UHGV virus genome: UHGV-0124552
From: a virus
Length of the DNA stretch: 16,824 nucleotides
Reading direction: 5' to 3' (one strand)
Of the stretch, positions 1 through 16,824 are shown piece by piece (positions within the stretch are counted from its first letter, which is position 1; the number at the start of each line of letters is the position of its first letter). The notes under the pieces were generated by a model. The model was not told the DNA's origin and did no database searches. It saw only the letters and a list, made by a program, of their open reading frames with translations. A program made the position numbers and the translations under genes.

Positions 1-42
1 GATGGTTGAGAGGGTTGCAGGGTAGTAGATAAGTTTTAGATA

Positions 43-68
43 ACAAAAAACCCATTTATGTAAATGGG
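43..68 (-). terminator. Rho-independent terminator-like hairpin in the left flank, outside the element
   Basis: Stem cccattt (51-57) / aaatggg (62-68) with a 4-nt loop, preceded on the + strand by acaaaaaa, so on the - strand the stem is followed by a TTTTTTGT run. Confidence 0.4.
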
Positions 69-147
69 TTAATGGAAACAATAAGTTAGAGTAAAAACAA
101 TAAGTTGGGTTGGTGGTCAGTGGTGGTTATTACGGGGTAATGCCAAC

Positions 148-170
148 CGCTGCCGCCACTTTGTCGCCAC
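148..170. repeat. attL: attL core: left copy of the 23-bp imperfect direct repeat CGCTGCCGCCACTTTGTCGCCAC
   Basis: Matches 16693-16715 (CGCTGCCGCCATTTTGTCGCCAT) at 21 of 23 positions. The integrase gene lies just inside this copy and ogr just inside the other. Confidence 0.6.
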
Positions 171-175
171 TTGTT

Positions 176-445
176 TTACCTTAGACGCCATGGGCCCCTA
201 TCTTCAATCTGTTCGACTAACCCCTCCTCTTCTAGTTCACGCAATAGTGCAACAACCCAATATTGTTGGTTCGAACTTGTGGCTTTCCGTTTTTCTCCCC
301 AATCGAGGCCGCTTAGACGAAATACCTCAGCTTGCTTAACGCCGTTGCCGTTTTTTTGGGCATCTGGGTGAGTTTTAAGTACGGATAAAGCCAATTCTTT
401 GGCTCTGTTGCGCAATTCCGCTCCCTGATGCTGAAACTTATTCAT
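176..445 (-). CDS. Hypothetical 89-aa protein between attL and int; possible small DNA-binding protein
   Basis: ATG at 445 preceded on the - strand by GGAG with an 8-nt spacer. Open frame of 89 codons. No family recognised with confidence. Confidence 0.5.
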   Translation of the reverse strand: MNKFQHQGAELRNRAKELALSVLKTHPDAQKNGNGVKQAEVFRLSGLDWGEKRKATSSNQQYWVVALLRELEEEGLVEQIEDRGPWRLR

Positions 446-503
446 TGATAGTGCTCCATGTGAAAAAAAAGAATATTAGCTCAACAGGGCAAAATACGCA
501 TTT

Positions 504-1535
504 TCAAAAACTTGCTATTGATGTTGGTAGTGTTGCCAGCGGATTAAACCGTAATGCAGTTTCCAGGTGATCCGGTGCTAGATGTGCGTAACGCATAGTC
601 ATTTTTATGTCGTGATGTCCGAGGATTTTTTGCAAAGCAAGGATATTTCCACCCGACATCATAAAATGCGCCGCAAACGTATGGCGCAGAACGTGTGTCA
701 GTTGACCGCGAGGGAGCACGATAGACGTTTTTTCCATCACGGATAAAAATTGAAAATAGCAGTCTGTGAAGAAATTGAACCCATCGAGCGCCATGATCTC
801 TTCGTAAAGCTCTTTACTGATAGGGATGCTTCTGTTTTTCTTCCCCTTCGTTCTGACAAAGGTAATTCGGTATTTGGTCACCTGTGAGCGGGTAAGGTTT
901 ATTGCTTCTCGCCAGCGTGCGCCTGTGCTTAAGCATATCTTGACTACCAGTGCCAGAATTGGGTCCTGACGTTTGCAATCATCCAGCAGTTCAACAATCT
1001 GCTCATGGGTAAGCCATGCCATCTCTTTTTCTGCGATGGTGAATTTTCGCATGTTCTCCAGTGGGTTTGGATACGACCATTCGCCCAGGCGGGATAGTTC
1101 GCTAAAAACACTACTTAGATAGCTTTGCTCCAGGTTAATGGTGACCGGGCTGGCCCCTTTCTTCCATTTCTCGCTGAAGTAGATCTCACCTGTCAGTCGT
1201 TTATCTCGATAATGGGCAAACATTTTAGATGTGAGATCGGTTGCAAGGGGATTGCCCAGAGCGTCAACCATCAGCAGCAATTTGTCATAGACATGCTGCC
1301 CAGCAGTCAGAGATTTACCATGTAGTTTGAACCATAGCTCAACCACGTCTTTCAGGGTTCGACGATCTACTGATTCGCCCAGCCAGGGCTTTGCTTCGGT
1401 TTCTTCCATCGTGTGACGCTCAAAAGCCAGTGCTTCGCCTTTGGTGGCGAATTGTTTACGCACACGACGCCCACTACGTCCGGCGGGGTAACATTCGCAA
1501 AGCCATTTTCCTGTGGTGAGTTTTCGTACTGCCAT
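504..1535 (-). CDS. int: Tyrosine recombinase / phage integrase, P2/186 Int family
   Basis: N-terminus MAVRKL..GKWLCECYPAGRSGRRVRKQF closely resembles P2/186 Int (recalled from memory). C-terminal catalytic region LRHTFAAHF ... MRYAHL. ATG at 1535 has a GGAGGG RBS 8 nt upstream; the longer track ORF starting at 1613 is probably an over-extension. Confidence 0.9.
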   Translation of the reverse strand: MAVRKLTTGKWLCECYPAGRSGRRVRKQFATKGEALAFERHTMEETEAKPWLGESVDRRTLKDVVELWFKLHGKSLTAGQHVYDKLLLMVDALGNPLATDLTSKMFAHYRDKRLTGEIYFSEKWKKGASPVTINLEQSYLSSVFSELSRLGEWSYPNPLENMRKFTIAEKEMAWLTHEQIVELLDDCKRQDPILALVVKICLSTGARWREAINLTRSQVTKYRITFVRTKGKKNRSIPISKELYEEIMALDGFNFFTDCYFQFLSVMEKTSIVLPRGQLTHVLRHTFAAHFMMSGGNILALQKILGHHDIKMTMRYAHLAPDHLETALRFNPLATLPTSIASF

Positions 1536-1721
1536 AAAAAATGCCCTCCAATAGAGAGCATTTTTACTGTATGTATAACCAGTGTCAATGTATGAAATCT
1601 TGCGACCATACATCTCACTGAAGCCATAATGAAGTTGGCTATTTTTTGCTATGTGAGTATGTGACTTTTGCGGTTAGCCTGCGGCTCATTGTTATATTAG
1701 GCGCAGATATAAAAGCAAAAA

Positions 1722-1913
1722 TTATCGCGAGTTTTTAGTACAGATTTTTTTTGATTTACTAATAGTTCCATCATTGCAAACGAACTTTCCATCGGAGGTA
1801 CAGTGAGAGACACCTCCCTTTTTCCCAGAACAAGGATAATTTTTAGCATAGGTAGTTAGTGGGTTTAATAACAAAGAGCATGATAAAACCACAAAAAATA
1901 CCTTACCAAGCAT
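1722..1913 (-). CDS. Small secreted or lipoprotein-like cysteine-rich peptide (63 aa), moron between cI and int
   Basis: Strong RBS (GGAGG, 5-nt spacer) before ATG at 1913. Hydrophobic N-terminal signal-like segment [23 protein letters not shown] followed by a Lys-rich 40-aa region with 4 Cys. AT-rich relative to neighbours. Confidence 0.55.
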
Positions 1914-1928
1914 AGTTTCCTCCCGGTA

Positions 1929-2498
1929 TTACCTAACGTACTTAATTGTTAAACTTATAATTTTTCCAATTATTTCAACATCTTCTATCTTGCACTCGAA
2001 GGATCTGTTTCCACCTTCAACGAAGATTCTTCCACCGGGTAAACGAGTAATGTCGCGGATTGTTATTTCGCCATCAATACTTATTACCCATTTACCATCA
2101 CGTATATCATCAAATTCTTTATCACAAATAAATTCAGAATTGTTATCTGTGATGACAAAAGGTTTTTTAAACGTAGAGGGTAGAAATCCCTTATCAAAAA
2201 TATAAAAACCGTCTTCACGCAAGGCACCATCAGATAATACATATTTAGCAACTTCCATCGTATTTGTATTACCTGAAGTTTGCTTTGAACCATGTCCAGT
2301 TGTGAGCCAATTAAGCGAGGTGCCCGTTTCAAGGGCGCACTGGATTACCCATTCTGCTGGGAATGAGTCACGCATGTAGCGTGTAGCGAGTGTACTTTTA
2401 GAGATTCCTAAATGATCGCACAACGCCTGTCGAGTTTTGAATCCATAAGCTTCTACCATGCGCTCTATAGCGCCTCGTCCGCCTTTCTCCAAATTCAT
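1929..2498 (-). CDS. cI: Phage 186 CI-type immunity repressor (N-terminal HTH plus C-terminal oligomerisation domain)
   Basis: About 190 aa, with HTH-like segment TRQALCDHLGISKSTLATRYMRDS. Sits divergent to apl-cII as in phage 186. ATG at 2498 with GGAG 5 nt upstream; the track start at 2504 is GTG. Confidence 0.75.
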   Translation of the reverse strand: MNLEKGGRGAIERMVEAYGFKTRQALCDHLGISKSTLATRYMRDSFPAEWVIQCALETGTSLNWLTTGHGSKQTSGNTNTMEVAKYVLSDGALREDGFYIFDKGFLPSTFKKPFVITDNNSEFICDKEFDDIRDGKWVISIDGEITIRDITRLPGGRIFVEGGNRSFECKIEDVEIIGKIISLTIKYVR

Positions 2499-2522
2499 GG
2501 TCACTCCAAGTGAACTTTTATC

Positions 2523-2551
2523 TTGACGATTTCATAGTGCGATCGTATGTT
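2523..2551 (+). promoter_or_regulatory. Candidate early lytic promoter (pR-like) for the apl-cII-A operon
   Basis: TTGACG (2523-2528), 17-nt spacer, TATGTT (2546-2551), lying in the cI/apl divergent intergenic region. Confidence 0.4.
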
Positions 2552-2623
2552 TATGGTGTTCACAAAATACAAACGATCCGTATTCGTCCTGATTAATCAT
2601 CATTAAACGAGGAATGTTGCATC

Positions 2624-2845
2624 ATGAGACCTAACATTTCAATCACTCTTACCACGCCTCATGTGACTATTGAACGCTATAGCGAGCTGACAGGACTGTC
2701 CATCGATACCATCAATGACATGTTGGCTGATGGACGCCTTATCCGTCACCGTTTGCGCAAAGATAAAAAACGCGAAAAAGTGATGATCAACATAGCAGCC
2801 ATGACCGTTGATGCGCTTTCAGAATGCAATCTAAACCTTAATTAG
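2624..2845 (+). CDS. apl: Apl/Cox-like excisionase and transcriptional regulator
   Basis: 73-aa ORF that is first in the rightward operon and divergent from cI, immediately followed by a cII homologue; this is the position of apl in 186 and cox in P2. GAGGA RBS 10 nt upstream. Confidence 0.6.
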
Positions 2846-2877
2846 TTCGATTCTGAAATACATCAGAGGCATTGACC

Positions 2878-3387
2878 ATGTTTGATTACCAAGTTTCCAA
2901 ACATCCACATTTTGATGAAGCCTGTCGTGCATTTGCACTGCGCCACAATCTGGTGCAACTGGCAGAACGTGCAGGCATGAATGTGCAGATTCTGCGGAAC
3001 AAGCTGAACCCAGCTCAGCCTCATTTATTAACCGCACCAGAAATCTGGCTGCTTACCGATCTGACTGAAGATTCAACGCTGGTAGATGGTTTTCTGGCAC
3101 AGATTCACTGCCTGCCATGTGTACCGATTAATGAGGTTGCAAAAGAGAAACTGCCGCATTACGTCATGAGCGCAACTGCAGAGATCGGACGTGTTGCAGC
3201 AGGTGCGGTATCTGGTGATGTAAAAACTAGTGCCGGTCGTCGTGATGCTATCAGCAGCATTAACTCTGTAACACGACTGATGGCGCTGGCTGCTGTTTCA
3301 TTGCAGGCCCGTTTACAGGCTAATCCTGCGATGGCGAGTGCAGTTGATACCGTGACTGGCCTCGGTGCTTCATTCGGTTTGCTGTGA
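2878..3387 (+). CDS. cII: 186 CII-like lysogeny establishment regulator
   Basis: 169 aa from ATG 2878 (GAGG RBS 8 nt upstream); same size and position as 186 CII. The track start at 2872 is TTG. Confidence 0.6.
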
Positions 3388-3394
3388 GGTGCTT

Positions 3395-3595
3395 ATGCTG
3401 ACGAAAGAACCATCATTTGCATCGCTGCTGGTAAAACAAAGCCCGGCAATGCACTACGGTCACGGCTGGATCATGGGTGAGGATGGTAAACGCTGGCATC
3501 CGTGCCGTTCACAAGATGAATTGCTGGCAGAACTATCTACGAAAAAACGGGGGAACAAATGGCTATTGAAGGCGCTGCGGCGACTGTTCCATTAA
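3395..3595 (+). CDS. Small early-operon protein (66 aa), hypothetical; position equivalent to 186 fil / P2 orf78
   Basis: ATG at 3395 follows the cII stop with GAGGTG just upstream. The track ORF begins at GTG 3365, inside cII. Confidence 0.5.
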   Translation: MLTKEPSFASLLVKQSPAMHYGHGWIMGEDGKRWHPCRSQDELLAELSTKKRGNKWLLKALRRLFH

Positions 3596-3900
3596 GCCCC
3601 GGTGAACGCCTGAATGGACTTAATCACATAGCGGAATTAAGGGCAAAAGTTTTTGGCCTGAATATTGAGTCAGAGCTTGAGCGGTTTATTAAAGATATGC
3701 GTGATCCACGGGATATCAATAACGAACAAAATAAACGAGCACTGGCAGCCATATTCTTTATGGCAAAAATTCCGGCTGAACGTCATAGCATCAGCATCAA
3801 TGAGCTGACCACTGACGAAAAGCGGGAGTTGATTAAAGCAATGAATCATTTTCGTGCAGTGGTGAGCTTATTTCCCAGACGGCTAACCATGCCGAATTAA
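3559..3900 (+). CDS. Hypothetical early phage protein (113 aa)
   Basis: ATG at 3559 with GGGGG RBS 5 nt upstream. Overlaps the previous ORF by 37 nt in another frame. Confidence 0.5.
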   Translation: MAIEGAAATVPLSPGERLNGLNHIAELRAKVFGLNIESELERFIKDMRDPRDINNEQNKRALAAIFFMAKIPAERHSISINELTTDEKRELIKAMNHFRAVVSLFPRRLTMPN

Positions 3901-3967
3901 CCAACTAATGAAATTAATGGCGTAAACCCGCCGAGCATCCCTTTATCTAAATTCAGGAGAATTGATT

Positions 3968-4201
3968 ATGCGTAATATTGAGATCCTCACGACTAAAACC
4001 GGATCGGATGATGCAGGGCTTAATATTTTACTGACAGTGGCTCGTCTGGAAGAACGCCGGGCAAGGGCTGAAGCAATGGCAGCTCGCCTTGATAGCCTGG
4101 CGTGTCATATCTCATCCCGTCAGCTAAACCACGTGGAAGCAGCAGAACTACTGCGTGTAACTGCTGAAGCAATCCAGAACGAAGCGCAGGAGATCCACTA
4201 A
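3968..4201 (+). CDS. Hypothetical early phage protein (77 aa)
   Basis: AGGAGA RBS (3954-3959) 8 nt before ATG 3968. Its stop overlaps the start of the next gene (TAATG). Confidence 0.5.
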   Translation: MRNIEILTTKTGSDDAGLNILLTVARLEERRARAEAMAARLDSLACHISSRQLNHVEAAELLRVTAEAIQNEAQEIH

Positions 4202-4428
4202 TGGCTGATGCAATGGATCTCGTACAGCAGCGCGTTGAAGAAGAACGCCAGCGCCATATTCGTGCTGCCCGTGCCAAAACACCGGGCGTGTCTCGCGTGC
4301 TTTGTATTGAATGTGAAGCGCCAATTCCGCCAGCACGACGCCGCGCCATTCCGGGAGTGCAGCTTTGCATTACCTGCCAGGAAATCGCAGAGCTGAAAGG
4401 CAAACATTACAACGGAGGTGCTGTATGA
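4201..4428 (+). CDS. TraR/DksA-family C4 zinc-finger protein
   Basis: CIECEAPIP ... CITCQ gives a Cys-x2-Cys ... Cys-x2-Cys arrangement. AGGAG RBS 8 nt upstream. Typical small gene of P2-like early operons. Confidence 0.7.
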   Translation: MADAMDLVQQRVEEERQRHIRAARAKTPGVSRVLCIECEAPIPPARRRAIPGVQLCITCQEIAELKGKHYNGGAV

Positions 4429-5282
4429 GCACCATCCTGAAATGGGCGGGAAATAAAACCGCCATTATGTCCGAACTGAAAAAACACCTTCCTGCTGGCC
4501 CGCGACTGGTTGAACCTTTCGCGGGTTCCTGTGCTGTGATGATGGAGACGGATTACCCCAGCTATCTGGTTGCGGATATTAATCCTGATTTAATCAACCT
4601 CTATAAAAAGGTTGCCGCTGATTGTGAATCGTTTATATCTCGCGCCAGAGTTTTATTTGAGATCGCAAACAGGGAGGTGGTTTATTACAACATAAGGCAG
4701 GAGTTTAATTACTCCACTGAAATTACTGATTTCATGAAAGCGGTATATTTCCTGTATCTCAATCGTCACGGTTACCGTGGTTTATGTCGCTATAACAAGA
4801 GCGGGCATTTCAACATTCCCTACGGTAATTATAAAAATCCGTATTTCCCTGAAAAAGAAATTCGCGCATTTGCAGAAAAGGCCCAGCGAGCAACGTTTAT
4901 CTGCGCCAGCTTTGATGAAACGCTGGCGATGTTGAAGGCGGGGGATGTGGTGTATTGCGATCCGCCGTATGACGGTACGTTTTCCGGCTATCACACTGAC
5001 GGCTTCACTGAAGATGACCAGTATCACCTGGCATCTGTTCTTGAACATCGGTCATCAGAAGGACATCCGGTCATTGTTTCTAACAGTGACACATCCCTGA
5101 TCCGTTCGCTGTATCGCAATTTTACTCACCACTACATCAAGGCAAAACGCAGCATCGGTGTGGCAGCTGGCGAGGGTAAATCAGCAACAGAAATCATTGC
5201 TGTTTCCGGGCCGCGCTGCTGGGTGGGATTTGATTATTCGCGTGGCGTGGATAGTTCTGCCGTGTACGGAGTACGTGCATGA
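4425..5282 (+). CDS. dam: DNA N6-adenine methyltransferase (Dam-like)
   Basis: N-terminal LKWAGNK and catalytic CDPPYDG (DPPY motif). GGAGG RBS 7 nt before ATG 4425. Stop overlaps the gpA start (ATGA). Confidence 0.85.
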
Positions 5283-7693
5283 GTCATGCCGATATGAACA
5301 ACTGCTGCGGCTTTAACGAGGCTGCCGCAGCATTCTCATGGAACAGCCCGAAAAAGGCCATTAACCCTTATCTGGACCCGGCGGAAGTTGCGCCGGTTTC
5401 TACGCTTTCAAACCTGATCACTCTGTACGCTGCCGATAACGAGCAGGAACAGTTGCGCCGCGAGGCACTGAGTGATCAGGTCTGGGAGCGTTATTTCTTT
5501 AATGAATCACGTGATCCTGTCCAGCGCGAAATGGAGCAGGATAAGCTCATTAGCCGGGCAAAGCTGGCGCATGAGCAGCAGCGTTTTAATTCAGACATGG
5601 TCATTCTGGCGGACGTCAACGCCCAGCCTTCCCATATCAGCAAGCCGCTGATGCAACGTATTGAATACTTCAGCAGCCTGGGCAGGCCAAAGGCTTATTC
5701 CCGCTATTTACGTGAGACGATTAAGCCATGTCTGGAACGACTGGAGCATGTACGCGACAGTCAGCTATCTGCATCTTTTCGCTTTATGGCAAGCCATGAA
5801 GGGCTGGATGGCCTGCTGATCCTGCCTGAAATGAGTCAGGATCAGGTGAAACGCCTGTCCACCCTGGTAGCTGCGCATATGAGTATGTGCCTTGATGCAG
5901 CTTGTGGTGATTTGTATGCCACCGATGACGTTAAGCCAGAAGAAATCCGCAAGACATGGGAAAAGGTGGCAGCGGAAACCCTGCGTCTGGATGTCATCCC
6001 ACCTGCGTTTGAGCAACTCCGTCGGAAAAGAAACCGCCGTAAACCCGTGCCCTATGAACTCATTCCGGGTTCGCTGGCGCGTATGTTGTGCGCCGACTGG
6101 TGGTATCGGAAATTATGGAAGATGCGTTGCGAATGGCGGGAAGAGCAGTTGCGCGCTGTTTGCCTGGTCAGCAAAAAAGCATCTCCTTATGTCAGCTATG
6201 AAGCCGTGATGCATAAACGTGAGCAGCGCCGTAAGTCGCTGGAGTTTTTCCGTTCTCATGAACTGGTGAACGAAGACGGCGACACGCTGGACATGGAGGA
6301 TGTGGTAAACGCCAGCAGCAGCAACCCTGCGCATCGCCGCAATGAGATGATGGCCTGTGTTAAAGGTCTGGAGCTTATCGCGGAAATGCGCGGTGACTGC
6401 GCCGTTTTCTACACTATCACCTGTCCGTCGCGTTTCCATTCCACGCTAAATAACGGCAGACCAAACCCGACCTGGACAAACGCGACGGTAAGACAAAGCA
6501 GCGATTATCTGGTCGGCATGTTTGCTGCATTTCGTAAGGCGATGCACAAAGCCGGGTTGCGCTGGTATGGCGTGCGGGTGGCTGAGCCGCATCATGATGG
6601 CACAGTTCACTGGCACCTGTTGTGTTTCATGCGCAAAAAAGACCGCCGTGCCATCACTGCATTACTGCGTAAGTTTGCCATCCGTGAAGACCGCGAGGAG
6701 CTGGGCAATAACACTGGGCCGCGCTTTAAGTCTGAGTTGATTAACCCGCGCAAAGGAACGCCGACAAGCTACATCGCGAAATATATCAGTAAGAACATTG
6801 ACGGTCGTGGTCTGGCTGGCGAGATCAGCAAGGAAACGGGTAAATCTCTGCGTGATAACGCTGAATACGTGAATGCCTGGGCGTCTCTGCATCGTGTTCA
6901 GCAATTCCGCTTCTTTGGTATTCCGGGGCGTCAGGCTTACCGTGAACTTCGCTTGCTGGCTGGTCAGGCGGCAAGGCAACAGGGTGACAAAAAAGCAGGT
7001 GCGCCGGTACTGGATAACCCGCGTCTTGATGCCATTCTGGCTGCTGCTGATGCTGGTTGTTTTGCCACCTACATCATGAAGCAGGGCGGCGTACTGGTTC
7101 CCCGTAAATATCACCTCATCAGAACCGCTTATGAAATCAACGAAGAGCCGACCGCCTATGGCGATCACGGCATTCGTATTTATGGCATCTGGTCACCCAT
7201 TGCAGAGGGCAAGATCTGCACTCATGCAGTGAAGTGGAAAATGGTTCGTAAAGCCGTTGACGTTCAGGAGGCGGCAGCCGACCAGGGCGCTTGCGCCCCT
7301 TGGACTCGTGGCAATAACTGTCCCCTTGCTGAAAATTTGTACCAACAAGGGAAAGACAAATCAGCTGATGGGGATACCAGAACGGATATCACCCGTATGG
7401 ATGACAAGGAGTTGCACGATTACCTGCACAGTATGAACAAAAAAGAACGCCGGGAACTGGCTGCAAGGTTACGCCTGGTGAAACCGAAACGGCGTAGAGA
7501 CTACAAACAGCGAATTACAGACCATCAACGACAGCAGCTCGTCTATGAACTGAAGTCCAGAGGATTTGACGGCAGCGAGAAAGAGGTCGATTTACTCCTT
7601 CGCGGCGGCAGCATTCCGTCAGGAGCAGGCCTGCGTATTTTCTATCGGAACCAGCGTTTGCAGGAAGATGATAAGTGGCGGAACCTGTATTAA
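5279..7693 (+). CDS. A: P2 gpA-family rolling-circle replication initiation endonuclease
   Basis: 804 aa, with HUH-type motif VHWHLLCF and active-site tyrosine motif YIAKYISKN. Last gene of the early operon. Confidence 0.85.
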
Positions 7694-7785
7694 TTACGCG
7701 GATTAACAATTCGTGCTCTTAATAATACCAGGCATATCAGGCTGATGAACGTAAAAAAACGTTTTACATCAGTAAGATTATTATA

Positions 7786-7805
7786 TACTGTAAATATAAA
7801 CAGTG
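7786..7805 (+). promoter_or_regulatory. LexA (SOS) box overlapping a candidate promoter for the downstream Tum/DinI-like genes
   Basis: TACTGTAAATATAAACAGTG fits the CTGT-N8-ACAG LexA consensus (TACTGTATATATATACAGTA) very closely. Possible -35 TTTACA (7763-7768) and -10 TATACT (7784-7789). Confidence 0.7.
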
Positions 7806-7846
7806 GTTATGTATACAGTATTGCTTGTGGTGTCATAGGAGGAAAG

Positions 7847-8035
7847 ATGCAGGACTATTTTTTGGAGTCTTTGAAGCTCCAACGCATTGATTTTTTTCTT
7901 AAGCTTGTAGCGGCTAGTGAGTGTAGTGATGAAGAGAAGGGGCTGGCCCTGCAGTGGGTTTCTGAATTGACAGATGAACTCATGGCAAAAATCAGAAGCC
8001 ACGAATACAACCGCTCAATGGATGTCATCAGCTGA
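7847..8035 (+). CDS. Small SOS-controlled protein (62 aa), possibly the N-terminal antirepressor part of a split 186 Tum-like protein
   Basis: GGAGG RBS 5-6 nt before ATG 7847, directly downstream of the LexA box. Followed within 10 nt by a DinI-like ORF. Confidence 0.45.
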   Translation: MQDYFLESLKLQRIDFFLKLVAASECSDEEKGLALQWVSELTDELMAKIRSHEYNRSMDVIS

Positions 8036-8045
8036 GGGGACTTTT

Positions 8046-8279
8046 ATGCGCATTGAAATAATGATCGATAAAGAGCAGAAGATTAGCCAGTCTATCCTAG
8101 ACGCCCTTGAATCAGAGCTTTACCGCAATCTGCGCCCCCTGTATCCCAAAACGGTAATTCGTATCCGTAAAGGTAGCTCTAACGGTGTGGAACTGACCGG
8201 ACTGCAACTGGACGAAGAAAGGAAACAAGTGATGAAAATTATGCAGAAGGTGTGGGAAGACGACAGCTGGCTGCATTAA
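8046..8279 (+). CDS. DinI/Tum/MsgA-family protein (DinI-like)
   Basis: MRIEIMIDK ... ILDALESEL ... KVWEDDSW aligns by eye to E. coli DinI (MRIEVTIAK ... IDALAGEL ... ETWESADDW). GAGGGG RBS 6 nt upstream. Confidence 0.7.
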   Translation: MRIEIMIDKEQKISQSILDALESELYRNLRPLYPKTVIRIRKGSSNGVELTGLQLDEERKQVMKIMQKVWEDDSWLH

Positions 8280-8663
8280 GAAACGTTGCTGGCGTCTGAA
8301 CTTGCTTCTGGCGTCAGCAAGGTTGAACAACGAGCTATGCGAGGCGTTAGCCATCTGATCAAAAGACATCAAATATCATATTGTATATCGTGGTCAAACG
8401 CTGGAAACAATCATTCCCGATCAGAGGGGCTTCTTTCAATGTCCAAAAGAGTGAGATAGAGGATACAGGATGGGAAGAGCTTTTGATTAATTATCGTCCA
8501 AGTTTTTCAAAAGCTTCTTATCTGGCGGTCGATACATGATTTACTGTTGGATATGGTATTTAAAATTAATCTTTACACTGTGGTATATGCAGAATAGGAT
8601 ATTATCAATACAATCAAACTGTTTTCATACGGTTATTAATATTGCAATGTTATAGGTAATGTC

Positions 8664-9782
8664 ATGTATCTTTTCAAGTATTACCGTCCGGACTTCTTCT
8701 TCGAGAAAGCTATTCGTTATAATGAATTATATTTTTCCGCTCCTGCGCAATTGAATGATCCCAATGATCTCAATATAGATTATCGCTTCGATAATAAATT
8801 GAAATTATGGGATATTTTATTGCGTTCTCCTTGCGATAAATCCTATAAAAATTTGAGTCACATATTGGATTTGAGTAATTTGAAAATACATAAGGGATTG
8901 AATCGTATTTTTAGAGGAAAAAAAATAAAAAGTAGCATTGAGTCATTAGATAGCCTGTTCGACTCACACGTTGATGAGATACGTAAGATCATAGATGATG
9001 GTTTACTACCTATCAATGTGATTAATTCTGCTATTTATGGAAATATTCCTGAACCACGCCAATATTTGGTTTCACTTTGCGAGAACAGTATCAAAGAAAG
9101 GTTGTATAGGAAAATAGTTCCTGCAGTATTCAGTGTGTCATTTTCAGCTAATGCGTTAGATCGTATGATGTGGGCGCATTATGCTGCTGGCTTTAGTGGT
9201 TGTGTTGTGATTTATGAAACGCAGGATTTTAATATTGATGGTATACCCTATACTGGAATGAAGCTAAGAGAAAATTTATTTTCATCAGATAAATTTAATT
9301 TTCCAGTTAAGCCAATAAAATATAGTAATCAGGCTAAAGAGGTTTCACTTCTAGACCCAAGCGCAAATGTTGCAGAGTTATTTTTAACTAAAAATAGATT
9401 TTGGAGATATGAAGCTGAATATCGAATGTTTATTCCGGAGGCAAATGCAGGAATAGGGAGTGAGCGGCATGTTCAAAGACGCGTAAATCGAAATATTGGA
9501 CATATTTTTCATCATGATGCTAATGTTGTTAAAGGGATCATTTTTGGTCCTAGAATGTGTGAAATGAAAAAAGAAAGCATATGGAATTGTATCAAGTCAA
9601 ATATGGAGAATTCAAATTCAACAATATGTTATTTTTTTGACTCTGAGTTATCAGCATCAGGAAAGATTACTATTTCAAAAGGGCAACGAGCGGAAAAAAT
9701 GAAAAATTTCACTTTGTTCAGGAACAAGTTAAGTCAGACGGAAATGGCTAAAGTTTTGAAGGAAATTGGCATTACGAACTAA
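8664..9782 (+). CDS. DUF2971-like protein (372 aa) of unknown function; candidate single-gene defence/abortive-infection protein
   Basis: N-terminal YRPDFFFEKAIRYNELYFSAPAQLNDPND, central VFSVSFSANALDRMMWAHYAAGFSGCVVIY and C-terminal KNRFWRYEAEYRMF match the motif pattern I associate with DUF2971. Very AT-rich, preceded by about 380 bp of AT-rich non-coding DNA and followed by a terminator. Confidence 0.6.
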   Translation: MYLFKYYRPDFFFEKAIRYNELYFSAPAQLNDPNDLNIDYRFDNKLKLWDILLRSPCDKSYKNLSHILDLSNLKIHKGLNRIFRGKKIKSSIESLDSLFDSHVDEIRKIIDDGLLPINVINSAIYGNIPEPRQYLVSLCENSIKERLYRKIVPAVFSVSFSANALDRMMWAHYAAGFSGCVVIYETQDFNIDGIPYTGMKLRENLFSSDKFNFPVKPIKYSNQAKEVSLLDPSANVAELFLTKNRFWRYEAEYRMFIPEANAGIGSERHVQRRVNRNIGHIFHHDANVVKGIIFGPRMCEMKKESIWNCIKSNMENSNSTICYFFDSELSASGKITISKGQRAEKMKNFTLFRNKLSQTEMAKVLKEIGITN

Positions 9783-9848
9783 CCTAACAACAGTGCATGC
9801 CTATGCTGCCTGAATTTGCATGACCGTTTGAGGATCGTTTTTGCTAAG

Positions 9849-9875
9849 GCCCGCCAGAACTGGCGGGCTTTTGCG
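9849..9875 (+). terminator. Rho-independent terminator after the DUF2971-like gene
   Basis: GCCCGCCA (9849-9856), loop gaac, TGGCGGGC (9861-9868), then TTTTGCG. Confidence 0.65.
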
Positions 9876-9917
9876 TGGATCAGGCACCTGCATGAAAACC
9901 ACTACACAAAGCGGGCA

Positions 9918-9936
9918 GGCGTGGCGGGGATACGAG
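9918..9936 (+). other. cos: cos-like sequence (possible cohesive-end site or remnant of a P2/186-type phage)
   Basis: GGCGTGGCGGGGATACGAG matches the remembered 186 cos GGCGTGGCGGGGAAAGCAT in the first 13 nt (15 of 19 overall). It lies in a short GC-rich island between two AT-rich insertions, in the same orientation relative to Q as P2 cos. Confidence 0.4.
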
Positions 9937-10007
9937 CGCGCGCAGCGGGTGGAAACTCAGATTTGAATGTTGTATAAAAGATGGGATCATTCTGAGGAAA
10001 AGTGGAT

Positions 10008-10913
10008 ATGAAAAAGAAAACTATTCCGGAGTTGCAGAAGCAAAATCTGGCAAATTTAATTAAAAGTCGGCTTTTTCAACAGAAAAATAAAAATAAAGTT
10101 ACTGTTTTCCTTTGCGGGGGCGATTTGAATGATCCGTTTTTTTGTAGAAATAAAGTTAAAAGAGTGTTGGAAACACATCCCAAAATAGAAATATTCTATC
10201 CTGAGGAGTTGTTTGATGAGCTTTTGTATGGACAAGGTCAGCATAGTCTTTTAAGTTTGGAGAATATTTTAGCTGATTCAGTCGATGTTATTATTATTAT
10301 TCCTGAAAGCCCAGGGTCTTTCGCTGAATTGGGCGCATTTTCAAATAATGAAAAACTGTGCAAAAAAATGATATGTCTTCAGGATGACAAATTCAAACTT
10401 AAAAAAAGCTTTCTTAATTATGGGCCTATAAAACTGCTTCGGCGTGCTAATAGCGGTGCAGTATTGCGAGGAGATTTGTCGACTCTTGAAAGCTTGAGTA
10501 CAGGTAAAGCTTTTTATAATAGAATTATAAAAAGTATTAATGACATCAAAAAAAATAACCCAGTTAATCACTCAATAGATAATATTCTTCACGCTCGGCG
10601 TTTTATACTGCCATGTATATATTTGATGGATGGTATAGATAATATACTTCTATATGAGCTATTACATTTGGTGACTAAGAAAGATGCTATTCTTTGTGAA
10701 ATTATCGTTAAGTCTGTTATTTCAAGCTTGATTAAAGAGTCAATAATTAGGCGTTCAGTTCAAGGATACCATATTACAGAAATTGGTATGCAATACGTTC
10801 TTGAGCATTTTGATCGAAAGGCTTTGGACAATCTACGACTGGATATGATGAACTTCGAAAATCGTGGTAAAACAATACTCCACTATGATAGGATGCGTTT
10901 TGCGCACCCTTAG
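10008..10913 (+). CDS. Retron effector: nucleoside 2-deoxyribosyltransferase-like (NDT-like) protein, as in the Ec86 (Retron-Eco1) family
   Basis: VFLCGG ... VIIIIPESPGSFAELGAFS resembles the NDT-like fold motif with a catalytic Glu. Its stop codon lies inside the retron a1 repeat, immediately upstream of msr-msd and the RT. GAGGA RBS 9 nt before ATG 10008; the track start at 10002 is GTG. Confidence 0.65.
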   Translation: MKKKTIPELQKQNLANLIKSRLFQQKNKNKVTVFLCGGDLNDPFFCRNKVKRVLETHPKIEIFYPEELFDELLYGQGQHSLLSLENILADSVDVIIIIPESPGSFAELGAFSNNEKLCKKMICLQDDKFKLKKSFLNYGPIKLLRRANSGAVLRGDLSTLESLSTGKAFYNRIIKSINDIKKNNPVNHSIDNILHARRFILPCIYLMDGIDNILLYELLHLVTKKDAILCEIIVKSVISSLIKESIIRRSVQGYHITEIGMQYVLEHFDRKALDNLRLDMMNFENRGKTILHYDRMRFAHP

Positions 10914-11061
10914 CGAGTGGCTTCTCCGGAAGTTCACTGGACAGTGTTTCGCTGTCCTACATACAATCTGAAGTTTTACCAGTTCCCTCATTGAAAGGAG
11001 AACATCTCCCGATGTTCTCCTTTCACTTCGGAATCTGATTTTTATGACGTAAGGGTGCGCT
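10901..11061 (+). ncRNA. msr-msd: Retron msr-msd non-coding RNA (template/primer for msDNA), Ec86-like
   Basis: Inverted repeats a1 TGCGCACCCTTA (10901-10912) and a2 TAAGGGTGCGC (11050-11060). The 5' 17 nt TGCGCACCCTTAGCGAG and the 3' TGACGTAAGGGTGCGC are identical to the Ec86 ncRNA as I remember it. msr hairpin GGACAG-tgtttcg-CTGTCC (10939-10957). Long msd hairpin GAAAGGAGAACATC-tccc-GATGTTCTCCTTTC (10993-11024). Confidence 0.75.
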
Positions 11062-11062
11062 C

Positions 11063-12037
11063 ATGACTTCCGCAACACCATCTCAGGTTTTTCGCTTACG
11101 CAATCTTGGATTGCCTGTTATGTCCTCTTTAGAGGATATGTCTAGAGAAATGCGTTTATCAGTAGACATACTCCGGTTGTACATTTATCGTGCTGACAAA
11201 TACTATAAGGTTTATTCGTTGCCAAAAAGAGATGGCAAGAGATCCCGCATCATTTCACAGCCATCACGTGAGCTGAAGGCATTGCAAGCTTGGGTGTTAA
11301 GAAACATCCTTGATAAGTTACATTCATCCCCATTTTCCAAAGGCTTTGAAAAAGGGCAATCAATATTAAATAATGCCAGCCCACATGTAGGAGCTAACTA
11401 TGTATTAAATATTGATTTAGAAGATTGTTTTAATACTATTCTGATAGAGAAAATCTATACTGTTTTTCATTCTCTGGGGTATAACTCTACTATTTCTAAT
11501 GCTTTAGCAAGATTGTGTTCATTTAATGGTTCGCTACCTCAAGGTGCACCATCTTCTCCAAAGATTGCGAATCTTGTTTTAACTAAATTAGATTATAGAA
11601 TACATGGATATGCAGGTAGTAAGGGGATCGTATTTACTCGATATGCCGATGATTTGACTTTATCTGCTCAATCTTTAAAAAAAATACTTAAAGCTAAGTC
11701 ATTTGTATGCTCTATAATACCAAGTGAATCTTTGAAGGTTAATTATAATAAAGTTGCGATTCATGGCCCCAAAGCAAGGAAGGAGGTTACTGGGCTCGTT
11801 TTATCTATTGATAATGTTGGAGTTGGCAGAATACGTTATCGCGAAATTAGAAGTAAGATCCATTATCTGGCGGTAAAAAGAAATTCTGATTTCGAACATG
11901 TTAAAGGACTTATTGCGTTTGTTAAAAGTGTAGACAAGAAAAACTATAGAAAATTGATGACTTTCTCAAATAAAATGTCTGAAGCATATGGGGTTGATCT
12001 AAGTGTTCTTTTTCCTAAAAACAAAAAGGCCATTTAA
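11063..12037 (+). CDS. ret: Retron reverse transcriptase (Ec86 / Retron-Eco1-like)
   Basis: N-terminus FRLRNLGLPVM and QPSRELKALQAWVLRNILDKL closely resemble Ec86 RT (from memory). Also QGAPSSPKIANL, the catalytic YADD (RYADDLTLSA) and the retron-specific VTG motif (KEVTGLVL). Start codon abuts the a2 repeat. Confidence 0.85.
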   Translation: MTSATPSQVFRLRNLGLPVMSSLEDMSREMRLSVDILRLYIYRADKYYKVYSLPKRDGKRSRIISQPSRELKALQAWVLRNILDKLHSSPFSKGFEKGQSILNNASPHVGANYVLNIDLEDCFNTILIEKIYTVFHSLGYNSTISNALARLCSFNGSLPQGAPSSPKIANLVLTKLDYRIHGYAGSKGIVFTRYADDLTLSAQSLKKILKAKSFVCSIIPSESLKVNYNKVAIHGPKARKEVTGLVLSIDNVGVGRIRYREIRSKIHYLAVKRNSDFEHVKGLIAFVKSVDKKNYRKLMTFSNKMSEAYGVDLSVLFPKNKKAI

Positions 12038-12050
12038 TGGCCTTTTTGTT
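12023..12050. terminator. Bidirectional rho-independent terminator shared by the convergent ret and Q genes
   Basis: AAAAAGGCCAT-tta-ATGGCCTTTTT palindrome with A/T runs on both sides. The ret stop codon lies in the loop and the Q stop immediately beyond. Confidence 0.55.
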
Positions 12051-12052
12051 TA

Positions 12053-13081
12053 TTAGGTAATTGAATAACTCACGAAATTAATAACTTCTTCATTTATCCA
12101 TTCGTTCAGCTCTTCTAGTCTTTTTTGTAAAGGGATGAGTTCATTCCTCACAAAAACATTAGCAGCTTTCTCTACATCCCCAAACCCCCCAATATTATTC
12201 GGCATGATCCCCATCATCTGCGGCGGCACGCGGTGCGCAGCCATCATGTCATCCCGGCTCACGTTCTTGATATTCAGAAACTCATCCTTCGCCGCGACTT
12301 CTGACAATGGGATGATCTGAAGTCCGTCCTTTTTGCCGTTAGGCGAGTACATAAACAGATTGCGGAAGTTACCTGGTCCTTTGGCGCTTTTCATCGTATT
12401 GCGGAGGTTGTTCACATCCTCCTGGTTCTGCGCAGCATCGGTCATGTACATGATGAAGCCTGCATGACTGCCGTTAATGTAATACTTGCGGCGGAACAGC
12501 GTGGCGGACTCGTTGAGCAGAGCTGACGGAATGGCAGAAAGATAACCGGGCAGGCCGTAGATCTCCTGGTTAATGTCCGGTTCCATCAGATGAAAAATGC
12601 TGCCTTTCGTGAACTGATACGGCTGGGTTGTCATACCGTATTGCACAAACCAGTAGGTATCCAGGTCTAACCCGCGTCGGGTGTATTTTGCCAGTGCAGG
12701 CTCAAGGGCGATAACTTCACCGAAGCGGTTCGTGCGTTTCTCCAGGTAGGCGTTACCAAAAACCAGATAGTCCTGCACAAAACGCGAAAAAGCCTGCTGG
12801 CTGAGTAGCGGGTGAGGGATGTAGGTGCTGGTCAGAATGTTGCATTTCACCGCAATTGGTGAACTGTGATGCACGGCAGCGCGGAAGGTGCGCGCCAGTC
12901 CGTCAAAGCTGACAGGAGGCTCATACCAGCGATCTGTCTGTACGCATTCCACATAGTCCAGCAGTTCGCGGCGGTCAAGTACAGGAACGGGATCACCGAA
13001 GCTGAATGCTTCGGCTGAAGTCTGGCTTTTATGCTTGAGCTGATTCGTCGCCGCAGCGCGGTTTTTCTTAATCTTTCCCAT
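12053..13081 (-). CDS. Q: Portal protein (P2 gpQ-like)
   Basis: About 342 aa, size and sequence style of P2 gpQ. Convergent with ret and divergent from O, as in P2. ATG at 13081 overlaps the P stop (ATGA). The last ~25 codons (12053-12130) are AT-rich, unlike the rest of the gene. Confidence 0.8.
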   Translation of the reverse strand: MGKIKKNRAAATNQLKHKSQTSAEAFSFGDPVPVLDRRELLDYVECVQTDRWYEPPVSFDGLARTFRAAVHHSSPIAVKCNILTSTYIPHPLLSQQAFSRFVQDYLVFGNAYLEKRTNRFGEVIALEPALAKYTRRGLDLDTYWFVQYGMTTQPYQFTKGSIFHLMEPDINQEIYGLPGYLSAIPSALLNESATLFRRKYYINGSHAGFIMYMTDAAQNQEDVNNLRNTMKSAKGPGNFRNLFMYSPNGKKDGLQIIPLSEVAAKDEFLNIKNVSRDDMMAAHRVPPQMMGIMPNNIGGFGDVEKAANVFVRNELIPLQKRLEELNEWINEEVINFVSYSIT

Positions 13082-14847
13082 CAAAAAATCTCCACAATAT
13101 TGCTGGTATTGGCGGATTCGCCCTGCAGCGGTTCGTTAAACAATGCGTGCATCGTTGCCCAGGCCAGATCGGCGTGGCTGGCTTCTTCGCTGCGGCTGGC
13201 TTCATAGGTCGGGCGGTTGCCGCTGGCGGTGGTGGCGCGACGGATTGCCATGAATGACTGCGCAATGTCGCTGTGCCCGGCGTCAAACTCCAGACGGCGG
13301 TGGCTGATAATGTCGTAGGCCTTGAGTACCAGAGCGTTTTTAACGTTGGGGTTGTAGACAAACTCCCGGACGGCTGGAAAAAACGCTTTCACGTTCTCAT
13401 AAACTCCGTGACCGACACCCGTCGAGTCGATGCCGATATATGTCACGTTGTACTGTTCGGTCAGTTTTTTGATGGCGTCCGCCTGGGCGCGGAAGTCCAT
13501 CCCGCGCCACTGGTGGCGCTCAAGAATACGGAACTTACCGCCCGGCACGGCTGGCGGTGCCACCACCACGCATCCGGCGCTGTCGCCGTTCTGCGTACCT
13601 TTTGCCGGGTCATAACCGATCCACACTTCGCGCCACCCAAACGGGCGAAGGGCCAGTGCATGAAAGTCGGTCCAGACTTCCCAGCTGTCCACCATGCACG
13701 CCTGCAGCTCGCTGAGCGGAAACACGGACGCGAGATCGTCCACAAACTCGCACATCAGCAGGTTCTGGTATTCGTCCGGGCTGTACTCCATGCGTAGTTG
13801 GTCGAGGTCGAACAGGTTACAGCCGCCGCGCACCGCATCTTCCACGGTGACTATCTGGCGGTATTGCCCGTCTGCGCACAGCAGGCCGGGGGCCAGATTG
13901 CTGTGGGACAGGTCGATGTCCACCTTGTCGGCTTTGTTGCGTCCACGGTTGAACAGCGCACCGGACCAGAACGGATAAGCACTGTGGGTCAGGCTGGATG
14001 GCGTGGAAAAATAGGTTTGTCGCCATTTTTTGTGAATAGCCATACCGGAAGCCACTTTGCGCAGCTCCTGGAATTTCGGTATCCAGAAATATTCATCCAG
14101 ATACAGGTTGCCGTGGTAACTCTGGGCAGTGCGGGCATTGGTGCCGAGGAAATACAGTGTGGCCCCGTTGGGAAGCACCATCGGATCGCCTTTCAGCTCC
14201 ACTTCCACTTCTTTGGCGAAGTCGATGATGTACTGCTTAAAGACGTGCGCCTGTGCCTTACTGGCAGAAAGGAAAATCTGGTTACGTCCGGTTAGCAGGG
14301 CGTCAATCAGGGCTTCACGGGCAAAATAGAAGGTCGCGCCGATCTGGCGTGACTTCAGCAGGTTGCGGATGCGGTTGGTTTTTCCGGCTTCCCACCAGTG
14401 ACGCTGGTAGTTGAACATGGAGGAATGGAAGATTTCTTCCAGCTTCTCAATCTGTTCATCGGTGAAAACATTCTTTTCAGGCTGACGGCGCGGGCCTTTG
14501 TTGCGGTTGGCGACGTTAGGGTTTAAATCGGCTTCGTTGCCGCCATTGTTAAACTTGCCGATCCGCGCGTGGCGCTCCGACTGGCGCGCCAGCAGATCAA
14601 TTTCTTTGAAATCTTTCCCTTCTTTGTGCTCCTTCATAATGAGCTGGCAGTAACGTGCGGCGGTGGTGAGCTGCATCTGATCCAGCGGCCCATAGTCACC
14701 CCACTTGTCGCGTTTTTTCCAGCTGTGAACGGTTGCAACTTTCTCGCCCAGCATTTCAGCAATGCGGGCTACGCGGTATCCCTGAAAGTACAGCAGCATG
14801 GCCTGCCGACGGGGATCGAGATCTGCGGGTGTCAGTGTGGTGTTCAT
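13081..14847 (-). CDS. P: Terminase large (ATPase) subunit (P2 gpP-like)
   Basis: 588 aa (P2 gpP is about 590). N-terminus LDPRRQAMLLYFQGYRVARIAEMLG resembles gpP. Upstream of Q on the same strand. Confidence 0.85.
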   Translation of the reverse strand: MNTTLTPADLDPRRQAMLLYFQGYRVARIAEMLGEKVATVHSWKKRDKWGDYGPLDQMQLTTAARYCQLIMKEHKEGKDFKEIDLLARQSERHARIGKFNNGGNEADLNPNVANRNKGPRRQPEKNVFTDEQIEKLEEIFHSSMFNYQRHWWEAGKTNRIRNLLKSRQIGATFYFAREALIDALLTGRNQIFLSASKAQAHVFKQYIIDFAKEVEVELKGDPMVLPNGATLYFLGTNARTAQSYHGNLYLDEYFWIPKFQELRKVASGMAIHKKWRQTYFSTPSSLTHSAYPFWSGALFNRGRNKADKVDIDLSHSNLAPGLLCADGQYRQIVTVEDAVRGGCNLFDLDQLRMEYSPDEYQNLLMCEFVDDLASVFPLSELQACMVDSWEVWTDFHALALRPFGWREVWIGYDPAKGTQNGDSAGCVVVAPPAVPGGKFRILERHQWRGMDFRAQADAIKKLTEQYNVTYIGIDSTGVGHGVYENVKAFFPAVREFVYNPNVKNALVLKAYDIISHRRLEFDAGHSDIAQSFMAIRRATTASGNRPTYEASRSEEASHADLAWATMHALFNEPLQGESANTSNIVEIF

Positions 14848-14893
14848 GGCACAAACCTACAGCCTTGAATGAAGGCTTTCCCCGCCTGCGGTT

Positions 14894-14911
14894 TGTGTGG
14901 TTGTCGGTACA
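14894..14911 (+). promoter_or_regulatory. TGT-N12-ACA dyad typical of Ogr-dependent P2-type late promoters, upstream of O
   Basis: TGT (14894-14896), 12 nt, ACA (14909-14911), in the P/O divergent intergenic region about 80-95 bp upstream of the O start codon. Confidence 0.45.
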
Positions 14912-14989
14912 AATACCGCGCATTGTTTCACTGCCCCCATCACCGCAACCATAAGGCTCCAGTAAGTTTTTTCTAACGGAGCACGGCTC

Positions 14990-15883
14990 ATGACAGTGAA
15001 AGCAAAGCGTTTTCGCATCGGGGTGGAAGGTGCCACCACCGACGGACGCGAAATCCAGCGTGAATGGCTGGAACAGATGGCAGCCAGCTACAACCCGGCG
15101 GTGTATACCGCGCTGATTAACCTTGAGCACATCAAGTCTTATCTGCCGGACAGCACCTTTAACCGCTACGGCAAGGTGACGGCGCTGTTTGCTGAAGAAA
15201 TCACGGAAGGTCCGCTGGCAGGCAAGATGGCGCTGTATGCCGACGTTGAGCCAACAGAGTCCCTGGTGGAGCTGGTGAAAAAAGGCCAGAAATTATTCAC
15301 CTCTATGGAAGTCAGCCCAAAGTTTGCTGATACGGGCAAAGCCTACCTGGTCGGGCTGGCTGCCACTGATGACCCTGCCAGTCTGGGCACTGAAATGCTG
15401 ACATTCAGCGCCAGTGCAGCCCATAACCCGCTGGCAAACCGCAAGCAGAATCCCGCCAATCTCTTTACCGCCGCAGAGGAAACGGTGATCGAACTGGAAG
15501 AAATCCAGGAGGACAAGCCGTCCCTGTTTGCCCGCGTCACGGCGCTGTTCACCAAAAAAGAGCAGTCCGACGATGCCCGGTTCTCTGATGTGCATAAGGC
15601 CGTGGAGCTGGTCGCCACTGAGCAGCAGAACCTGAGCGCACGGACCGAAAAATCCCTGTCTGAGCAGGAAGAACGTCTGTCTGAGCTGGAGACTGCCCTG
15701 CAGGCACAGCAGACCGCCTTTAACGAACTGGTGAATAAGCTGAGTCATGAAGACAGCCGCCAGGACTACGCGAAGCTGACCATCAATGGTGAGGTGCTCT
15801 ATGAAGTGGACCTTATCAACATGGTGGAAATTGTGGACGGTGTGGACCTGATGGAAGCGCACCGCAACGCCCTCGGCCTCTGA
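14990..15883 (+). CDS. O: Capsid scaffolding protein (P2 gpO-like)
   Basis: FRIGVEGATTDGREI ... INLEH ... TSMEVSPKFADTGKAYLVGLAATDDPASLGTE ... ASDDARFSDVH aligns by eye along the length of remembered P2 gpO. GGAG RBS 8 nt upstream. Confidence 0.85.
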   Translation: MTVKAKRFRIGVEGATTDGREIQREWLEQMAASYNPAVYTALINLEHIKSYLPDSTFNRYGKVTALFAEEITEGPLAGKMALYADVEPTESLVELVKKGQKLFTSMEVSPKFADTGKAYLVGLAATDDPASLGTEMLTFSASAAHNPLANRKQNPANLFTAAEETVIELEEIQEDKPSLFARVTALFTKKEQSDDARFSDVHKAVELVATEQQNLSARTEKSLSEQEERLSELETALQAQQTAFNELVNKLSHEDSRQDYAKLTINGEVLYEVDLINMVEIVDGVDLMEAHRNALGL

Positions 15884-15894
15884 TATATCTGAAC

Positions 15895-15912
15895 GGCGCG
15901 GGATACCGCGCC
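15895..15912 (+). other. GC-rich hairpin in the short O to E' spacer (possible terminator or deletion-junction landmark)
   Basis: GGCGCGG-gata-CCGCGCC. No T-run follows, so not a canonical intrinsic terminator. Confidence 0.3.
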
Positions 15913-15937
15913 AGAACCCAATTGACAGGACAGCAAA

Positions 15938-16080
15938 ATGAGCGATAAGCAGACTGAAAAGACCATTCAACTGGATACCCCCATCAAGCGCGGTAAAACA
16001 GAAATCACCGAAATTGTGCTGCGTAAACCGCAGTCCGGTGCGCTGCGCGGTACACGCCTGCAGGCCATTATGGATACCTG
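15938..16080 (+). pseudogene. Truncated tail assembly chaperone gpE-like N-terminal fragment (E')
   Basis: First ~47 aa (TIQLDTPIKRGKTEITEIVLRKPQSGALRGTRLQAIMD) fit the gpE-type tail assembly chaperone pattern. Beyond about 16080 the frame reads into unrelated residues before stopping at 16246. Confidence 0.5.
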
Positions 16081-16383
16081 GTGGGTACGGATGAAAACGT
16101 GCTGGTACTTAATCGCACTTATGCCAACCGGAGCAACGCTGAACGGGCAGCGAAAATGCAGTGGGAACGCCTGCAACGCGGCGTTGCGTCATTCTCGCTA
16201 CAACTGGCGGAAGGGCGGGCAGATCTCTACACAGAAATGCCTGTGAAGGTCAGTGGCTTTAAACAGCCGATAGATGATGCGGAATGGACCATTACGACTC
16301 TGACGCATACCGTCAGCCCGGATAACGGTTTTACGACCAGTCTGGAGCTTGAAGTGAGGATTGATGATTTCGAAATGGAATGA
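16081..16383 (+). pseudogene. C-terminal fragment of tail protein gpD (D')
   Basis: ERAAKMQWERLQRG ... RADLYTEMPVKVSGFK ... GFTTSLELEV resembles the C-terminus of P2 gpD (from memory). It lacks the ~290 N-terminal residues and is out of frame with the upstream E' fragment. Confidence 0.55.
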
Positions 16384-16473
16384 TTCTTCGCAATGGAGAA
16401 CTTTTAAGTTTGCAAAATGGAATAATGCGGTATCATTATTGTGAATTTAGCAAAAATGGGGAGAGCTCGAAAA

Positions 16474-16692
16474 ATGATGATTTGCCCACTGTGTGGAAGT
16501 GCCGCCCATACTCGCAGCAGTTTTCAGGTATCTTCATTGACCAAAGAGCGTTACAACCAGTGCCAGAACATTAACTGCAGCCATACTTTTGTTACCCATG
16601 AAACTTTTGTTCGTTCGATTGCAACGCCAAAAGAGTCAAATCCGGTTCAGCCGCATCCAATGAAATCAGGACAGGTGGCGCTCTCTCTTTGA
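16474..16692 (+). CDS. ogr: Ogr-family zinc-finger late gene transcriptional activator
   Basis: 72 aa; CPLCGSAAHTRSS ... KERYNQCQNINCSHTF ... RPHP closely matches remembered P2 Ogr (CPLCQHAAHARTS ... KERYHQCQNVNCSATF ... RPHP). ATG at 16474; the track start at 16441 is GTG. Confidence 0.9.
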   Translation: MMICPLCGSAAHTRSSFQVSSLTKERYNQCQNINCSHTFVTHETFVRSIATPKESNPVQPHPMKSGQVALSL

Positions 16693-16715
16693 CGCTGCCG
16701 CCATTTTGTCGCCAT
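16693..16715. repeat. attR: attR core: right copy of the 23-bp imperfect direct repeat CGCTGCCGCCATTTTGTCGCCAT
   Basis: 21 of 23 identical to 148-170. Begins immediately after the ogr stop codon. Confidence 0.6.
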
Positions 16716-16778
16716 CGTTAAAGAATAGTGCTTCTAACATCATGATTTTAAACAGCTTAAATTTCAGACAACAAAAAA

Positions 16779-16821
16779 CCCATCAACCTTGAACCGAAAT
16801 GGCGGGGTTGATGGGCTCCAC
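16779..16821 (-). terminator. Rho-independent terminator-like hairpin in the right flank
   Basis: cccatcaacc (16779-16788) pairs with ggttgatggg (16806-16815) across a 17-nt loop. On the - strand the stem is followed by TTTTTTGTTG. The loop is long, so confidence is moderate. Confidence 0.35.
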
Positions 16822-16824
16822 AAA

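Follow-up and report, generated by a model that had tools for sequence, protein, structure and literature searches.

Two nearly identical 23-mers lie near the ends of the prophage DNA held in a stretch of 16,824 nucleotides (hereafter the window), which raises the question of whether they are the cores at which the element was joined to its host, as an earlier sequence-only reading proposed, or another part of the integration system. The two copies, CGCTGCCGCCACTTTGTCGCCAC at 148-170 and CGCTGCCGCCATTTTGTCGCCAT at 16693-16715, indeed differ at two positions, and have no further match in the window at up to three mismatches; none of 200 shuffles gave any. We consider it very probable that the element is a defective P2-like prophage (Peduoviridae) of the 186/Fels-2 type located at the 3' end of rybB, in which the 23-mers are arm-type sites of the integrase (Int). 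The features of the window are collected in Table 1.

Table 1. Features of the window, with the evidence on which each assignment is based.
Feature	Position	Strand	Basis
Host gene rcdA (ybjK), 3' end with TAG stop at 23-25	1-25	+	E. coli genome matches annotated rcdA
attL core, host-type sequence	30-55	.	Repeat search, non-randomness, empty-site alignment
Hairpin carried by the phage, AACCCATTT/AAATGGGTT, with a T-run after it (minus strand)	49-70	-	Read from sequence
Two exact AAACAATAAGTT repeats, P' arm	76-106	+	Read from sequence; conserved in KP12
Left 23-mer, read as P' arm-type Int sites; tandem 11-bp TGCCGCCACTT (151-161), TGTCGCCACTT (162-172)	148-170	+	Consensus match
orf89, hypothetical protein (WP_001032044.1), 89 codons	176-445	-	Open reading frame, relatives' annotation
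Integrase, 186-type tyrosine recombinase, 343 aa from MAVRKL	504-1535	-	Pfam Int_N + Phage_integrase
CI repressor, 186 type	1929-2504	-	Pfam Phage_CI_repr + Phage_CI_C
ORF at Apl/Cox position, 73 aa; candidate excisionase and switch repressor	2624-2845	+	Position
CII-like regulator	2872-3387	+	Pfam Phage_CP76
Dam-type DNA adenine methyltransferase	4365-5282	+	Pfam MethyltransfD12
Replication endonuclease gpA	5279-7693	+	Pfam Phage_GPA
DinI/Tum-like protein	7974-8279	+	Pfam DinI
Cargo gene, DUF2971 / PDC-S31 candidate defence protein	8664-9782	+	Family and PADLOC profile searches
Conserved island with cos-like sequence GGCGTGGCGGGGATACGAGCGCGCGC (from 9918)	9795-9943	+	Comparison with 4LV2017, KP12
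Retron type II-A (St85 family) NDT effector	10002-10913	+	PADLOC NDT_II-A 2.6e-97
Candidate retron msr-msd non-coding RNA	10905-11056	+	Folding
Retron reverse transcriptase, II-A / St85 family	11063-12037	+	Pfam, PADLOC, NCBIfam
Portal protein (gpQ)	12053-13084	-	Pfam
Terminase large subunit (gpP)	13081-14847	-	Pfam
gpO scaffold fused in frame to last ~38 codons of tail tube FII	14990-15883	+	Pfam, blastn
gpE fragment	15938-16076	+	Pfam, blastn
gpD C-terminal fragment	16077-16383	+	Pfam Phage_GPD profile positions 237-302, blastn
ogr late-gene activator, 72 aa from ATG at 16474	16474-16692	+	Pfam Ogr_Delta
Right 23-mer, read as P arm-type Int sites; TGCCGCCATTT (16696-16706), TGTCGCCAT (16707-16715)	16693-16715	+	Consensus match
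attR core, phage-type at variable positions 16761, 16765, 16769	16758-16783	.	Same as KP12 attP core
Host sRNA gene rybB, 3' 55 nt; window stops within gene	16770-16824	-	Rfam RF00110

The ends of the element can be read directly from E. coli strain M19, whose rcdA/ybjL intergenic region is unoccupied: window positions 1-55 are there joined straight to 16784-16824 and the alignment breaks off exactly after position 55. An uninterrupted rcdA/ybjL site is present in 4227 of 5426 complete E. coli genomes. According to the sequence-only reading an empty site should carry a single 23-mer; the M19 locus contains none at up to three mismatches and carries instead one copy of a 26-bp core. This core belongs to a second direct repeat, imperfect and non-random, with copies TAAGTTTTAGATAACAAAAAACCCAT at 30-55 and TAAATTTCAGACAACAAAAAACCCAT at 16758-16783, and it behaves as an att core in being single in M19, single in the attP of phage KP12 and hybrid in its variants. 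Its three variable positions show host bases in attL and phage bases in attR, the pattern expected for a crossover inside 42-55, where a 14-bp perfect block, AACAAAAAACCCAT, is identical across attL, attR, attB and attP. Considering that rybB, an sRNA gene, ends with these same 14 nt, the gene and its terminator stay intact on insertion. The partial rybB in the window matches Rfam RF00110 with 62.6 bits over model positions 25-79 and has its 3' end at 16770, the terminator being restored at attR, and the full gene in the empty site scores 105.3 bits (Rfam), with its 3' end at the position that corresponds to 42 in the window.

The 23-mers consequently do not delimit the element, since phage DNA runs on for 92 bp leftward (56-147) and 42 bp rightward (16716-16757) of them; both stretches are contiguous in KP12 and present in Klebsiella phage 4LV2017, whose authors annotated attL and attR at the rybB core. 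An attP rebuilt at the 26-bp core aligns with KP12 over 302 bp, gapless and with 97% identity, and in both the core has ogr on one side, int on the other and a 23-mer on each flank. The broader proposal of a P2-type prophage with ogr and int at opposite ends, inserted through site-specific recombination, is upheld by these comparisons, and so is the use of a host site other than the classical P2 one, the target being the 3' end of rybB. The detailed placement of the two genes was correct for ogr, which has the same length as in KP12 (219 bp) and whose stop codon (16690-16692) directly abuts the right 23-mer, but not for int: a module of ~340 bp, which carries orf89, has been inserted there and separates int from the P' arm sites of the left copy. 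The orf89 product gave no match in Pfam, NCBIfam or PADLOC.

Each 23-mer is a pair of 11-bp tandem repeats (TGCCGCCAYTT, TGTCGCCAY), of which TGCCGCCACTT, TGTCGCCACTT, TGCCGCCATTT and TGTCGCCATCG match the consensus tgccGCCActt / YAYCGCCAYTY. The first form is the published arm-site consensus of 186-type integrases (PMC3448106) and the second is that of the phage 186 record (NC_001317), where Int arm-type sites are annotated and labelled 'predicted'; the P' pair of 186, TACCGCCACTT TATCGCCATTC, has almost the same sequence as the repeats described here. The identity of the motif and its conserved spacing are direct observations: the repeats (2+2) all lie on the plus strand, with the P pair at -74 bp and the P' pair at +109 bp from the core block, and in phage ev129, whose Int is 86% identical, conservation is confined to three islands, namely the core and both repeat pairs, at unchanged spacings of 74 and 109 bp. 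The repeats are present in the attP of both KP12 and ev129 and missing from the empty site, and given that the attP of KP12 is contiguous and has both 23-mers on the flanks of the core, they show the geometry of integrase arm-type sites. Tandem NNYCGCCAY pairs also occur on both arms in phages with other cores (SEN8, PHB48 and SW9), the core being apparently ssrA/tmRNA in SEN8 and tRNA-Ile in PHB48. Among relatives the arm motif (CGCCAY, TGTGGACA or GGGGACA) tracks the type of integrase, not immunity or core. TGYCGCCAY is also found at 14018 and 14538, within the terminase gene, so that a lone copy is not diagnostic.

The integrase itself is 55% identical to 186 Int, N-terminus included, and its N-terminal KWLCECY places W, E and Y at a spacing of +0, +3 and +5, as in positions 16, 19 and 21, which discriminate the 186 type (PMC3448106). 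The same 1032-bp int gene was called by PGAP in 17MR471 and CFT073, and the Int of the window, in which the last six residues are altered, is a variant that occurs in 209 genomes, including a full-length prophage. The 23-mers are, as a prediction from these sequence comparisons, most likely the arm-binding sites of this integrase. By analogy with P2, 186 and lambda, Int would physically bind the 23-mers, with its N-terminal domain on the 11-bp repeats and its other domains on the core, and such a heterobivalent tyrosine integrase would bridge arms and core into an intasome. Integration would then leave one repeat pair at each end of the prophage, and excision, for which the remnant may still be competent, would need both pairs again.

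Two further features occupy the phage DNA at the left end. The left half of the hairpin lies within the core, the hairpin is conserved in the attP of KP12 and ev129, and the 186 record has a terminator annotated at the analogous place; it is likely to be the terminator of the lysogenic (cI-int) operon. The AAACAATAAGTT repeats may be sites for an accessory factor; their motif was not found in the cI/apl switch region.

Two other readings of the 23-mers were weighed against that of arm sites. If they were attL and attR cores, formed by recombination of attP with a host attB holding one 23-mer, their highly non-random repetition near both ends of the phage DNA would be expected, as would the contact of one copy with ogr and the proximity of int to the other. 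This is refuted by the empty site, which lacks the 23-mer and joins 55 to 16784, and the idea retains practically no probability considering also that 56-147 and 16716-16757 are phage and not host DNA, that both copies are found within a single attP in KP12 and ev129, and that the literature and the deposited annotation put att at the rybB core. Alternatively, the 23-mers could have been kept for a reason other than Int, either as sites of another protein (Apl/Cox, CI through its flanking operators, or IHF) or as a coding echo, the left copy being kept merely as C-terminal codons of Int and the right copy arising from it by gene conversion. In 4LV2017-type phages the left copy does encode the Int residues GDKVAAA, and CI flanking sites and Apl sites do lie near att in 186. 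We nevertheless regard such an origin as quite improbable, given that the left 23-mer has the same sequence in 4LV2017, where it codes for the C-terminus of Int, as in the window and CFT073, where it is non-coding, that the right copy is always non-coding, and that the motif co-varies with the integrase type rather than with immunity or core. Moreover, the annotated Apl and IHF sites of 186 differ from it in sequence and position, and TGYCGCCAY was not found in the cI/apl switch region.

Inside these boundaries, the ORF at the Apl/Cox position is weakly similar to the N-terminus of 186 Apl (pairwise E 1e-4) and has no family match in Pfam or NCBIfam. Tum of phage 186 is an SOS antirepressor. 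Its gene is annotated as encoding a DinI-like protein in the 186 record. In the cargo region, the segment 9795-9943 is the only one common to the window, 4LV2017 and KP12; the first 13 nt of its GGCGTGGCGGGGATACGAGCGCGCGC correspond to the 186 cos sequence, and the island may function as cos. The NDT effector also matches NCBIfam STM3845_fam with a score above the cut-off. The candidate msr-msd, placed between effector and reverse transcriptase, folds into a closing stem, two short hairpins and a long one (MFE -63.7 kcal/mol, z -6.57), with no match in Rfam.

The element was previously described as complete, yet it measures 16,728 bp, whereas the annotated attL and attR of 4LV2017 enclose 33,414 bp. 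Two internal deletions are directly visible by blastn against that phage: the first, with its junction at 15766-15769 and CTAC microhomology, lost 11,149 bp, and the second, at 16075/16076 with TA microhomology, lost 4,640 bp. Capsid, lysis and most tail genes are gone, ~15.8 kb of late genes in total, and instead of a complete P2-like set (N, M, L, X, lysis, R, S, V, W, J, I, H, G, FI, FII, E, T, U, D) the structural and lysis genes are reduced to Q, P, the O::FII' fusion, E' and D'. In the fusion, Pfam places Phage_GPO at residues 6-259 and Phage_tube at 259-296. The first of these illegitimate deletions spans N to FII, most of which is gone, and the second runs from the remainder of E into D, again with most of the last gene lost. 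The element can no longer form virions; what it retains are its att sites, int, the switch, the replication genes and the defence cargo. Both junctions together were found in no other complete E. coli genome of the collection; other O-to-D deletion remnants exist at the same locus, and their junctions differ.

The half-length element could instead be viewed as a selected, helper-dependent, satellite-like defence island, which excises, replicates and is packaged by intact relatives, for example as a dimer, 16,728 bp being half of 33,414 bp. Both att cores, the four arm repeats, int, the cI/apl/cII switch, Tum, gpA, the cos-like island, the portal, the large terminase and two defence loci (the retron and the PDC-S31-like gene) have all been kept, and the further O-to-D remnants at the locus also fit such a view. 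On the other hand, the confinement of the junction pair to this copy among the complete E. coli genomes of the collection gives no sign of spread, microhomology of 2-4 bp is typical of random illegitimate deletion, the differing junctions of the other remnants suggest independent decay, and no genes for capsid size or helper exploitation were seen. Taken as a whole, this makes a satellite very improbable.

The defective prophage is thus an ordinary member of a known system: publications already cover integration at rybB, arm repeats of the 186 type and the hotspot for defence cargo. Its rcdA/ybjL site, P2-like gene order, 186-type int and cI place it among the rybB-integrating Peduoviridae (hotspot #29 / PhiECO1 group). 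The same integration site is used by the PhiECO1/2/3 and PhiSEN1 prophages (Nilsson et al., 2011; PMC3448106), rybB-integrated Felsduovirus corresponds to hotspot #29 (Hochhauser et al., 2023; PMC10121019), and the Kpn38RybB prophage also occupies the rybB site (Hudson et al., 2014; PMC4048246). The start of PhiECO3 (CFT073 908870), 17 bp past the rcdA stop, is window position 42, and CFT073 has an identical orf89 protein beside an integrase gene of equal length. The backbone is homologous to that of 4LV2017 (~95-96% DNA identity), and the defence cargo lies between gpA and the portal gene, as in the rest of the rybB group, from which the element differs in the ~15.8 kb of late genes lost and in a cargo made up of the PDC-S31-like gene and a II-A retron. 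It adds one more case of a resident prophage with late genes deleted and defence genes kept. In P2/186-like prophages, then, the terminal direct repeat that stands out most can consist of the Int arm sites and not of the att core; boundaries set by the arm repeats would here misplace the ends by 118 and 68 bp and hide the target, rybB.

A close parallel is the attP of phage 186, with the same order of late activator (B/ogr), P repeats, core, P' repeats, (small ORF), int and cI, the same tandem 11-bp NNYCGCCAYTY on both arms in a single orientation, and a P' pair ~100 bp from the crossover. The two differ in their cores, at tRNA-Ile (ileY) in 186 and at the 3' end of rybB here, in repeat position 2 (A in 186, G here), in the number of arm sites (3+2 annotated in 186, 2+2 here) and in the small ORF, orf89 being unrelated to orf69 of 186. 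The P-arm pair also lies ~50 bp nearer the core than in 186, a counterpoint to the arm-site reading. Phage P2 likewise has tandem direct repeat pairs on both arms, by ogr and the 3' end of int, although its arm motif is TGTGGACA, its Int is just 38% identical, and its core and host site are others. The P2 core overlaps the terminator of the sRNA gene cyaR. In lambda, a heterobivalent tyrosine integrase uses arm repeats that are distinct from the core and split between attL and attR, whereas the site sequences are unrelated to those of the element and the number and arrangement of the sites and the accessory factors are different.

The sequence-only reading had placed the ends of the element at two 23-bp imperfect direct repeats (23-mers). 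These were found at 148-170 and 16693-16715, differing at two positions. With up to three mismatches allowed, the window has no further match, and 200 shuffles produced none. Immediately before the right copy stands the ogr stop codon (16690-16692), in agreement with the description of ogr as ending there. A repeat scan revealed a second terminal direct repeat, missed in that reading and likewise non-random, at 30-55 (TAAGTTTTAGATAACAAAAAACCCAT) and 16758-16783 (TAAATTTCAGACAACAAAAAACCCAT). Positions 1-55 lie in E. coli at the rcdA 3' end, and nearly all genomes of the species contain 16758-16824. In the rcdA/ybjL intergenic region of E. coli M19, which is unoccupied, window 1-55 is followed directly by 16784-16824. 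Among 5426 complete E. coli genomes, 4227 have the site uninterrupted and around 1120 carry the attL-type junction. The three variable positions of this 26-bp core (33, 37 and 41) carry host bases in attL and, in attR, the bases of the contiguous attP in the phage record KP12, as expected for strand exchange inside the identical 14-bp block 42-55/16770-16783 (AACAAAAAACCCAT). The authors of the Klebsiella phage 4LV2017 record annotated attL and attR at this same core.

The right flank was identified with Rfam as the sRNA gene rybB, which is cut by the window end and scores 62.6 bits; the complete gene of the empty site reaches 105.3 bits. The 3' end of rybB coincides exactly with the start of the 14-bp block, so the core consists of the 3' half of the terminator stem plus the T-run. 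rybB is reconstituted by attR, and at attL the T-run pairs with a phage-borne hairpin (49-70). No tRNA or tmRNA gene was found in the window, the target being an sRNA gene instead. An origin of the right flank from the K-12 ogrK/cyaR P2 remnant was rejected, given that the matching 'DH5alpha' record has an apparently full prophage adjoining ybjL. In that record (NZ_CP026085.1, labelled E. coli DH5alpha), the P2-like late genes tape measure, U, D and ogr directly adjoin ybjL and suggest that a rybB-type prophage is present in full, which is unexpected for a laboratory strain of K-12.

An attP rebuilt as 16600-16783 joined to 56-260 gives an ungapped 302-bp alignment with KP12 (97% identity); in the KP12 record int and ogr are adjacent and both 23-mers flank the core. 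On this alignment, the 23-mers are located in phage DNA. Each is made of tandem 11-bp repeats, TGCCGCCACTT and TGTCGCCACTT in the left copy, TGCCGCCATTT and TGTCGCCATCG in the right. The published consensus is tgTGGaCa for P2-type integrases and tgccGCCActt for 186-type ones (Nilsson et al., PMC3448106). The phage 186 record lists predicted Int arm-type sites (consensus YAYCGCCAYTY) either side of attP, in the pairs CACCGCCATTC TATCGCCACTC and TACCGCCACTT TATCGCCATTC. The integrase of the window shares 55% identity with 186 Int, and the W, E and Y of its N-terminal KWLCECY are spaced like the three 186-type discriminator positions (PMC3448106). Tandem NNYCGCCAY pairs occur on both arms in relatives with other cores, namely SEN8, PHB48 (tRNA-Ile) and SW9; arm pairs elsewhere read TGTGGACA (P2) and GGGGACA (phage ESSI2_ev015). 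The SEN8 core is presumably the ssrA/tmRNA 3' end. With the attP of the related phage ev129 (Int 86% identical, other neighbouring genes), only three islands align: the core plus hairpin and the repeat pair of either arm. Their spacings equal those in the window, the 14-bp block lying 74 bp from the P-arm pair (ogr side) and 109 bp from the P'-arm pair (int side). The left 23-mer is the same whether it codes for the Int C-terminus (...SGDKVAAAVGITP, 4LV2017) or is non-coding (window, CFT073). All this fits a reading of the 23-mers as predicted arm-type sites for the tyrosine integrase, a heterobivalent enzyme. As a separate observation, ev015 has the tRNA-Ile core of the 186-like PHB48 but GGGGACA rather than CGCCAY arm pairs, indicating that arm-site and core types reassort among P2-like phages.

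That the 23-mers are themselves att cores has next to no probability and falls to the refutation proposed with that reading, the lack of a single copy in an empty site: the M19 locus joins 55 to 16784 and holds no 23-mer. In addition, both copies flank the core in KP12. A role unconnected with Int is unlikely, because the motif tracks integrase type, not immunity or core type, and is unlike the Apl and IHF sites annotated in 186.

By its Pfam content, the window holds a 186/Fels-2-type P2-like prophage; this and the rybB target bear out the proposal of a P2-type prophage that does not use the P2 site. Besides the integrase, Pfam gives a CI repressor, a CII-like regulator, a Dam methylase, gpA and a DinI/Tum-like protein, followed by a low-GC cargo block, portal Q and terminase P (minus strand), scaffold O and ogr. 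Most of the late region is missing. Two deletions were placed by blastn against the 33.5-kb 4LV2017 (around 95-96% identity over the backbone), making the element a defective remnant and not a complete genome. The O ORF (14990-15883) carries at its end the last ~38 residues of tail tube FII as an in-frame gpO::FII' fusion, and an E fragment and then a C-terminal D fragment lie 3' of it. The repeats were a real observation and their interpretation partly right; misjudged were where the element ends, what the repeats are and whether it is complete. None of the complete E. coli genomes searched has both deletion junctions together. Late-gene loss at rybB is recurrent, as O-to-D deletion remnants of other kinds occupy this locus in E. 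coli PSJ-16, MB7671 and ECCWS199. Core to core the remnant spans 16,728 bp, almost exactly half of the 33,414 bp from attL to attR in intact 4LV2017, probably by coincidence; a satellite-like role, to which this match and the retained parts point and nothing beyond, is very improbable.

Features of the remnant, with positions along the window
Feature	Position	Strand	Details
AAACAATAAGTT, two exact copies	76-87, 95-106		P' arm, between core and arm sites; 19 bp apart; conserved in KP12
orf89 module	174-523		~340 bp
orf89	176-445	minus	89-aa hypothetical protein WP_001032044.1
Integrase	504-1535	minus	Pfam
DUF2971 protein gene	8664-9782	+	low GC; PADLOC candidate defence family PDC-S31, 1e-23
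Cos-like island	9795-9943		149 bp; 87-88% conserved with 4LV2017 and KP12, amid unrelated cargo
NDT effector	10002-10913		retron II-A/St85
Candidate msr-msd RNA	10905-11056	+	between NDT effector and RT
RT	11063-12037		retron II-A/St85
Deletion junction 1	15766-15769		4-bp CTAC microhomology; 11,149 bp removed, N to inside FII
Deletion junction 2	16075/16076		2-bp TA microhomology; 4,640 bp removed, inside E to inside D

On the P' arm, the orf89 module separates int from the left 23-mer in the window and CFT073, begins exactly after the second arm repeat and swaps the last 14 Int codons for 6 others. It is carried by 209 of the 5426 E. coli genomes, among them CFT073 and 17MR471, the latter in a full-length prophage. 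orf89 occupies the position of 186 orf69, with no sequence similarity to it, and has no family match in Pfam, NCBIfam or PADLOC. The AAACAATAAGTT copies were rejected as Apl/Cox operators, since the cI/apl switch region lacks the motif and its enrichment is only marginal; sites for an excisionase or for IHF are a possibility.

In the cargo block, the candidate msr-msd RNA would fold into a closing stem (CACCCUUA/UAAGGGUG) with one 15-bp hairpin and two short ones (MFE -63.7 kcal/mol, z -6.57); Rfam gave no retron ncRNA match, neither at gathering nor with E allowed up to 1. The placement of the ncRNA differs from 4LV2017, whose effector and RT genes adjoin each other directly. The classical P2/186 cos 19-mer has at best a 3-mismatch match, at 9918, and the cos-like label is kept because the island is conserved. 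The island contains GGCGTGGCGGGGATACGAGCGCGCGC, of which the first 13 nt equal the 186 cos sequence. It is probably the cos site, splitting the cargo hotspot in two; the PDC-S31-matching gene lies on its gpA side, and the hotspot thus holds two defence loci.

Prophages at rybB have been described before. PhiECO1 (E. coli HS), PhiECO2, PhiECO3 (CFT073 908870-942351) and PhiSEN1 have their integration site in common (Nilsson et al., PMC3448106). The CFT073 rcdA stop is at 908853, which puts the published PhiECO3 start at window position 42. PhiECO3 opens with genes for the same orf89 protein as in the window and for an integrase. Hotspot #29 comprises only Felsduovirus prophages, within rybB, with at most two defence systems each (Hochhauser et al., 2023, PMC10121019), and a Fels-2-like island, Kpn38RybB, is also known (Hudson et al., 2014, PMC4048246). 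Site, arm motif and cargo hotspot have therefore all been described, and the system is an ordinary, already known one.

Follow-up and report, generated by a model that had tools for sequence, protein, structure and literature searches.

The 63-codon open reading frame (ORF) between the cI repressor gene and int of a 186-like (P2-family) E. coli prophage is a real coding gene under strong purifying selection, and its product is a member of the already catalogued YdcA family (Pfam PF27300; NCBIfam NF007463, PRK10040.1-2). It belongs to the prophage immunity module as a genuine accessory gene of the moron type. Taken jointly, the identity of the gene, its coding status and the export of its product are, in our judgment, very nearly certain, and a role for the exported protein is proposed far more tentatively below.

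The window (the whole stretch of DNA that was analysed, 16,824 nt) holds the immunity/integration end of this prophage, which sits beside rcdA/ybjJ. Its minus strand carries, in this order, cI (1929-2498), the 63-codon ORF (1722-1913), int (504-1535) and an 89-aa ORF (176-445), and its plus strand carries apl (2624-2845), cII (2872-3387) and fil, followed by genes for a Dam methylase and a replication endonuclease. The features discussed here are the following.

1722..1913, minus strand: ydcA-like coding sequence, 63 codons plus TAA stop (ORF list, NCBIfam, phrog_6000, RefSeq CDS, purifying selection)
1845..1913, minus strand: putative signal peptide, residues 1-23, predicted SPase I cut after Ala23 (TYA) (27-member alignment)
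1725..1844, minus strand: mature 40-aa domain, 4.3 kDa, pI 9.6, four conserved Cys (motif, AlphaFold2, Dis2 homology)
1919..1923, minus strand: Shine-Dalgarno GGAGG of the ydcA-like ORF (read from the sequence)
1929..2498, minus strand: cI repressor gene, 186 type (Pfam Phage_CI_repr and Phage_CI_C; RefSeq CDS)
504..1535, minus strand: P2/186-type tyrosine integrase gene int, next downstream in the lysogenic operon (Pfam Int_N and Phage_integrase; RefSeq CDS)
1536..1721, minus strand: structured 186-nt spacer between the ydcA-like ORF and int (RNA fold, blastn breakpoints, promoter-like hexamers, contexts in relatives)
2499..2623, no strand assigned: cI-apl intergenic switch region with pR, and pL expected by analogy to 186 (plus-strand promoter-like site at 2523-2551; layout matches the annotated 186 switch)

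The ydcA-like gene and its presumed transcript

The 63-aa ORF starts at an ATG preceded by GGAGG at a spacing of 5 nt, and 15 nt separate this ATG from the cI stop codon (1929-1931), both distances being read from the sequence. Downstream, a gap of 186 nt leads to int, the ATG of which is at 1535. Co-transcription of cI and the ydcA-like gene is consistent with the 15-nt spacer, with the gene's own GGAGG, and with a scan of positions 400-2900 that found no terminator-like site on the coding (minus) strand. The transcript carrying both genes is presumed to originate in the 2499..2623 switch region, at pL by analogy to 186. The promoter scan did not detect pL in this region, and it is from the arrangement of the sequence that we infer both pL and transcription from pL/pE. 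The minus strand upstream of int's own promoter-like site gave a single weak match (9/12, 1909..1880), which lies inside the ydcA-like ORF.

RNA folding of the 1536..1721 spacer gave a minimum free energy of -50 kcal/mol and a hairpin that buries the int Shine-Dalgarno sequence and is followed by a T-run. This hairpin, AAAAATGCTCTC-TATT-GGAGGGCATTTTTT, lies at 1536-1600 on the minus strand, just 5' of the int ATG, where it pairs the int Shine-Dalgarno sequence, and it overlaps the sigma-70-like hexamers TTGACA-17-AAAAAT (1588..1560). It could serve in attenuation or other regulation of int, downstream of the ydcA-like gene. The hairpin segment is part of the int module, whose identity to its counterpart in an E. 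coli relative, L168, is 91%.

The ORF product scored 116.1 bits against NF007463 (curated cut-off 93; residues 5-63 against profile positions 1-58 of 58) and 68 bits against the K-12-type model NF007462, below the cut-off of 118 for that model. It also matched phrog_6000 (E 4.6e-34; PHROG 6000 is labelled 'unknown function'), and RefSeq places an identical protein, WP_001321204.1, 'YdcA family protein', at the same coordinates. PF27300 (YdcA) is the precomputed Pfam label on near-identical and related proteins. The copy of Pfam-A that was searched did not contain PF27300 and gave no significant match for the ORF, and the family was assigned via NCBIfam, PHROGs and the precomputed Pfam labels. 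The window allele is found in 654 of 5,426 complete E. coli genomes (12%), including HS, NC101 and BL21, the last with a 99.6% identical allele, and RefSeq annotates the YdcA-like prophage protein in hundreds of genomes. A family profile search of 1.84 billion representative proteins returned 458 clusters at E <= 1e-3, a second profile search returned 873 clusters at 90% identity, and YdcA-like relatives are encoded on 493 IMG/VR contigs, although the best 80 loci of the IMG/VR scan were near-identical copies only and of no use for diversity.

At the 28 best-conserved codons of the mature part, the window gene and a second prophage copy from E. coli showed 15 synonymous and 2 non-synonymous differences. 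Against the E. coli, Klebsiella and Yersinia prophage copies, synonymous sites were saturated (pS 0.7-0.97) while pN was 0.02-0.03. A spurious ORF, or a non-coding spacer between cI and int, was considered, as the ORF is short and AT-rich and its homologue is unannotated in phages HP2 and S2 and in several other phage records. This reading was rejected, and we give it virtually no chance of being correct, on the strength of HMM scores in excess of curated cut-offs, the 458 representative clusters in the 1.84-billion-protein library and an overwhelming synonymous to non-synonymous ratio; the conserved ribosome binding site and the tight coupling of the gene to cI also speak against it.

Several other labels and matches were set aside. 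NCBIfam NF052673 (lpg1681 family, Legionella) matched the ORF weakly, and at E 0.11, which is too weak, we do not claim it as a relative. The lpg1681 family is one of small envelope proteins, modulates homogentisic acid sensitivity and is linked to dsbD2; lpg1681 has two transmembrane helices according to an eLife paper. The UniRef label 'Conjugal transfer protein' is unsupported, there being no T4SS or tra gene context. E. coli matches labelled 'plasmid' carry the chromosomal rcdA-ybjJ genes, and the Acinetobacter plasmid context is uninformative.

The probably exported product and its relatives

In 27 diverse members of the family, the sequence of the pre-sequence (first 15-32 residues) varies freely and its basic N-terminus and hydrophobic core are kept. 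The Ala at position -1 is invariant, position -3 is A, S, T or V in 27 of 27, and a lipobox is present in none of the 27. Free variation combined with an invariant -1 Ala, a hydrophobic core and no lipobox argues for a Sec/SPase I signal peptide, with predicted cleavage after Ala23 and a mature protein expected to begin KNYPCS. A lipoprotein of the entry-exclusion or Cor-Llp type was rejected because all 27 pre-sequences lack a lipobox and because Cys12, the fifth cysteine of the window protein, which falls within the signal peptide, is not conserved in the family.

The mature part contains four cysteines and 9 Lys/Arg versus 2 Asp/Glu. Three family alignments gave the invariant or near-invariant motif PCSGxKGG[VI]xHC...F[VI]CxDGxxSxSKxxC, in which C28, C38, C46, C58, K32, G33, G34, F44, D48, G49, S52, S54 and K55 are invariant or nearly so, and the domain, which includes a basic, Gly/Lys/Ser-rich conserved loop, is near-invariant across proteobacterial classes. 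AlphaFold2 modelled the core with a pLDDT of 87-92 and two short strands. The signal peptide, together with the disulfides in the structure of Dis2 (PMC8486379), suggests that the product is periplasmic and has two disulfides.

Dis2 (Lpg0823), an outer-membrane-cap component of the Dot/Icm type IVB secretion system (T4SS) of Legionella pneumophila, is the only solved relative of the YdcA domain (PDB 7MUC/7MUD). Two independent profiles detected it among PDB sequences by hmmsearch (E 7.6e-5 and 2.3e-5), and it was the top Foldseek match for both models (38-39% identity, query-normalised TM 0.43-0.60), with Foldseek E-values that were not significant. Identity to the YdcA domain is ~38% over 39 aligned positions. 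Judged by these profile matches, the YdcA domain is homologous to lobe 1 of Dis2. Dis2 is disulfide-pinned and located near the outer membrane (PMC8486379), and the authors of the Legionella T4SS structure could not infer its function. Both proteins thus share a homologous domain, and Dis2 is likewise exported and disulfide-stabilised, under the outer membrane; however, Dis2 has two tandem lobes and five disulfides and is a stoichiometric T4SS part, whereas the window encodes one free domain and contains phage genes but no T4SS genes.

Long paralogues of 130-150 aa made up 63 of the 120 best long-form matches, and long paralogues occur in T6SS clusters, among tssF-tssG-tssJ-tssE...ImpA_N/VasL or VgrG-Tle3-Tli3-PAAR genes. 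These paralogues appear to be an undescribed accessory component. They have the same N-terminal signal peptide and YdcA domain as the window protein but add a C-terminal extension of ~70 aa (motif CAPLYM..KPG) and stand among tssF/G/J/E, ImpA_N-VasL or VgrG-Tle3-PAAR genes, whereas the window protein consists of the domain alone and is encoded in a phage operon. Three enterobacterial T6SS clusters contain paralogues of 130-176 aa (L187, 5001-5399; L190, 6001-6447; L193, 6001-6531), and a decayed T6SS cluster contains a YdcA-VasL fusion, P0100. In a few other proteins, the signal peptide and the domain immediately behind it are joined to a secreted nuclease of one of three unrelated folds (SNase, Endonuclease_NS or PLD/Nuc), and stand-alone copies lie beside SNase genes at two loci. 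The nuclease fusions amount to ~7 clusters among the ~270 family members listed, of 458 representative and 873 90%-identity clusters matched; those looked up had 1-3 member sequences each, all metagenomic. This range of architectures suggests that the YdcA domain is a small module for binding or anchoring in the periplasm. That it is so extremely conserved would suit a universal non-protein ligand (DNA, peptidoglycan or the outer membrane on its inner face) better than a fast-evolving protein target.

Outside phages, E. coli K-12 carries the chromosomal paralogue ydcA (b1419), which lies at the cybB-rydC-ydcA locus. K-12 YdcA (PF27300; NF007462/NF007463) resembles the window protein in having a signal peptide and one ~35-aa four-Cys domain with the common motif PCSGxKGG[VI]SHC...KFVCNDGxISxSKKxC, and both are predicted to be periplasmic; a signal sequence and a predicted periplasmic location have been reported for the K-12 protein (PMC11340327). 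Unlike K-12 YdcA, the window protein fits the prophage-type model NF007463 and is encoded in a prophage lysogenic operon. Synonymous sites between the two genes are saturated, with a pN of 0.11. Our literature search on the function of YdcA, PRK10040 and PF27300 found only 'unknown function, signal sequence' and one report of 3-hydroxypropionate (3-HP) sensitivity, in which ydcA deletion sensitised E. coli W and yieP deletion overrode the effect; that paper also cites earlier reports of ydcA up-regulation at pH 5 (PMC7642389).

Matches taken at one genome per species span Gamma-, Beta- and Alphaproteobacteria, and ~6 of these 72 loci have a cI/int context. Neighbours are heterogeneous, and no conserved genomic partner was found among the 72 species-level loci. 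As most occurrences are chromosomal with unrelated neighbours, the core role of the family need not concern phages. YdcA genes are also found among the tail genes of Moraxella and Acinetobacter siphophages and on Acinetobacter and Rhizobium plasmids, and tandem arrays of two or three YdcA domains exist.

The original prediction, made from the letters of the DNA, had described a 63-aa ORF with a strong ribosome binding site between cI and int, in the slot of the lysogenic operon, encoding a signal-like N-terminal segment and a Lys-rich, four-Cys mature region. All of this agrees with our results: GGAGG precedes the ATG, the gene follows cI closely with int downstream, the N-terminus looks in all respects like a cleavable Sec signal peptide, and the basic composition and four cysteines are conserved. 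What it missed is that the protein is not an orphan but belongs to a catalogued family with a K-12 paralogue and a RefSeq annotation.

The cI-int slot in phages and prophages

The cI and int genes of phage 186 share 1 nt, and in phage P2 a 115-bp gap with nothing annotated in it lies between C and int; the YdcA-like gene is absent from both, and the original prediction was right that these phages have nothing between repressor and int. Prophages of six genera carry a YdcA-like gene in the slot. In Yersinia, the order is cI-YdcA-int, and the cI is 25-33% identical to that of the window. In E. coli and Klebsiella prophages (L168-L173), the order is cI-YdcA-KAP NTPase-int, and in Hafnia and Buttiauxella prophages cI is followed by a secreted 133-143-aa protein, YdcA and int. 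Haemophilus phages HP2 and S2 have a complete, unannotated 60-codon homologue, the ATG of which shares bases with the cI stop codon (TAATG); next come an ORF for a secreted 254-aa product and int. Among 145 records of phages with a 186-type cI, HP2 and S2 were the only ones with the YdcA gene, and Klebsiella phage 4LV2017 has an unrelated 349-aa gene in the slot. Other relatives thus have something else or nothing between cI and int, and the ydcA-like gene is an accessory gene with a fixed position. The slot seems enriched in exported cargo.

The neighbouring cargo was diverse. Directly after the YdcA gene, L168-L173 encode a 443-aa KAP-family P-loop NTPase (4198-5529), a gene that the window does not have; this NTPase scored 570 bits against the PADLOC candidate defence system PDC-S20. 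The secreted proteins of 133-143 aa in the Hafnia (L184, 4567-4998) and Buttiauxella (L088, 4588-4989) prophages are a homologous pair with no Pfam match, and the 254-aa product of HP2 orf1(S) in the cI-int slot has a signal peptide too. PADLOC gave 0 families for the ydcA-like ORF at E <= 0.01 and no match for HP2 orf1(S), the 4LV2017 cargo gene or the window ORF at 176-445. According to a 2026 survey, P2-like phages have a minor defence hotspot between integrase and primase (PMC13586616).

Across these slot elements, the mature domain is 70-89% identical, compared with 25-70% for cI and 47-95% for Int. Between the window and its E. coli relative L168, the block of cI and ydcA is 71% identical and int is 91% identical, and the breakpoint maps to the interval from the ydcA stop codon to ~90 nt before int (window ~1625-1729), which is the site of the KAP NTPase gene in L168. 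The difference between the two blocks and the position of the breakpoint after ydcA indicate that cI and the ydcA-like gene are a single mosaic module, that the gene travels with this immunity module and that more cargo was added downstream. Lineages as far apart as Escherichia and Haemophilus show saturation at synonymous sites. The description of the gene as 'inserted' in the original prediction, in the sense of a recent event, does not fit this picture. As to the conservation survey that it proposed for this position, the gene recurs there in prophages of Escherichia, Klebsiella, Yersinia, Hafnia and Buttiauxella, as well as in HP2/S2. The proposal of a lysogenic-conversion moron stood in part, in that the gene is accessory and absent from 186 and P2, but we found no lysogenic-conversion phenotype in the literature.

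The rest of the prophage was also inspected. At 16770-16824 on the minus strand lies the gene for the sRNA RybB (Rfam RF00110, 62.6 bits), of which the window, ending there, includes only the 3' part. The alignments of two E. coli relatives, whose cargo region is similar and also carries a retron, stop at window position ~15770. RybB at the window end and the stop of these alignments are the reasons why the prophage appears to be a ~15.6-kb remnant between rcdA and rybB, truncated after the capsid-scaffold gene; strain PEC414 and similar relatives have a full structural module. The P2 gpA-Q hotspot (~8660-12040, plus strand), between the replication endonuclease gene (5279-7693) and the portal gene (12053-13084, minus strand), contains three ORFs whose 98%-identical RefSeq counterparts are named as a retron St85-family reverse transcriptase, a retron St85-family effector and a DUF2971 protein; the PEC414 relative has a TIR-domain gene there instead. 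The 89-aa ORF at 176-445 (minus strand), which follows int where 186 has Orf69, corresponds to RefSeq hypothetical protein WP_001032044.1 and had no significant Pfam, PHROG or PADLOC match.

Possible functions of the free domain

Tentatively, and with less than even confidence, we propose that the ydcA-like product is a free periplasmic binding module, made by the lysogen, that hinders foreign DNA or trans-envelope machines in a manner resembling superinfection exclusion. The gene would be transcribed with cI from the lysogenic promoters, so that its product would be made continuously in the lysogen. The pre-protein would be exported by Sec and cut after Ala23, and the 40-residue Lys-rich domain would fold in the periplasm around two disulfides and bind a conserved ligand that is probably anionic and not a protein, with DNA, peptidoglycan and the inner side of the outer membrane as candidates. 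The most likely benefit of the free domain would be lysogenic conversion at the envelope, by interference with foreign DNA or trans-envelope machines as they cross the periplasm. A binding module is supported by the Dis2 homology, the T6SS contexts, the SNase, Endonuclease_NS and PLD fusions, the adjacency to SNase genes and the basic pI of 9.6. Against exclusion stand the lack of a PADLOC match, the small share of loci with a cI/int context (~6 of 72) and the nature of the nuclease fusions, which are rare metagenomic singletons. No experiment or phenotype tying any YdcA-family protein to phage exclusion was found in the literature, and the sole reported ydcA phenotype, 3-HP sensitivity, points to envelope/acid stress over exclusion (PMC7642389).

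Phage-encoded envelope exclusion or conversion proteins include P1 Sim, T4 Imm and Sp, the Cor/Llp lipoproteins and Ltp, and P2 has old, tin and fun. The window protein resembles this group in being small, probably exported, encoded by a temperate phage, dispensable to the phage and placed for expression in the lysogen. It differs in that it is not a lipoprotein, does not resemble these proteins in sequence and has no PADLOC match, and, in contrast to typical exclusion proteins, its family is extremely conserved and common outside phages.

An envelope-fitness factor with no part in exclusion would bind the outer membrane or peptidoglycan and modestly change robustness, for example to acid or organic acids, as an extra copy of a host-type housekeeping protein. 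K-12 and many other species carry chromosomal ydcA in non-mobile contexts, the deletion phenotype and the cited pH 5 up-regulation (PMC7642389) are of this kind, Dis2 adjoins the outer membrane, and the extreme conservation of the domain suggests a universal ligand and not a phage-specific target. However, a further copy calls for an explanation in E. coli lysogens, which have ydcA on the chromosome already; its repeated retention at a repressor-linked slot, beside secreted cargo and a defence candidate, suggests a role related to conflict; and the 3-HP phenotype is a single report, overridden by yieP deletion. This reading is the main rival, and we consider it only slightly less probable than exclusion. 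Quite improbable, in our estimate, is a periplasmic nucleic-acid-binding protein acting with or against nucleases, which would recruit or modulate attack on incoming DNA or else protect phage DNA. The fusions to three nuclease folds directly after the signal peptide, the stand-alone copies adjoining SNase genes and the basic conserved loop would all fit such a protein, but the fusions are few (~7 clusters, with 1-3 metagenomic sequences in those looked up), the cI-int slot of the window contains no nuclease gene, and envelope anchoring explains the T4SS and T6SS contexts better.

Besides an envelope factor and an entry-exclusion peptide, either of which may be right, the original prediction had listed a small toxin among the candidates. 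A secreted toxin or bacteriocin-like antimicrobial peptide would agree with a small, cationic, disulfide-bonded secreted product, which has a superficial likeness to defensins and microcins, and an orphan immunity protein against a periplasm-acting toxin would agree with one T6SS-cluster paralogue that comes right behind a PAAR gene and a 474-aa gene, where immunity genes are typically found. The only neighbours of the ydcA-like ORF are cI and int, though, with no dedicated exporter, processing/maturation or immunity gene beside it, and a Sec signal alone leads to the periplasm only. Furthermore, the domain is built into structural proteins, including parts of secretion machines, and into nucleases, and it is near-invariant across proteobacterial classes, whereas toxins and immunity proteins usually evolve fast. 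Either role is very improbable.

Returning to the free binding module that we tentatively prefer, a broader version of it is a long shot: a universal periplasmic module might be used by the T4SS (Dis2), by T6SS clusters and by secreted nucleases for positioning, and P2/186/HP-type prophages might express a free copy with their repressor as a broad, target-independent barrier in which ligand occupancy blocks DNA or contractile machines (phage tails, tailocins, T6SS). If true, this barrier would amount to a class of superinfection exclusion that has not been described before. If, instead, the effect is only a mild one on envelope fitness, the finding would be routine, and a prophage moron for a small exported protein is no surprise to specialists.

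The ORF itself is already known, with a RefSeq name, an NCBIfam equivalog model, a Pfam family and a PHROG, and it is common in E. coli. We found nothing in the literature on the linkage to cI across P2-family prophages, the HP2/S2 copy, the Dis2 homology or the T6SS and nuclease associations, and these are bioinformatic leads that make the function of the family more tractable. The question is cheap to test, since BL21 naturally carries the gene and the mature peptide can be synthesised. An answer would account for a lysogenic-operon cargo of 12% of complete E. coli genomes, and probably for Dis2, the T6SS-cluster paralogues and K-12 ydcA as well.

Follow-up and report, generated by a model that had tools for sequence, protein, structure and literature searches.

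In prophages of the P2 family, the segment between gpA and gpQ, beside cos, has been described as a defence hotspot (Rousset et al. 2022, PMC9122126), with contents that include variable AT-rich systems, retrons among them, and that are exchanged between near-identical backbones. Conserved defence genes have also been reported in P2 prophages that are defective (NAR 2026, gkag898; PMC13586616). One defective P2-like prophage, Rybb*B of E. coli B (REL606/BL21), bears the retron Ec86 at rybB (PMC3032704), between rcdA and ybjL, and owes its defective state to internal deletions. Another, Sp13 of O157 Sakai, lacks most morphogenetic genes and keeps early functions; after mitomycin C it is replicated about 30-fold, excised and packaged at a low level (PMC2669165), and it carries a P4 epsilon-like gene, which has been proposed as the explanation of its induction. 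Coliphage 186, for its part, provides the reference for the lysogeny switch considered below.

The DNA analysed here (the window) is a stretch of 16,824 nucleotides of the virus genome UHGV-0124552. It very probably represents a defective P2-family prophage with a 186-type lysogeny switch, integrated at rybB, that has undergone two deletions at microhomologies and has kept its defence cargo. Elements of this kind are ordinary and have been documented before: the contents of its cos-proximal region and their exchange between near-identical backbones match the P2 hotspot, there is no difference in kind from described defective P2 elements, and the likeness to Sp13 (early functions kept, most morphogenetic genes absent) is one of gene content. 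What this locus resolves explicitly is that there are two sub-slots, one on each side of cos, which exchange their contents independently.

Borders and integration site

The remnant comprises 16,728 bp (~16.7 kb) and is seated in an E. coli sRNA gene, rybB, at its 3' end. It is delimited by 26-nt direct repeats spaced 16,728 bp apart, namely the attL core (30-55, plus strand), which copies the rybB 3' end and corresponds to attL as annotated in phage 4LV2017, and the attR core (16758-16783), which together with an Int arm-type-like site (16696-16706) makes up the attR arm (16696-16783, plus strand). The 3' part of rybB itself occupies 16770-16824 on the minus strand (Rfam RF00110, 62.6 bits, E 1e-10), its 5' end being missing as the window stops inside the gene. 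On the left arm, two Int arm-type-like sites (TGCCGCCACTT and TGTCGCCACTT) lie in tandem at 151-172 on the plus strand. Their pattern, YRYCGCCAYTY, is a loosened form of the Int arm-type consensus annotated for phage 186, and it occurs four times against 0.33 expected, with three of the four occurrences on att arms. The att site of phage 186, in contrast, is ileY.

The rcdA/ybjL insertion site is common to KFu015, BL21, PSJ-16, MB7671 and ST95-32. In nucleotide sequence the backbone is 95-98% identical to Klebsiella phage 4LV2017 (Peduoviridae, Elveevirus) and to the intact KFu015 and ST95-32 prophages, whose gene order it shares, and KP12 lies within the same identity range; in 4LV2017, KFu015 and ST95-32 the head, lysis and tail genes missing here, 17 kb in all, are still in place. 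A first, sequence-only reading of this DNA had placed the element at 4425-12037. That reading holds for the most part, but the element is larger, extending from attL to attR; the integrase and repressor that it counted as retained are indeed present, yet beyond that interval.

Lysogeny, replication and SOS genes

The tyrosine integrase (504-1535, minus strand; 343 aa; Pfam Int_N and Phage_integrase) aligns over 338 of 350 residues with that of KFu015 at 99% identity and has a variant C-terminal tail. A 350-bp segment (174-523) that is missing from 4LV2017, KP12 and KFu015 contains the small accessory gene orf89 (176-445, minus strand), for which no family match was obtained in Pfam, PADLOC, NCBIfam or PHROGs. 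The intact ST95-32 prophage likewise has an integrase of 343 aa with the same segment downstream, and 100% identical copies of the segment are present in many of 209 complete E. coli genomes, an intact prophage included.

The immunity repressor is a full-length 186-type CI (1929-2498, minus strand; Pfam Phage_CI_repr 3e-33, Phage_CI_C 1e-28) with 97% identity to that of KFu015. It is followed on the plus strand by an Apl/Cox-like excisionase-repressor (2624-2845; phrog_575 6e-31), 100% identical to its KFu015 counterpart, by the lysogeny-establishment regulator CII (2878-3387; Pfam Phage_CP76 3e-42; 98.8% identity) and by the early accessory genes fil, DUF5347, DUF2732 and TraR/DksA zinc finger (3365-4428; Pfam), which are full length relative to KFu015 with the exception of fil, an alternative allele. 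The earlier claim that Dam and the gpA initiator are retained was borne out by profile matches to a Dam-type orphan N6-adenine methyltransferase (4425-5282, plus strand; Pfam MethyltransfD12 1e-76, PADLOC oMTase 3e-111) and to the gpA rolling-circle replication initiator (5279-7693, plus strand; Pfam Phage_GPA 1e-127), the latter 99.9% identical to that of KFu015. The replication origin is expected within gene A, where the rep_origin of phage 186 is annotated. The element shares CI, apl, cII and fil with coliphage 186 and differs from it in carrying Dam.

Between A and cos, at the position of the p95/LexA site of phage 186, a putative LexA box (TACTGTAAATATAAACAGTG; 7786-7805, plus strand) of the form CTGT-N8-ACAG overlaps a TATACT -10-like hexamer, and its core (7788-7803) is the sole perfect match to this form in the window. 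The putative SOS operon behind it begins with orf62 (7847-8035, plus strand; 62 aa), a member of phrog_698 (6e-38; unknown function) that shows no similarity to the N-terminus of phage 186 Tum. The next gene encodes a DinI-like protein (8046-8279, plus strand; Pfam DinI 3e-22) that matches the C-terminal half of Tum, with 41% identity to residues 71-145, and aligns to positions 71-148 of the 151 of phrog_189. The N-terminal half of Tum is missing, and an unrelated ORF stands in its place. Of the LexA-controlled antirepressor-like module proposed earlier, the LexA core and the DinI-like gene stand; the antirepressor designation is not supported, since of Tum just the DinI-like half can be recognised. 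In CI, Peptidase_S24 (Pfam) scores under its cut-off. With no significant S24 autocleavage domain in the repressor, the SOS response would be expected to work by way of the LexA-controlled operon, as it does in 186.

Cargo on both sides of cos

The two cargo blocks have a GC content of about 35%, compared with about 50-55% for the backbone. They had been recognised from the letters of the DNA, as had a cos-like site, and the site proved to be a cos of P2/186 type that lies between them (9790-9955, plus strand). It contains a 19-nt cohesive-end equivalent (GGCGTGGCGGGGATACGAG; 9918-9936), can be aligned with the cos junction of phage 186 along some 160 nt (15 of the 19 cohesive-end bases in common), is identical to the intact KFu015 prophage at 161 of 161 positions and is the sole conserved block inside the variable region among relatives. 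In coliphage 186 cargo is limited to orf97, on the left side.

The block left of cos consists of a DUF2971/PDC-S31 gene (8664-9782, plus strand) with a DarT-like ADP-ribosyltransferase fold. Its DUF2971 Pfam score is marginally short of the gathering cut-off (21.7 versus 22), and PDC-S31 is only a candidate defence family. The gene is a candidate single-protein DarT-like ADP-ribosyltransferase; it may act like Aristaios, the lactococcal DUF2971 abortive-infection protein, a reading for which there is literature backing (PMC12522546, PMC11381338).

The block right of cos (10008-12037) is, to judge from its sequence, a Retron-Eco1 (Ec86)-like type II-A retron. The effector (10008-10913, plus strand), an NDT-like N-glycosidase with a DNA-binding domain, matches PADLOC NDT_II-A (3e-97) and NCBIfam STM3845_fam (186 bits versus a cut-off of 100). 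The msr-msd non-coding RNA gene (10902-11060, plus strand) can be aligned with the Ec86 msr-msd of BL21, is bounded by 11-nt a1/a2 inverted repeats (GCGCACCCTTA and TAAGGGTGCGC) that are 100% complementary, and folds at -73.7 kcal/mol (z = -9.4). The reverse transcriptase (11063-12037, plus strand), with a YADD motif, matches PADLOC RT_II-A (5e-123) and NCBIfam retron_St85_RT (272 bits versus a cut-off of 235). Rybb*B has the same retron slot and order (effector, msr-msd, RT, then Q), although its Ec86 is a different allele, with 59% amino acid identity in the RT and 50% in the effector. By analogy with Ec86, the RT would copy the msd into msDNA, and the RT-msDNA would hold the NAD(P)+-hydrolysing N-glycosidase effector inactive, in a filament, for as long as no phage factor alters the msDNA; this is the mechanism given for Ec86 in PMC12673091, with reference to Wang 2022, Carabias 2024 and Wang 2024. 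The msd of this retron has no CCWGG, the site by which Dcm triggers Ec86, and its trigger may therefore differ.

The cargo of KFu015 is the identical pair, and ST95-32 shares its left end and its DUF2971 gene with the element. In the BL21 remnant the place of the DUF2971 gene, left of cos, is taken by a different small gene. Nucleotide identity to the BL21 remnant is 96% in int-cII and 86.8% over a block that runs from the 3' end of the effector gene to O and takes in the retron, Q and P. The two remnants have been reduced differently: in BL21 the replication region from cII to A is gone and many tail genes are kept, whereas here replication is kept and nearly all late genes are gone.

Late genes kept and the two deletions

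To the right of the retron, the portal gene Q (12053-13081, minus strand; Pfam Phage_portal) is full length (342 of 342 residues aligned with KFu015, 97% identity), as is the terminase ATPase (large) subunit gene P (13081-14847, minus strand; Pfam Terminase_6N, Terminase_6C and Terminase_5), with 99.8% identity. A TGT-N12-ACA dyad between P and O (14894-14911) is a candidate Ogr/B-dependent late-promoter element; such dyads are no more frequent across the window than expected by chance, and in phage 186 the equivalent position, between p12 and pV, holds a B-binding site. Next follows an in-frame fusion (14990-15883, plus strand) in which codons 1-260 of scaffold O run into the final ~40 codons of the tail-tube gene FII (Pfam Phage_GPO in residues 6-259, Phage_tube in residues 259-296), which keeps 94% of the scaffold. 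Then comes a fragment (15938-16383, plus strand) in which codons 1-46 of E are followed directly by the final 102 codons of D. The zinc-finger late-gene activator Ogr/B (16474-16692, plus strand; NCBIfam PRK09678 4e-28) is 100% identical to that of KFu015.

Deletion 1, from O to FII (12.5 kb; 12,514 bp absent relative to KFu015), has its junction at 15766-15769, at the 4-nt microhomology CTAC, and deletion 2, from E to D (4.6 kb; 4,640 bp), at 16075-16076, at the 2-nt microhomology TA. According to the annotation of the intact sibling KFu015, the genes lost are N (capsid), M (terminase endonuclease subunit), L, X, the lysis genes, all baseplate, fibre and sheath genes, most of FII, E', T, U and most of D. 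The statement that structural genes are absent is accordingly right for most of them, but Q, P, the O-FII fusion and the E and D fragments are kept. These losses are real, since attR and rybB lie within the window and both junctions could be mapped to the base against intact relatives. Nor is the element an assembly artefact, because the exact O-FII fusion protein recurs in at least 24 independent contigs (43 index blocks) with the same neighbouring genes; two of these contigs are 99.99-100% identical to the window, copies in other assemblies differing by 0-1 nt. Deletion breakpoints recur among independent remnants.

Decay, domestication or mobility

The intact 33.7-kb prophage of E. coli KFu015 is 98% identical to the element and has the same cargo. 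The 22 retained proteins are collinear with it and 90-100% identical, and all uncut retained genes (int, cI, apl, cII, dam, A and the LexA-box operon) are full length. Sequence comparison shows descent from a phage of ~33.5 kb, of the kind still intact in KFu015, with two illegitimate deletions at the 4-nt and 2-nt microhomologies giving the present remnant. In this the idea of a decaying prophage was well founded: the element equals a KFu015-type prophage minus two deletions.

Decay into a chromosomal defence island goes one step further. The host would gain from the retron, the DUF2971 gene and CI homoimmunity and would keep the remnant for that reason, and the deletion of the lethal late genes would itself have been selected; this is possible but rather doubtful. 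Cargo proteins 99.5-100% identical to those of the intact sibling, the retention of Ec86 in BL21 despite the cII-to-A deletion and the literature on defective P2 elements with conserved defence genes argue for it. However, fil, dam, A, P and Q, which are not defence genes, are equally intact, and copies with just 0-1 differences have had no time to decay differentially. Int to A, cos-proximal cargo, Q, P and ogr are likewise present, and the O-to-D genes absent, in other remnants at this site, but their sampling is biased toward the present architecture by the search approach, and the D 3' end lies beside O' or an FII-E segment in only 7 records (6 junction types), from a query that matched 1,207 of 5,426 complete genomes. 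With all retained genes, cargo or not, intact and 95-100% identical in protein sequence to the intact sibling, with near-identical copies and one chromosomal context, a defence island and a recent neutral deletion look the same here; the retained early region and cargo may reflect selection or just where, and how recently, the deletions occurred.

A satellite-like life, in which SOS or infection by a helper would lead to excision, replication by A and packaging at cos by a P2-like phage, co-resident or superinfecting, of the same terminase specificity, is consistent with the gene inventory and nevertheless improbable. The cis and trans functions needed (att cores, arm-type-like sites on both arms, int, apl, A, cos, ogr and the late-promoter dyad) are all there, identical to the intact sibling, and Sp13, without morphogenesis genes, is excised, replicated and packaged at a low level. 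P4 multimers fill P2-size heads. Packaging as a dimer is conceivable here too, given that 2 x 16,728 bp is 33,456 bp, close to the size of a helper genome. Against this, every copy found has the same chromosomal neighbours, the junction strings were not found in GTDB species representatives or JGI metagenomes, and the two junctions occur together in none of the complete RefSeq E. coli genomes, a pattern of vertical, clonal inheritance. The element also has no satellite-specific helper-manipulating genes, such as the capsid-size or helper-derepression genes of P4 or PICI kind, and is simply a phage with deletions. Finally, that the loss is merely apparent, through a window ending too early or collapsed assemblies, could be suggested by Q, P and O starting the normal P2 order just past 12037, but is refuted by attR, ogr and rybB in the window, the base-exact junctions and the recurrent fusion ORF.

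For a prophage reduced by these two deletions, SOS may still lead, through the LexA-controlled operon, to derepression, excision and replication, while the element by itself would neither form particles nor lyse the cell. Both cargo blocks would be expressed from the prophage and would protect the lysogen.

Layout and borders of the element

Examination of the window by ORF listing and family scans (Pfam, PADLOC, NCBIfam and PHROGs) reveals a P2-family prophage, whose att cores at 30-55 and 16758-16783, direct repeats of 26 nt, delimit an element of 16,728 bp. At its left end attL is followed by orf89 and int, with a 63-aa ORF and a 186-type cI on the minus strand to the right of int. The plus strand then carries apl, cII, fil, the DUF5347 and DUF2732 genes, a TraR/DksA zinc-finger gene, dam and the initiator gene A. 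Beyond A, a LexA box precedes two genes, an ORF of 62 aa and a DinI-like gene; an AT-rich DUF2971 gene, a GC-rich island of 160 nt and an AT-rich retron consisting of effector, msr-msd and reverse transcriptase (RT) come next. The portal gene Q and the terminase gene P lie on the minus strand; on the plus strand they are followed by the scaffold gene O, which is truncated and runs into the final part of FII, by remnants of E (a fragment) and D (its end), and by ogr. At the right border stand attR and rybB, a host sRNA gene recognized by Rfam at 62.6 bits. The early region, with leftward int-cI, rightward apl-cII-...-A and a gpA rolling-circle initiator, was assigned with Pfam and PHROGs and is collinear with that of the related phage 4LV2017 and of KFu015, an intact E. 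coli sibling prophage bearing the same cargo. The modules listed by the sequence-only reading (integrase, repressor, LexA-controlled module, Dam, gpA and two cargo blocks) all exist, but int and cI fall outside the interval 4425-12037 to which they had been assigned. With a relaxed form of the consensus annotated for phage 186, arm-type-like Int sites were found on both att arms (four matches against 0.33 expected, three of them on the arms). An Ogr/B zinc-finger late activator is encoded next to attR. A TGT-N12-ACA dyad at 14894-14911 is a candidate Ogr-dependent late-promoter element for which only the position is suggestive, the window-wide count of this pattern being no higher than chance.

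Two deletions separate the element from an intact phage

Relative to 4LV2017, the related KP12 and intact KFu015, the window displays 95-98% nucleotide identity and is collinear save for two mapped gaps, which shows that the gene loss noticed from the sequence alone is real and not an effect of the window edge. KFu015, an intact prophage of 33.7 kb at the same rcdA/ybjL site, is the chief intact relative in this comparison; apart from the two deletions, the element matches an intact phage at 98% identity. At junction 1 (15766-15769, microhomology CTAC) O codon ~260 is joined in frame to FII codon ~130, with 12,514 bp gone; at junction 2 (16075-16076, microhomology TA) E codon 46 is joined to D codon 265, with 4,640 bp gone. 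According to the annotation of KFu015, the lost genes comprise those for the major capsid, the terminase endonuclease subunit and head completion, those for holin, lysozyme and spanins, and all baseplate, fibre and sheath genes together with the tape measure gene, U and most of D. The head, lysis and tail set (Q P O N M L X Y K ... FI FII E T U D) is therefore incomplete, and what is left of the late genes is Q, P, O codons 1-260, the last ~40 codons of FII, E codons 1-46 and the last 102 codons of D. The claim that structural genes are absent is mostly correct, but it does not extend to Q and P, which are full length, nor to O, of which 94% is present. Since most head, lysis and tail genes are missing, the element is a defective derivative that is not viable as a phage.

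The junctions are genuine and do not reflect assembly errors. The O'-'FII fusion protein of 297 aa, through which alone the source lineage was traced, occurs in 43 index blocks and in at least 24 contigs, where it is flanked by the same genes. Of the loci retrieved, one matches the window at 99.99% and another at 100% identity. The in-frame deletion predicts, at 14990-15883, a chimera of residues 1-260 of the scaffold/protease O and the last ~40 residues of the tail tube protein FII, located downstream of the candidate late promoter.

Integrity of the retained genes

A tblastn comparison of 22 KFu015 prophage proteins with the window indicated that all retained genes are full length and 95-100% identical, the exceptions being fil, present as a different allele, and the 12 C-terminal residues of Int. 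Identity amounts to 100% for the retron RT and effector, 99.9% for A, 99.8% for P and 99.5% for the DUF2971 protein. The fil gene (3365-3595) encodes 76 aa here and 98 aa in KFu015, and a mosaic boundary at 3559-3561 marks a shift in nucleotide identity to the relatives.

The altered Int terminus (last ~12 residues) is due to a segment of 350 bp (174-523) between attL and the 3' end of int, which carries orf89 (176-445, minus strand), an ORF of 89 aa that matches no known family. This segment, missing from 4LV2017, KP12 and KFu015, occurs in 209 or more complete E. coli genomes, in many of them at 100% identity. The variant is also found in the intact ST95-32 prophage and is hence probably functional. 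At the position of orf89, strain BL21 has a different ORF of 110 aa and phage 186 has orf69; the equivalence to the latter suggests a third variable slot of small size.

A cos site divides two exchangeable cargo slots

A P2/186-type cos is present between the A side and the portal gene Q. It was recognized as a single block of 150-160 nt conserved inside a region that varies between relatives, and this block aligns for ~160 nt to phage 186 sequence with the two genome ends joined; GGCGTGGCGGGG is common to both, and the alignment includes AAAG(C/T)GGGCAGGCGTGGCGGGGA spanning the 186 cleavage site. The block is identical to that of intact KFu015 at 161 of 161 positions, and nucleotides 9918-9936 correspond to the 19-nt cohesive end. 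A search with the P2/186 19-mer allowing up to three mismatches gave no match in the window or in the intact relatives, the site differing at four positions. The stretch 9795-9943 (149 nt), which precedes the retron effector, had at first been read as msr-msd; this assignment was discarded because the stretch is conserved ahead of unrelated cargo and aligns with the cos of 186.

The identification of the conserved block as cos implies that a left slot, occupied by the DUF2971 gene, and a right slot, occupied by the retron, are divided by the packaging site. The slots are exchanged independently: ST95-32 has the same DUF2971 gene on the left and a DUF262 gene on the right, and other combinations are found in 4LV2017, KP12 and the rybB remnants of strains PSJ-16, MB7671 and BL21. 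A cos-proximal P2 hotspot in the gpA-gpQ interval has been described by Rousset et al. 2022 (PMC9122126), and the two slots of the element are this hotspot.

Two further observations concern the edges of the slots. The ~25 codons at the 3' end of Q (12053-12125) are AT-rich and vary between phages in step with the cargo to the right of cos, being identical only in KFu015, which carries the same retron; the boundaries of cargo exchange hence extend into portal coding sequence. On the other side, a 385-bp AT-rich stretch between the DinI-like and DUF2971 genes (8280-8663) is found only in phages with this DUF2971 cargo and has no ORF longer than 50 aa common to the relatives; it presumably holds the promoter or regulatory region of the gene.

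The retron

The RT and effector belong to the type II-A/St85 retron family, with PADLOC and NCBIfam scores above curated cut-offs. The RT falls in the retron clade, displays YADD in translation and matches RT_II-A of PADLOC (5e-123) and retron_St85_RT of NCBIfam (272 bits against a cut-off of 235). The effector is an NDT-like/N-glycosidase protein with a C-terminal DNA-binding domain (PADLOC NDT_II-A, 3e-97; STM3845_fam, 186 bits against 100). The 150-nt gap between the two genes contains perfect 11-nt a1/a2 inverted repeats and folds much better than its shuffles (z = -9.4), and an msr-msd with its msd hairpin, bounded by a1/a2, is present there. The call relies on structure and on alignment to Ec86, the retron of BL21, whose msr-msd ends TGCGCACCCTTAGCGAG and CTGACGTAAGGGTGCGC are identical; an Rfam scan for retron RNA gave no match. 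Relative to Ec86, the RT is 59% identical and the effector 50% over its full length.

In the account of Retron-Eco1 given by PMC12673091 and the work it cites, RT-msDNA and an N-glycosidase effector form a filament that hydrolyses NAD(P)+ and is activated once a phage factor modifies the msDNA. By analogy, the retron of the element would act through an NAD(P)+-hydrolysing effector filament switched on by phage-modified msDNA. Its msr-msd (10902-11060) contains neither CCWGG nor GATC, so that the Dam encoded by the element itself would not act on it. Ec86 has one CCWGG, a Dcm site whose methylation is the reported trigger, whereas the msd of the window has none; given this missing site, the trigger may differ from that of Ec86, this allele sensing something else. 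Between the convergent RT and Q genes, a perfect hairpin at 12020-12050 (AAAAAGGCCATTTAATGGCCTTTTT) is likely a bidirectional terminator, and the weak, sub-threshold Rfam matches to SraG and DapZ at this place probably correspond just to the hairpin.

The DUF2971 gene

The DUF2971 protein matches the PADLOC candidate family PDC-S31 (1e-23) and scores 21.7 bits with Pfam DUF2971, just below the cut-off of 22. It has 58 homologues, mostly enterobacterial, most of which carry a precomputed PF11185 domain. DUF2971 has been described as an ADP-ribosyltransferase (ART) family related to DarT and AbiGi with H-Y-ExE motifs (PMC12522546), to which the invariant residues H172, Y173 and E250-x-E252 correspond; the protein is accordingly predicted to adopt an ART fold with these motifs, and its AF2 model is confident (pLDDT 93). 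Aristaios, a distant DUF2971 protein and the sole member of this group with a tested anti-phage phenotype, is an abortive-infection system in Lactococcus (PMC11381338). Family matches, invariant motifs, model and this precedent together make the gene a plausible single-gene ART-type defence candidate.

Putative SOS operon and lysogeny switch

Only one perfect CTGT-N8-ACAG LexA core exists in the window (7788-7803), and a TATACT hexamer overlaps with it. In phage 186 the corresponding position is occupied by p95 and its LexA site, with an operon of the same layout between A and cos. The second gene of the operon encodes a DinI-like protein that shares 41% identity with the C-terminal half of Tum, the SOS antirepressor of 186, and the first is a separate ORF of 62 aa (phrog_698) that did not align with the Tum N-terminus. 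A full-length Tum, with N-terminal part and DinI-like C-terminal part in one protein, is therefore absent, only the C-terminal part having a homologue. The CI repressor is of 186 type, with an S24 autocleavage domain score below the cut-off. The LexA site, the Tum-C-like gene and this sub-threshold S24 score make it likely that SOS control is exerted via a LexA-regulated factor.

Recurrent deletion breakpoints

Junctions were also mapped in eight other remnants, using coordinates of the reverse-complemented KFu015 locus. Remnants that appear to be independent of one another have breakpoints in common, either at exactly the same base or 1-4 nt apart, and combine left and right ends in different pairs. 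In O, BL21 and GPT21-003 share 17325, the window and MB7671 share 17382/3, and PSJ-16 and isolate 44 share 17404; the FII site 29893/4 is common to the window and ECCWS199, and the D sites 34394 and 34842 are common to MB7671 and ECCWS199 and to the window and PSJ-16, respectively. The query favoured remnants that keep the O 3' end, a bias that does not explain the exact coincidences. Simple common descent of the shared D end is argued against by the D'-ogr flank, where PSJ-16 matches intact KFu015 at 100% over 2,160 nt and the window has 9 differences in 750 positions. The junction microhomologies are mostly TA, TAC, CTAC or TACC, and two ACCGCC repeats can pair with GGCGGT into alternative stems, at whose feet the three O sites are situated. 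The most economical idea is that these breakpoints arise from hairpin-stimulated slippage or cleavage.

Two candidates were rejected. The recurrent D breakpoint has a Chi-like CCTGGTGG, which was dismissed as a RecBCD stop because its orientation would shield the deleted and not the retained side, and base-level mapping placed the breakpoint of E1433, thought to share the FII site, 35 nt off.

Defective carrier or helper-dependent element

The element belongs to an already known kind. The P2-like prophage that E. coli BL21(DE3) harbours at this site is likewise defective, and its retron, Ec86, occupies the corresponding slot with an unchanged gene order; it is the Rybb*B element, reported to carry Ec86 (PMC3032704). 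Defective P2 elements are known with defence genes near-identical to those of intact phages (PMC13586616). Sp13 of O157 Sakai, a defective P2-like prophage without morphogenesis genes, excises and replicates ~30-fold after mitomycin C, and is packaged at a low level (PMC2669165).

As to whether such an element decays into a chromosomal defence island or depends on a helper, backbone and cargo are equally intact in the near-identical copies, so selection is inseparable from recency. The inventory of genes allows helper dependence, in which a compatible helper would enable excision, replication and cos-dependent packaging: like satellites, the element has few virion genes, its own integrase and replication, and a helper-compatible packaging site, and twice its length (33,456 bp) comes near to one intact genome. 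However, typical P4-like or PICI-like satellites have no portal or large terminase gene, and this element encodes both. No helper-exploitation genes were found among the named genes and the scanned ORFs of at least 62 aa, only ogr being common to P4 (delta). Nor is there a distinct conserved satellite lineage: the element equals an intact phage less two deletions at 98% identity, and all copies found share one chromosomal context; the exact junction strings occur in neither GTDB representatives nor JGI metagenomes, and no complete RefSeq E. coli carries both junctions.

A broader proposal is that half-genome P2 derivatives (int-cI-apl-A-SOS operon-cargo-cos-cargo-Q-P-O'...'D-ogr) are recurrent products of deletion at preferred sites associated with hairpins and persist as SOS-inducible, self-replicating, cos-bearing defence carriers, packaged as dimers of about one genome by intact P2-like phages. 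We regard this as very unlikely; if true, these derivatives would be a phage-derived satellite in the making and not dead remnants. An O-FII-E-D query matched 1,207 of 5,426 complete genomes, and among these matches the D 3' end adjoins O' or an FII-E segment in only seven records, with six distinct junction types.

The main value of the element is that of a clean, fully mapped example, which leaves current understanding unchanged. It provides a base-level view of how a P2-like prophage sheds its lethal late genes while keeping immunity, replication, cos and two exchangeable defence slots. It also offers a DarT-like single-gene DUF2971 candidate from a context already rich in validated systems, and a natural Ec86-like retron allele without a Dcm site in its msd, which could aid tests of type II-A triggering. 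The recurrent breakpoints, if confirmed in a large sample, would inform how prophages become inactivated.

Follow-up and report, generated by a model that had tools for sequence, protein, structure and literature searches.

A Fels-2/186-type tumA-dinI operon with a putative double LexA operator in a deletion-remnant prophage

In phage 186, the CI immunity repressor is inhibited by Tum, a protein under LexA control (PMC7708051). Tum is a single polypeptide of 146 amino acids in which a DinI-like half is fused to the C-terminal side. The 186 record also has a DinI-only product, Tum95.5 ("modulates SOS induction"), starting at an internal GTG, so that by annotation 186 yields the DinI part alone as well. 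A divided form of the gene is described by Lemire et al. 2011 (PMC3121763). With reference to Bunny et al. 2002, they state that tum is divided into two genes in Fels-2 and PSP3 and, on the basis of a personal communication, that the upstream gene of PSP3 encodes the antirepressor. For Fels-2, the summary of Bunny 2002 given in PMC12626290 reports that all surviving Salmonella LT2 lexA-null mutants had lost the prophage; the lethality that Fels-2 causes in a lexA null requires a LexA-controlled inducer. The dinI-gfoA/gftA operons of Gifsy-1 and Gifsy-2 are also LexA-repressed and pair a DinI homologue with a small antirepressor, the repressor that it binds being non-cleavable, but there dinI comes first, in the opposite order, and the phages are lambdoid (PMC3121763). 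We take LexA control of Fels-2, the activity of PSP3 TumA and the mechanism of 186 Tum from this literature.

Here we examined the sequence elements, homologies, conservation and selection of a related locus in a 16,824-nucleotide stretch of the virus genome UHGV-0124552 (the window; positions refer to this stretch). The window holds a P2/186-like element with 186-type CI, Apl, CII and gpA all present. The host element is a deletion remnant of roughly 16.7 kb that cannot make virions. Downstream of gpA lies a predicted LexA-controlled operon of which ORF1 is the first gene. This module is the well-known DNA-damage switch of the Fels-2/186 type. It is common and already described, its split Tum included, and it forms the standard SOS-induction unit of a very common prophage lineage: 1124 of 5426 complete E. 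coli genomes, about one in five, contain DNA that is at least about 80% identical to it. We consider it highly probable, at roughly 85%, that the module is an SOS-induction operon belonging to a Fels-2-like member of the P2/186 prophage family (Peduoviridae) and equivalent to p95-tum of 186. The sole additions to the known module are the colicin-style double LexA operator and the deletion-remnant nature of the element that hosts it. The features of the locus are as follows.

1929-2504, minus strand: 186-type CI immunity repressor (Pfam), presumed target of the tumA-like protein
5279-7693: gpA (Pfam Phage_GPA, 1.4e-127)
7763-7768, plus strand: TTTACA, putative -35 hexamer of the SOS promoter (186 p95 equivalent), by analogy with the 186 record
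7786-7791, plus strand: TACTGT, probable -10 hexamer that doubles as the left arm of LexA box 1, from the geometry of 186 p95
7786-7805, no strand assigned: LexA box 1, TACTGTAAATATAAACAGTG, the sole exact CTGT-N8-ACAG in the window
7801-7820, no strand assigned: LexA box 2, CAGTGGTTATGTATACAGTA, matching the consensus at 15 of 20 positions and overlapping box 1 by 5 nt as in a colicin-type dual operator
7837-7843, plus strand: AGGAGGA, Shine-Dalgarno sequence of ORF1 as read from the sequence, 3 nt ahead of the ATG at 7847
7847-8035, plus strand: ORF1, tumA-like gene for a 62-aa putative antirepressor, probably homologous to the Tum N-terminal half of 186
8034-8039, plus strand: GAGGGG, Shine-Dalgarno sequence of ORF2 as read from the sequence, overlapping the ORF1 stop codon (TGA, 8033-8035)
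8046-8279, plus strand: ORF2, dinI-like gene (tumB equivalent) for a 77-aa protein with a Pfam DinI match
8282-8324, plus strand: GC-rich stem-loop, weakly indicated as a possible partial terminator or RNA-stabilising hairpin

Fels-2 (NC_010463) carries effectively the same module. Fels-2 and the window share about 97% nucleotide identity over 7694-8277, with the Fels-2 genes STM2728 and STM2726.1 encoding proteins 96.8% and 98.7% identical to those of ORF1 and ORF2, respectively, and with the same dual LexA operator, 199-nt start offset and position after gpA. They differ around it: Fels-2 is an intact phage, whereas the window element is a remnant; the downstream cargo is an orf97-like gene in Fels-2 and a PDC-S31 gene with a type II-A retron in the window; and the Fels-2 CI is 38.9% identical to the window CI overall, its N-terminal domain reaching 69% and its C-terminal domain 27%. 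PSP3 (NC_005340) likewise has two separate genes, tumA and tumB, under a LexA box after gpA, and its TumB is 76.6% identical to ORF2. Its two genes, however, are in frame, with one TAG plus 3 nt between them, and its TumA belongs to another subfamily, phrog_1993. The p95-tum operon of 186 occupies the same position, has a LexA box overlapping the -10 TACTGT and begins with an N-terminal half homologous to ORF1; it differs in its fused polypeptide, in having orf97 next in the operon and in a CI whose N-terminal domain is only 43% identical to that of the window. Both PSP3 and 186 have a single LexA box, in contrast to the two in the window.

The preliminary description of this locus took ORF1 and ORF2 to be the two halves of Tum. 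For ORF1, BLASTP gave no alignment with either 186 Tum or PSP3 TumA, and in a tblastn search against all phage records neither 186 nor PSP3 was among the 40 matches listed of 76, which comprised close relatives and ESSI-type proteins at 41-49% identity. The likeness surfaced at the level of families. ORF1 matches phrog_698 (E 5.9e-38), the PHROG family that residues 1-70 of 186 Tum also match, in register, at 6.7e-6, and ORF1 itself matches the PSP3 TumA family phrog_1993 at 0.002. Alignment of the ORF1 family with the Tum N-half family by hhalign gave a probability of 96.3% (E 1.5e-9), with residues 4-43 paired with residues 4-43 without a gap. These profile matches, which span about 40 residues, support a remote homology between ORF1 and the Tum N-terminal half of 186 despite the null BLASTP result.

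ORF1 is under strong purifying selection (dN/dS 0.05-0.12 at dS 1.0-1.3) and is the first gene past the LexA operator in every architecture, phages without dinI included. A HMMER search of 1.84 billion representatives returned 67 relatives, nearly all of them stand-alone proteins of 50-100 aa, with no obvious DinI fusion among the 67. An AlphaFold model folds ORF1 into a helical hairpin (pLDDT 89.4) with a conserved Cys26 in the turn. A comparison with the Gifsy antirepressors GfoA and GftA covered PHROG annotation: none of the families matched by ORF1 or by 186 Tum 1-70 is annotated as an antirepressor.

We weighed whether only the DinI-like gene might matter, as an SOS-modulating moron, with the 62-aa ORF an unrelated protein or a leader peptide and induction following some other route. 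ORF1 has no meaningful family in Pfam or NCBIfam and no relative in a PDB sequence search, and a Foldseek comparison of its model with the PDB was uninformative, returning generic hairpins only (E >1). Together with the lack of a BLASTP match to Tum, these results speak for this reading, as does the near invariance of ORF1 among phages whose whole-length CI is only 39-55% identical to the window CI. The literature consulted also yielded no direct antirepressor assay of the Fels-2-type 62-aa protein. On the other side, the profile homology to the Tum N-terminal half is significant, contains no gaps and keeps the two proteins in register from their N-termini, ORF1 is strongly selected, and it keeps its first place behind the operator even where dinI is missing. 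The lexA-null lethality summarized in PMC12626290 requires a LexA-controlled inducer, and the N-terminal domain of CI is conserved among phages that share this type of ORF1. We therefore regard a role for the DinI-like gene alone as unlikely and favor ORF1 as the TumA-type component of an SOS-induction operon.

The presumed partner of ORF1, the window CI, matches Pfam Phage_CI_repr (2.8e-33) and Phage_CI_C (1.1e-28) as well as the 186 CI structure 2FJR (E 3.5e-31). From the whole-length CI identities TumA had seemed to show no co-variation with CI, a view that was softened once the domains were separated. In a comparison of nine sequences, phages sharing this TumA type have CI N-terminal domains that are 60-79% identical and C-terminal domains that are only 27-59% identical; the 186 CI N-terminal domain is 39-47% identical to those of the group. 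This pattern suggests that the N-terminal DNA-binding domain of CI is probably the target of the TumA-like protein, although it is a correlation across nine sequences and N-terminal conservation may have other reasons.

ORF2 is a member of the DinI family, as had been proposed, with a Pfam DinI (PF06183) match at E 1.3e-22 and 80.4 bits against a cut-off of 24.2. Its length is 77 aa and not 78, the number of codons with the stop included, and because of this the two products add up to 139 rather than the 140 aa first given; the 62 aa of ORF1 and the 10-nt separation (8036-8045) were counted correctly. In a full-length alignment, residues 1-75 pair with residues 1-77 of E. coli DinI (PDB 1GHH, E 3.6e-6), the acidic C-terminal WED-DSW motif included, and the protein is 41% identical to the DinI-like C-terminal half of 186 Tum, which bears out that part of the Tum comparison. 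Against the NCBIfam DinI equivalog model it scores 42 bits, below the 111-bit cut-off, and is thus a paralogue rather than the host DinI. ORF2 is conserved at dN/dS 0.03-0.09. Its family membership and the annotation of 186 Tum95.5 suggest that it may bind RecA filaments and modulate their coprotease activity. Just downstream, the stem-loop at 8282-8324 has 19-nt arms and a folding energy of about -23 to -27 kcal/mol. It lacks a U tract, and its z-score of -1.66 puts it barely ahead of shuffled sequences. The corresponding position in 186 carries a partial terminator, t95a. A terminator scan of 7600-8700 called none, and Rfam gave no RNA family in the module and cargo region.

Whether the two genes are a natural split or a frameshifted tum had been left as alternatives. 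ORF1 and ORF2 lie in different frames with a start-to-start offset of 199 nt, and set beside 186 Tum proper the window module has no single ORF of ~146 aa with both halves, a stop codon and the 10-nt gap standing between them. Because both ORFs show dN/dS of 0.03-0.12 at dS about 1, have their own ribosome-binding sites and keep this layout across four genera, comparative sequence evidence identifies the split as natural and old, the normal and anciently fixed form in the lineage and not a frameshift. The alternative is a tum recently broken by a frameshift or nonsense mutation, which would make the module a decaying pseudogene. The different frames across so short a gap, the single 146-aa Tum of 186 and the remnant state of the surrounding prophage could all be read this way. 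Yet intact Salmonella, Klebsiella and Escherichia phages, Fels-2 included, share the two-gene layout, and similar DNA is present in the one-fifth of complete E. coli genomes noted above. Both ORFs have remained under purifying selection while dS is nearly saturated, each with a Shine-Dalgarno sequence of its own; a purine-rich stretch comparable to that of ORF2 occurs in Fels-2, phi4.1, SEN8 and SopEphi. Gap length varies by lineage, giving start offsets of 199 or 200 nt, and neither ORF is broken; tumA-type genes are also found alone, without dinI, and the close relatives of the 186 Tum N-terminal half are mostly stand-alone proteins of 63-91 aa. A recent break in tum is very improbable and already refuted by the selection and distribution data.

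The naturally split operon is preceded by a near-perfect SOS box, TACTGTAAATATAAACAGTG, found exactly where the preliminary description had placed it, at 7786-7805, and starting 93 nt past the gpA stop. Box 1 has two perfect arms and shares 17 of the 20 nt of the consensus TACTGTATATATATACAGTA, a match that none of 200 shuffles reached. Its single exact CTGT-N8-ACAG compares with 0.2 expected by chance in the 16.8-kb window. A LexA box stands 5' of the tumA-type gene in 11 of 11 related loci examined, 186 and PSP3 included. Across diverged relatives the operator is the best-conserved intergenic stretch, at 77-94% identity versus 47-59% for the spacer and 25-55% for the 5'UTR. Because the box is kept in all 11 loci while its flanks diverge, and with a homologous site at 186 p95, conservation supports box 1 as a real LexA operator. 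The promoter itself can be placed by analogy. In the 186 record TACTGT is annotated as the p95 -10, overlapping the LexA site, within an analogous -35/-10 pair, and TTTACA is invariant and fixed 17 nt 5' of TACTGT in the window, Fels-2, phi4.1, SEN8 and SopEphi; these hexamers would then be the -35 and -10 of the putative SOS promoter.

A second, overlapping box at 7801-7820 had been missed. Its right arm, ACAG, is perfect and its left arm, GTGG, is degenerate, and with box 1 it makes up a 35-bp dual operator (7786-7820) of two 20-bp boxes offset by 15 bp. The Fels-2 group retains box 2, and 186, PSP3, ESSI-2, ESSI2_ev129 and YenM lack it. A 37-bp palindrome (7785-7821) was considered as a separate element and rejected, since the two overlapping LexA boxes explain it.

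This arrangement recalls the operators of colicin genes. A 38-nt query (7786-7823) found matches in 253 plasmid records; those sampled lie directly upstream of the colicin Y (cya) and pesticin (pst) genes, with 89-92% identity over 37 nt. Colicin Y (pNGF1) and pesticin (pB1172) have the same 35-bp design of two 20-bp boxes offset by 15 bp, and box 2 of colicin Y is identical to that of the window. The promoter and leader sequences flanking these operators are unrelated to those of the window. Read from the sequence, the colicin Y boxes appear to start just past the -10, whereas box 1 of the window appears to coincide with it, and the colicin-type boxes control a bacteriocin, whereas the window operator precedes the putative antirepressor gene of a prophage. 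A very improbable reading, that the LexA-like palindrome is a chance or vestigial match and the operon is constitutive or controlled by CI, Apl or Ogr, could draw on a sigma-70 consensus scan of 7600-8700 that called no promoter and on the 35 of 200 window shuffles with at least one exact CTGT-N8-ACAG, but it runs against the 17/20 match and its absence from shuffles, the preferential conservation of the operator among diverged relatives, a box in every related locus, near-identity to bona fide colicin and pesticin operators and the genetic evidence for LexA control of Fels-2 summarized in PMC12626290.

Colicin dual operators are described as taking up a pair of LexA dimers and as being very tightly repressed (PMC2994835, citing Lu & Chak 1996). 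By analogy, two LexA dimers may occupy the dual operator of the window, box 2 included, and its damage threshold may be higher than that set by one box in 186 and PSP3. In an undamaged cell, LexA on the two boxes would cover the -10 and the transcription start, and basal expression would be abolished as in colicin genes. DNA damage would stimulate LexA self-cleavage through RecA and free the promoter, yielding two separately translated proteins. We infer that the 62-aa helical hairpin, the equivalent of PSP3 TumA, would bind CI and keep it off its operators, derepressing the early lytic operon (Apl, CII, Fil, Dam and gpA), while the 77-aa DinI homologue would act on RecA filaments to adjust how strong the SOS signal is or how long it lasts. 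The window prophage is a deletion remnant, and derepression therefore cannot end in phage release.

Two of these observations can be joined in a tentative reading, which we consider possible but doubtful: the Fels-2 lineage would have exchanged the single LexA box seen in 186 and PSP3 for a colicin-type double operator with a markedly higher, all-or-none threshold, and its almost invariant TumA would read the conserved N-terminal domain of CI (FPA[E/D]W[V/I]IQC) and nothing specific to immunity. If so, one TumA could derepress, in trans, Fels-2-like prophages that differ widely in the remainder of CI, and defective remnants with defence cargo could induce, or be induced by, co-resident relatives. 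The double operator offers a simple, testable reason for a possible difference in damage threshold between Fels-2-type prophages and 186, and the pattern of TumA versus CI-domain conservation offers an inexpensive hypothesis on the binding site of the antirepressor and on cross-induction of related prophages.

In nearly all records the 62-aa gene is labelled "hypothetical protein", misnamed "levan regulatory protein" or lengthened to a 96-aa form that runs across the operator. We rejected the 96-aa ORF from 7745 as a real gene: it would start upstream of its own promoter and operator, its homologues share the Met start of the 62-aa form, and the RefSeq annotation is likewise 62 aa long. A safe annotation for the 62-aa gene would be putative antirepressor of the TumA type.

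The window contains a P2/186-family prophage in which gpA is followed by a Tum/DinI module, a cargo island, and then portal Q and terminase P. The module, composed of a LexA operator, a tumA-like gene (ORF1) and a dinI-like gene (ORF2), is real. Its preliminary description as a LexA-driven split Tum is correct in interpretation and was already known, all of that interpretation having been published or annotated.

Features of the window
504-1613, minus: integrase
1929-2504, minus: 186-type CI repressor (186 CI structure 2FJR, match 3.5e-31)
Between the CI repressor and gpA: Apl/Cox-like gene, CII (CP76), Fil, DksA-like zinc-finger gene, Dam methylase
5279-7693: gpA replication gene, 804 aa (Pfam Phage_GPA, 1.4e-127)
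7786-7805: LexA box 1, TACTGTAAATATAAACAGTG, 93 nt past the gpA stop
7801-7820: LexA box 2, CAGTGGTTATGTATACAGTA, perfect right arm, degenerate left arm, 15/20 to consensus
7847-8035: ORF1, tumA-like, 62 aa, ribosome-binding site AGGAGGA upstream
8046-8279: ORF2, dinI-like, 77 aa (DinI family, Pfam 1.3e-22)
8664-9782: DUF2971 / PADLOC PDC-S31 candidate gene (1e-23)
10002-10913: type II-A retron NDT effector (2.6e-97)
11063-12037: type II-A retron reverse transcriptase (4.9e-123)
15938-16246: gpE-like tail protein, N-terminal fragment only
16081-16383: gpD, C-terminal 100 aa only
16441-16692: Ogr-like zinc-finger activator
16770-16824, minus: RybB sRNA, truncated at the window edge (Rfam RF00110, 62.6 bits, E 1.2e-10)

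The SOS box reported after the gpA stop is borne out. Box 1 is the sole exact CTGT-N8-ACAG in the window (chance expectation 0.2) and agrees with the 20-nt LexA consensus in 17 of its 20 bases, a score reached in none of 200 shuffles. An overlapping second box had been overlooked: box 1 makes up the left side of an imperfect 37-bp palindrome that can be read as two 20-bp LexA boxes offset by 15 bp, and its final base is G, where the consensus has A, because the same base serves as the G of the box 2 left arm. Box 2 is shared by the whole Fels-2 group (window, Fels-2, E. coli LD22-1, phi4.1, SEN8, SopEphi and 500465-1); 186, PSP3, ESSI-2, ESSI2_ev129 and Yersinia phage vB_YenM_06.16-2 have one box and lack box 2. 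Diverged pairs retain 77-94% identity in the 35-bp operator, compared with 47-59% in the promoter spacer and 25-55% in the leader. A simple consensus scan did not call the module promoter. A -35 TTTACA is invariant, always exactly 17 nt from TACTGT. Because the 186 record annotates TACTGT as the -10 of p95, the SOS promoter of tum, LexA at box 1 would, by analogy, occlude the -10.

A 38-nt operator stretch matched 253 plasmid records. Those sampled are 89-92% identical and sit directly in front of the colicin Y gene on pNGF1 and the pesticin gene on pB1172, and box 2 of the window is identical to colicin Y box 2. Since this similarity ends at the operator edges, it may reflect either shared LexA constraints or the transfer of a very small module.

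ORF1 had been likened to the N-terminal region of Tum, the one-piece SOS antirepressor of coliphage 186, and profile homology upholds this likeness. In pairwise BLASTP, ORF1 matched neither 186 Tum (146 aa) nor PSP3 TumA (60 aa). ORF1 falls in phrog_698 (5.9e-38) and also matches phrog_8554 (1.1e-8) and the TumA family phrog_1993 (0.002; residues 7-48 on profile 7-48), while residues 1-70 of 186 Tum match phrog_1993 (2e-23), phrog_8554 (3.3e-12) and phrog_698 (6.7e-6; residues 7-44 on 7-44). With hhalign, an alignment of 30 relatives of ORF1, collected by exhaustive HMMER search, and one of 105 186-type N-halves matched gap-free at 96.3% probability (E 1.5e-9; residues 4-43 on 4-43), sharing the pattern E7, R13, L20, A22, C26, A34-L35 and E40. 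AlphaFold predicts a confident helical hairpin for ORF1 (pLDDT 89.4), with helices at 2-23 and 28-61 and Cys26 in the turn. RefSeq holds the 62-aa form as 'hypothetical protein'. In many database entries the gene is extended to 96 aa by a start at 7745, ahead of the very promoter and LexA operator that belong to it, and in one UniRef cluster it is called 'Levan regulatory protein'; the long form and the name both seem to be misannotations.

ORF2, rightly assigned to the DinI family, can be aligned over its whole length with E. coli DinI (1GHH) and is 76.6% identical to PSP3 TumB and 41% to the C-terminal half of 186 Tum. Directly 3' of its stop codon is a GC-rich hairpin (8282-8324; 11-bp core stem, no U tract); 186 carries the partial terminator t95a at the equivalent position.

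The preliminary lengths of 62 and 78 aa with a 10-nt gap hold, except that ORF2 has 77 aa; the two reading frames differ. Of the two origins offered, a natural split stands. A frameshifted tum is rejected on low dN/dS, intact ORFs and stand-alone relatives. For the window against SEN8, SopEphi and Klebsiella phage phi4.1, dN/dS is 0.05-0.07 for ORF1, at dS 1.0-1.3, and 0.03-0.09 for ORF2; over all diverged pairs ORF1 gives 0.05-0.12. In the window and these three phages both ORFs are intact, and a separate Shine-Dalgarno sequence precedes each. Their starts lie 199 nt apart in one sub-lineage and 200 nt apart in the second, so the two frames are independent. Tum-type N-halves also occur alone: ESSI2_ev129 (Escherichia; 701-913), ESSI-2 (Cronobacter; about 701-868) and vB_YenM_06.16-2 (677-859) carry a tumA-type gene with a single LexA box and no adjacent dinI-like gene, so the antirepressor half is found in fused, split and solitary form. 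Most close relatives of the 186 N-half are proteins on their own (63-91 aa), and the 186 record has an internal GTG start yielding a DinI-only product annotated 'modulates SOS induction'. The split tumA/dinI arrangement is thus a stable, ancient and common architecture. The ESSI-2 gene is without any annotation in its record. In Escherichia phage 500465-1 (599-1231), the tumA-like protein is locally scrambled at residues ~31-37, and the dinI-like ORF starts differently and reads through at its C-terminus. The pattern suggests indels or sequencing errors, not a distinct variant.

In the proposed mechanism, LexA would keep the module promoter shut until DNA damage induces its self-cleavage and ORF1 and ORF2 are transcribed. 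The TumA-like hairpin would then sequester the immunity repressor CI, as 186 Tum does (PMC7708051, PMC3121763), and the DinI-like protein would act on RecA filaments, tuning the SOS signal. Among phages whose CI shares only 39-55% identity with that of the window, ORF1 remains 85-100% identical. When nine CI sequences were divided at the conserved WLxxGxG motif, N-terminal HTH domains were 60-79% identical among phages with this TumA type and C-terminal domains mostly ~30% (range 27-59%); the 186 CI N-terminal domain was 39-47% identical. This correlation over nine sequences fits TumA contacting the CI DNA-binding domain. Some relatives whose tumA-like gene is identical or nearly so encode a longer CI: that of E. 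coli LD22-1 (293 aa; 3174-4055) has a duplicated N-terminal HTH domain, the copies 63% and ~50% identical to the window N-terminal region, and that of Klebsiella phage 4LV2017, longer too, seems to contain a second copy.

Over its 607 bp the module shares 97% identity with Salmonella phage Fels-2 and with dozens of phages of Klebsiella, Escherichia and Salmonella. Of 5426 complete E. coli genomes, 1124 contain similar DNA (at least ~80% identity). Fels-2 carries the same module as STM2728 ('hypothetical') and STM2726.1 ('DinI family, similar to TumB of PSP3'). Tum has been described as 'split into two halves' in Fels-2 and PSP3, with the upstream PSP3 gene encoding the antirepressor (PMC3121763). 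PSP3 tumA/tumB shares the logic of the module but differs in subfamily, operator number and frame arrangement, its two genes being in frame with one TAG between them. The module would work like 186 p95-tum, but its two halves are not joined in one polypeptide, the feature that defines Tum proper. According to the summary of Bunny et al. 2002 in PMC12626290, all lexA-null survivors of Salmonella LT2 had lost Fels-2, genetic support for the mechanism from a near-identical module. Neither the double operator nor the correlation with CI domains, each a small increment, turned up in the literature searched, which did not include Bunny et al. 2002.

The defence cargo island (8664-12037) separates the dinI-like gene from portal gene Q. 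Rfam identified no retron RNA in it; a hairpin is present at 9843-9874, within the stretch (about 9783-10001) that may hold the msr-msd.

The prophage is a ~16.7-kb deletion remnant, as seen at 14990-16824. Residues 1-259 of scaffold gpO are joined to the last ~40 residues of a head-closure (gpL-like) protein at ~15765-15770. Because the element in the window lacks capsid and lysis genes and most of the tail genes, with only gpE-like and gpD fragments left of the tail, it cannot form virions alone; DNA damage may derepress the early operon (Apl, Fil, gpA), yet no virions would come from the element itself. RybB at the window edge probably marks host flank adjoining the right end of the prophage.

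Follow-up and report, generated by a model that had tools for sequence, protein, structure and literature searches.

The analysed window, a 16,824-nucleotide stretch of DNA, contains an ATG-initiated open reading frame (ORF) encoding a protein of 372 amino acids, located downstream of gpA (positions 5279-7693) and of a DinI-like gene that ends at position 8279, and upstream of a cos-like sequence and gpQ (positions 12053-13084) (Table 1). An initial annotation of this DNA had reported this ORF, three DUF2971-type motifs in its product and an AT-rich composition within a backbone of about 50% GC. The exact coordinates were recovered, the motifs YYRPDFFFEKAIRYNELYFSAPAQLNDP, SVSFSANALDRMMWAHYA and FWRYEAEYR were all found in the translation, and the GC content of the ORF was 0.334, versus 0.529 in gpA and 0.542 in the Q-P region (that is, 33% versus about 53% in the backbone). 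Comparison with five orthologues yielded dN/dS values of 0.09-0.17, and thus the 372-aa gene is real and under purifying selection.

Table 1. Coordinates of the DUF2971 cassette, its candidate motifs and the adjoining backbone in the window.
Feature	Position	Strand	Remark
DUF2971 cargo cassette, 1,440 bp	8352..9791	+	Insertion relative to empty-slot P2-like phage; GC 0.336
AT-rich leader, 312 bp	8352..8663	+	Within the inserted cassette; moves with the gene
Candidate sigma-70 promoter, TTTACA-17-TAGGAT	8572-8600	+	Score 9/12; weak evidence
DUF2971 / PDC-S31 protein, 372 aa	8664..9782	+	Predicted ADP-ribosyltransferase fold
Candidate ART motif I (basic residue), codons K5-Y6-Y7-R8	8676..8687	+	Predicted strand beta1
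Candidate ART motif II (S-x-S), codons S157-V-S159-F-S161	9132..9146	+	On a strand, followed by helix MWAHY
Helix MWAHY codons	9168-9182	+	W170 and Y173 (near-)invariant
Candidate ART motif III (E-x-E), codons E250-A-E252	9411..9419	+	E252 opens strand 252-258 in the model
Conserved P2-like backbone 3' of the cassette	9792..9942	+	Slot boundary, not cargo; 88-92% identity, 87 P2-like phage records
GC-rich stem-loop	9849-9875		In backbone; also in empty-slot phage
cos-like 19-mer	9918-9936		In backbone

The gene shares the orientation of the early operon B-A and is the only gene of a cassette inserted between the DinI-like gene and cos. Escherichia phage 500465-1 (L004) served as the empty-slot comparator: window positions 7601-8351 align with L004 positions 2746-3495 and window positions 9792-9950 with L004 positions 3501-3658, and because both flanks align, the cassette stands in place of 5 bp of the L004 sequence. 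A one-gene cassette beside cos, with a known empty-slot phage, agrees with the initial annotation of a lone gene at the location of P2 tin and old; likewise, the leader proposed for the gene proved to belong to the inserted cassette. The claim that the gene also possesses its own terminator had to be abandoned: the stem-loop belongs to the backbone, since the region 9792-9950 is common to P2-like phages without the 372-aa gene, and a scan for consensus terminators did not call it. When different hosts of the cassette were compared, similarity stopped at positions 9942/9943. Within this backbone lies the 19-mer GGCGTGGCGGGGATACGAG, which we take to be cos-like and which differs at 4-5 positions from the cos sequences of 186 and P2. 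By visual alignment it also matches the P4 cos region given in Table S2A of Rousset et al. 2022 (PMC9122126).

Collectively, these observations support the conclusion that the AT-rich single-gene cassette was horizontally acquired and occupies the P2 gpA-to-cos slot of tin and old. In P2, this slot, between A/orf91 (DinI-like) and cos, likewise holds accessory prophage cargo, with phage exclusion as the function presumed here; Old, an ATPase-TOPRIM nuclease, and Tin, which acts against the T-even ssDNA-binding protein, are both unrelated to the window protein with its predicted ADP-ribosyltransferase (ART) fold. As a variable accessory gene between gpA and gpQ and adjacent to cos, the 372-aa gene falls within a region validated as an anti-phage hotspot, in which only three of eight additional systems were active and about one quarter of the P2 hotspots held non-defence cargo, sometimes cytolethal distending toxin (Rousset et al. 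2022, PMC9122126). Table S5B of that study lists, for the same hotspot, a single-gene system 65 designated 'DUF2971' with 65 occurrences, which equals the window protein apart from a few residue differences, and WP_021542067 appears in its Table S5A; the sequence of the window protein is absent from its tables of tested systems.

A retron is located across cos from the cassette. The initial annotation regarded the two as separate, and this was borne out: among the E. coli genomes, the cassette was found in 27, the retron in 4 and both in 2, and the cargo beyond cos varied among cassette hosts (DUF262, AIPR, two hypotheticals, DUF4145, HIRAN or the retron). The 372-aa gene was also considered as an extra retron effector, a reading that we dropped because cos intervenes, the retron already comes with an effector and an ncRNA of its own, and cassette and retron are distributed independently of each other. 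Whereas Rousset et al. treated gpA-gpQ as one hotspot, the present arrangement refines this picture to two independently exchanging cargo slots, one on each side of cos.

The initial assignment of the protein to DUF2971 was then examined with profile models. The Pfam DUF2971 model (PF11185) gave an E-value of 5e-4 and 21.7 bits for the window protein alone, just below the curated cut-off of 22, and matched all 43 homologues, with a best E-value of 1e-8; the RefSeq label of the gene is DUF2971 domain-containing protein. The PADLOC PDC-S31 model PDLC04990 matched residues 3-312 with an E-value of 1e-23, three further PDC-S31 models also matched, and PDC-S31 was recovered in 100 of 100 divergent relatives. 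These matches support, at the level of sequence, membership of the window protein in the DUF2971 / PDC-S31 family, as first assigned. The family is large, with 6,870 representatives at 50% identity, only 23 of which match at E <= 1e-30, and the window protein carries a subfamily-specific C-terminal region of about 50 residues. Neither a second domain nor an ART-clan family was detected with Pfam at E <= 10 across the 43 homologues, NCBIfam gave no match, and HMMER profiles built from 43 and 100 members reached no ART when searched against all PDB sequences. A likeness of the segment RIFHH..G.IFGP to peptide deformylase (E 0.15-2, sub-threshold) was dismissed as a chance, short-motif similarity.

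PDC-S31 is one of 145 prediction-only PADLOC candidates, which were picked out because they lie inside BREX, DISARM or type I RM loci (guilt-by-embedding; Payne et al., bioRxiv 10.1101/2024.01.29.577857); like the window protein, it is a single-gene candidate. Our literature search returned no paper that discusses PDC-S31 by name. The only validated member of DUF2971 is Aristaios, a lactococcal protein of 316 aa encoded on plasmid pUCCL641_199, which functions as a single-gene, abortive-infection-like system and interferes with transcription of the phage (Grafakou et al. 2024, PMC11381338). Aristaios and the window protein share the DUF2971 family (PF11185 / IPR021352), a single-gene organisation, a mobile element as carrier and an ART fold in the AlphaFold model, a kinship drawn through the shared Pfam/InterPro family and not through pairwise sequence; they differ in that the window protein is longer, resides in an E. 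coli P2-like prophage instead of a plasmid of a Gram-positive host, and has the extra C-terminal region. Moreover, a prediction published in 2025 (PMC12522546) makes DUF2971 an ADP-ribosyltransferase resembling DarT and AbiGi. The initial annotation had presented the gene as an undescribed, unnamed defence family, a view made outdated by Rousset system 65, PDC-S31, Aristaios and the 2025 prediction. The window gene is a strong anti-phage candidate; the family had already been flagged as defensive and one distant member had been shown to work; no published phenotype was found in the literature for the window protein or for any enterobacterial DUF2971 protein.

The predicted structural model exhibits the ADP-ribosyltransferase fold, a type with a split beta-sheet core for NAD+ binding, and has DarT, Tpt1 and scabin as its nearest structural relatives. 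This search for distant folds, suggested by the initial annotation, supersedes its statement that the protein has no obvious nuclease, ATPase or transmembrane signature. Each of the three candidate motifs maps to a predicted strand, and their order is that expected for the R-S-E or H-Y-E triad that ARTs carry on beta1, beta2 and beta5. Residues K5 and R8, borne on model strand 2-8, are invariant in the 43-sequence subfamily alignment, and among 134 divergent relatives, 125 have R or K at position 5 and 90 have R at position 7; K5-Y6-Y7-R8 may be read as ART motif I. In the second motif, on model strand 155-161 and followed by helix 167-173, 115 of the 134 relatives have S at position 159 and 18 have C, F160 is kept in 121 and S161 in 110. 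In the third, E250 and E252 are invariant in all 134 divergent representatives and in alignment A2, and R254 is present in 133 of 134. Across 100-134 divergent members with an overall identity of about 20%, D32, Y173, G179, Y220, K243, E250 and E252 are invariant, and conservation reaches at least 90% at N31, S159, W170, H172, W247, Y249 and R254. The family signature (NDP, S-F-S, MWxHY, K...W.YE.E.R) is complete in the window protein, and conservation is concentrated in residues 1-40, 141-180, 241-260 and 281-300. Our candidate R/K - SxS - ExE reading differs from the 'modified H-Y-E' active site described for DUF2971 in PMC12522546.

An ART fold could also support another chemistry, namely a Tpt1/KptA-like 2'-phosphotransferase, nucleic-acid end modification or NADase activity, serving RNA repair or metabolism or an abortive infection that depletes NAD+. 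However, the hallmark of the Tpt1 clade is an H-H-h motif, whereas the window family has invariant E-x-E and S-x-S motifs, and the mobile, sporadic distribution of the family argues against housekeeping RNA repair. We give this alternative a low probability.

DarT, the DNA ADP-ribosyltransferase of the DarTG toxin-antitoxin system, which acts in phage defence, is among the nearest structural relatives of the window protein. The two differ in their motif sets, S-x-S and E-x-E in the window protein versus a non-canonical R51/E160 site in DarT, and about 240 of the 372 residues fall outside the aligned core. No DarT/DUF4433 match was obtained with Pfam (E <= 10, 43 homologues) or PADLOC (E <= 0.1), and the family profile searches of PDB sequences did not reach DarT.

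This relationship to a toxin, the long leader that moves together with the gene and the retention of the gene in a degraded prophage would all fit an addiction or toxin-antitoxin toxin that stabilises the prophage, with an unrecognised antitoxin (a small RNA or a peptide) in the 312-bp leader and defence as an incidental effect. However, the cassette contains no second conserved ORF: the others span only 21-57 aa and are not kept in the variant with an insertion in the leader. This insertion, of about 120 bp near position 8487, is present in nine of the 27 copies from E. coli and breaks the 52-aa ORF. On these grounds we rejected a concealed antitoxin or further gene, and likewise a structured leader RNA, for which folding was not significant (z = -1.2); an Rfam scan in and around the cassette gave no matches. 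Furthermore, the cassette and its flanks, examined in the window and in six other hosts, contained neither a DarG macrodomain gene nor a NADAR antitoxin gene. With one ORF above 57 aa, no fixed partner and freely varying neighbouring cargo, the cassette has the single-gene character of Aristaios, which functions as a single cloned gene. Taken together, we judge an addiction role to be quite improbable.

With respect to occupancy of the A-to-Q slot by homologues, a count that the initial annotation had suggested, 27 of 5,426 E. coli genomes carry the cassette, each time in this P2 slot, and the host strains include environmental, river-water and commensal isolates. More distant homologues extended these contexts: relatives with 33-41% identity occupy moron positions of lambdoid prophages, and one such copy has a DUF7380/EMARD_N gene as well as GIY-YIG and HNH genes at its flanks; a relative with 62% identity lies within an ICE, a 63% relative is a few genes away from SIR2+HerA, and one orthologue resides in a Pseudomonas chromosomal islet. 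No close homologue was detected among 50,697 records of isolated phages. These observations support the view that relatives are found repeatedly among prophage cargo, in an ICE and in a defence island.

These contexts bear on whether the enzyme would instead serve its own phage, comparably to T4 Alt/ModA/ModB, by way of host take-over, lysogenic conversion or anti-defence, and would not exclude other phages. The predicted fold and the conserved candidate catalytic residues fit such a role equally well, the gene is co-oriented with the early operon, and homologues are carried by several unrelated temperate phage types. Nevertheless, the gene is accessory, as its low frequency and the empty-slot phage indicate, and has its own leader; orthologues exist outside phages, in the ICE, the SIR2-HerA island and the Pseudomonas islet, and the family has been detected embedded in BREX, DISARM or RM loci. 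Moreover, the host prophage carries a deletion and is no longer able to make virions, yet the 372-aa gene is still kept, and isolated phages are without a close homologue. On balance, we regard a phage-benefiting role as rather improbable.

A further reading is that the protein would be secreted and act on eukaryotic host cells as a virulence effector, a role suggested for lpg1268, a DUF2971 protein of Legionella. PMC12522546 puts the share of predicted effectors in DUF2971 at about 18% and mentions that pathogenic E. coli, Salmonella and Vibrio have members of the family, and the toxin cargo of some P2 hotspots (PMC9122126) points in the same direction. The flanks, however, lack secretion-system genes or chaperones, environmental, river-water and commensal isolates occur among the host strains, the homologue contexts are those of phage, ICE and defence-island cargo, and the effector idea for DUF2971 is itself a prediction. 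This reading appears to us highly improbable.

The interpretation that we favour, with slightly better than even confidence, is that the 372-aa gene is a stand-alone superinfection-exclusion cargo encoding an NAD+-dependent ADP-ribosyltransferase of the DUF2971/PDC-S31 family. The enzymatic activity, target, trigger, defence phenotype and abortive outcome that we infer for the window protein would combine as follows. The protein would be expressed in the lysogen from its own AT-rich leader and, because an antitoxin partner is missing, is proposed to be kept inactive or harmless before infection. A toxic ART without an antitoxin would need a control mechanism, which we postulate and which presumably involves the variable helical insert (aa 46-150) and/or the C-terminal region (aa 297-372). 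On infection by another phage, the conserved core (the basic residue on beta1, S-x-S and E-x-E) would move ADP-ribose from NAD+ to a target. Since the model is structurally closest to DarT, Tpt1 and scabin, and phage transcription is blocked by Aristaios, this target is most likely to be either the transcription machinery or a nucleic acid, namely DNA or RNA of the phage or the host. The phage would then be stopped at gene expression or replication, possibly at the cost of the infected cell.

More speculatively, and in our estimate unlikely, the enterobacterial DUF2971 subfamily might represent an antitoxin-free, self-restrained relative of DarT, in which one polypeptide both senses the phage and ADP-ribosylates nucleic acid (phage DNA or transcripts), thereby halting phage gene expression. 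Sensing would then be performed by the fast-evolving helical insert and/or the subfamily-specific C-terminal region. DarTG is a toxin-antitoxin system and CmdTAC is chaperone-controlled; if true, the self-restrained arrangement would constitute a new target or control logic among defensive ARTs, unlike both, and would open the Aristaios family, whose mechanism is unsolved, to study in a tractable E. coli model.

Without a phenotype, the gene would be an ordinary accessory prophage gene of an already catalogued family. If it protects E. coli, Aristaios, so far the only validated DUF2971 system, would be extended to enterobacterial prophages, and the PADLOC candidate PDC-S31, with its thousands of members, would be validated. 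Such protection would also provide a tractable host and phage panel for studying how a potentially toxic ART can serve defence when no antitoxin accompanies it, and what it modifies.

The DUF2971 ORF, encoding 372 aa from an ATG start, has a GC content of 33.4%, compared with 52.9% for gpA and 54.2% for the Q-P genes, in agreement with the initial annotation of an AT-rich gene in a GC-richer backbone. Its low dN/dS (0.09–0.17 against five orthologues of 98–63% protein identity) identifies it as a gene under selection. All three motif strings quoted in the initial annotation are found in the translation, and the proposed family assignment was upheld. The Pfam DUF2971 profile scored 21.7 bits, just below its cut-off of 22 and only over aa 169–255; DUF2971 is matched by 43/43 homologues, RefSeq gives the gene the same name, and the PADLOC profile PDC-S31 matches both this protein (aa 3–312, E 1e-23) and 100/100 divergent relatives. 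PHROG 1762, annotated as of unknown function, matched as well (E 3e-29), and NCBIfam yielded no match to the protein. An exhaustive profile search retrieved 6,870 representatives (50% identity) at E <= 1e-3 and only 23 at E <= 1e-30; judged by profile similarity, the full-length ~370-aa form is a small subfamily within a large family.

Escherichia phage 500465-1, which lacks the DUF2971 gene, served as the empty-slot comparator. Window positions 7601–8351 and 9792–9950 are collinear with this phage, where 5 bp separate the two segments, and the cargo cassette was therefore delimited to 8352–9791 (1,440 bp). In it, a 312-bp AT-rich leader is followed by the DUF2971 ORF and a further 9 bp; neither another conserved ORF nor a structured RNA was found inside it. 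The leader, carrying a weak promoter-like site at 8572–8600, thus belongs to the inserted DNA, as its description as the gene's own had implied. In 9 of the 27 E. coli cassette copies, those of the ~98% identity group, the leader bears a ~120-bp insertion, perhaps a short repeat or a regulatory variant, upstream of the ORF (window ~8487; 6208–6322 in L002, a locus from another genome). The stem-loop at 9849–9875, initially taken for the gene's own terminator, is instead backbone DNA kept in 87 P2-like phage records, including the empty-slot phage, and was absent from the calls of a consensus terminator scan; it may well terminate the DUF2971 transcript, though from outside the cargo.

Further downstream, the 19-mer GGCGTGGCGGGGATACGAG (9918–9936) and its surroundings match the cos region of P2, 186 and P4. 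The cos-like region was also likened by eye to the P4 sequence in Table S2A of Rousset et al. (PMC9122126). Sequence shared among different E. coli cassette hosts ends at 9942/9943, directly beyond cos. With cos lying in between and host similarity ending past it, the gpA-gpQ 'tin/old hotspot' therefore really consists of one cargo slot from DinI to cos and another from cos to Q, and the two exchange independently. The prophage itself is a deleted remnant that lacks capsid, lysis and tail genes; its integrase, repressor and replication genes are still in place, as are both cargo slots.

Features of the cargo region and of the distal end of the prophage (window positions)
Feature	Position	Strand	Remarks
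gpA			Upstream of the DUF2971 ORF; Phage_GPA, E 1e-127
phrog_698 ORF			Upstream of the DUF2971 ORF
DinI-like gene	end at 8279		Upstream of the DUF2971 ORF
DinI-to-cos slot			Holds the DUF2971 cassette
DUF2971 ORF	8664..9782	+	
cos-like region	9890-9950		Separates the DUF2971 gene from the retron
cos-to-Q slot			Holds the retron
Retron effector	10002-10913		Downstream of the ORF; St85 family / NDT II-A
Candidate msr-msd ncRNA	10901-11061	+	In the 150-nt effector-RT gap
Retron RT	11063-12037		Downstream of the retron effector
Portal (Q) and terminase (P) genes		-	Beyond the retron RT
Scaffold gene O	within 14990-16824		GPO aa 6-259, in-frame fusion with the last 38 aa of tail-tube protein FII
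gpE fragment	15938-16246		
gpD fragment	16081-16383		
ogr	16441-16692		
rybB	16770-16824	-	Host sRNA gene, cut by the window end

The cassette was found in 27 of 5,426 complete E. coli genomes, as a single, chromosomal copy in every case. When the query included the flanks, coverage was full for 25/25 copies among the matches listed, so that these copies share the flanking backbone on both the DinI and the cos side. The cos-to-Q slot of cassette hosts contains a DUF262 protein, an AIPR protein, two hypotheticals with IS421, or a DUF4145 protein, and that of the host of the 71% orthologue contains a HIRAN-protein pair. The retron of the window is present in four genomes, only two of which also carry the cassette; in E. 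coli strain H1, which has the same retron, the DinI-cos slot is occupied by a different pair of small genes. These genes (48 aa and 203 aa, uncharacterised; L013, the compared H1 locus, 3495–4298) replace the DUF2971 cassette. Since the retron assorts separately and has its own effector and ncRNA candidate, the DUF2971 gene is an autonomous single-gene module, separate from the retron as first suggested. The ncRNA candidate folds at -63.7 kcal/mol (z = -6.1; 0/200 shuffles equally stable), carries the terminal inverted repeats GCGCACCCTTA / TAAGGGTGCGC and contains a long hairpin at about 10992–11027; Rfam gave no match for this interval. The effector-ncRNA-RT order is seemingly unusual for a retron.

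The predicted structure now makes the case mechanistically sharper, in that the protein is modelled with an ADP-ribosyltransferase (ART) fold whose nearest solved relative is DarT. Among 100–134 relatives with a mean identity of about 20% to the protein, D32, Y173, G179, Y220, K243, E250 and E252 are invariant, conservation is 90% or higher for E21, F24, N31, S159, W170, H172, W247, Y249, R254, G291 and G295, and position 5 is R or K in 125/134. In the model, K5/R8 lie on strand 2–8, S157-V-S159-F-S161 on strand 155–161 followed by the helix MWAHY, and E252 begins strand 252–258. A basic residue on beta1, an S-x-S strand with its helix and E-x-E before a strand may correspond to a cholera-toxin-type R-S-E layout, a tentative assignment unlike the modified H-Y-E site read for DUF2971 elsewhere (PMC12522546). 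The helical insert at aa 46–150 is variable (mean entropy 2.4 bits vs 0.9 for aa 1–45), and aa 297–372 form a second concentration of variability, a pattern that would fit a conserved catalytic core with fast-evolving recognition or regulatory parts. The conserved segment 'HIFHHD...KGIIFGPRM', whose H284 shows at least 90% conservation across the subfamily, gave recurrent sub-significant matches to peptide deformylase; kinship with its metal-binding region IFQHExDHLxG (aa ~280–300, nt ~9501–9563; E 0.15–2) was rejected as probably due to chance.

Regarding genomic settings, the 71% orthologue occupies the same P2 slot, one 63% orthologue lies in an AlpA-type island, and the 62% orthologue is cargo inside an ICE conjugation module. 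Another 63% orthologue, on a Lonsdalea chromosome (L018/L019, 1–7116), has a SIR2_2 + DUF87 (HerA-like) pair a few genes away, accompanied by transposases and remnants of integrases, in what looks like a defence island. The relatives at 41% and 33% identity are morons in opposite orientation, located in lambdoid prophages between the replication and Q-antiterminator modules. The 41% E. coli homologue (loci L005, 5807–11471, and L006, 409–6073) is preceded by a 617-aa DUF7380/EMARD_N protein and followed by a GIY-YIG (LEM-3-like) protein and a 411-aa HNH_2 protein, which may form a multi-system defence cluster in the cargo region. One Pseudomonas relative is found within a small chromosomal islet, and no close homologue was detected in isolated phages among 50,697 records. 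PLSDB contains 258 plasmids with annotated DUF2971 genes. Carriers include ~110-kb Citrobacter plasmids and, among the matches H87–H102, ~106-kb Salmonella Typhi replicons such as NC_003385.1 (S. Typhi CT18, ~106.5 kb). The latter, of pHCM2 type, we take to be phage-plasmids; if so, they would be a further temperate-phage vehicle for the family. The distribution is that expected for a mobile defence gene, as an association and not as proof. An ART that benefits the phage, a toxin-antitoxin or addiction toxin, a virulence effector and a different chemistry on the ART fold each fit these context data less well than a defensive ART.

The gpA-gpQ interval of P2-like phages is an established hotspot of anti-phage systems (PMC9122126). 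In Table S5B of that study, 'DUF2971' is single-gene system 65, recorded 65 times, with a printed sequence that is essentially the protein described here, and WP_021542067 appears in its Table S5A; the protein's sequence is not in its tables of tested systems. PDC-S31 is among 145 untested PADLOC candidates, selected through guilt-by-embedding in BREX, DISARM or type I RM loci. Aristaios, a 316-aa DUF2971 protein encoded on a plasmid of Lactococcus, has been validated as a single-gene system; its phenotype is abortive-infection-like, and it impairs Skunavirus transcription (PMC11381338). The initial premise that DUF2971 is not among the established defence families is outdated, because the family is already catalogued at the same locus, features among the PADLOC candidates and has one distant member that is validated. 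The searchable literature contained no paper naming PDC-S31 and no published test of the enterobacterial P2-borne subfamily, and no paper citing the E. coli protein accessions was found.

Both the gene and its setting proved real, and a defence role is reasonable. The best-supported reading is a stand-alone defensive ART, whose activity, target, trigger and phenotype we infer. The protein would be expressed in the lysogen from its own leader and, because an antitoxin is absent, is proposed to be restrained intramolecularly. Upon infection, it would move ADP-ribose from NAD+ to a target whose modification would bring phage gene expression or replication to a halt. The favoured target is a nucleic acid or is related to transcription, since the structures nearest to the model are DNA- or RNA-directed ARTs and Aristaios impairs transcription. 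The gene is mainly of value as a tractable E. coli model for working out the mechanism of DUF2971 ARTs that lack an antitoxin.

Follow-up and report, generated by a model that had tools for sequence, protein, structure and literature searches.

A GC-rich island in a deleted P2-family prophage is very probably an intact cos site that separates two cargo slots

Cohesive ends of the P2 family (Peduoviridae) are annotated in the records of P2 (GGCGAGGCGGGGAAAGCAC) and 186 (GGCGTGGCGGGGAAAGCAT), and a 55-bp cos region is needed for packaging according to Ziermann and Calendar (1990), as cited in passages of PMC3931495 and PMC9122126. Another allele was named with Salmonella phage SEN8: its genome announcement gives 'ggcgtggcggggatacgag' as the cos site, assigned during annotation (PMC5427200), and the SEN8 record opens exactly at the 19-mer GGCGTGGCGGGGATACGAG, which it annotates as a putative cos site. 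Related cos alleles are on record for PSP3/SEN1, SEN4/5 and Smp131. The interval between the replication gene (gpA) and the portal gene (gpQ) is presented, in passages of Rousset et al. 2022 (PMC9122126) and of a 2026 NAR study (PMC13586616), as a defence hotspot of P2-like phages that lies next to cos and includes retrons in its cargo; these passages also report that P2-like hotspots frequently carry two or more systems. Already on record are the cos allele, the hotspot and, in Escherichia coli B, a retron (Ec86) at exactly the position considered below. The locus that we describe is a cos site of this kind and its biology is already known; to this we add a small refinement, namely that the hotspot consists of two sub-slots, one on each side of cos, with independently varying contents.

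The DNA analysed, virus genome UHGV-0124552 (16,824 nucleotides; hereafter the window), is a P2/186-like prophage. On the left it encodes an integrase (504-1613, minus strand), a CI repressor (1929-2504, minus strand), the replication gene A (5279..7693, plus strand; Pfam Phage_GPA, 1.4e-127), which is the left landmark of the gpA–gpQ hotspot, and a DinI/Tum-like gene (7974..8279, plus strand; Pfam DinI, 2.6e-22), the last backbone gene before the cargo, in the same position as tum in 186 and the DinI gene in Fels-2. On the right lie the portal gene Q (12053..13084, minus strand; Pfam Phage_portal) and the terminase large subunit gene P (13081..14847, minus strand; Pfam Terminase_6N, Terminase_6C and Terminase_5), followed by the scaffold gene O (14990-15883, plus strand), the reading frame of which ends in a tail-tube (FII) C terminus, an N-terminal fragment of gpE (15938-16246), a C-terminal fragment of gpD (16081-16383) and an intact Ogr-like gene (16441-16692). 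The capsid, N, M (small terminase), L, lysis and tail genes are absent from the window. Because a 26-nt direct repeat (88% identical; attL/attR) occurs at both ends, at 30-55 and 16758-16783, the whole element of about 16.7 kb lies inside the window. At its 3' terminator end, the sRNA gene rybB (16770-16824; Rfam RF00110, 62.6 bits) overlaps the right repeat; the gene is cut by the window end and is the sole real Rfam match in the window.

A reading of the sequence alone had proposed a cos-like remnant in a GC-rich segment between two AT-rich cargo blocks. The composition is as described: although the intergenic gap as a whole (9783-10001, 219 bp) has a GC content of 0.52, the block at 9793-9944 reaches 0.58, compared with 0.33 for the gene on its left and 0.35 for the retron cassette on its right. 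The 19-mer GGCGTGGCGGGGATACGAG, the Fels-2/SEN8 allele of the cohesive end, occurs in the window as a single exact copy on the plus strand; the earlier reading had found it but implied a start one base too far to the right, the real position being 9918-9936. None of 200 dinucleotide-preserving shuffles contained a match to it, with up to three mismatches permitted. The 186 and P2 ends against which it had been compared proved to be those annotated in the records, and the record comparison gives the predicted identity of the first 13 nucleotides to the 186 end, with 15/19 positions identical overall (positions 14, 16, 17 and 19 differ) and 14/19 identical to the P2 end. Alignment of the island to P2-family cos regions, which had been put forward as the way to check the proposal, shows that it is homologous to those of coliphage 186 (Eganvirus), P2 and the P2 satellite P4. 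The site lies between the replication and accessory region and Q, and its orientation relative to Q is, as had been suggested, that of P2, and also that of 186: the 19-mer is on the top strand, with Q to its right on the opposite strand. The cos-to-Q gap measures 167 bp in P2, 176 bp in 186 and 2116 bp in the window.

When the island was compared by blastn with 50,697 phage records, 89 of them matched, and all those among the matches listed are P2-like Peduoviridae. The best matches cover query bases 10-168 at 88–92% identity and include Fels-2, SopEPhi, RE2010, the plaque-isolated Yersinia phage MLG42, the E. coli phages 500465-1 and 813R9 and many Klebsiella phages. In a multiple alignment, the 19-mer is identical (19/19) in Fels-2, SopEPhi, MLG42 and 813R9. 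Because these phages and SEN8 all share it, the six terminal bases that are unlike 186, which had been suspected of being degenerate, represent another, fully conserved allele and not decay. At least 120 IMG/VR viral contigs also contain the exact 19-mer; at 121 IMG/VR sites among the matches listed, oriented on the 19-mer, the order is A (plus), cos, Q (minus) wherever A or Q is detectable. In one contig (3300011853_000021) the 19-mer is present twice, the two copies facing opposite ways at a distance of about 3.2 kb, and DinI-side and Q-side neighbours accompany both; an assembly chimera or a pair of adjacent prophages may account for this. A literature search by sequence, on either strand, for experimental mapping of ends with this allele returned nothing beyond the SEN8 annotation. 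The closest relatives of the locus are SEN8/Fels-2 (Felsduovirus) and related Klebsiella, Yersinia and E. coli Peduoviridae, which share the identical 19-mer, the block of about 150 bp and its placement between DinI-side and Q-side cargo. The window differs from them in flank substitutions (13 of 153 positions relative to the family consensus, which is about the family median), in the cargo on both sides and in being a deleted prophage.

The conserved cos block (9793..9944, plus strand) is about 151–153 bp long and has sharp homology edges at about 9793 and 9944; it extends some 125 bp leftwards from the cut site and, on the other side, through the 19-mer and a further 7–8 bp. Across 115 distinct IMG/VR sequences among the matches listed, per-position conservation is high from 9793 to 9943 and falls to a background of about 0.35 just outside. 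Of 5426 complete E. coli genomes, 1249 have the block with the same boundaries; alignments to a spread sample of these begin at 9790-9795 and extend to about 9941-9955. Within it, the equivalent of the P2/P4 core (TGCATTAAAACC...GCGGGC, 19-mer, YGCGCGC) occupies about 55 bp at 9889..9943 on the plus strand (TGCATKAAAACC...GCGGGC, 19-mer, YGCGCGC), its limits being set by the P2–P4 identity track. The flanks of this core are also retained, with CTGCATGAAAACC and AAAGCGGGCA on the left and CGCGCGC on the right; in 186, GCGCGC stands to the right of the 19-mer. When the joined ends of 186 and P2 are included in the multiple alignment, both can be aligned to the left arm (...GTGCATGAAAACCACTACAYAAAGCGGGCA), and similarity across the clade ends 7–8 bases past the 19-mer, at CGCGCGC. 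The left arm matches 186 and P4 at 27/36 positions each; that of P2 has diverged beyond position -30. This asymmetry, with about 125 bp conserved to the left of the cut and 7 bp past the 19-mer, suggests that the information recognized by the terminase lies mainly on the left arm. GCATG/TGCAT motifs are repeated at 9795-9895 and conserved across the clade, and are visible too in 186, P2 and P4; they may be terminase-binding repeats.

The left arm also contains a G+C-rich hairpin, GGCCCGCCAGAACTGGCGGGC, followed by TTTT (9847..9870, plus strand; inverted repeat I5). Its stem positions are paired in 84–99% of 109 distinct family members among the matches listed; because the stem is nearly invariant within the clade, it offers little covariation evidence. 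P4, in which the upstream GCATG repeats are likewise present, also has a hairpin at the equivalent place, though not of the same sequence. Of the terminator that had been proposed in the island, the hairpin and T run are present, and a terminator role is probable by comparison with P2/186 biology. The hairpin does not appear in a simple terminator scan because its T run has just four residues; the scan, which used a consensus, listed a weak minus-strand hairpin at 9914-9899.

The slot to the left of cos, between A/DinI and the block, holds a DUF2971-like gene (8664..9782, plus strand), which falls just below the Pfam DUF2971 threshold and matches the PADLOC candidate defence family PDC-S31 (E = 1e-23). 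Its assignment to the A-to-cos slot holds; this interval carries tin/old in P2, on the opposite strand, and orf97, together with tum, in 186. The slot to the right, between the block and Q, holds a type II-A retron (9945..12052, plus strand; PADLOC and NCBIfam), also as had been proposed, and backbone homology resumes within the 3' end of Q, at about 12074-12138. The window has variable accessory or defence genes on both sides of cos. In 186, by contrast, the gap between cos and the portal gene (W/Q), towards which its site is oriented in the same way, is empty.

That the two cargos are independent insertions, as suggested earlier, follows from other genomes, in which each of them occurs either beside another partner or without one. 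In at least 21 E. coli genomes, the match to the window runs from 7700 to 9944 at 98–99.9% identity and then breaks off, so that the DUF2971 gene is followed by other right-hand cargo; in LD22-1, for example, the DUF2971 gene and cos are followed by an unrelated 380-aa gene. Conversely, the same retron lies after cos in VG888-46E9, where SIR2 and an ATPase precede it, and in strain H1, where two small unrelated genes do, and one IMG/VR locus combines an empty left slot (205 bp) with a right slot of retron size (2117 bp). Among the matches listed, 55 IMG/VR loci have measurable distances to both flanks, and these show 27 different left lengths, 41 right lengths and 50 distinct pairs, with an empty slot on the left in 11/55, on the right in 5/55 and on both sides in 1/55. 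The cos-to-Q slot is thus occupied in 50 of these 55 loci, as it is in E. coli B, and an occupied slot is normal in the Fels-2 clade rather than an oddity. Many P2-like prophages of E. coli have the DUF2971/PDC-S31 gene as a single-gene cassette, irrespective of the retron. The interval is the same as the published gpA–gpQ hotspot, which the passages cited above treat as one (PMC9122126; PMC13586616); our data support its division by the cos block into two sub-hotspots with independent exchange of cargo. Because the two blocks are separate cassettes, the DUF2971/PDC-S31 gene should not be counted with the retron system.

The retron cassette consists of an NDT-like effector (10008-10913, plus strand; PADLOC NDT_II-A, 2.6e-97), a reverse transcriptase (RT; 11063-12037, plus strand; PADLOC RT_II-A, 4.9e-123), both assigned by NCBIfam to the retron St85 family, and an msr-msd ncRNA between them (about 10900-11062, plus strand), which overlaps the 3' end of the effector gene. 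The ncRNA has a perfect 11-nt a1/a2 repeat (GCGCACCCTTA/TAAGGGTGCGC) at 10902-10912 and 11050-11060 and a classical retron fold (10900-11062, -73.7 kcal/mol, z = -9.4); an Rfam search of this interval gave no match. In the Ec86 (Retron-Eco1) locus of E. coli B, examined in C41(DE3), an identical 19-mer in the same cos block precedes effector, msr-msd, RT and then Q; the a1/a2 repeat is the same, and the cos-to-Q gap is 2141 bp compared with about 2117 bp in the window. That prophage is also deleted. It differs in its left-slot cargo and in its proteins, the RT being 59% and the effector 50% identical.

On this evidence, 9793-9944 is very probably the cos packaging site of a Fels-2/186-type P2-family prophage, intact by sequence, that splits the gpA–gpQ hotspot into two slots. 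It is hardly credible that the island is instead the msr-msd ncRNA of the retron, or a regulatory leader, with an incidental likeness to cos. Such a place would not be without parallel, because in the type II-A retrons Sen2 and St85 the ncRNA lies upstream of the effector gene. In the window, however, the a1/a2 repeats and msr/msd hairpins are absent from 9783-10001 and found between effector and RT, where E. coli B has the Ec86 ncRNA; moreover, the block stays conserved in phages that carry unrelated cargo to its right, and Rfam searches of the island at gathering and permissive thresholds returned nothing. A more substantial objection is that the site descends from cos but has decayed to the point at which terminase could no longer cut it. 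The prophage is indeed defective, with gpO fused to the tail-tube C terminus, E and D left as fragments and N, M, L, lysis and tail genes gone, and two substitutions in its flank are rare among the matches listed, where each of these positions is otherwise conserved in more than 95% of sequences (9810 A>C, 2/119; 9883 T>G, 1/119), both within GCATG/TGCAT motifs of the left arm. Yet the 19-mer and the 55-bp core are exactly as in working phages, the total divergence is no greater than is typical of the family, and the full 153-bp block, with both substitutions, is identical in LD22-1 and in a prophage of the same type in E. coli KFu015, which is apparently complete, with capsid, both terminase subunits, lysis and tail genes. 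It is because of this identity to a complete prophage that we do not adopt decay as the main reading, and we consider it unlikely. The same comparison shows that the lack of a cognate terminase pair in the window, where P is present and M is deleted together with N and L, concerns the prophage and not the identity of the site, because KFu015 has the identical block and M. The true remnant is the prophage, not, as had been suggested, cos.

With gpM, capsid and tail genes missing, cos in the window would be usable only through a helper phage, which raises the idea that the element, about 16.7 kb long, is maintained much as a satellite would be, as a defence island that depends on a helper and is mobilized through cos. 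It has kept int, CI, the replication genes, cos, Q, P, Ogr and the att repeats and carries two defence cargos, and several genomes carry different O-to-D deletions at the same rybB chromosomal site. If the idea held, a co-resident Fels-2-type phage would package the element, perhaps as a dimer of about 33 kb, close to one P2-sized genome (P2, 33.6 kb). But the O–FII deletion junction occurs in 0 of 5426 complete E. coli genomes, which gives no sign of spreading; no capsid-resizing or helper-exploitation genes are seen; and retention of cos is explained equally well by random deletion. We regard a satellite-like existence as very unlikely and retain an intact cos site in a deleted prophage as our interpretation.

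Going by homology to P2 and 186, the terminase of a productive member of this clade (large subunit gpP and small endonuclease subunit gpM) would recognize the block on circular phage DNA and nick the strands 19 nt apart at the edges of 9918-9936, leaving 19-nt 5' overhangs of GGCGTGGCGGGGATACGAG. The linear genome would then begin with the retron cassette (first 2.1 kb) and end with the DUF2971 gene (last 1.2 kb). Rightward transcription from the DinI/cargo operon is probably halted ahead of cos by the hairpin at 9847-9870. Since cos has to be retained, it would serve as a conserved anchor between two parts of the known gpA-to-gpQ accessory hotspot, and the cargo in each slot would be exchanged independently, most likely by recombination in the conserved flanks: DinI and the cos block on the left, the cos block and the 3' end of Q on the right. 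The value of the assignment lies mainly in annotation, because fixing cos also fixes the mature genome ends for this type of prophage. For counts that take each gene arrangement in the hotspot as a single 'system', it also matters that there are two slots around an anchor of 151 bp that cannot be lost.

At the far end of the right slot, a perfect AT-rich hairpin, AAAAAGGCCATTAAATGGCCTTTTT, with T and A runs on either side, lies at 12016-12056 between the stop codons of RT and Q. Rfam gave only spurious low-score matches there, and the hairpin looks like a bidirectional terminator common to the convergent retron and Q–P transcripts.

What the first reader, a model, noticed from the sequence alone, without database searches (positions are those of the whole stretch)
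10008..12037. Complete Ec86-family retron inserted between cos and the portal gene
Gene order is NDT-like effector, msr-msd, reverse transcriptase. The RT shows extended similarity to Ec86 RT and has the YADD and VTG motifs. This is a three-component retron anti-phage system of the Retron-Eco1 type, sitting convergent to Q with a shared bidirectional terminator. Retrons are known cargo of P2-like prophages, so this is a recognisable system, but a previously unnoted variant is possible.
Basis: partly seen in the sequence, partly recalled or inferred. Interest (0 to 1): 0.65.

Follow-up and report, generated by a model that had tools for sequence, protein, structure and literature searches.

The report
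Ec86-like retron in P2-like prophage
This is an intact anti-phage retron (toxin-like effector, template RNA, reverse transcriptase) closely related to the well-studied E. coli Ec86/Eco1 retron and at the same spot of the same kind of prophage; it is ordinary, except that its DNA "sensor" hairpin lacks the methylation site that triggers Ec86.

Summary
Window 10008-12037 (+) encodes a 301-aa NDT-like effector, a 161-nt msr-msd RNA and a 324-aa retron reverse transcriptase. The cassette lies between the P2/186-type cos site (9918-9936) and the convergent portal gene, and a palindromic hairpin separates the two gene ends.

The proteins align full-length to the solved Ec86 (Retron-Eco1) proteins, at 59% identity for the RT and 51% for the effector. 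They hit the same PADLOC sub-models as Ec86. The RNA fold is supported by covariation across 16 family members.

Ec86 in E. coli BL21 has the same gene order at the same site of a related prophage at the rcdA/rybB locus. RefSeq already annotates both genes as "retron St85 family". This allele is rare: 4 of 5,426 complete E. coli genomes.

What differs is the sensor. The predicted msDNA is about 81-82 nt. Its stem-loop sequence is different and carries neither the CCWGG (Dcm) motif that triggers Ec86 nor the GATC (Dam) motif that triggers Retron-Sen2. Some effector residues that contact the hairpin in Ec86 have changed, while catalytic and dimer residues are intact.

Verdict: a new member of a known kind, of low to moderate interest, probably with a different trigger.

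The parts
9918..9936 (.). cos cohesive-end site of the P2/186-like prophage (GGCGTGGCGGGGATACGAG); left landmark of the cargo slot
   Evidence: Aligns to P2 cosL 1-19 and to 186 cos 1-19 as annotated in NC_001895 and NC_001317.
9950..9978 (+). Putative sigma-70 promoter of the retron operon (TGGAAA, 17 nt, TATAAA). A GAGGA Shine-Dalgarno follows at 9994-9998.
   Evidence: Read directly from the sequence. The TGTATAAA element is shared with the Ec86 upstream region in BL21. The consensus scan did not report it, so this is inference only.
10008..10913 (+). Effector: 301-aa NDT-like N-glycosidase plus DNA-binding C-lobe (STM3845/RcaT/Ec86-effector family)
   Evidence: PADLOC NDT_II-A PDLC02930 at 2.5e-97. 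NCBIfam STM3845_fam at 186 bits. Full-length alignment to the Ec86 effector 7v9x_C at 5e-92. 51% identity, with the catalytic E107 (Ec86 E106) and the ligand and dimer residues conserved.
10901..11061 (+). msr-msd non-coding RNA. a1 is 10902-10912 and the branching G is 10913 (the G of the effector's TAG stop). Two msr stem-loops lie at about 10916-10958. a2 is 11050-11060.
   Evidence: Alignment with the Ec86 ncRNA. MFE -73.7 kcal/mol, z = -8.8. Covariation over 16 family ncRNAs: 45 pairs, 94.4% of cells paired, 25 pairs with compensatory changes, and 0 of 500 shuffles reaching the observed value.
10967..11048 (+). msd template. The predicted msDNA is about 81-82 nt (the reverse complement) with a 13-bp perfect stem, AAAGGAGAACATC/GATGTTCTCCTTT. 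It has no CCWGG and no GATC.
   Evidence: Boundaries are set by homology to the 86-nt Ec86 msd. The Ec86 msdDNA is 85 nt in the solved structures (PMC12673091). DNA fold -19.1 kcal/mol, z = -7.0. Motif search.
11063..12037 (+). Retron reverse transcriptase, 324 aa, type II-A clade
   Evidence: PADLOC RT_II-A PDLC02941 at 4.9e-123. NCBIfam retron_St85_RT at 272 bits. Ec86 RT 7v9u_A at 5.4e-124 over residues 3-311. 59% identity to Ec86 RT. NAxxH, YADD and VTG are present.
12015..12056 (.). Palindromic hairpin flanked by T-runs on both strands, between the RT stop (12035-12037, in the loop) and the portal stop (12053-12055). A putative bidirectional terminator.
   Evidence: -20.5 kcal/mol on each strand, z about -6.7. 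P2 and 186 have an annotated terminator at the equivalent place downstream of the portal gene. Its function is inferred.
12053..13081 (-). Portal gene (gpQ homologue), convergent with the RT gene; right landmark of the cargo slot
   Evidence: RefSeq annotation of the identical locus. 94% identical to the BL21 prophage portal protein, with the divergence concentrated in the last ~40 residues.

Best explanation
This is an intact type II-A retron of the Ec86/Retron-Eco1 kind, carried as cargo in the cos-proximal defence hotspot of a P2/186-like prophage at the rcdA/rybB locus.

Inferred mechanism, by homology with Eco1 and Sen2: one transcript carries effector, msr-msd and RT. The RT primes on the 2'-OH of G10913 and copies the msd into an msDNA of about 81-82 nt. 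The RT-msDNA complex binds the NDT-like N-glycosidase effector and holds it inactive, in filaments in the case of Eco1. When an infecting phage modifies or degrades the msDNA hairpin, the effector is released. It then hydrolyses NAD(P)+ and depletes adenine nucleotides, which aborts the infection.

Because the hairpin lacks both CCWGG and GATC, the methyltransferase triggers known for Eco1 (phage Dcm) and Sen2 (Dam) probably do not act here. The trigger is most likely a different phage factor, such as a nuclease or another DNA-modifying enzyme.

Shown here: the three components, their family, the RNA structure, conservation of the catalytic residues, and the genomic position. Inferred: msDNA production, defence activity, filament assembly and the trigger.
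For: - The family models and the solved Ec86 proteins match full-length with very strong scores.
- Ec86 and the window hit the same PADLOC sub-models (PDLC02930, PDLC02941).
- Catalytic, ligand and dimer residues are identical: Ec86 E65, D69, E84, S100, E106, N112, N113, F128, K131, S133 and N136. E65 to N113, S133 and N136 are invariant in all ten family effectors compared; F128 and K131 each change in one. The functional roles of these residues come from Wang et al., bioRxiv 10.1101/2023.08.16.553469.
- The ncRNA has the a1/a2 repeats, the branching G, two msr stem-loops and an msd hairpin, with compensatory changes in every helix.
- Architecture and site are identical to Ec86 in BL21 and in an intact prophage, and to P2-like phages of other Enterobacterales.
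- The region between gpA and gpQ is a documented defence hotspot that includes retrons (PMC9122126).
- GC content is 32-37% in the cargo against 50-60% in the phage genes.
- The retron is 99-100% identical in four genomes that carry apparently complete prophages, so it is maintained.
- CCWGG is required for Dcm triggering of Ec86 and GATC for Dam triggering of Sen2. The window's msd has neither.
Against: - There are no experimental data for this allele: no msDNA, no defence phenotype.
- The prophage in this window is a deletion remnant, so expression context could differ.
- The promoter is only a weak consensus match, and the scan did not report it.
- Absence of CCWGG and GATC does not prove a different trigger. 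Other triggers of Eco1-type retrons, such as nucleases, may be shared.
- Loss of CCWGG also occurs in close Ec86 relatives (L011, L015), so the motif is not a family constant.
- The residue mapping in effector region 151-200 is uncertain, because phmmer and the global alignment differ by one register.
Confidence: 0.9

Rival explanations
1. It is functionally the same as Ec86 in every respect, including the trigger. The sequence differences would then be neutral drift of an allele, with sensing independent of the CCWGG site.
For: The scaffold, the prophage site and the catalytic residues are the same. The loop-proximal part of the msd stem is similar: GGAGA[A/G]CATC...GATG[T/C]TCTCC.
Against: Mutating CCTGG in the Ec86 hairpin abolished defence against phage K42, and the window has no CCWGG. 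The outer hairpin is different and 4 nt shorter. Ec86 contact residues K149 and R219 are G and I here.
Confidence: 0.2
2. It is a decaying, non-functional retron relic inside a defective prophage.
For: In this window the prophage has lost everything from gpO to gpD. In strain LR-48 the same allele has been destroyed, with an IS1 element in its place next to the portal gene.
Against: Both ORFs are full-length, with all catalytic motifs. The ncRNA pairing is intact. The sequence is 100% identical to copies in intact prophages.
Confidence: 0.05
3. It is a Retron-Sen2 (St85)-type system, as the RefSeq product names suggest, rather than an Eco1-type system.
For: The NCBIfam models that match are named after St85/STM3845.
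Against: Those models cover the whole II-A family and also name the Ec86 genes in BL21. The window is 59% and 51% identical to Ec86 over full length, and its best PADLOC sub-models are those of Ec86. The msd lacks the GATC that Sen2 uses. I did not compare it directly with the Sen2 sequences.
Confidence: 0.03

Closest known systems
Retron-Eco1 (Ec86) of E. coli B/BL21, type II-A3
   Same: - Order: effector, msr-msd, RT.
- The effector stop codon overlaps a1 and the branching G, and the C-terminal tail ...AHP is shared.
- The a1/a2 sequence is the same (GCGCACCCTTA).
- The cassette sits between cos and the convergent portal gene of a P2/186-like prophage at rcdA/rybB.
- The same PADLOC sub-models match.
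- Catalytic and dimer-interface residues are the same.
   Different: - RT identity is 59% and effector identity 51%.
- The msd is about 4 nt shorter, with a different outer stem and no CCWGG Dcm site.
- msr stem-loop 1 is shorter.
- Ec86 hairpin-contact residues K149 and R219 are not conserved, and the alpha-9 lysines shift.
- The upstream cargo gene differs: DUF2971 here, against a small hypothetical gene in BL21.
Retron-Sen2 (St85) and Retron-Eco9: RcaT / msDNA / RrtT tripartite toxin-antitoxin
   Same: Same effector family (STM3845/RcaT) and same RT family by NCBIfam. The logic is the same: RT-msDNA acts as antitoxin, and phage enzymes that methylate or degrade the msDNA act as triggers.
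   Different: Sen2 is triggered through a GATC in its msDNA duplex, and there is none here. Gene order and sequence were not compared directly. From memory, Sen2 has the effector between msd and the RT; I did not verify this.
Cargo of the P2 gpA-gpQ (cos-proximal) defence hotspot
   Same: The location is the one described as a hotspot that holds retrons and other defence genes (PMC9122126; PMC13586616).
   Different: Here the retron lies on the portal side of cos and a second candidate defence gene (DUF2971/PDC-S31) lies on the gpA side, so the slot holds two cargo modules.

Membership tests
Retron (general) | Reverse transcriptase with the retron-type motifs NAxxH, YADD and VTG | tested here: met
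   N104-A-S-P-H108, Y194-A-D-D197 and V242-T-G244 are aligned with Ec86 RT. Pfam RVT_1 at 1e-24.
Retron (general) | Adjacent ncRNA with a1/a2 inverted repeats, a conserved branching G after a1, and an msd hairpin | tested here: met
   a1 10902-10912, a2 11050-11060, G10913. The structure is supported by 25 covarying pairs in 16 sequences. No Rfam family covers it.
Retron (general) | Production of branched RNA-linked msDNA | not testable with these tools
   This needs msDNA extraction and gel analysis or sequencing. The predicted product is about 81-82 nt.
Type II-A retron (Eco1/Sen2 class) | Effector of the NDT-like plus DNA-binding (STM3845/RcaT) family | tested here: met
   PADLOC NDT_II-A at 2.5e-97. 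NCBIfam STM3845_fam at 186 bits against a cut-off of 100. Full-length match to the Ec86 effector.
Type II-A retron (Eco1/Sen2 class) | RT belongs to the II-A clade | tested here: met
   The best PADLOC model is RT_II-A PDLC02941 at 408 bits; the next clade scores 263 bits. It is the same best model as for Ec86 RT. No phylogenetic tree was built.
Retron-Eco1 (Ec86) type | Catalytic Glu (E106) and nucleotide-binding and dimer residues of the effector | tested here: met
   E65, D69, E84, S100, E106, N112, N113, F128, K131, S133 and N136 are all identical; R141 is K.
Retron-Eco1 (Ec86) type | Gene order effector, msr-msd, RT, between cos and the portal gene of a P2-like prophage | tested here: met
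   Same layout and same site as BL21 Ec86.
Retron-Eco1 (Ec86) type | CCWGG (Dcm) motif in the msDNA stem-loop, the site through which Ec86 is triggered | tested here: not met
   There is no CCWGG, and no GATC, anywhere in 10901-11062, while Ec86 has CCAGG at template position 134. The motif is also absent in some close Ec86 relatives, so it defines the trigger and not the family.
Retron-Eco1 (Ec86) type | Basic effector residues that contact the msDNA stem-loop (K29, K149, K177, K178, K185, R219) | tested here: inconclusive
   K29 is kept. K149 becomes G and R219 becomes I. The alpha-9 lysines map to N, R and D in the global alignment, but the register is uncertain and nearby R172, K175, K181 and K182 keep the helix basic.
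Retron-Eco1 (Ec86) type | Assembly of RT-msDNA-effector filaments and NAD(P)+ hydrolysis on activation | not testable with these tools
   Known for Eco1 (PMC12673091). The RT N-terminal segment FRLRNLGLPVM is conserved. Assembly itself needs biochemistry or cryo-EM.
Ec86 itself (same element) | Near-identical sequence to the BL21 retron | tested here: not met
   About 68% nucleotide identity over part of the locus. 59% and 51% protein identity.

The most novel reading that the evidence does not exclude
This is a natural re-targeted version of Retron-Eco1. The enzyme core and the prophage slot are the same, but the msDNA hairpin and the effector surface that reads it have co-diverged. The system would therefore ignore the Dcm and Dam methylation that triggers Eco1 and Sen2, and would respond to a different, still unknown phage factor. 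Paired with Ec86, it would give a ready-made swap experiment for how msDNA sequence sets trigger specificity.
Probability: 0.45. Interest if true: 0.45.

Novelty: new member of a known kind. Interest (0 to 1): 0.3.

Why it matters
On its own this is a routine identification. Type II-A retrons are well characterised, and RefSeq already labels these two genes.

Its value is comparative. It is a second, 50-60% diverged allele of the structurally solved Ec86 system, sitting in the same prophage slot. The catalytic core is conserved, but the msDNA hairpin is different and has neither of the two methylation motifs known to trigger this retron class. That makes it a convenient natural partner for hairpin and effector swap experiments on trigger specificity. 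Its ncRNA/RT pair could also be tried as an alternative for retron-based DNA production.

Tried and rejected
- Rfam, at gathering and at permissive thresholds, found no retron ncRNA family here; the only hits were chance matches and RybB at the window's end.
- The sigma-70/terminator scan reported neither the putative promoter at 9950-9978 nor the 12015-12056 hairpin. I assessed the hairpin by folding instead.
- The genome-contig scan returned only two distant loci, Bowmanella and Rheinheimera. The viral-contig scan and the protein look-ups were more useful.
- Protein P0002, the closest RT at 75% identity, had no contig on record.
- The Mol Cell 2024 and Cell Rep 2024 Eco1 papers are not in the held library. 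I used the bioRxiv version and a later paper's summary.
- Literature searches for the RefSeq accessions and for msd or RT sequence strings found nothing.
- I considered whether CCWGG or GATC motifs are enriched in family msd hairpins, which would point to methylation sensing as a family rule. They occur in several lineages, but roughly at chance expectation by my own estimate, so I make no claim.
- I considered that the St85 naming might mean a Sen2-type system, and rejected it (see the rival explanations).
- I did not run structure prediction, because full-length alignments to solved Ec86 chains at E values of 1e-92 to 1e-124 already settle the fold.

Full report

Yes. The window has two same-strand ORFs at exactly the stated coordinates. 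They are 10008-10913, 301 aa from the ATG, and 11063-12037, 324 aa.

The first ORF matches the PADLOC model NDT_II-A (PDLC02930, E=2.5e-97) and the NCBIfam equivalog STM3845_fam, "retron St85 family effector protein" (186 bits against a cut-off of 100). It also aligns end to end with the effector chain of the solved Ec86 complexes (7v9x_C, E=5e-92).

The second ORF matches RT_II-A (PDLC02941, E=4.9e-123), NCBIfam retron_St85_RT (272 bits against a cut-off of 235) and Pfam RVT_1. It aligns over residues 3-311 with Ec86 RT (7v9u_A, E=5.4e-124). The NAxxH (104-108), YADD (194-197) and VTG (242-244) motifs are all present.

**2. The non-coding RNA**

The 149-nt gap between the ORFs, together with the last 12 nt of the effector gene, aligns with the Ec86 msr-msd. 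The features are as follows.

- The inverted repeats are a1 GCGCACCCTTA (10902-10912) and a2 TAAGGGTGCGC (11050-11060).
- The conserved G after a1 is at 10913. By homology with Ec86 this is the branching G, and it is also the last base of the effector's TAG stop. The protein tail ...AHP is therefore encoded by a1, in both retrons.
- The RNA folds into the a1/a2 stem, two msr stem-loops and a long msd hairpin, at -73.7 kcal/mol with z = -8.8.

I collected 16 distinct ncRNAs of this family. They came from BL21, IMG/VR contigs, two marine gammaproteobacteria, Erwinia, Pantoea and metagenomes. On their alignment, 45 consensus pairs are 94.4% paired. Twenty-five pairs show compensatory changes, and these occur in all five helices. 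No shuffle out of 500 reached the observed values, and sliding the partners dropped pairing to about 40%.

By homology with the 86-nt Ec86 msd, the template is 10967-11048, which gives an 82-nt msDNA. The Ec86 msdDNA is 85 nt in the solved structures (PMC12673091), so the prediction is 81-82 nt. The predicted DNA forms a hairpin with a perfect 13-bp stem, at -19.1 kcal/mol with z = -7.0.

**3. Surroundings**

- Window 9918-9936 (GGCGTGGCGGGGATACGAG) aligns with the annotated 19-nt cohesive ends of P2 and 186.
- In those phages the portal gene ends about 190 nt from cos. Here it ends 2.1 kb away, and the retron fills the gap.
- The portal gene (12053-13081, minus strand) converges on the RT gene.
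- Between the two stop codons lies a palindrome, 12015-12056, that folds equally on both strands (-20.5 kcal/mol, z about -6.7). It has T-runs on both sides, and the RT stop codon sits in its loop. Its function as a terminator is inferred, and the simple scan missed it.
- The cargo is AT-rich, at 32-37% GC against 50-60% in the phage structural genes.
- The prophage sits at the rcdA/rybB locus.
- In this window the prophage is a remnant. Homology to intact prophages stops at 15769 inside the scaffold gene and resumes in the D/ogr end next to rybB.

**4. Relation to Ec86**

In BL21 the Ec86 retron has the same order (effector, msr-msd, RT) and is convergent on the portal gene of a related prophage at the same chromosomal site. 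An intact version of that prophage exists in strain VG1046-3E9.

The window's allele differs from Ec86 in the following ways.

- The RT is 59% identical and the effector 51% identical.
- DNA identity is about 68% over part of the locus.
- Both alleles hit the same PADLOC sub-models with similar scores.

The allele is uncommon. It occurs in 4 of 5,426 complete E. coli genomes: KFu015, 97.3, H1 and VG888-46E9. About 48 genomes carry Ec86, mostly laboratory B derivatives. Three IMG/VR contigs carry an identical RT, and its 90%-identity protein cluster has 71 member sequences. RefSeq annotates the genes as retron St85 family proteins WP_032301626.1 and WP_050488517.1.

More distant relatives, with RTs 56-68% identical, occupy the same cos-portal slot in other P2-like phages. 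One lies next to a Thoeris system. The gpA-gpQ interval is a published defence hotspot of P2-like phages that includes retrons (PMC9122126; PMC13586616).

**5. Mechanism**

For Eco1, the literature shows that RT-msDNA and the effector form filaments that keep the N-glycosidase inactive. A phage Dcm methyltransferase methylates a CCTGG in the msDNA stem-loop, and mutating that motif abolishes defence. Activation depletes adenine derivatives or hydrolyses NAD(P)+. For the related Sen2, Dam methylation of a GATC in the msDNA duplex, or RecE degradation of the msDNA, releases the toxin RcaT.

In the window's effector, every residue that Wang et al. reported as catalytic, ligand-binding or dimer-forming is identical: E65, D69, E84, S100, E106, N112, N113, F128, K131, S133 and N136 in Ec86 numbering. 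Across the ten family effectors I compared, all are invariant except F128 and K131, which each change in one member. I therefore infer the same biochemistry and the same toxin-antitoxin logic.

The sensing part differs in three respects.

- The msd has no CCWGG and no GATC.
- The outer part of the hairpin is unrelated in sequence and shorter.
- Two Ec86 residues that contact the hairpin are changed, K149 to G and R219 to I. The alpha-9 lysines do not align to lysines, but the alignment register there is uncertain and the helix stays basic.

Within the family, these contact positions stay basic only in the group that shares the Ec86-type hairpin. This fits co-divergence of hairpin and effector surface, but the sample is small.

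Loss of CCWGG also occurs in close Ec86 relatives (L011, L015). The motif therefore marks a trigger and not the family.

**6. Novelty and score**

The element is a new member of a known and structurally solved kind, already labelled generically in RefSeq, and a specialist would not be surprised by it.

The one point of interest is the missing methylation motifs and the altered hairpin-reading surface. Together they suggest a different trigger and make this allele a natural comparison partner for Ec86. I found no paper that mentions this allele, but the library is incomplete. Interest is 0.3.

Noticed in passing
window 8664-9782 (+): A 372-aa AT-rich ORF lies just left of cos, in the slot where P2 carries old/tin. 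It gives a sub-threshold Pfam match to DUF2971 (21.7 bits against a cut-off of 22) and matches the PADLOC candidate defence family PDC-S31 (E=1e-23). RefSeq annotates it as a DUF2971 protein. It is a second, uncharacterised candidate defence gene next to the retron.
   Followed up: partly
window 15769-16824: The prophage is a deletion remnant. Similarity to intact prophages ends at 15769 inside the gpO scaffold gene. The rest matches the gpD/ogr end of P2-like prophages, followed by the host sRNA gene rybB (16770-16824, minus strand, cut by the window end). All capsid, lysis and tail genes are missing.
   Followed up: partly
window 174-523: About 350 nt, with an 89-aa hypothetical ORF (176-445, minus strand, no Pfam hit), lie between the attL-side flank and the integrase gene. 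The stretch is absent from the retron-carrying prophages KFu015 and H1 but present in 209 of 5,426 E. coli genomes. This is a minor variable spot beside the integrase.
   Followed up: partly
L035 (E. coli LR-48) 4248-5234: In strain LR-48 an IS1 element sits next to the portal gene, and only the last 211 nt of this same RT allele remain, at 100% identity. The retron has been destroyed there.
   Followed up: partly
window 10967-11048 and L002 6805-6890: The msd of this retron and of the Ec86-type retrons contains no 4-bp palindrome at all. About 5 are expected, and P is about 0.005 for each by mononucleotide shuffles. More distant family members have normal numbers. This may reflect avoidance of restriction or methylation sites in the msDNA duplex, or it may be chance given several lineages tested.
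   Followed up: partly
window 4365-5282 (+): The prophage encodes its own D12-class N6-adenine DNA methyltransferase (Pfam MethyltransfD12, E=1e-76). The retron's msDNA has no GATC, and neither does that of Ec86, whose prophage carries the same gene. This would avoid self-triggering if that enzyme is Dam-like. Its specificity is not known.
   Followed up: no
window 10902-10913: The a1 arm of the ncRNA is also the last four codons of the effector gene (A-H-P-stop), and the putative branching G is the last base of the stop codon. The tail AHP is conserved in Ec86, so the protein end and the RNA stem constrain each other.
   Followed up: yes
L041 1937-5682: A relative of this retron, with an RT 64% identical, is not in a prophage slot. 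It lies directly upstream of a Thoeris pair (ThsA Macro, ThsB TIR) in a chromosomal defence island.
   Followed up: no
window 12053-12175 (portal gene 3' end): The last ~40 codons of the portal gene are much more diverged from the BL21 prophage than the rest of the gene, which is 94% identical overall. DNA similarity to BL21 begins only at 12140. The exchanged cargo module therefore seems to include the end of gpQ.
   Followed up: partly

What the first reader, a model, noticed from the sequence alone, without database searches (positions are those of the whole stretch)
10901..11061. Retron ncRNA: Ec86-identical ends with a divergent msd stem
The first 17 nt (TGCGCACCCTTAGCGAG) and the 3' end (TGACGTAAGGGTGCGC) are the same as the widely used Ec86 ncRNA as I recall it, and the msr hairpin keeps the TGTTTCG loop on a different stem (GGACAG/CTGTCC instead of GGATG/CATCC). 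The msd region carries a different 14-bp perfect stem (GAAAGGAGAACATC / GATGTTCTCCTTTC, loop tccc). The a1 repeat overlaps the effector stop codon and a2 doubles as the RT ribosome-binding region. Compensatory changes that keep the stems while changing the sequence indicate a functional, diverged msDNA, which could be useful as an orthogonal retron scaffold.
Basis: partly seen in the sequence, partly recalled or inferred. Interest (0 to 1): 0.55.

Follow-up and report, generated by a model that had tools for sequence, protein, structure and literature searches.

The report
Untyped Ec86-like retron ncRNA
This is the non-coding RNA gene of a bacterial anti-phage retron closely related to the well-studied Ec86/Eco1 retron; it is a genuine, probably functional but ordinary new member of that family, notable mainly because its DNA "sensor" hairpin lacks the site through which Ec86 is reported to detect phage.

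Summary
Window 10901-11060 is a retron msr-msd gene lying between an NDT-like effector (10008-10913) and a retron RT (11063-12037), in the gpA-portal cargo hotspot of a defective P2-like prophage. This is the same layout and position as Ec86 in BL21.

- **Identity to Ec86:** the first 17 nt and last 16 nt match Ec86 exactly. Overall identity is 71% for the ncRNA, 59% for the RT and 50% for the effector.
- **Structure:** across 21 distinct relatives all four helices covary (97.7% of cells paired, 18 of 37 pairs with double changes, 0 of 500 shuffles as good).
  - The top 10 bp of the msd stem are Ec86's stem with one compensatory pair. The real divergence is in msr stem-loop 1 and the lower msd stem.
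  - Orthogonality to Ec86 is doubtful, because a1/a2, the SL2 loop and the linker are conserved.
- **Functional difference:** the msd has no CCWGG. That motif is the phage Dcm target reported to trigger Ec86. Four of six effector residues that contact the Ec86 DNA hairpin are also replaced.
- **Prior knowledge:** both proteins are already annotated (the exact RT is on 477 contigs). I found no paper that types this ncRNA.

Verdict: new member of a known kind, of modest interest.

The parts
10008..10913 (+). Effector gene: 301 aa, an NDT-like N-glycosidase with a C-terminal lobe, type II-A. Its last codons, GCG CAC CCT TAG (AHP*), are the a1 repeat.
   Evidence: PADLOC NDT_II-A 2.6e-97. NCBIfam NF038232 9.5e-55. 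50% identity to the Ec86 effector. PDB 7v9x_C / 8qbm, 5e-92. Catalytic E106 and dimer residues E84, N112 and N113 are conserved. The ATG at 10008 matches the RefSeq annotation in strain H1.
10902..10912 (+). a1 inverted repeat (GCGCACCCTTA). It pairs with a2.
   Evidence: Perfect 11-nt inverted repeat. Compensatory changes occur at its outer pairs in relatives: GTGCAC/GTGCAC and GCACAC/GTGTGC. It is invariant even in the 5 relatives whose effector ORF stops before it.
10913..10913 (+). Predicted branching guanosine, the 2'-OH primer. It is the G of the effector's TAG stop codon, preceded by TTA.
   Evidence: Inferred from position: immediately 3' of a1, left unpaired in the consensus fold, and invariant in all 21 relatives. 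TTA-G is the commonest branching context in tested retrons (PMC10849725). Not shown experimentally.
10916..10938 (+). msr stem-loop 1 (AGUGGCUUC-UCCG-GAAGUUCACU).
   Evidence: Minimum-free-energy fold. This is helix 2 of the consensus, where 4 of 6 pairs show changes on both sides. It is the most diverged region against Ec86, at 32% identity.
10939..10957 (+). msr stem-loop 2 (GGACAGUG-UUU-CGCUGUCC). By homology with Ec86 and Eco7 this is the main RT-recognition hairpin.
   Evidence: Helix 3 of the consensus: 99.4% of cells paired and 4 of 8 pairs with double changes. The loop and base residues are invariant. The role in RT recognition is taken from PMC12673091 and is an inference here.
10958..10967 (+). 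Linker between msr and msd (UACAUACAAU). Together with the first two msd bases (CU, 10968-10969) it carries the conserved AAtCT motif at 10965-10969, next to the predicted reverse-transcription stop.
   Evidence: Invariant A65, A66, C68 and T69 in the 21-sequence alignment. By alignment, the 3' end of the Ec86 RT-DNA maps to the following CTGAG.
10968..11048 (+). Predicted msd, the template for the msDNA: 81 nt, read right to left by the RT.
   Evidence: Homology mapping of the measured Ec86 RT-DNA (supplement of PMC10849725) onto the window. The predicted msDNA folds as DNA at -19.1 kcal/mol, z = -6.3. The exact ends are inferred. It contains no CCWGG and no GATC.
10993..11024 (+). msd stem-loop core: 14-bp perfect stem with TCCC loop. 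An imperfect extension runs over 10980-11037.
   Evidence: This is helix 4 of the consensus, with 98.1% of cells paired and 8 of 10 pairs with double changes. The apex CATC/GATG is almost invariant in the family.
11050..11060 (+). a2 inverted repeat (TAAGGGTGCGC). It also contains the Shine-Dalgarno-like AAGGG, 7 nt upstream of the RT start.
   Evidence: The spacing is read from the sequence. The same 2-3 nt gap between a2 and the ATG is seen in relatives L214-L218. The ribosome-binding role is inferred.
11063..12037 (+). Retron reverse transcriptase, 324 aa.
   Evidence: Pfam RVT_1 1e-24. PADLOC RT_II-A 4.9e-123. 59% identity to the Ec86 RT. PDB 7v9u_A, 5.4e-124. NAxxH, YADD and VTG motifs are present. 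The exact sequence occurs on 477 public contigs.

Best explanation
Window 10901-11060 is the msr-msd non-coding RNA gene of a type II-A3 retron, a sister lineage of Retron-Eco1 (Ec86). It is carried as cargo in the gpA-portal hotspot of a defective P2-like prophage.

Likely mechanism, by homology with Ec86:

1. The effector-ncRNA-RT region is transcribed.
2. The a1 and a2 repeats pair, which presents the G at 10913 next to the 3' end of the msd.
3. The RT binds msr stem-loop 2 and the linker.
4. The RT primes from the 2'-OH of that G and copies about 81 nt (11048 back to about 10968), making a branched msDNA whose DNA part folds into a long hairpin.
5. RT and msDNA bind the NDT-like N-glycosidase effector and hold it in a primed but inactive complex.
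6. A phage-induced change to the DNA hairpin releases effector activity and aborts the infection.

Shown here: the sequence elements, the RNA structure and its covariation, the protein family assignments, the conserved catalytic residues, and the genomic context.

Inferred: the branching G, the msDNA ends, complex formation, and anti-phage activity.

The msd has no CCWGG and most effector residues that touch the Ec86 hairpin are replaced. The trigger is therefore probably not the Dcm methylation reported for Ec86.
For: - **Architecture and homology:** the effector is NDT_II-A and the RT is RT_II-A. The best solved-structure matches are the Ec86 proteins over full length. The gene order and the hotspot between the gpA replication gene and the portal gene are the same as in BL21. 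That hotspot is described in bioRxiv 10.1101/2021.01.21.427644.
- **RNA:** the ends are identical to Ec86. The fold has z = -9.9. The covariance model finds a single full-length hit in the window, at 153.8 bits. Covariation over 21 distinct relatives gives 97.7% paired cells, 18 of 37 pairs with double changes, and 0 of 500 shuffles as good. Slid-register controls give only 35-47% paired.
- **Protein function:** the RT motifs NAxxH, YADD and VTG are intact, as is the effector's catalytic glutamate.
- **Maintenance:** the ncRNA is identical in 8 independent loci and the exact RT sequence is on 477 contigs. This argues the element is maintained rather than decaying.
- **Ec86 mechanism from the literature:** PMC12673091 and bioRxiv 10.1101/2023.08.16.553469.
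- **Missing Dcm motif:**
- **Replaced hairpin-contact residues:** K149 to G, K177 to N, K185 to D, R219 to I.
Against: - There is no experimental evidence for msDNA production, for the branching G, or for defence by this particular retron.
- The msDNA ends are transferred by alignment from Ec86. The census authors report that RT-DNA ends are not predictable from sequence alone (PMC10849725 abstract).
- The prophage carrying the retron is defective (gpO-FII fusion), so expression cannot be assumed.
- The mapping of effector contact residues crosses a 7-residue gap in the alignment, so K177 and K185 may be misaligned.
- Most relatives were collected with a pattern that fixes the a1 and a2 cores. 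The invariance of those cores is therefore partly built in. The 8 loci found through the RT protein also have them.
Confidence: 0.9

Rival explanations
1. It is simply Retron-Eco1 (Ec86) itself, or another retron that has already been typed, so nothing is new.
For: The ends are identical to Ec86. The genomic position and architecture are the same. Both proteins already carry RefSeq names, 'retron St85 family ...'. The retron is probably included in bioinformatic retron catalogues, but their supplements were not readable here. The identity of 'Retron-Eco10', cloned from E. coli natural isolates, could not be established.
Against: The ncRNA is only 70.8% identical to Ec86 and at most 76% identical to any relative found. 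The RT is 59% and the effector 50% identical to the Ec86 proteins. The sequence is absent from the held supplements of the experimental census. None of the ncRNA fragments or accession numbers occurs in 8 million full texts.
Confidence: 0.12
2. The ncRNA is a decaying relic in a defective prophage: still recognisable, but no longer producing msDNA or defending the cell.
For: The prophage has an internal deletion that fuses gpO to the end of the tail-tube gene. No significant promoter signal was found in the region (18 sites against 16.1 expected).
Against: Both ORFs are intact with their catalytic motifs. The ncRNA is identical in 8 independent loci, which include the strain H1 prophage that still has its major capsid gene and three IMG/VR contigs. 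All stems are perfect or nearly so. The exact RT sequence is seen on 477 contigs. BL21's functional Ec86 also sits in a P2-like remnant whose replication gene is a truncated pseudogene.
Confidence: 0.07
3. The inverted repeats are an ordinary intergenic regulatory structure between two genes, such as a terminator, an attenuator or translational coupling. On this view the conservation of a1 only reflects the effector's C-terminal codons.
For: a1 encodes AHP-stop in 16 of 21 relatives. a2 contains the Shine-Dalgarno-like AAGGG for the RT.
Against: a1 stays invariant in the 5 relatives where the effector stops upstream of it. a1 and a2 covary: GTGCAC with GTGCAC, and GCACAC with GTGTGC. The internal helices covary independently. 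The region is homologous position by position to Ec86, whose RT-DNA has been sequenced. No T-run follows the long hairpin.
Confidence: 0.02

Closest known systems
Retron-Eco1 (Ec86), type II-A3, E. coli BL21
   Same: The gene order is effector, then msr-msd, then RT. It sits in the same gpA-portal hotspot of a P2-like prophage remnant near rybB. The a1/branch region (17 nt) and the a2 region (16 nt) are identical. The SL2 hairpin has the same 19-nt geometry and the same GUUUCG loop. The msd stem apex is the same apart from one compensatory pair. The effector stop codon lies inside a1. RT motifs and the effector catalytic residue are conserved.
   Different: The ncRNA is 70.8% identical, the RT 59% and the effector 50%. 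msr SL1 is only 32% identical. The lower msd stem is replaced and weaker. The predicted msd is about 81 nt rather than 85-86 nt. It lacks the CCWGG (Dcm) motif that is needed for Ec86 triggering. Four of six effector residues that contact the DNA hairpin are changed. The RT start is 2 nt after a2 rather than 8 nt.
Unnamed Ec86-family retrons of Erwinia, Pantoea and related Enterobacterales (L214-L220, L168, L189)
   Same: These are the closest relatives: RT 63-68% identical and ncRNA 73-76% identical. They share the msd apex GAACATC-TCYC-GATGTTC, the GGAUAG/CUAUCC-type SL2, the AUGAC before a2, and an RT start 2-3 nt after a2. Most are also in P2-like prophages.
   Different: The window has its own SL1 and its own lower msd stem (GAAAGGAG/CTCCTTTC in place of CTCGG/CCGAG). 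It has G to A in the CCUGCA linker. Several of these relatives carry CCWGG or GATC in the msd, and the window carries neither.
Retron-Sen2 (St85), the retron whose name RefSeq attaches to these proteins
   Same: RefSeq and NCBIfam name both proteins 'retron St85 family' (NF038232, NF038233).
   Different: The name comes from the HMM family, not from an identification. The solved-structure and PADLOC matches are to Ec86 / type II-A NDT systems. The census table lists Sen2 as II-A1 and Eco1 as II-A3. I did not compare the St85 ncRNA directly.

Membership tests
Bacterial retron (msr-msd ncRNA plus RT) | A retron-type reverse transcriptase with the YADD active site and the retron-typical NAxxH and VTG motifs, encoded immediately next to the ncRNA. 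| tested here: met
   RVT_1 1e-24. RT_II-A 4.9e-123. Motifs NASPH at 104, YADD at 194 and VTG at 242. The ATG lies 2 nt after a2. That these motifs are retron-typical is from my own knowledge of the retron literature.
Bacterial retron (msr-msd ncRNA plus RT) | Flanking inverted repeats a1 and a2 that pair and place a conserved G at the end of the stem. | tested here: met
   Perfect 11-nt inverted repeat at 10902-10912 / 11050-11060. Covarying outer pairs. An invariant unpaired G at 10913, preceded by TTA.
Bacterial retron (msr-msd ncRNA plus RT) | msr hairpins and an msd hairpin that are supported by covariation. | tested here: met
   All four helices are supported. 18 of 37 pairs show double changes, 97.7% of cells are paired, and 0 of 500 shuffles do as well. 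Slid-register controls give 35-47% paired.
Bacterial retron (msr-msd ncRNA plus RT) | Production of a branched RNA-DNA molecule (msDNA) with a 2'-5' linkage. | not testable with these tools
   This needs msDNA extraction, sequencing and a debranching assay. Only the homology mapping to the Ec86 RT-DNA is available.
Type II-A3 retron (Eco1/Ec86 clade) | An NDT-like (N-glycosidase) effector with a C-terminal DNA-binding lobe, encoded upstream of the ncRNA. | tested here: met
   NDT_II-A 2.6e-97. Full-length match to the Ec86 effector structures, 5e-92. Catalytic E106 maps to E107. The gene ends inside a1.
Type II-A3 retron (Eco1/Ec86 clade) | The RT clusters with the Ec86 RT rather than with other retron clades. 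| tested here: met
   The Ec86 RT is the top PDB match at 5.4e-124, against 1.9e-34 for the next retron RT. The best PADLOC model is RT_II-A. No phylogenetic tree was built.
Type II-A3 retron (Eco1/Ec86 clade) | The Dcm target CCWGG in the msDNA stem, which is required for Ec86 triggering. This is a property of Ec86, not a formal criterion for the family. | tested here: not met
   There is no CCWGG in 10901-11060. The motif is present in 8 of 21 family members, including Ec86. Its requirement in Ec86 is reported in bioRxiv 10.1101/2023.08.16.553469.
Any Rfam RNA family | A match at or above a family's gathering score. | tested here: not met
   The only match in the window is RybB. Within 10850-11110 nothing scores above 17.5 bits. 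This retron ncRNA is not covered by Rfam 15.

The most novel reading that the evidence does not exclude
This retron keeps the Ec86 chassis (a1/a2, SL2, the RT, and the effector's catalytic and dimerisation residues) but has swapped the sensor. Its msDNA hairpin has lost the CCWGG site through which Ec86 is reported to sense phage Dcm. The effector surface that contacts the hairpin has co-diverged: K149 to G, K177 to N, K185 to D, R219 to I. On this reading it responds to a different phage cue. The Ec86 family, in which 8 of 21 members have CCWGG and 13 do not, would then be a natural series of retargeted msDNA sensors exchanged at one P2 prophage hotspot.
Probability: 0.4. Interest if true: 0.5.

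Novelty: new member of a known kind. Interest (0 to 1): 0.3.

Why it matters
For retron biology, this is a close natural relative of the best-understood retron. The two differ precisely in the part thought to sense phage. Comparing them could test whether msd sequence sets trigger specificity. It could also test whether the effector's DNA-contact surface co-evolves with the hairpin.

For tool builders, it is one more Eco1-clade RT and ncRNA pair to test for DNA production. The conserved recognition elements suggest it will cross-react with Eco1 rather than be orthogonal.

For annotation, it shows that the ncRNA of a fairly common E. coli retron (477 contigs) is not covered by Rfam, and that its proteins are named after St85 rather than after their closest characterised relative, Ec86.

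Tried and rejected
- **Rfam:** neither the gathering threshold nor E <= 10 gave any retron family.
- **Pfam copy in the tool:** no hit for the effector. The newer PF28093 STM3845 family appears only in precomputed annotations.
- **Genome contigs, single RT query:** no confirmed relatives.
- **Genome contigs, RT alignment query:** The covariance model does give weak hits just upstream of some of their RT genes.
- **P0002, the closest RT at 75% identity:** it could not be located on any contig.
- **Phage and plasmid collections:** no match to the ncRNA.
- **Pattern scan of metagenomes:** it returned about 20 chance matches lacking a1/a2 pairing, which I discarded by eye.
- **Literature:** no hit for the sequence or the accessions. 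The supplements of Mestre et al. 2020 and of the T7 kinase paper are not held. I therefore could not exclude that the retron is listed there or that it is 'Retron-Eco10'. The Cell Reports Ec86 methylation paper is not held, so I used its bioRxiv version.
- **Promoter scan:** no more sites than in shuffled sequence. The conserved TATGNT upstream of a1 also encodes Tyr-x and has no convincing -35 element, so I do not claim an internal msr promoter.
- **Rivals considered and rejected:** an intergenic terminator or attenuator, and a pure coding constraint on a1 (see the rival explanations).

Full report
**1. The observation**

I read 10700-11300 and took the Ec86 locus from BL21(DE3) NC_012971 as a reference, rather than relying on memory (L001).

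- The 17 nt at 10901-10917 (TGCGCACCCTTAGCGAG) and the 16 nt at 11045-11060 (TGACGTAAGGGTGCGC) are identical to Ec86.
- a1 (10902-10912) and a2 (11050-11060) form a perfect 11-nt inverted repeat.
- The msr hairpin at 10939-10957 has the same 19-nt geometry as the Ec86 hairpin, and three pairs are changed on both sides.
- The 14-bp perfect msd stem is at 10993-11006 / 11011-11024, with loop TCCC.
- The RNA folds at -73.7 kcal/mol against -38.1 +/- 3.6 for shuffles, z = -9.9.
- The effector's TAG stop (10911-10913) lies at the end of a1.
- The RT's ATG (11063) follows a2 by 2 nt.

**2. What surrounds it**

- The upstream ORF, with its real start at ATG 10008 (301 aa), matches PADLOC NDT_II-A at 2.6e-97 and NCBIfam NF038232. 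The downstream ORF (324 aa) matches RT_II-A at 4.9e-123.
- Their best solved-structure relatives are the Ec86 effector (5e-92) and the Ec86 RT (5.4e-124), over full length. Identities are 50% and 59%.
- The RT has NAxxH, YADD and VTG. The effector keeps catalytic E106 and the dimer residues E84, N112 and N113.
- The trio sits between the P2 gpA replication gene (5279-7693) and the portal gene (12053-13084, minus strand). This is the cos-adjacent defence hotspot of P2-like prophages (bioRxiv 10.1101/2021.01.21.427644). It is also the position of Ec86 in BL21.
- The prophage is defective. It has a gpO-FII fusion at 14990-15883 and ends next to rybB.

**3. Relatives and covariation**

- In 5,426 complete E. 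coli genomes, blastn finds this ncRNA at 99% or more in 4 genomes, and Ec86-type ncRNAs at about 69% in 48.
- The exact RT sequence is on 477 public contigs.
- I collected relatives in three ways: an RT-profile scan of IMG/VR, a pattern scan for the a1 and a2 cores in viral and metagenome contigs, and look-ups of contigs encoding RT homologues. This gave 21 distinct family ncRNAs.
- The window is 70.8% identical to Ec86 and at most 76% identical to any other member.
- RNAalifold on the MAFFT alignment predicts four helices: a1/a2, with an unpaired G13 and two further pairs; msr SL1; msr SL2; and the msd stem.
- On the model-fitted alignment, 97.7% of cells pair and 18 of 37 pairs show changes on both sides. 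None of 500 shuffles reaches any of the five measures. Sliding the partner by 1-3 columns drops pairing to 35-47%.
- The covariance model finds one full-length match in the window, on the + strand at 10901-11060 (153.8 bits); the only other window match is a 22-bit partial hit to the palindromic msd stem on the - strand.
- Caveat: the pattern scan fixed the a1 and a2 cores, so their invariance is partly built in. The eight loci found through the protein have the same cores. The outer a1/a2 pairs do covary: GTGCAC with GTGCAC, and GCACAC with GTGTGC.

**4.

- The msd stem is not a new stem. Its upper 10 bp, GGAGAACATC/GATGTTCTCC, equal Ec86's GGAGAGCATC/GATGCTCTCC with one compensatory pair. 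The CATC/GATG apex is almost invariant across the family.
- The regions that really differ from Ec86 are msr SL1 (32% identity), the msd 5' flank (46%) and the msd 3' flank (63%). In other words, the lower stem is the part that has changed.
- a1 overlapping the effector stop is a family trait: 16 of 21 relatives end in ...AHP*. In the 5 relatives where the ORF stops earlier a1 is still invariant, so the constraint lies in the RNA.
- The ribosome-binding idea is plausible for this subclade, where AAGGG sits 7 nt before the ATG and relatives L214-L218 have the same spacing. It remains untested. It also implies that the Shine-Dalgarno sequence is sequestered whenever a1 and a2 are paired.
- Orthogonality to Ec86 is doubtful. 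a1/a2, the SL2 loop and base, and the AAtCT linker are shared. Structural work assigns RT recognition and termination to SL2 and the linkers, and in Eco1 also to SL1 and a1:a2 (PMC12673091).

**5. How it most likely works**

By homology with Ec86, a1/a2 pairing presents G10913, which is preceded by TTA. That is the commonest branching context (PMC10849725). The RT primes from its 2'-OH and copies the msd.

I mapped the sequenced Ec86 RT-DNA through the alignment. This predicts a template of 11048 back to about 10968, or 81 nt. The predicted msDNA folds into a long hairpin (-19.1 kcal/mol, z = -6.3).

In Ec86, RT-msDNA and the N-glycosidase effector form filaments that are primed for activation. 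Phage Dcm methylates CCTGG in the DNA stem-loop, and mutating that motif abolishes defence. The active effector then hydrolyses NAD(P)+ and depletes adenine derivatives (PMC12673091; bioRxiv 10.1101/2023.08.16.553469).

The window's ncRNA has no CCWGG and no GATC. Eight of the 21 family members have CCWGG. Of the six Ec86 effector residues reported to contact the hairpin:

- K29 is kept.
- K178 becomes R.
- K149, K177, K185 and R219 become G, N, D and I. There is some alignment uncertainty here, because of a 7-residue gap nearby.

I therefore think the chassis works like Ec86 but the trigger differs. That last step is inference.

**6. Known or new**

- Both proteins are already in RefSeq as 'retron St85 family' proteins. 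Any PADLOC-type tool would call the system Retron II-A.
- The ncRNA is not in Rfam.
- It is not in the held supplements of the experimental retron census, which does list Eco1 and a Cedecea relative.
- Neither the sequence nor the accessions occur in the searchable literature.
- I could not read the Mestre et al. supplement, nor establish what Retron-Eco10 is.

My verdict is a new, untyped member of a known kind.

**7. Scores**

- The identification is near certain (0.9).
- Interest is modest (0.3), because a specialist would expect Ec86 relatives in this hotspot.
- The most novel reading still open is a natural sensor swap on the Ec86 chassis, with probability about 0.4 and interest about 0.5 if true.

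Noticed in passing
window 8664-9782 (+), with a hairpin and T-run at 9849-9872: A 372-aa ORF just upstream of the retron matches the PADLOC candidate defence family PDC-S31 (1e-23) and, weakly, Pfam DUF2971. A GC-rich hairpin followed by TTTT comes after it. The P2 hotspot therefore carries a second, uncharacterised candidate defence gene as a separate transcription unit.
   Followed up: partly
window 14990-15883 (+) and 15938-16824: The gpO scaffold ORF is fused to the last 38 or so residues of a tail-tube (FII) protein. Fragments of a tail chaperone gene, ogr (16441-16692) and then RybB (16770-16824, minus strand, cut by the window end) follow. The prophage has lost its capsid, lysis and tail genes by an internal deletion. 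No complete E. coli genome in the collection matches 14800-16824 in one piece; the best is 85% coverage in two pieces.
   Followed up: partly
window 10884-10889, and the same position in relatives: A -10-like TATGAT (TATGNT in 20 of 21 relatives) lies 12-17 nt upstream of a1, inside the effector's conserved Tyr-x codons. It could be an internal msr promoter, or it could be coding conservation only. No convincing -35 element is present, and the promoter scan found nothing significant.
   Followed up: partly
L004 2332-2479, L010 1448-1607, L011 1000-1162, L012 2294-2464, L009 2301-2463, L019 2303-2468, L007 2263-2409: The covariance model built from the Ec86 family gives weak but correctly placed hits (21-35 bits, E from 5e-8 to 7e-4) immediately upstream of the RT genes of very distant type II-A loci: a Chloroflexota MAG, Opitutaceae, Lachnospiraceae/Roseburia, Clostridium and Verrucomicrobia. 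The ncRNA architecture therefore appears to be conserved far beyond the Enterobacterales.
   Followed up: no
L219 1937-5682: One family member (RT 64% identical) is not in a prophage. It sits next to Thoeris genes (ThsA Macro and ThsB TIR), which makes it a chromosomal defence island.
   Followed up: no
window 4365-5282 (+): The prophage encodes a D12-class N6-adenine (Dam-like) DNA methyltransferase (Pfam 1.1e-76). The retron's msd contains no GATC, whereas 6 of the 21 related ncRNAs do. Whether this avoids self-triggering by the carrier prophage's own methylase is pure speculation.
   Followed up: no
L001 3270-4157 (BL21 RefSeq annotation): RefSeq annotates the Ec86 RT of BL21(DE3) from an internal start, giving 295 aa. 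The ORF starting at the ATG at L001 3195 gives 320 aa and aligns from residue 1 with the window's RT. The RefSeq record therefore seems to truncate the N terminus.
   Followed up: partly

Follow-up and report, generated by a model that had tools for sequence, protein, structure and literature searches.

P2-like prophages of the type discussed here are represented in intact form by Escherichia phage 500465-1 (Wadgaonvirus, NC_049342.1) and by a 34.1-kb prophage of Escherichia coli strain H1, located at 3995.5-4029.6 kb of NZ_CP010160.1. A 36.5-kb slice of the H1 chromosome (3994500-4031000) was used as main reference, and positions called H1 ref below refer to this slice; the phage served as second reference, against which positions 14701-16824 of the window were compared by local BLAST. 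The window, i.e., the whole 16,824-nt stretch of DNA analysed, shared its att core, insertion site and gene order with both references, and with the H1 prophage the order int-cI-...-dam-A-cargo-Q-P-O together with a retron St85-family reverse transcriptase and effector. The element it contains measured 16.7 kb, about half of the intact H1 prophage, and is very probably a complete attL-to-attR P2-like E. coli prophage grounded by two independent illegitimate deletions.

On its sequence, the element is P2-like (Peduoviridae, Wadgaonvirus-type). Its DNA was colinear with phage 500465-1 and the H1 prophage, it displayed the P2 gene order with homologous early and late genes, and the Pfam domains GPO, Phage_tube, TAC_7, GPD and Ogr_Delta supported the same type. 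A duplicated att core bounded the element, marking it as an integrated copy: the 14-mer AACAAAAAACCCAT was found on the plus strand at 42-55 (attL, the left boundary) and at 16770-16783 (attR), and the intact H1 prophage carries it at either end as well. The attR copy lay inside the 3' end of the host small RNA gene rybB (16770-16824, minus strand; Rfam RybB RF00110, 62.6 bits), so that the prophage sits in the terminator of rybB, flanked by the E. coli genes rcdA and ybjL. At attL (42-55), the phage provides a substitute rybB 3' end. An extra 350 bp (174-523), absent in H1, separated attL from the 3' end of int and harbored an 89-aa minus-strand ORF (176-445).

The early region of the prophage was retained, while the morphogenetic and lysis genes were missing. 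Reading of the ORFs upstream of the late region gave an integrase, a CI-like repressor, a CII-like gene and dam, followed by a P2 A-type replication gene (5279-7693), a reverse transcriptase (11063-12037, Pfam RVT_1), the portal gene (12053-13084, minus strand) and the large terminase subunit (13081-14847, minus strand). The ORF listing then displayed a 297-aa ORF (14990-15883), a 54-bp spacer, a 102-aa ORF starting at 15938 and, in a different frame, a 100-aa ORF starting at 16081. The gene ogr, encoding the zinc-finger activator of late genes, was intact at 16474-16692 on the plus strand (Pfam Ogr_Delta, E=5e-22) and 100% identical to that of the H1 prophage. Kept genes thus comprised int, the repressor, the cox/cII region, dam, gene A, Q, P, portal, large terminase, ogr and the retron. 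Absent were the capsid gene, the small terminase gene M, the head completion gene L, holin, endolysin, spanins and all tail, baseplate and fibre genes, including sheath, tube, T and U, with breaks inside O, FII, E and D. From this gene absence the element is predicted to be unable to make capsids or tails or to lyse, in agreement with the first-pass annotation, according to which capsid, lysis and tail functions were all lost and particle production with them.

Several features of the retained arm lay outside the late region. The retron region (10002-12037), located between gene A and the portal gene, consisted of the RVT_1 reverse transcriptase preceded by a 303-aa protein (10002-10913) that had no Pfam match; the near-identical H1 genes are annotated as retron St85-family reverse transcriptase and effector. 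No msr/msd RNA of the retron was found by Rfam at gathering thresholds. Between the stops of the reverse transcriptase and portal genes, about 50 nt (12011-12060) matched their own reverse complement in the H1 prophage, and this palindromic region is possibly a bidirectional terminator. Cargo DNA at 8454-9792 had no counterpart in the H1 prophage and encoded a 372-aa protein (8664-9782) with a weak DUF2971 match; the best whole-sequence relatives, strains KFu015 and 97.3, carry an annotated DUF2971 protein. When the P2 cohesive-end 19-mer was sought, the closest stretch, a weak cos candidate upstream of the retron, agreed at only 14 of 19 positions (9918-9936, GGCGTGGCGGGGATACGAG).

The right part of the window was composed of three pieces that are distant from each other in intact prophages. 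BLAST against phage 500465-1 split 14701-16824 into three colinear pieces, the first ending at 15769, the second covering 15766-16076 and the third starting at 16075. In the H1 reference, the first piece (9793-15769) corresponded to 9950-15926 with 98.7% identity, the second (311 bp) to 29500-29810 and the third (16075-16824) to 34449-35198, the last two with 100% identity. The left arm as a whole was 95.6 to 98.7% identical to H1, while the FII-E island and the arm from the D fragment through ogr to attR were 100% identical; the latter arm was only 83% identical to phage 500465-1 from D to ogr. Since the island and the D-ogr-attR arm were 100% identical to intact prophage DNA, the deletions are probably recent. 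The H1 prophage has the intervening DNA (N to most of FII, and the 3' part of E to D codon 264), and the element described here further differs from H1 by its other cargo at 8454-9792 and by the extra sequence between attL and int. The loss relative to H1 amounted to 13,573 + 4,638 bp, i.e., 18.2 kb, a figure to which the earlier estimate of roughly 16 kb has to be raised when the closest intact prophage is taken as measure. Alignment to the intact prophage thus confirmed that the P2-type late region between O and ogr had disappeared through two separate deletion junctions, and it allowed to map the breakpoints and their microhomology (CTAC and TA).

The first junction fused the capsid scaffold/protease gene to the end of the tail-tube gene. 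It mapped to 15766-15769 on the plus strand, a 4-bp CTAC common to O (H1 ref 15923-15926) and FII (29500-29503), and the three-way alignment displayed this overlap between unrelated flanks. The deletion of 13,573 bp removed N, M, L, X, the lysis genes, R, S, V, W, J, I, H, the tail-fibre assembly genes, the invertase, FI and most of FII. Gene O was truncated (14990-15769, plus strand; codons 1-260 of 277; Pfam Phage_GPO 6-259, E=7e-109), and the homology to O ended at 15769 in the best phage records and in every E. coli genome match. The following bases (15770-15883, plus strand) encoded the 3' end of FII, codons 135-171 plus stop, with 100% identity to H1 ref 29504-29617 and a match to Phage_tube 128-165 of 165; their translation agreed with the FII C-terminus. 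The 297-aa ORF was therefore an in-frame O::FII chimera (Pfam Phage_GPO at residues 6-259, Phage_tube at 259-296), and not gene O itself ending at 15883 as first annotated. The junction had been placed in the 55-bp spacer, across a GC hairpin, 115-170 bp downstream of its true site.

Between the two deletions an island of 311 bp survived, running from the 37 terminal codons of FII across the native FII-E spacer into the initial 46 codons of E. The spacer (15884-15937, plus strand) was base-for-base identical to H1 ref 29618-29671. It included the hairpin GGCGCGG-GATA-CCGCGCC at 15895-15912 (-17.4 kcal/mol, z = -2.8), which has no T-run and was not called terminator-like. As the spacer is identical to the intact FII-E intergenic region, the hairpin is native and unrelated to the deletion.

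The second junction joined the 5' part of E to the 3' part of D and fell at 16075-16076 on the plus strand, within the interval 16075-16085 anticipated by the first-pass annotation. The two bases TA were common to E (H1 ref 29809-29810) and D (34449-34450), again with unrelated flanks in the three-way alignment, and codon 46 of E plus one base led into codon 265 of D. The deletion of 4,638 bp took the rest of E/E', T, U and D codons 1-264. The E fragment, the beginning of a tail assembly chaperone gene (15938-16076, plus strand; codons 1-46 and one base), was 100% identical to H1 ref 29672-29810 and matched Pfam Phage_TAC_7 over profile positions 1-33 of 79, as foreseen from its gpE-like N-terminus; past the junction, the ORF starting at 15938 read D DNA in the wrong frame as far as 16246. 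The D fragment (16075-16383, plus strand; codons 265-366 plus stop) was 100% identical to H1 ref 34449-34757 and matched Phage_GPD 237-302 of 305. It stood in the +1 frame relative to E and had no native start, which bears out the earlier description of an out-of-frame gpD C-terminal fragment.

Homology-independent joining would account for both deletions. The first linked O codon 260 in frame to FII codon 135 through CTAC, removing 13,573 bp, and the second linked E codon 46 out of frame to D codon 265 through TA, removing 4,638 bp. End joining of broken DNA or template switching during replication could each produce such joins, for which two to four shared bases would suffice. Loss of the lysis and particle genes may then have been tolerated or even favoured, as the risk of induction would be removed while the early region and the retron cargo were kept. 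Homologous recombination is argued against by the TA junctions, whose flanks were no more alike than those of random TA pairs.

Analogous deletions were found at the same att site in complete genomes. Fourteen other remnants were compared, from complete genomes and from metagenomic or viral contigs. A search of complete E. coli genomes with 15500-16500 listed about ten distinct types, from which ten strains were mapped (PSJ-16, MB7671, isolate 44, ChlosBP-23-1, GPT21-003, WP2-S18-ESBL-08, ECCWS199, ETEC4068, LR-64-2 and 504239). Scans for exact patterns at the hot sites added metagenome contig OLRU01000482.1 and five IMG/VR contigs, with four distinct junctions; these patterns were aimed at known sites, and the counts of site reuse are biased upward accordingly. 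Remnants examined in context (e.g., PSJ-16 and ECCWS199) had the same att site and retained the early region and ogr. The late genes were lost in all remnants, mostly by a single join between O and D, each with a different pairing of sites.

The mapped junctions are given here in H1 ref coordinates with their overlaps, those of the window being O15926::FII29500 (CTAC) and E29810::D34449 (TA). O15948 was joined through TA to D34449 in PSJ-16, to D34326 in isolate 44, to D34645 in WP2-S18, to E29809 in IMG/VR 2531839532 and to cin27440 at the first junction of OLRU01000482, of which the second junction was 27796::U33275 (TA). A break at D34001 was shared by MB7671 (O15927::D34001, TACC), by the second junction of ECCWS199 (E'30047::D34001, T), by IMG/VR 2703718857 (A7131::D34001, TA) and by IMG/VR 2703718841 (T32670::D34001, T), while the first junction of ECCWS199 was P14135::FII29501 (TA). 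The remaining joins were dam5631::D34449 (TA) in IMG/VR 3300029878, L18242::D34645 (T) in IMG/VR 2534682222 and 2617270939, N16356 with about 12 nt of filler and no overlap to D34645 in 504239, E'30048::D34627 (G) in ETEC4068, FII29577::D33964 (T) in LR-64-2, O15895::D34363 (AA) in ChlosBP-23-1 and O15867::D34204 (GC) in GPT21-003. Isolate 44 displayed a second deletion, Q13199::P14471 (~TTC). In IMGVR_UViG_2531839532_000013, a second junction followed T 31415 (GGAGA before the break, TACGACC after it; reverse complement, ~10815) and led into DNA absent from the H1 prophage, which may be a different right end.

TA overlaps were far commoner than expected by chance, and the same sites recurred across independent remnants. 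Break sites were reused with different partners at H1 ref 15924, 15947, 29501, 29809, 30047, 34001, 34449 and 34645, all of them TA except 30047. Four of the sites were common to the window and other remnants: D 34449 (PSJ-16 and IMG/VR 3300029878), FII 29500/1 (ECCWS199), O 15926/7 (MB7671) and E 29809/10 (IMG/VR 2531839532). The O alleles flanking 15948 differed between strains, as did the partners, so these joins were separate events. The combination of both window junctions was found in none of the other remnants.

Of all dinucleotide positions, 3.5-4.0% were TA, according to the stretch of the reference chosen for the count, and the last 330 nt of O contained only four TAs, two of which were reused break sites. 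Among junctions not ascertained by a TA-containing pattern, 8 of 14 had TA in the overlap against 0.5% expected for two random break points (binomial P about 2e-15); restricted to overlaps of 2 nt or longer, the proportion was 8 of 10 against 3.3% expected (P about 6e-11). The Q::P junction of isolate 44, mapped later, makes the count 8 of 15 and leaves the conclusion unchanged. In junctions that were ascertained by pattern, the partner site was TA in 4 of 6 (P = 0.003). The inflation of site reuse does not affect the TA excess, which was computed in the non-targeted junction set. The seven junctions of 15 that were not TA comprised five short overlaps (AA, GC, G, T and ~TTC), one T of TA and one filler of about 12 nt. 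Flanks of TA junctions matched at 6.25 of 24 positions against 6.09 for random TA pairs (P = 0.42). A weak symmetric CGG-N-TA-N-CCG bias was seen around the sites, with per-position P values of 0.001-0.01 that are uncorrected for multiple tests.

A strong TA bias and the reuse of sites elsewhere would not be expected if joining by microhomology were purely random, and the deletions could instead be the work of an activity directed to TA dinucleotides, where it would cut or exchange DNA. Grounding would then be directed by an enzyme rather than random, an explanation which we regard as possible and clearly not the leading one. The activity could be that of a nuclease whose cuts leave TA-cohesive ends, a cleavage of the topoisomerase type, or a recombinase not yet recognised. 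Under such a cut-and-join leaving a single TA, prophages would be grounded repeatedly at the rybB site and both window junctions would be instances of it, a generalization that is rather doubtful; O 15947, FII 29501, E 29809, D 34001, D 34449 and D 34645 would be its preferred sites, likewise with a low probability. The TA excess in non-ascertained overlaps and in pattern-ascertained partners fits this idea, as does the repeated use of O 15947/8 (five times), D 34001 (four times), D 34449 and D 34645 (three times each) and FII 29501 (twice) with differing partners. E 29809/10 served as left and as right end, as a self-complementary TA would allow, and the flanks shared nothing beyond TA apart from the weak symmetric bias. 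Yet nearly half of the non-ascertained junctions had no TA overlap, the reused site E' 30047/8 is not TA, and part of the site sample came from patterns aimed at known sites. Moreover, none of the candidates considered (invertase, att core, Chi, Rpn) fits, and the resemblance to the gyrase consensus arms was not significant over all sites.

Each of these causes was considered in turn, along with structural features of the sites. Resection by RecBCD limited by Chi was rejected, as no exact Chi was present on either strand of the 36.5-kb H1 reference and 7/8 variants near two of the sites were misoriented. A Cin-type invertase acting at quasi-sites has a crossover core of AA/TT, unlike the junctions, and neither partner lay near the invertible segment. 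Int acting at secondary att sites was discarded because its core sequence shows no relation to the sites of the junctions, and annealing of longer imperfect homology because flank similarity did not exceed that of random TA pairs. O 15947 (GGCGGTA) and D 34001 (ATACCCGCCG) resembled the arms of the published 133-bp gyrase cleavage consensus (PMC6379681 supplement), and over all sites the match to these arms was not significant (P = 0.09-0.34). The Rpn (YhgA-like) recombination-promoting nucleases are reported to lack sequence specificity (PMC5350276) and were rejected. Small hairpins and GCGAAGC mini-hairpins seen by eye near some sites had no consistent position relative to the break. Nothing usable was found in the literature on hot spots in P2 remnants, on illegitimate recombination linked to TA or on the nick site of the P2 A protein.

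Homology-independent joining followed by decay also has to be weighed against selection for a satellite. In that case the element would be a helper-dependent "mini-P2", equipped to integrate, to replicate and to have itself packaged by a co-resident P2-like helper, and not debris, which is quite unlikely. Its retention of int, cI, the cox/cII region, dam, gene A, Q, P and ogr and its size, 16.7 kb against 34.1 kb for the intact prophage, would suit such a role, and degraded phage elements have been suggested to parasitise full-length phages (preprint 10.1101/2022.06.09.495481). However, its gene content was that of a P2-like helper minus the late genes, and there was no sign of spread: the exact junctions occurred nowhere else in the searched collections. 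Among 5,426 complete E. coli genomes, neither junction, nor the two together, had a match, the exact junction patterns were absent from the GTDB species representatives (one-genome-per-species bacterial contigs), and the pattern of the first junction was absent from IMG/VR. Both joins, the out-of-frame one between E and D and the accidental one between O and FII, consist of DNA that still matches the intact prophage at 100%, and they are hence recent and unpolished; the many different layouts of the other remnants fit decay and not a conserved design. In addition, the small terminase gene M was lost, and the best cos match reached 14 of 19 positions at 9918.

That the junctions were produced by assembly, in a collapsed or chimeric contig, is highly improbable. 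A second copy of either junction was indeed not found in the searched collections, but the overlaps at both joins are clean (2-4 bp), all pieces keep one order and one orientation between proper att cores, and closed long-read genomes contain very similar deletions at the same FII and D break sites. Finally, the layout with O intact to 15883 and the first junction in the spacer (15884-15937) across the hairpin, to which the unbroken 297-aa ORF and the strong hairpin after it had pointed, is practically untenable, as no relative, phage or E. coli, shows O homology beyond 15769, 15770-15883 is the C-terminus of FII, and the spacer with its hairpin recurs unchanged between FII and E of the intact prophage.

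The element is thus an ordinary, recently grounded P2-like prophage, and its history is one of routine prophage decay. It has value as a correctly mapped example, with its break points, overlaps, accidental in-frame O::FII fusion and retained defence cargo. The comparative pattern of TA-anchored, site-recurrent deletions across independent remnants could matter more. If a defined activity causes this pattern, it would provide a testable route in E. coli from an inducible P2-like prophage to a harmless carrier of defence genes, and it would explain why many remnants end in a D fragment and ogr.

Compared with known processes, both junctions resembled microhomology-dependent illegitimate recombination in E. 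coli (alternative end joining and replication slippage), with overlaps that likewise fall within 1-4 bp and with neither flanking homology nor a site for a site-specific recombinase. To our knowledge, a preference for TA or the reuse of sites to the single nucleotide has not been described for either pathway, and TA dominates among the junctions compared here.

Compared with known remnants, the first-pass annotation had likened the D fragment and ogr to yegZ/ogrK of E. coli K-12 and had considered that a recurrent decay pathway may link them, with K-12 as the more decayed. The K-12 locus was taken from MG1655 (NC_000913.3, 2163000-2172000; positions below are within this slice). The cryptic remnant PR-X found there shares with the window the succession of a C-terminal D fragment, an intact ogr-type gene and attR. 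Its P2 lineage is another one, as is its place in the chromosome, beside cyaR; at the DNA level, the yegZ D fragment could be aligned with the D fragment of the window over no more than 96 bp (about 69% identity). In K-12 the break in D lies about 100 bp nearer to the 3' end (about H1 ref 34550 against 34449 here), and the remnant keeps nothing of int through O, nor of FII or E. Two direct copies of the 18-mer TACACGGGCTTATTTTTT, which we take to be the P2 att core, bound it at 4184 and 4813; the yegZ D fragment begins directly at the 4813 copy, and the other lies beyond ogrK, at the opposite edge. As the D fragment adjoins an att-core copy and not E, this arrangement points to an att-associated event that would have removed the DNA from attL to D, and not to an E::D join. 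The likeness to K-12 is therefore superficial, with D broken elsewhere and against another left partner; PR-X is no later stage of the same decay, and a recurrent decay pathway stands for a different reason: many independent remnants of the same prophage type as the window, rather than PR-X, reuse its break sites.
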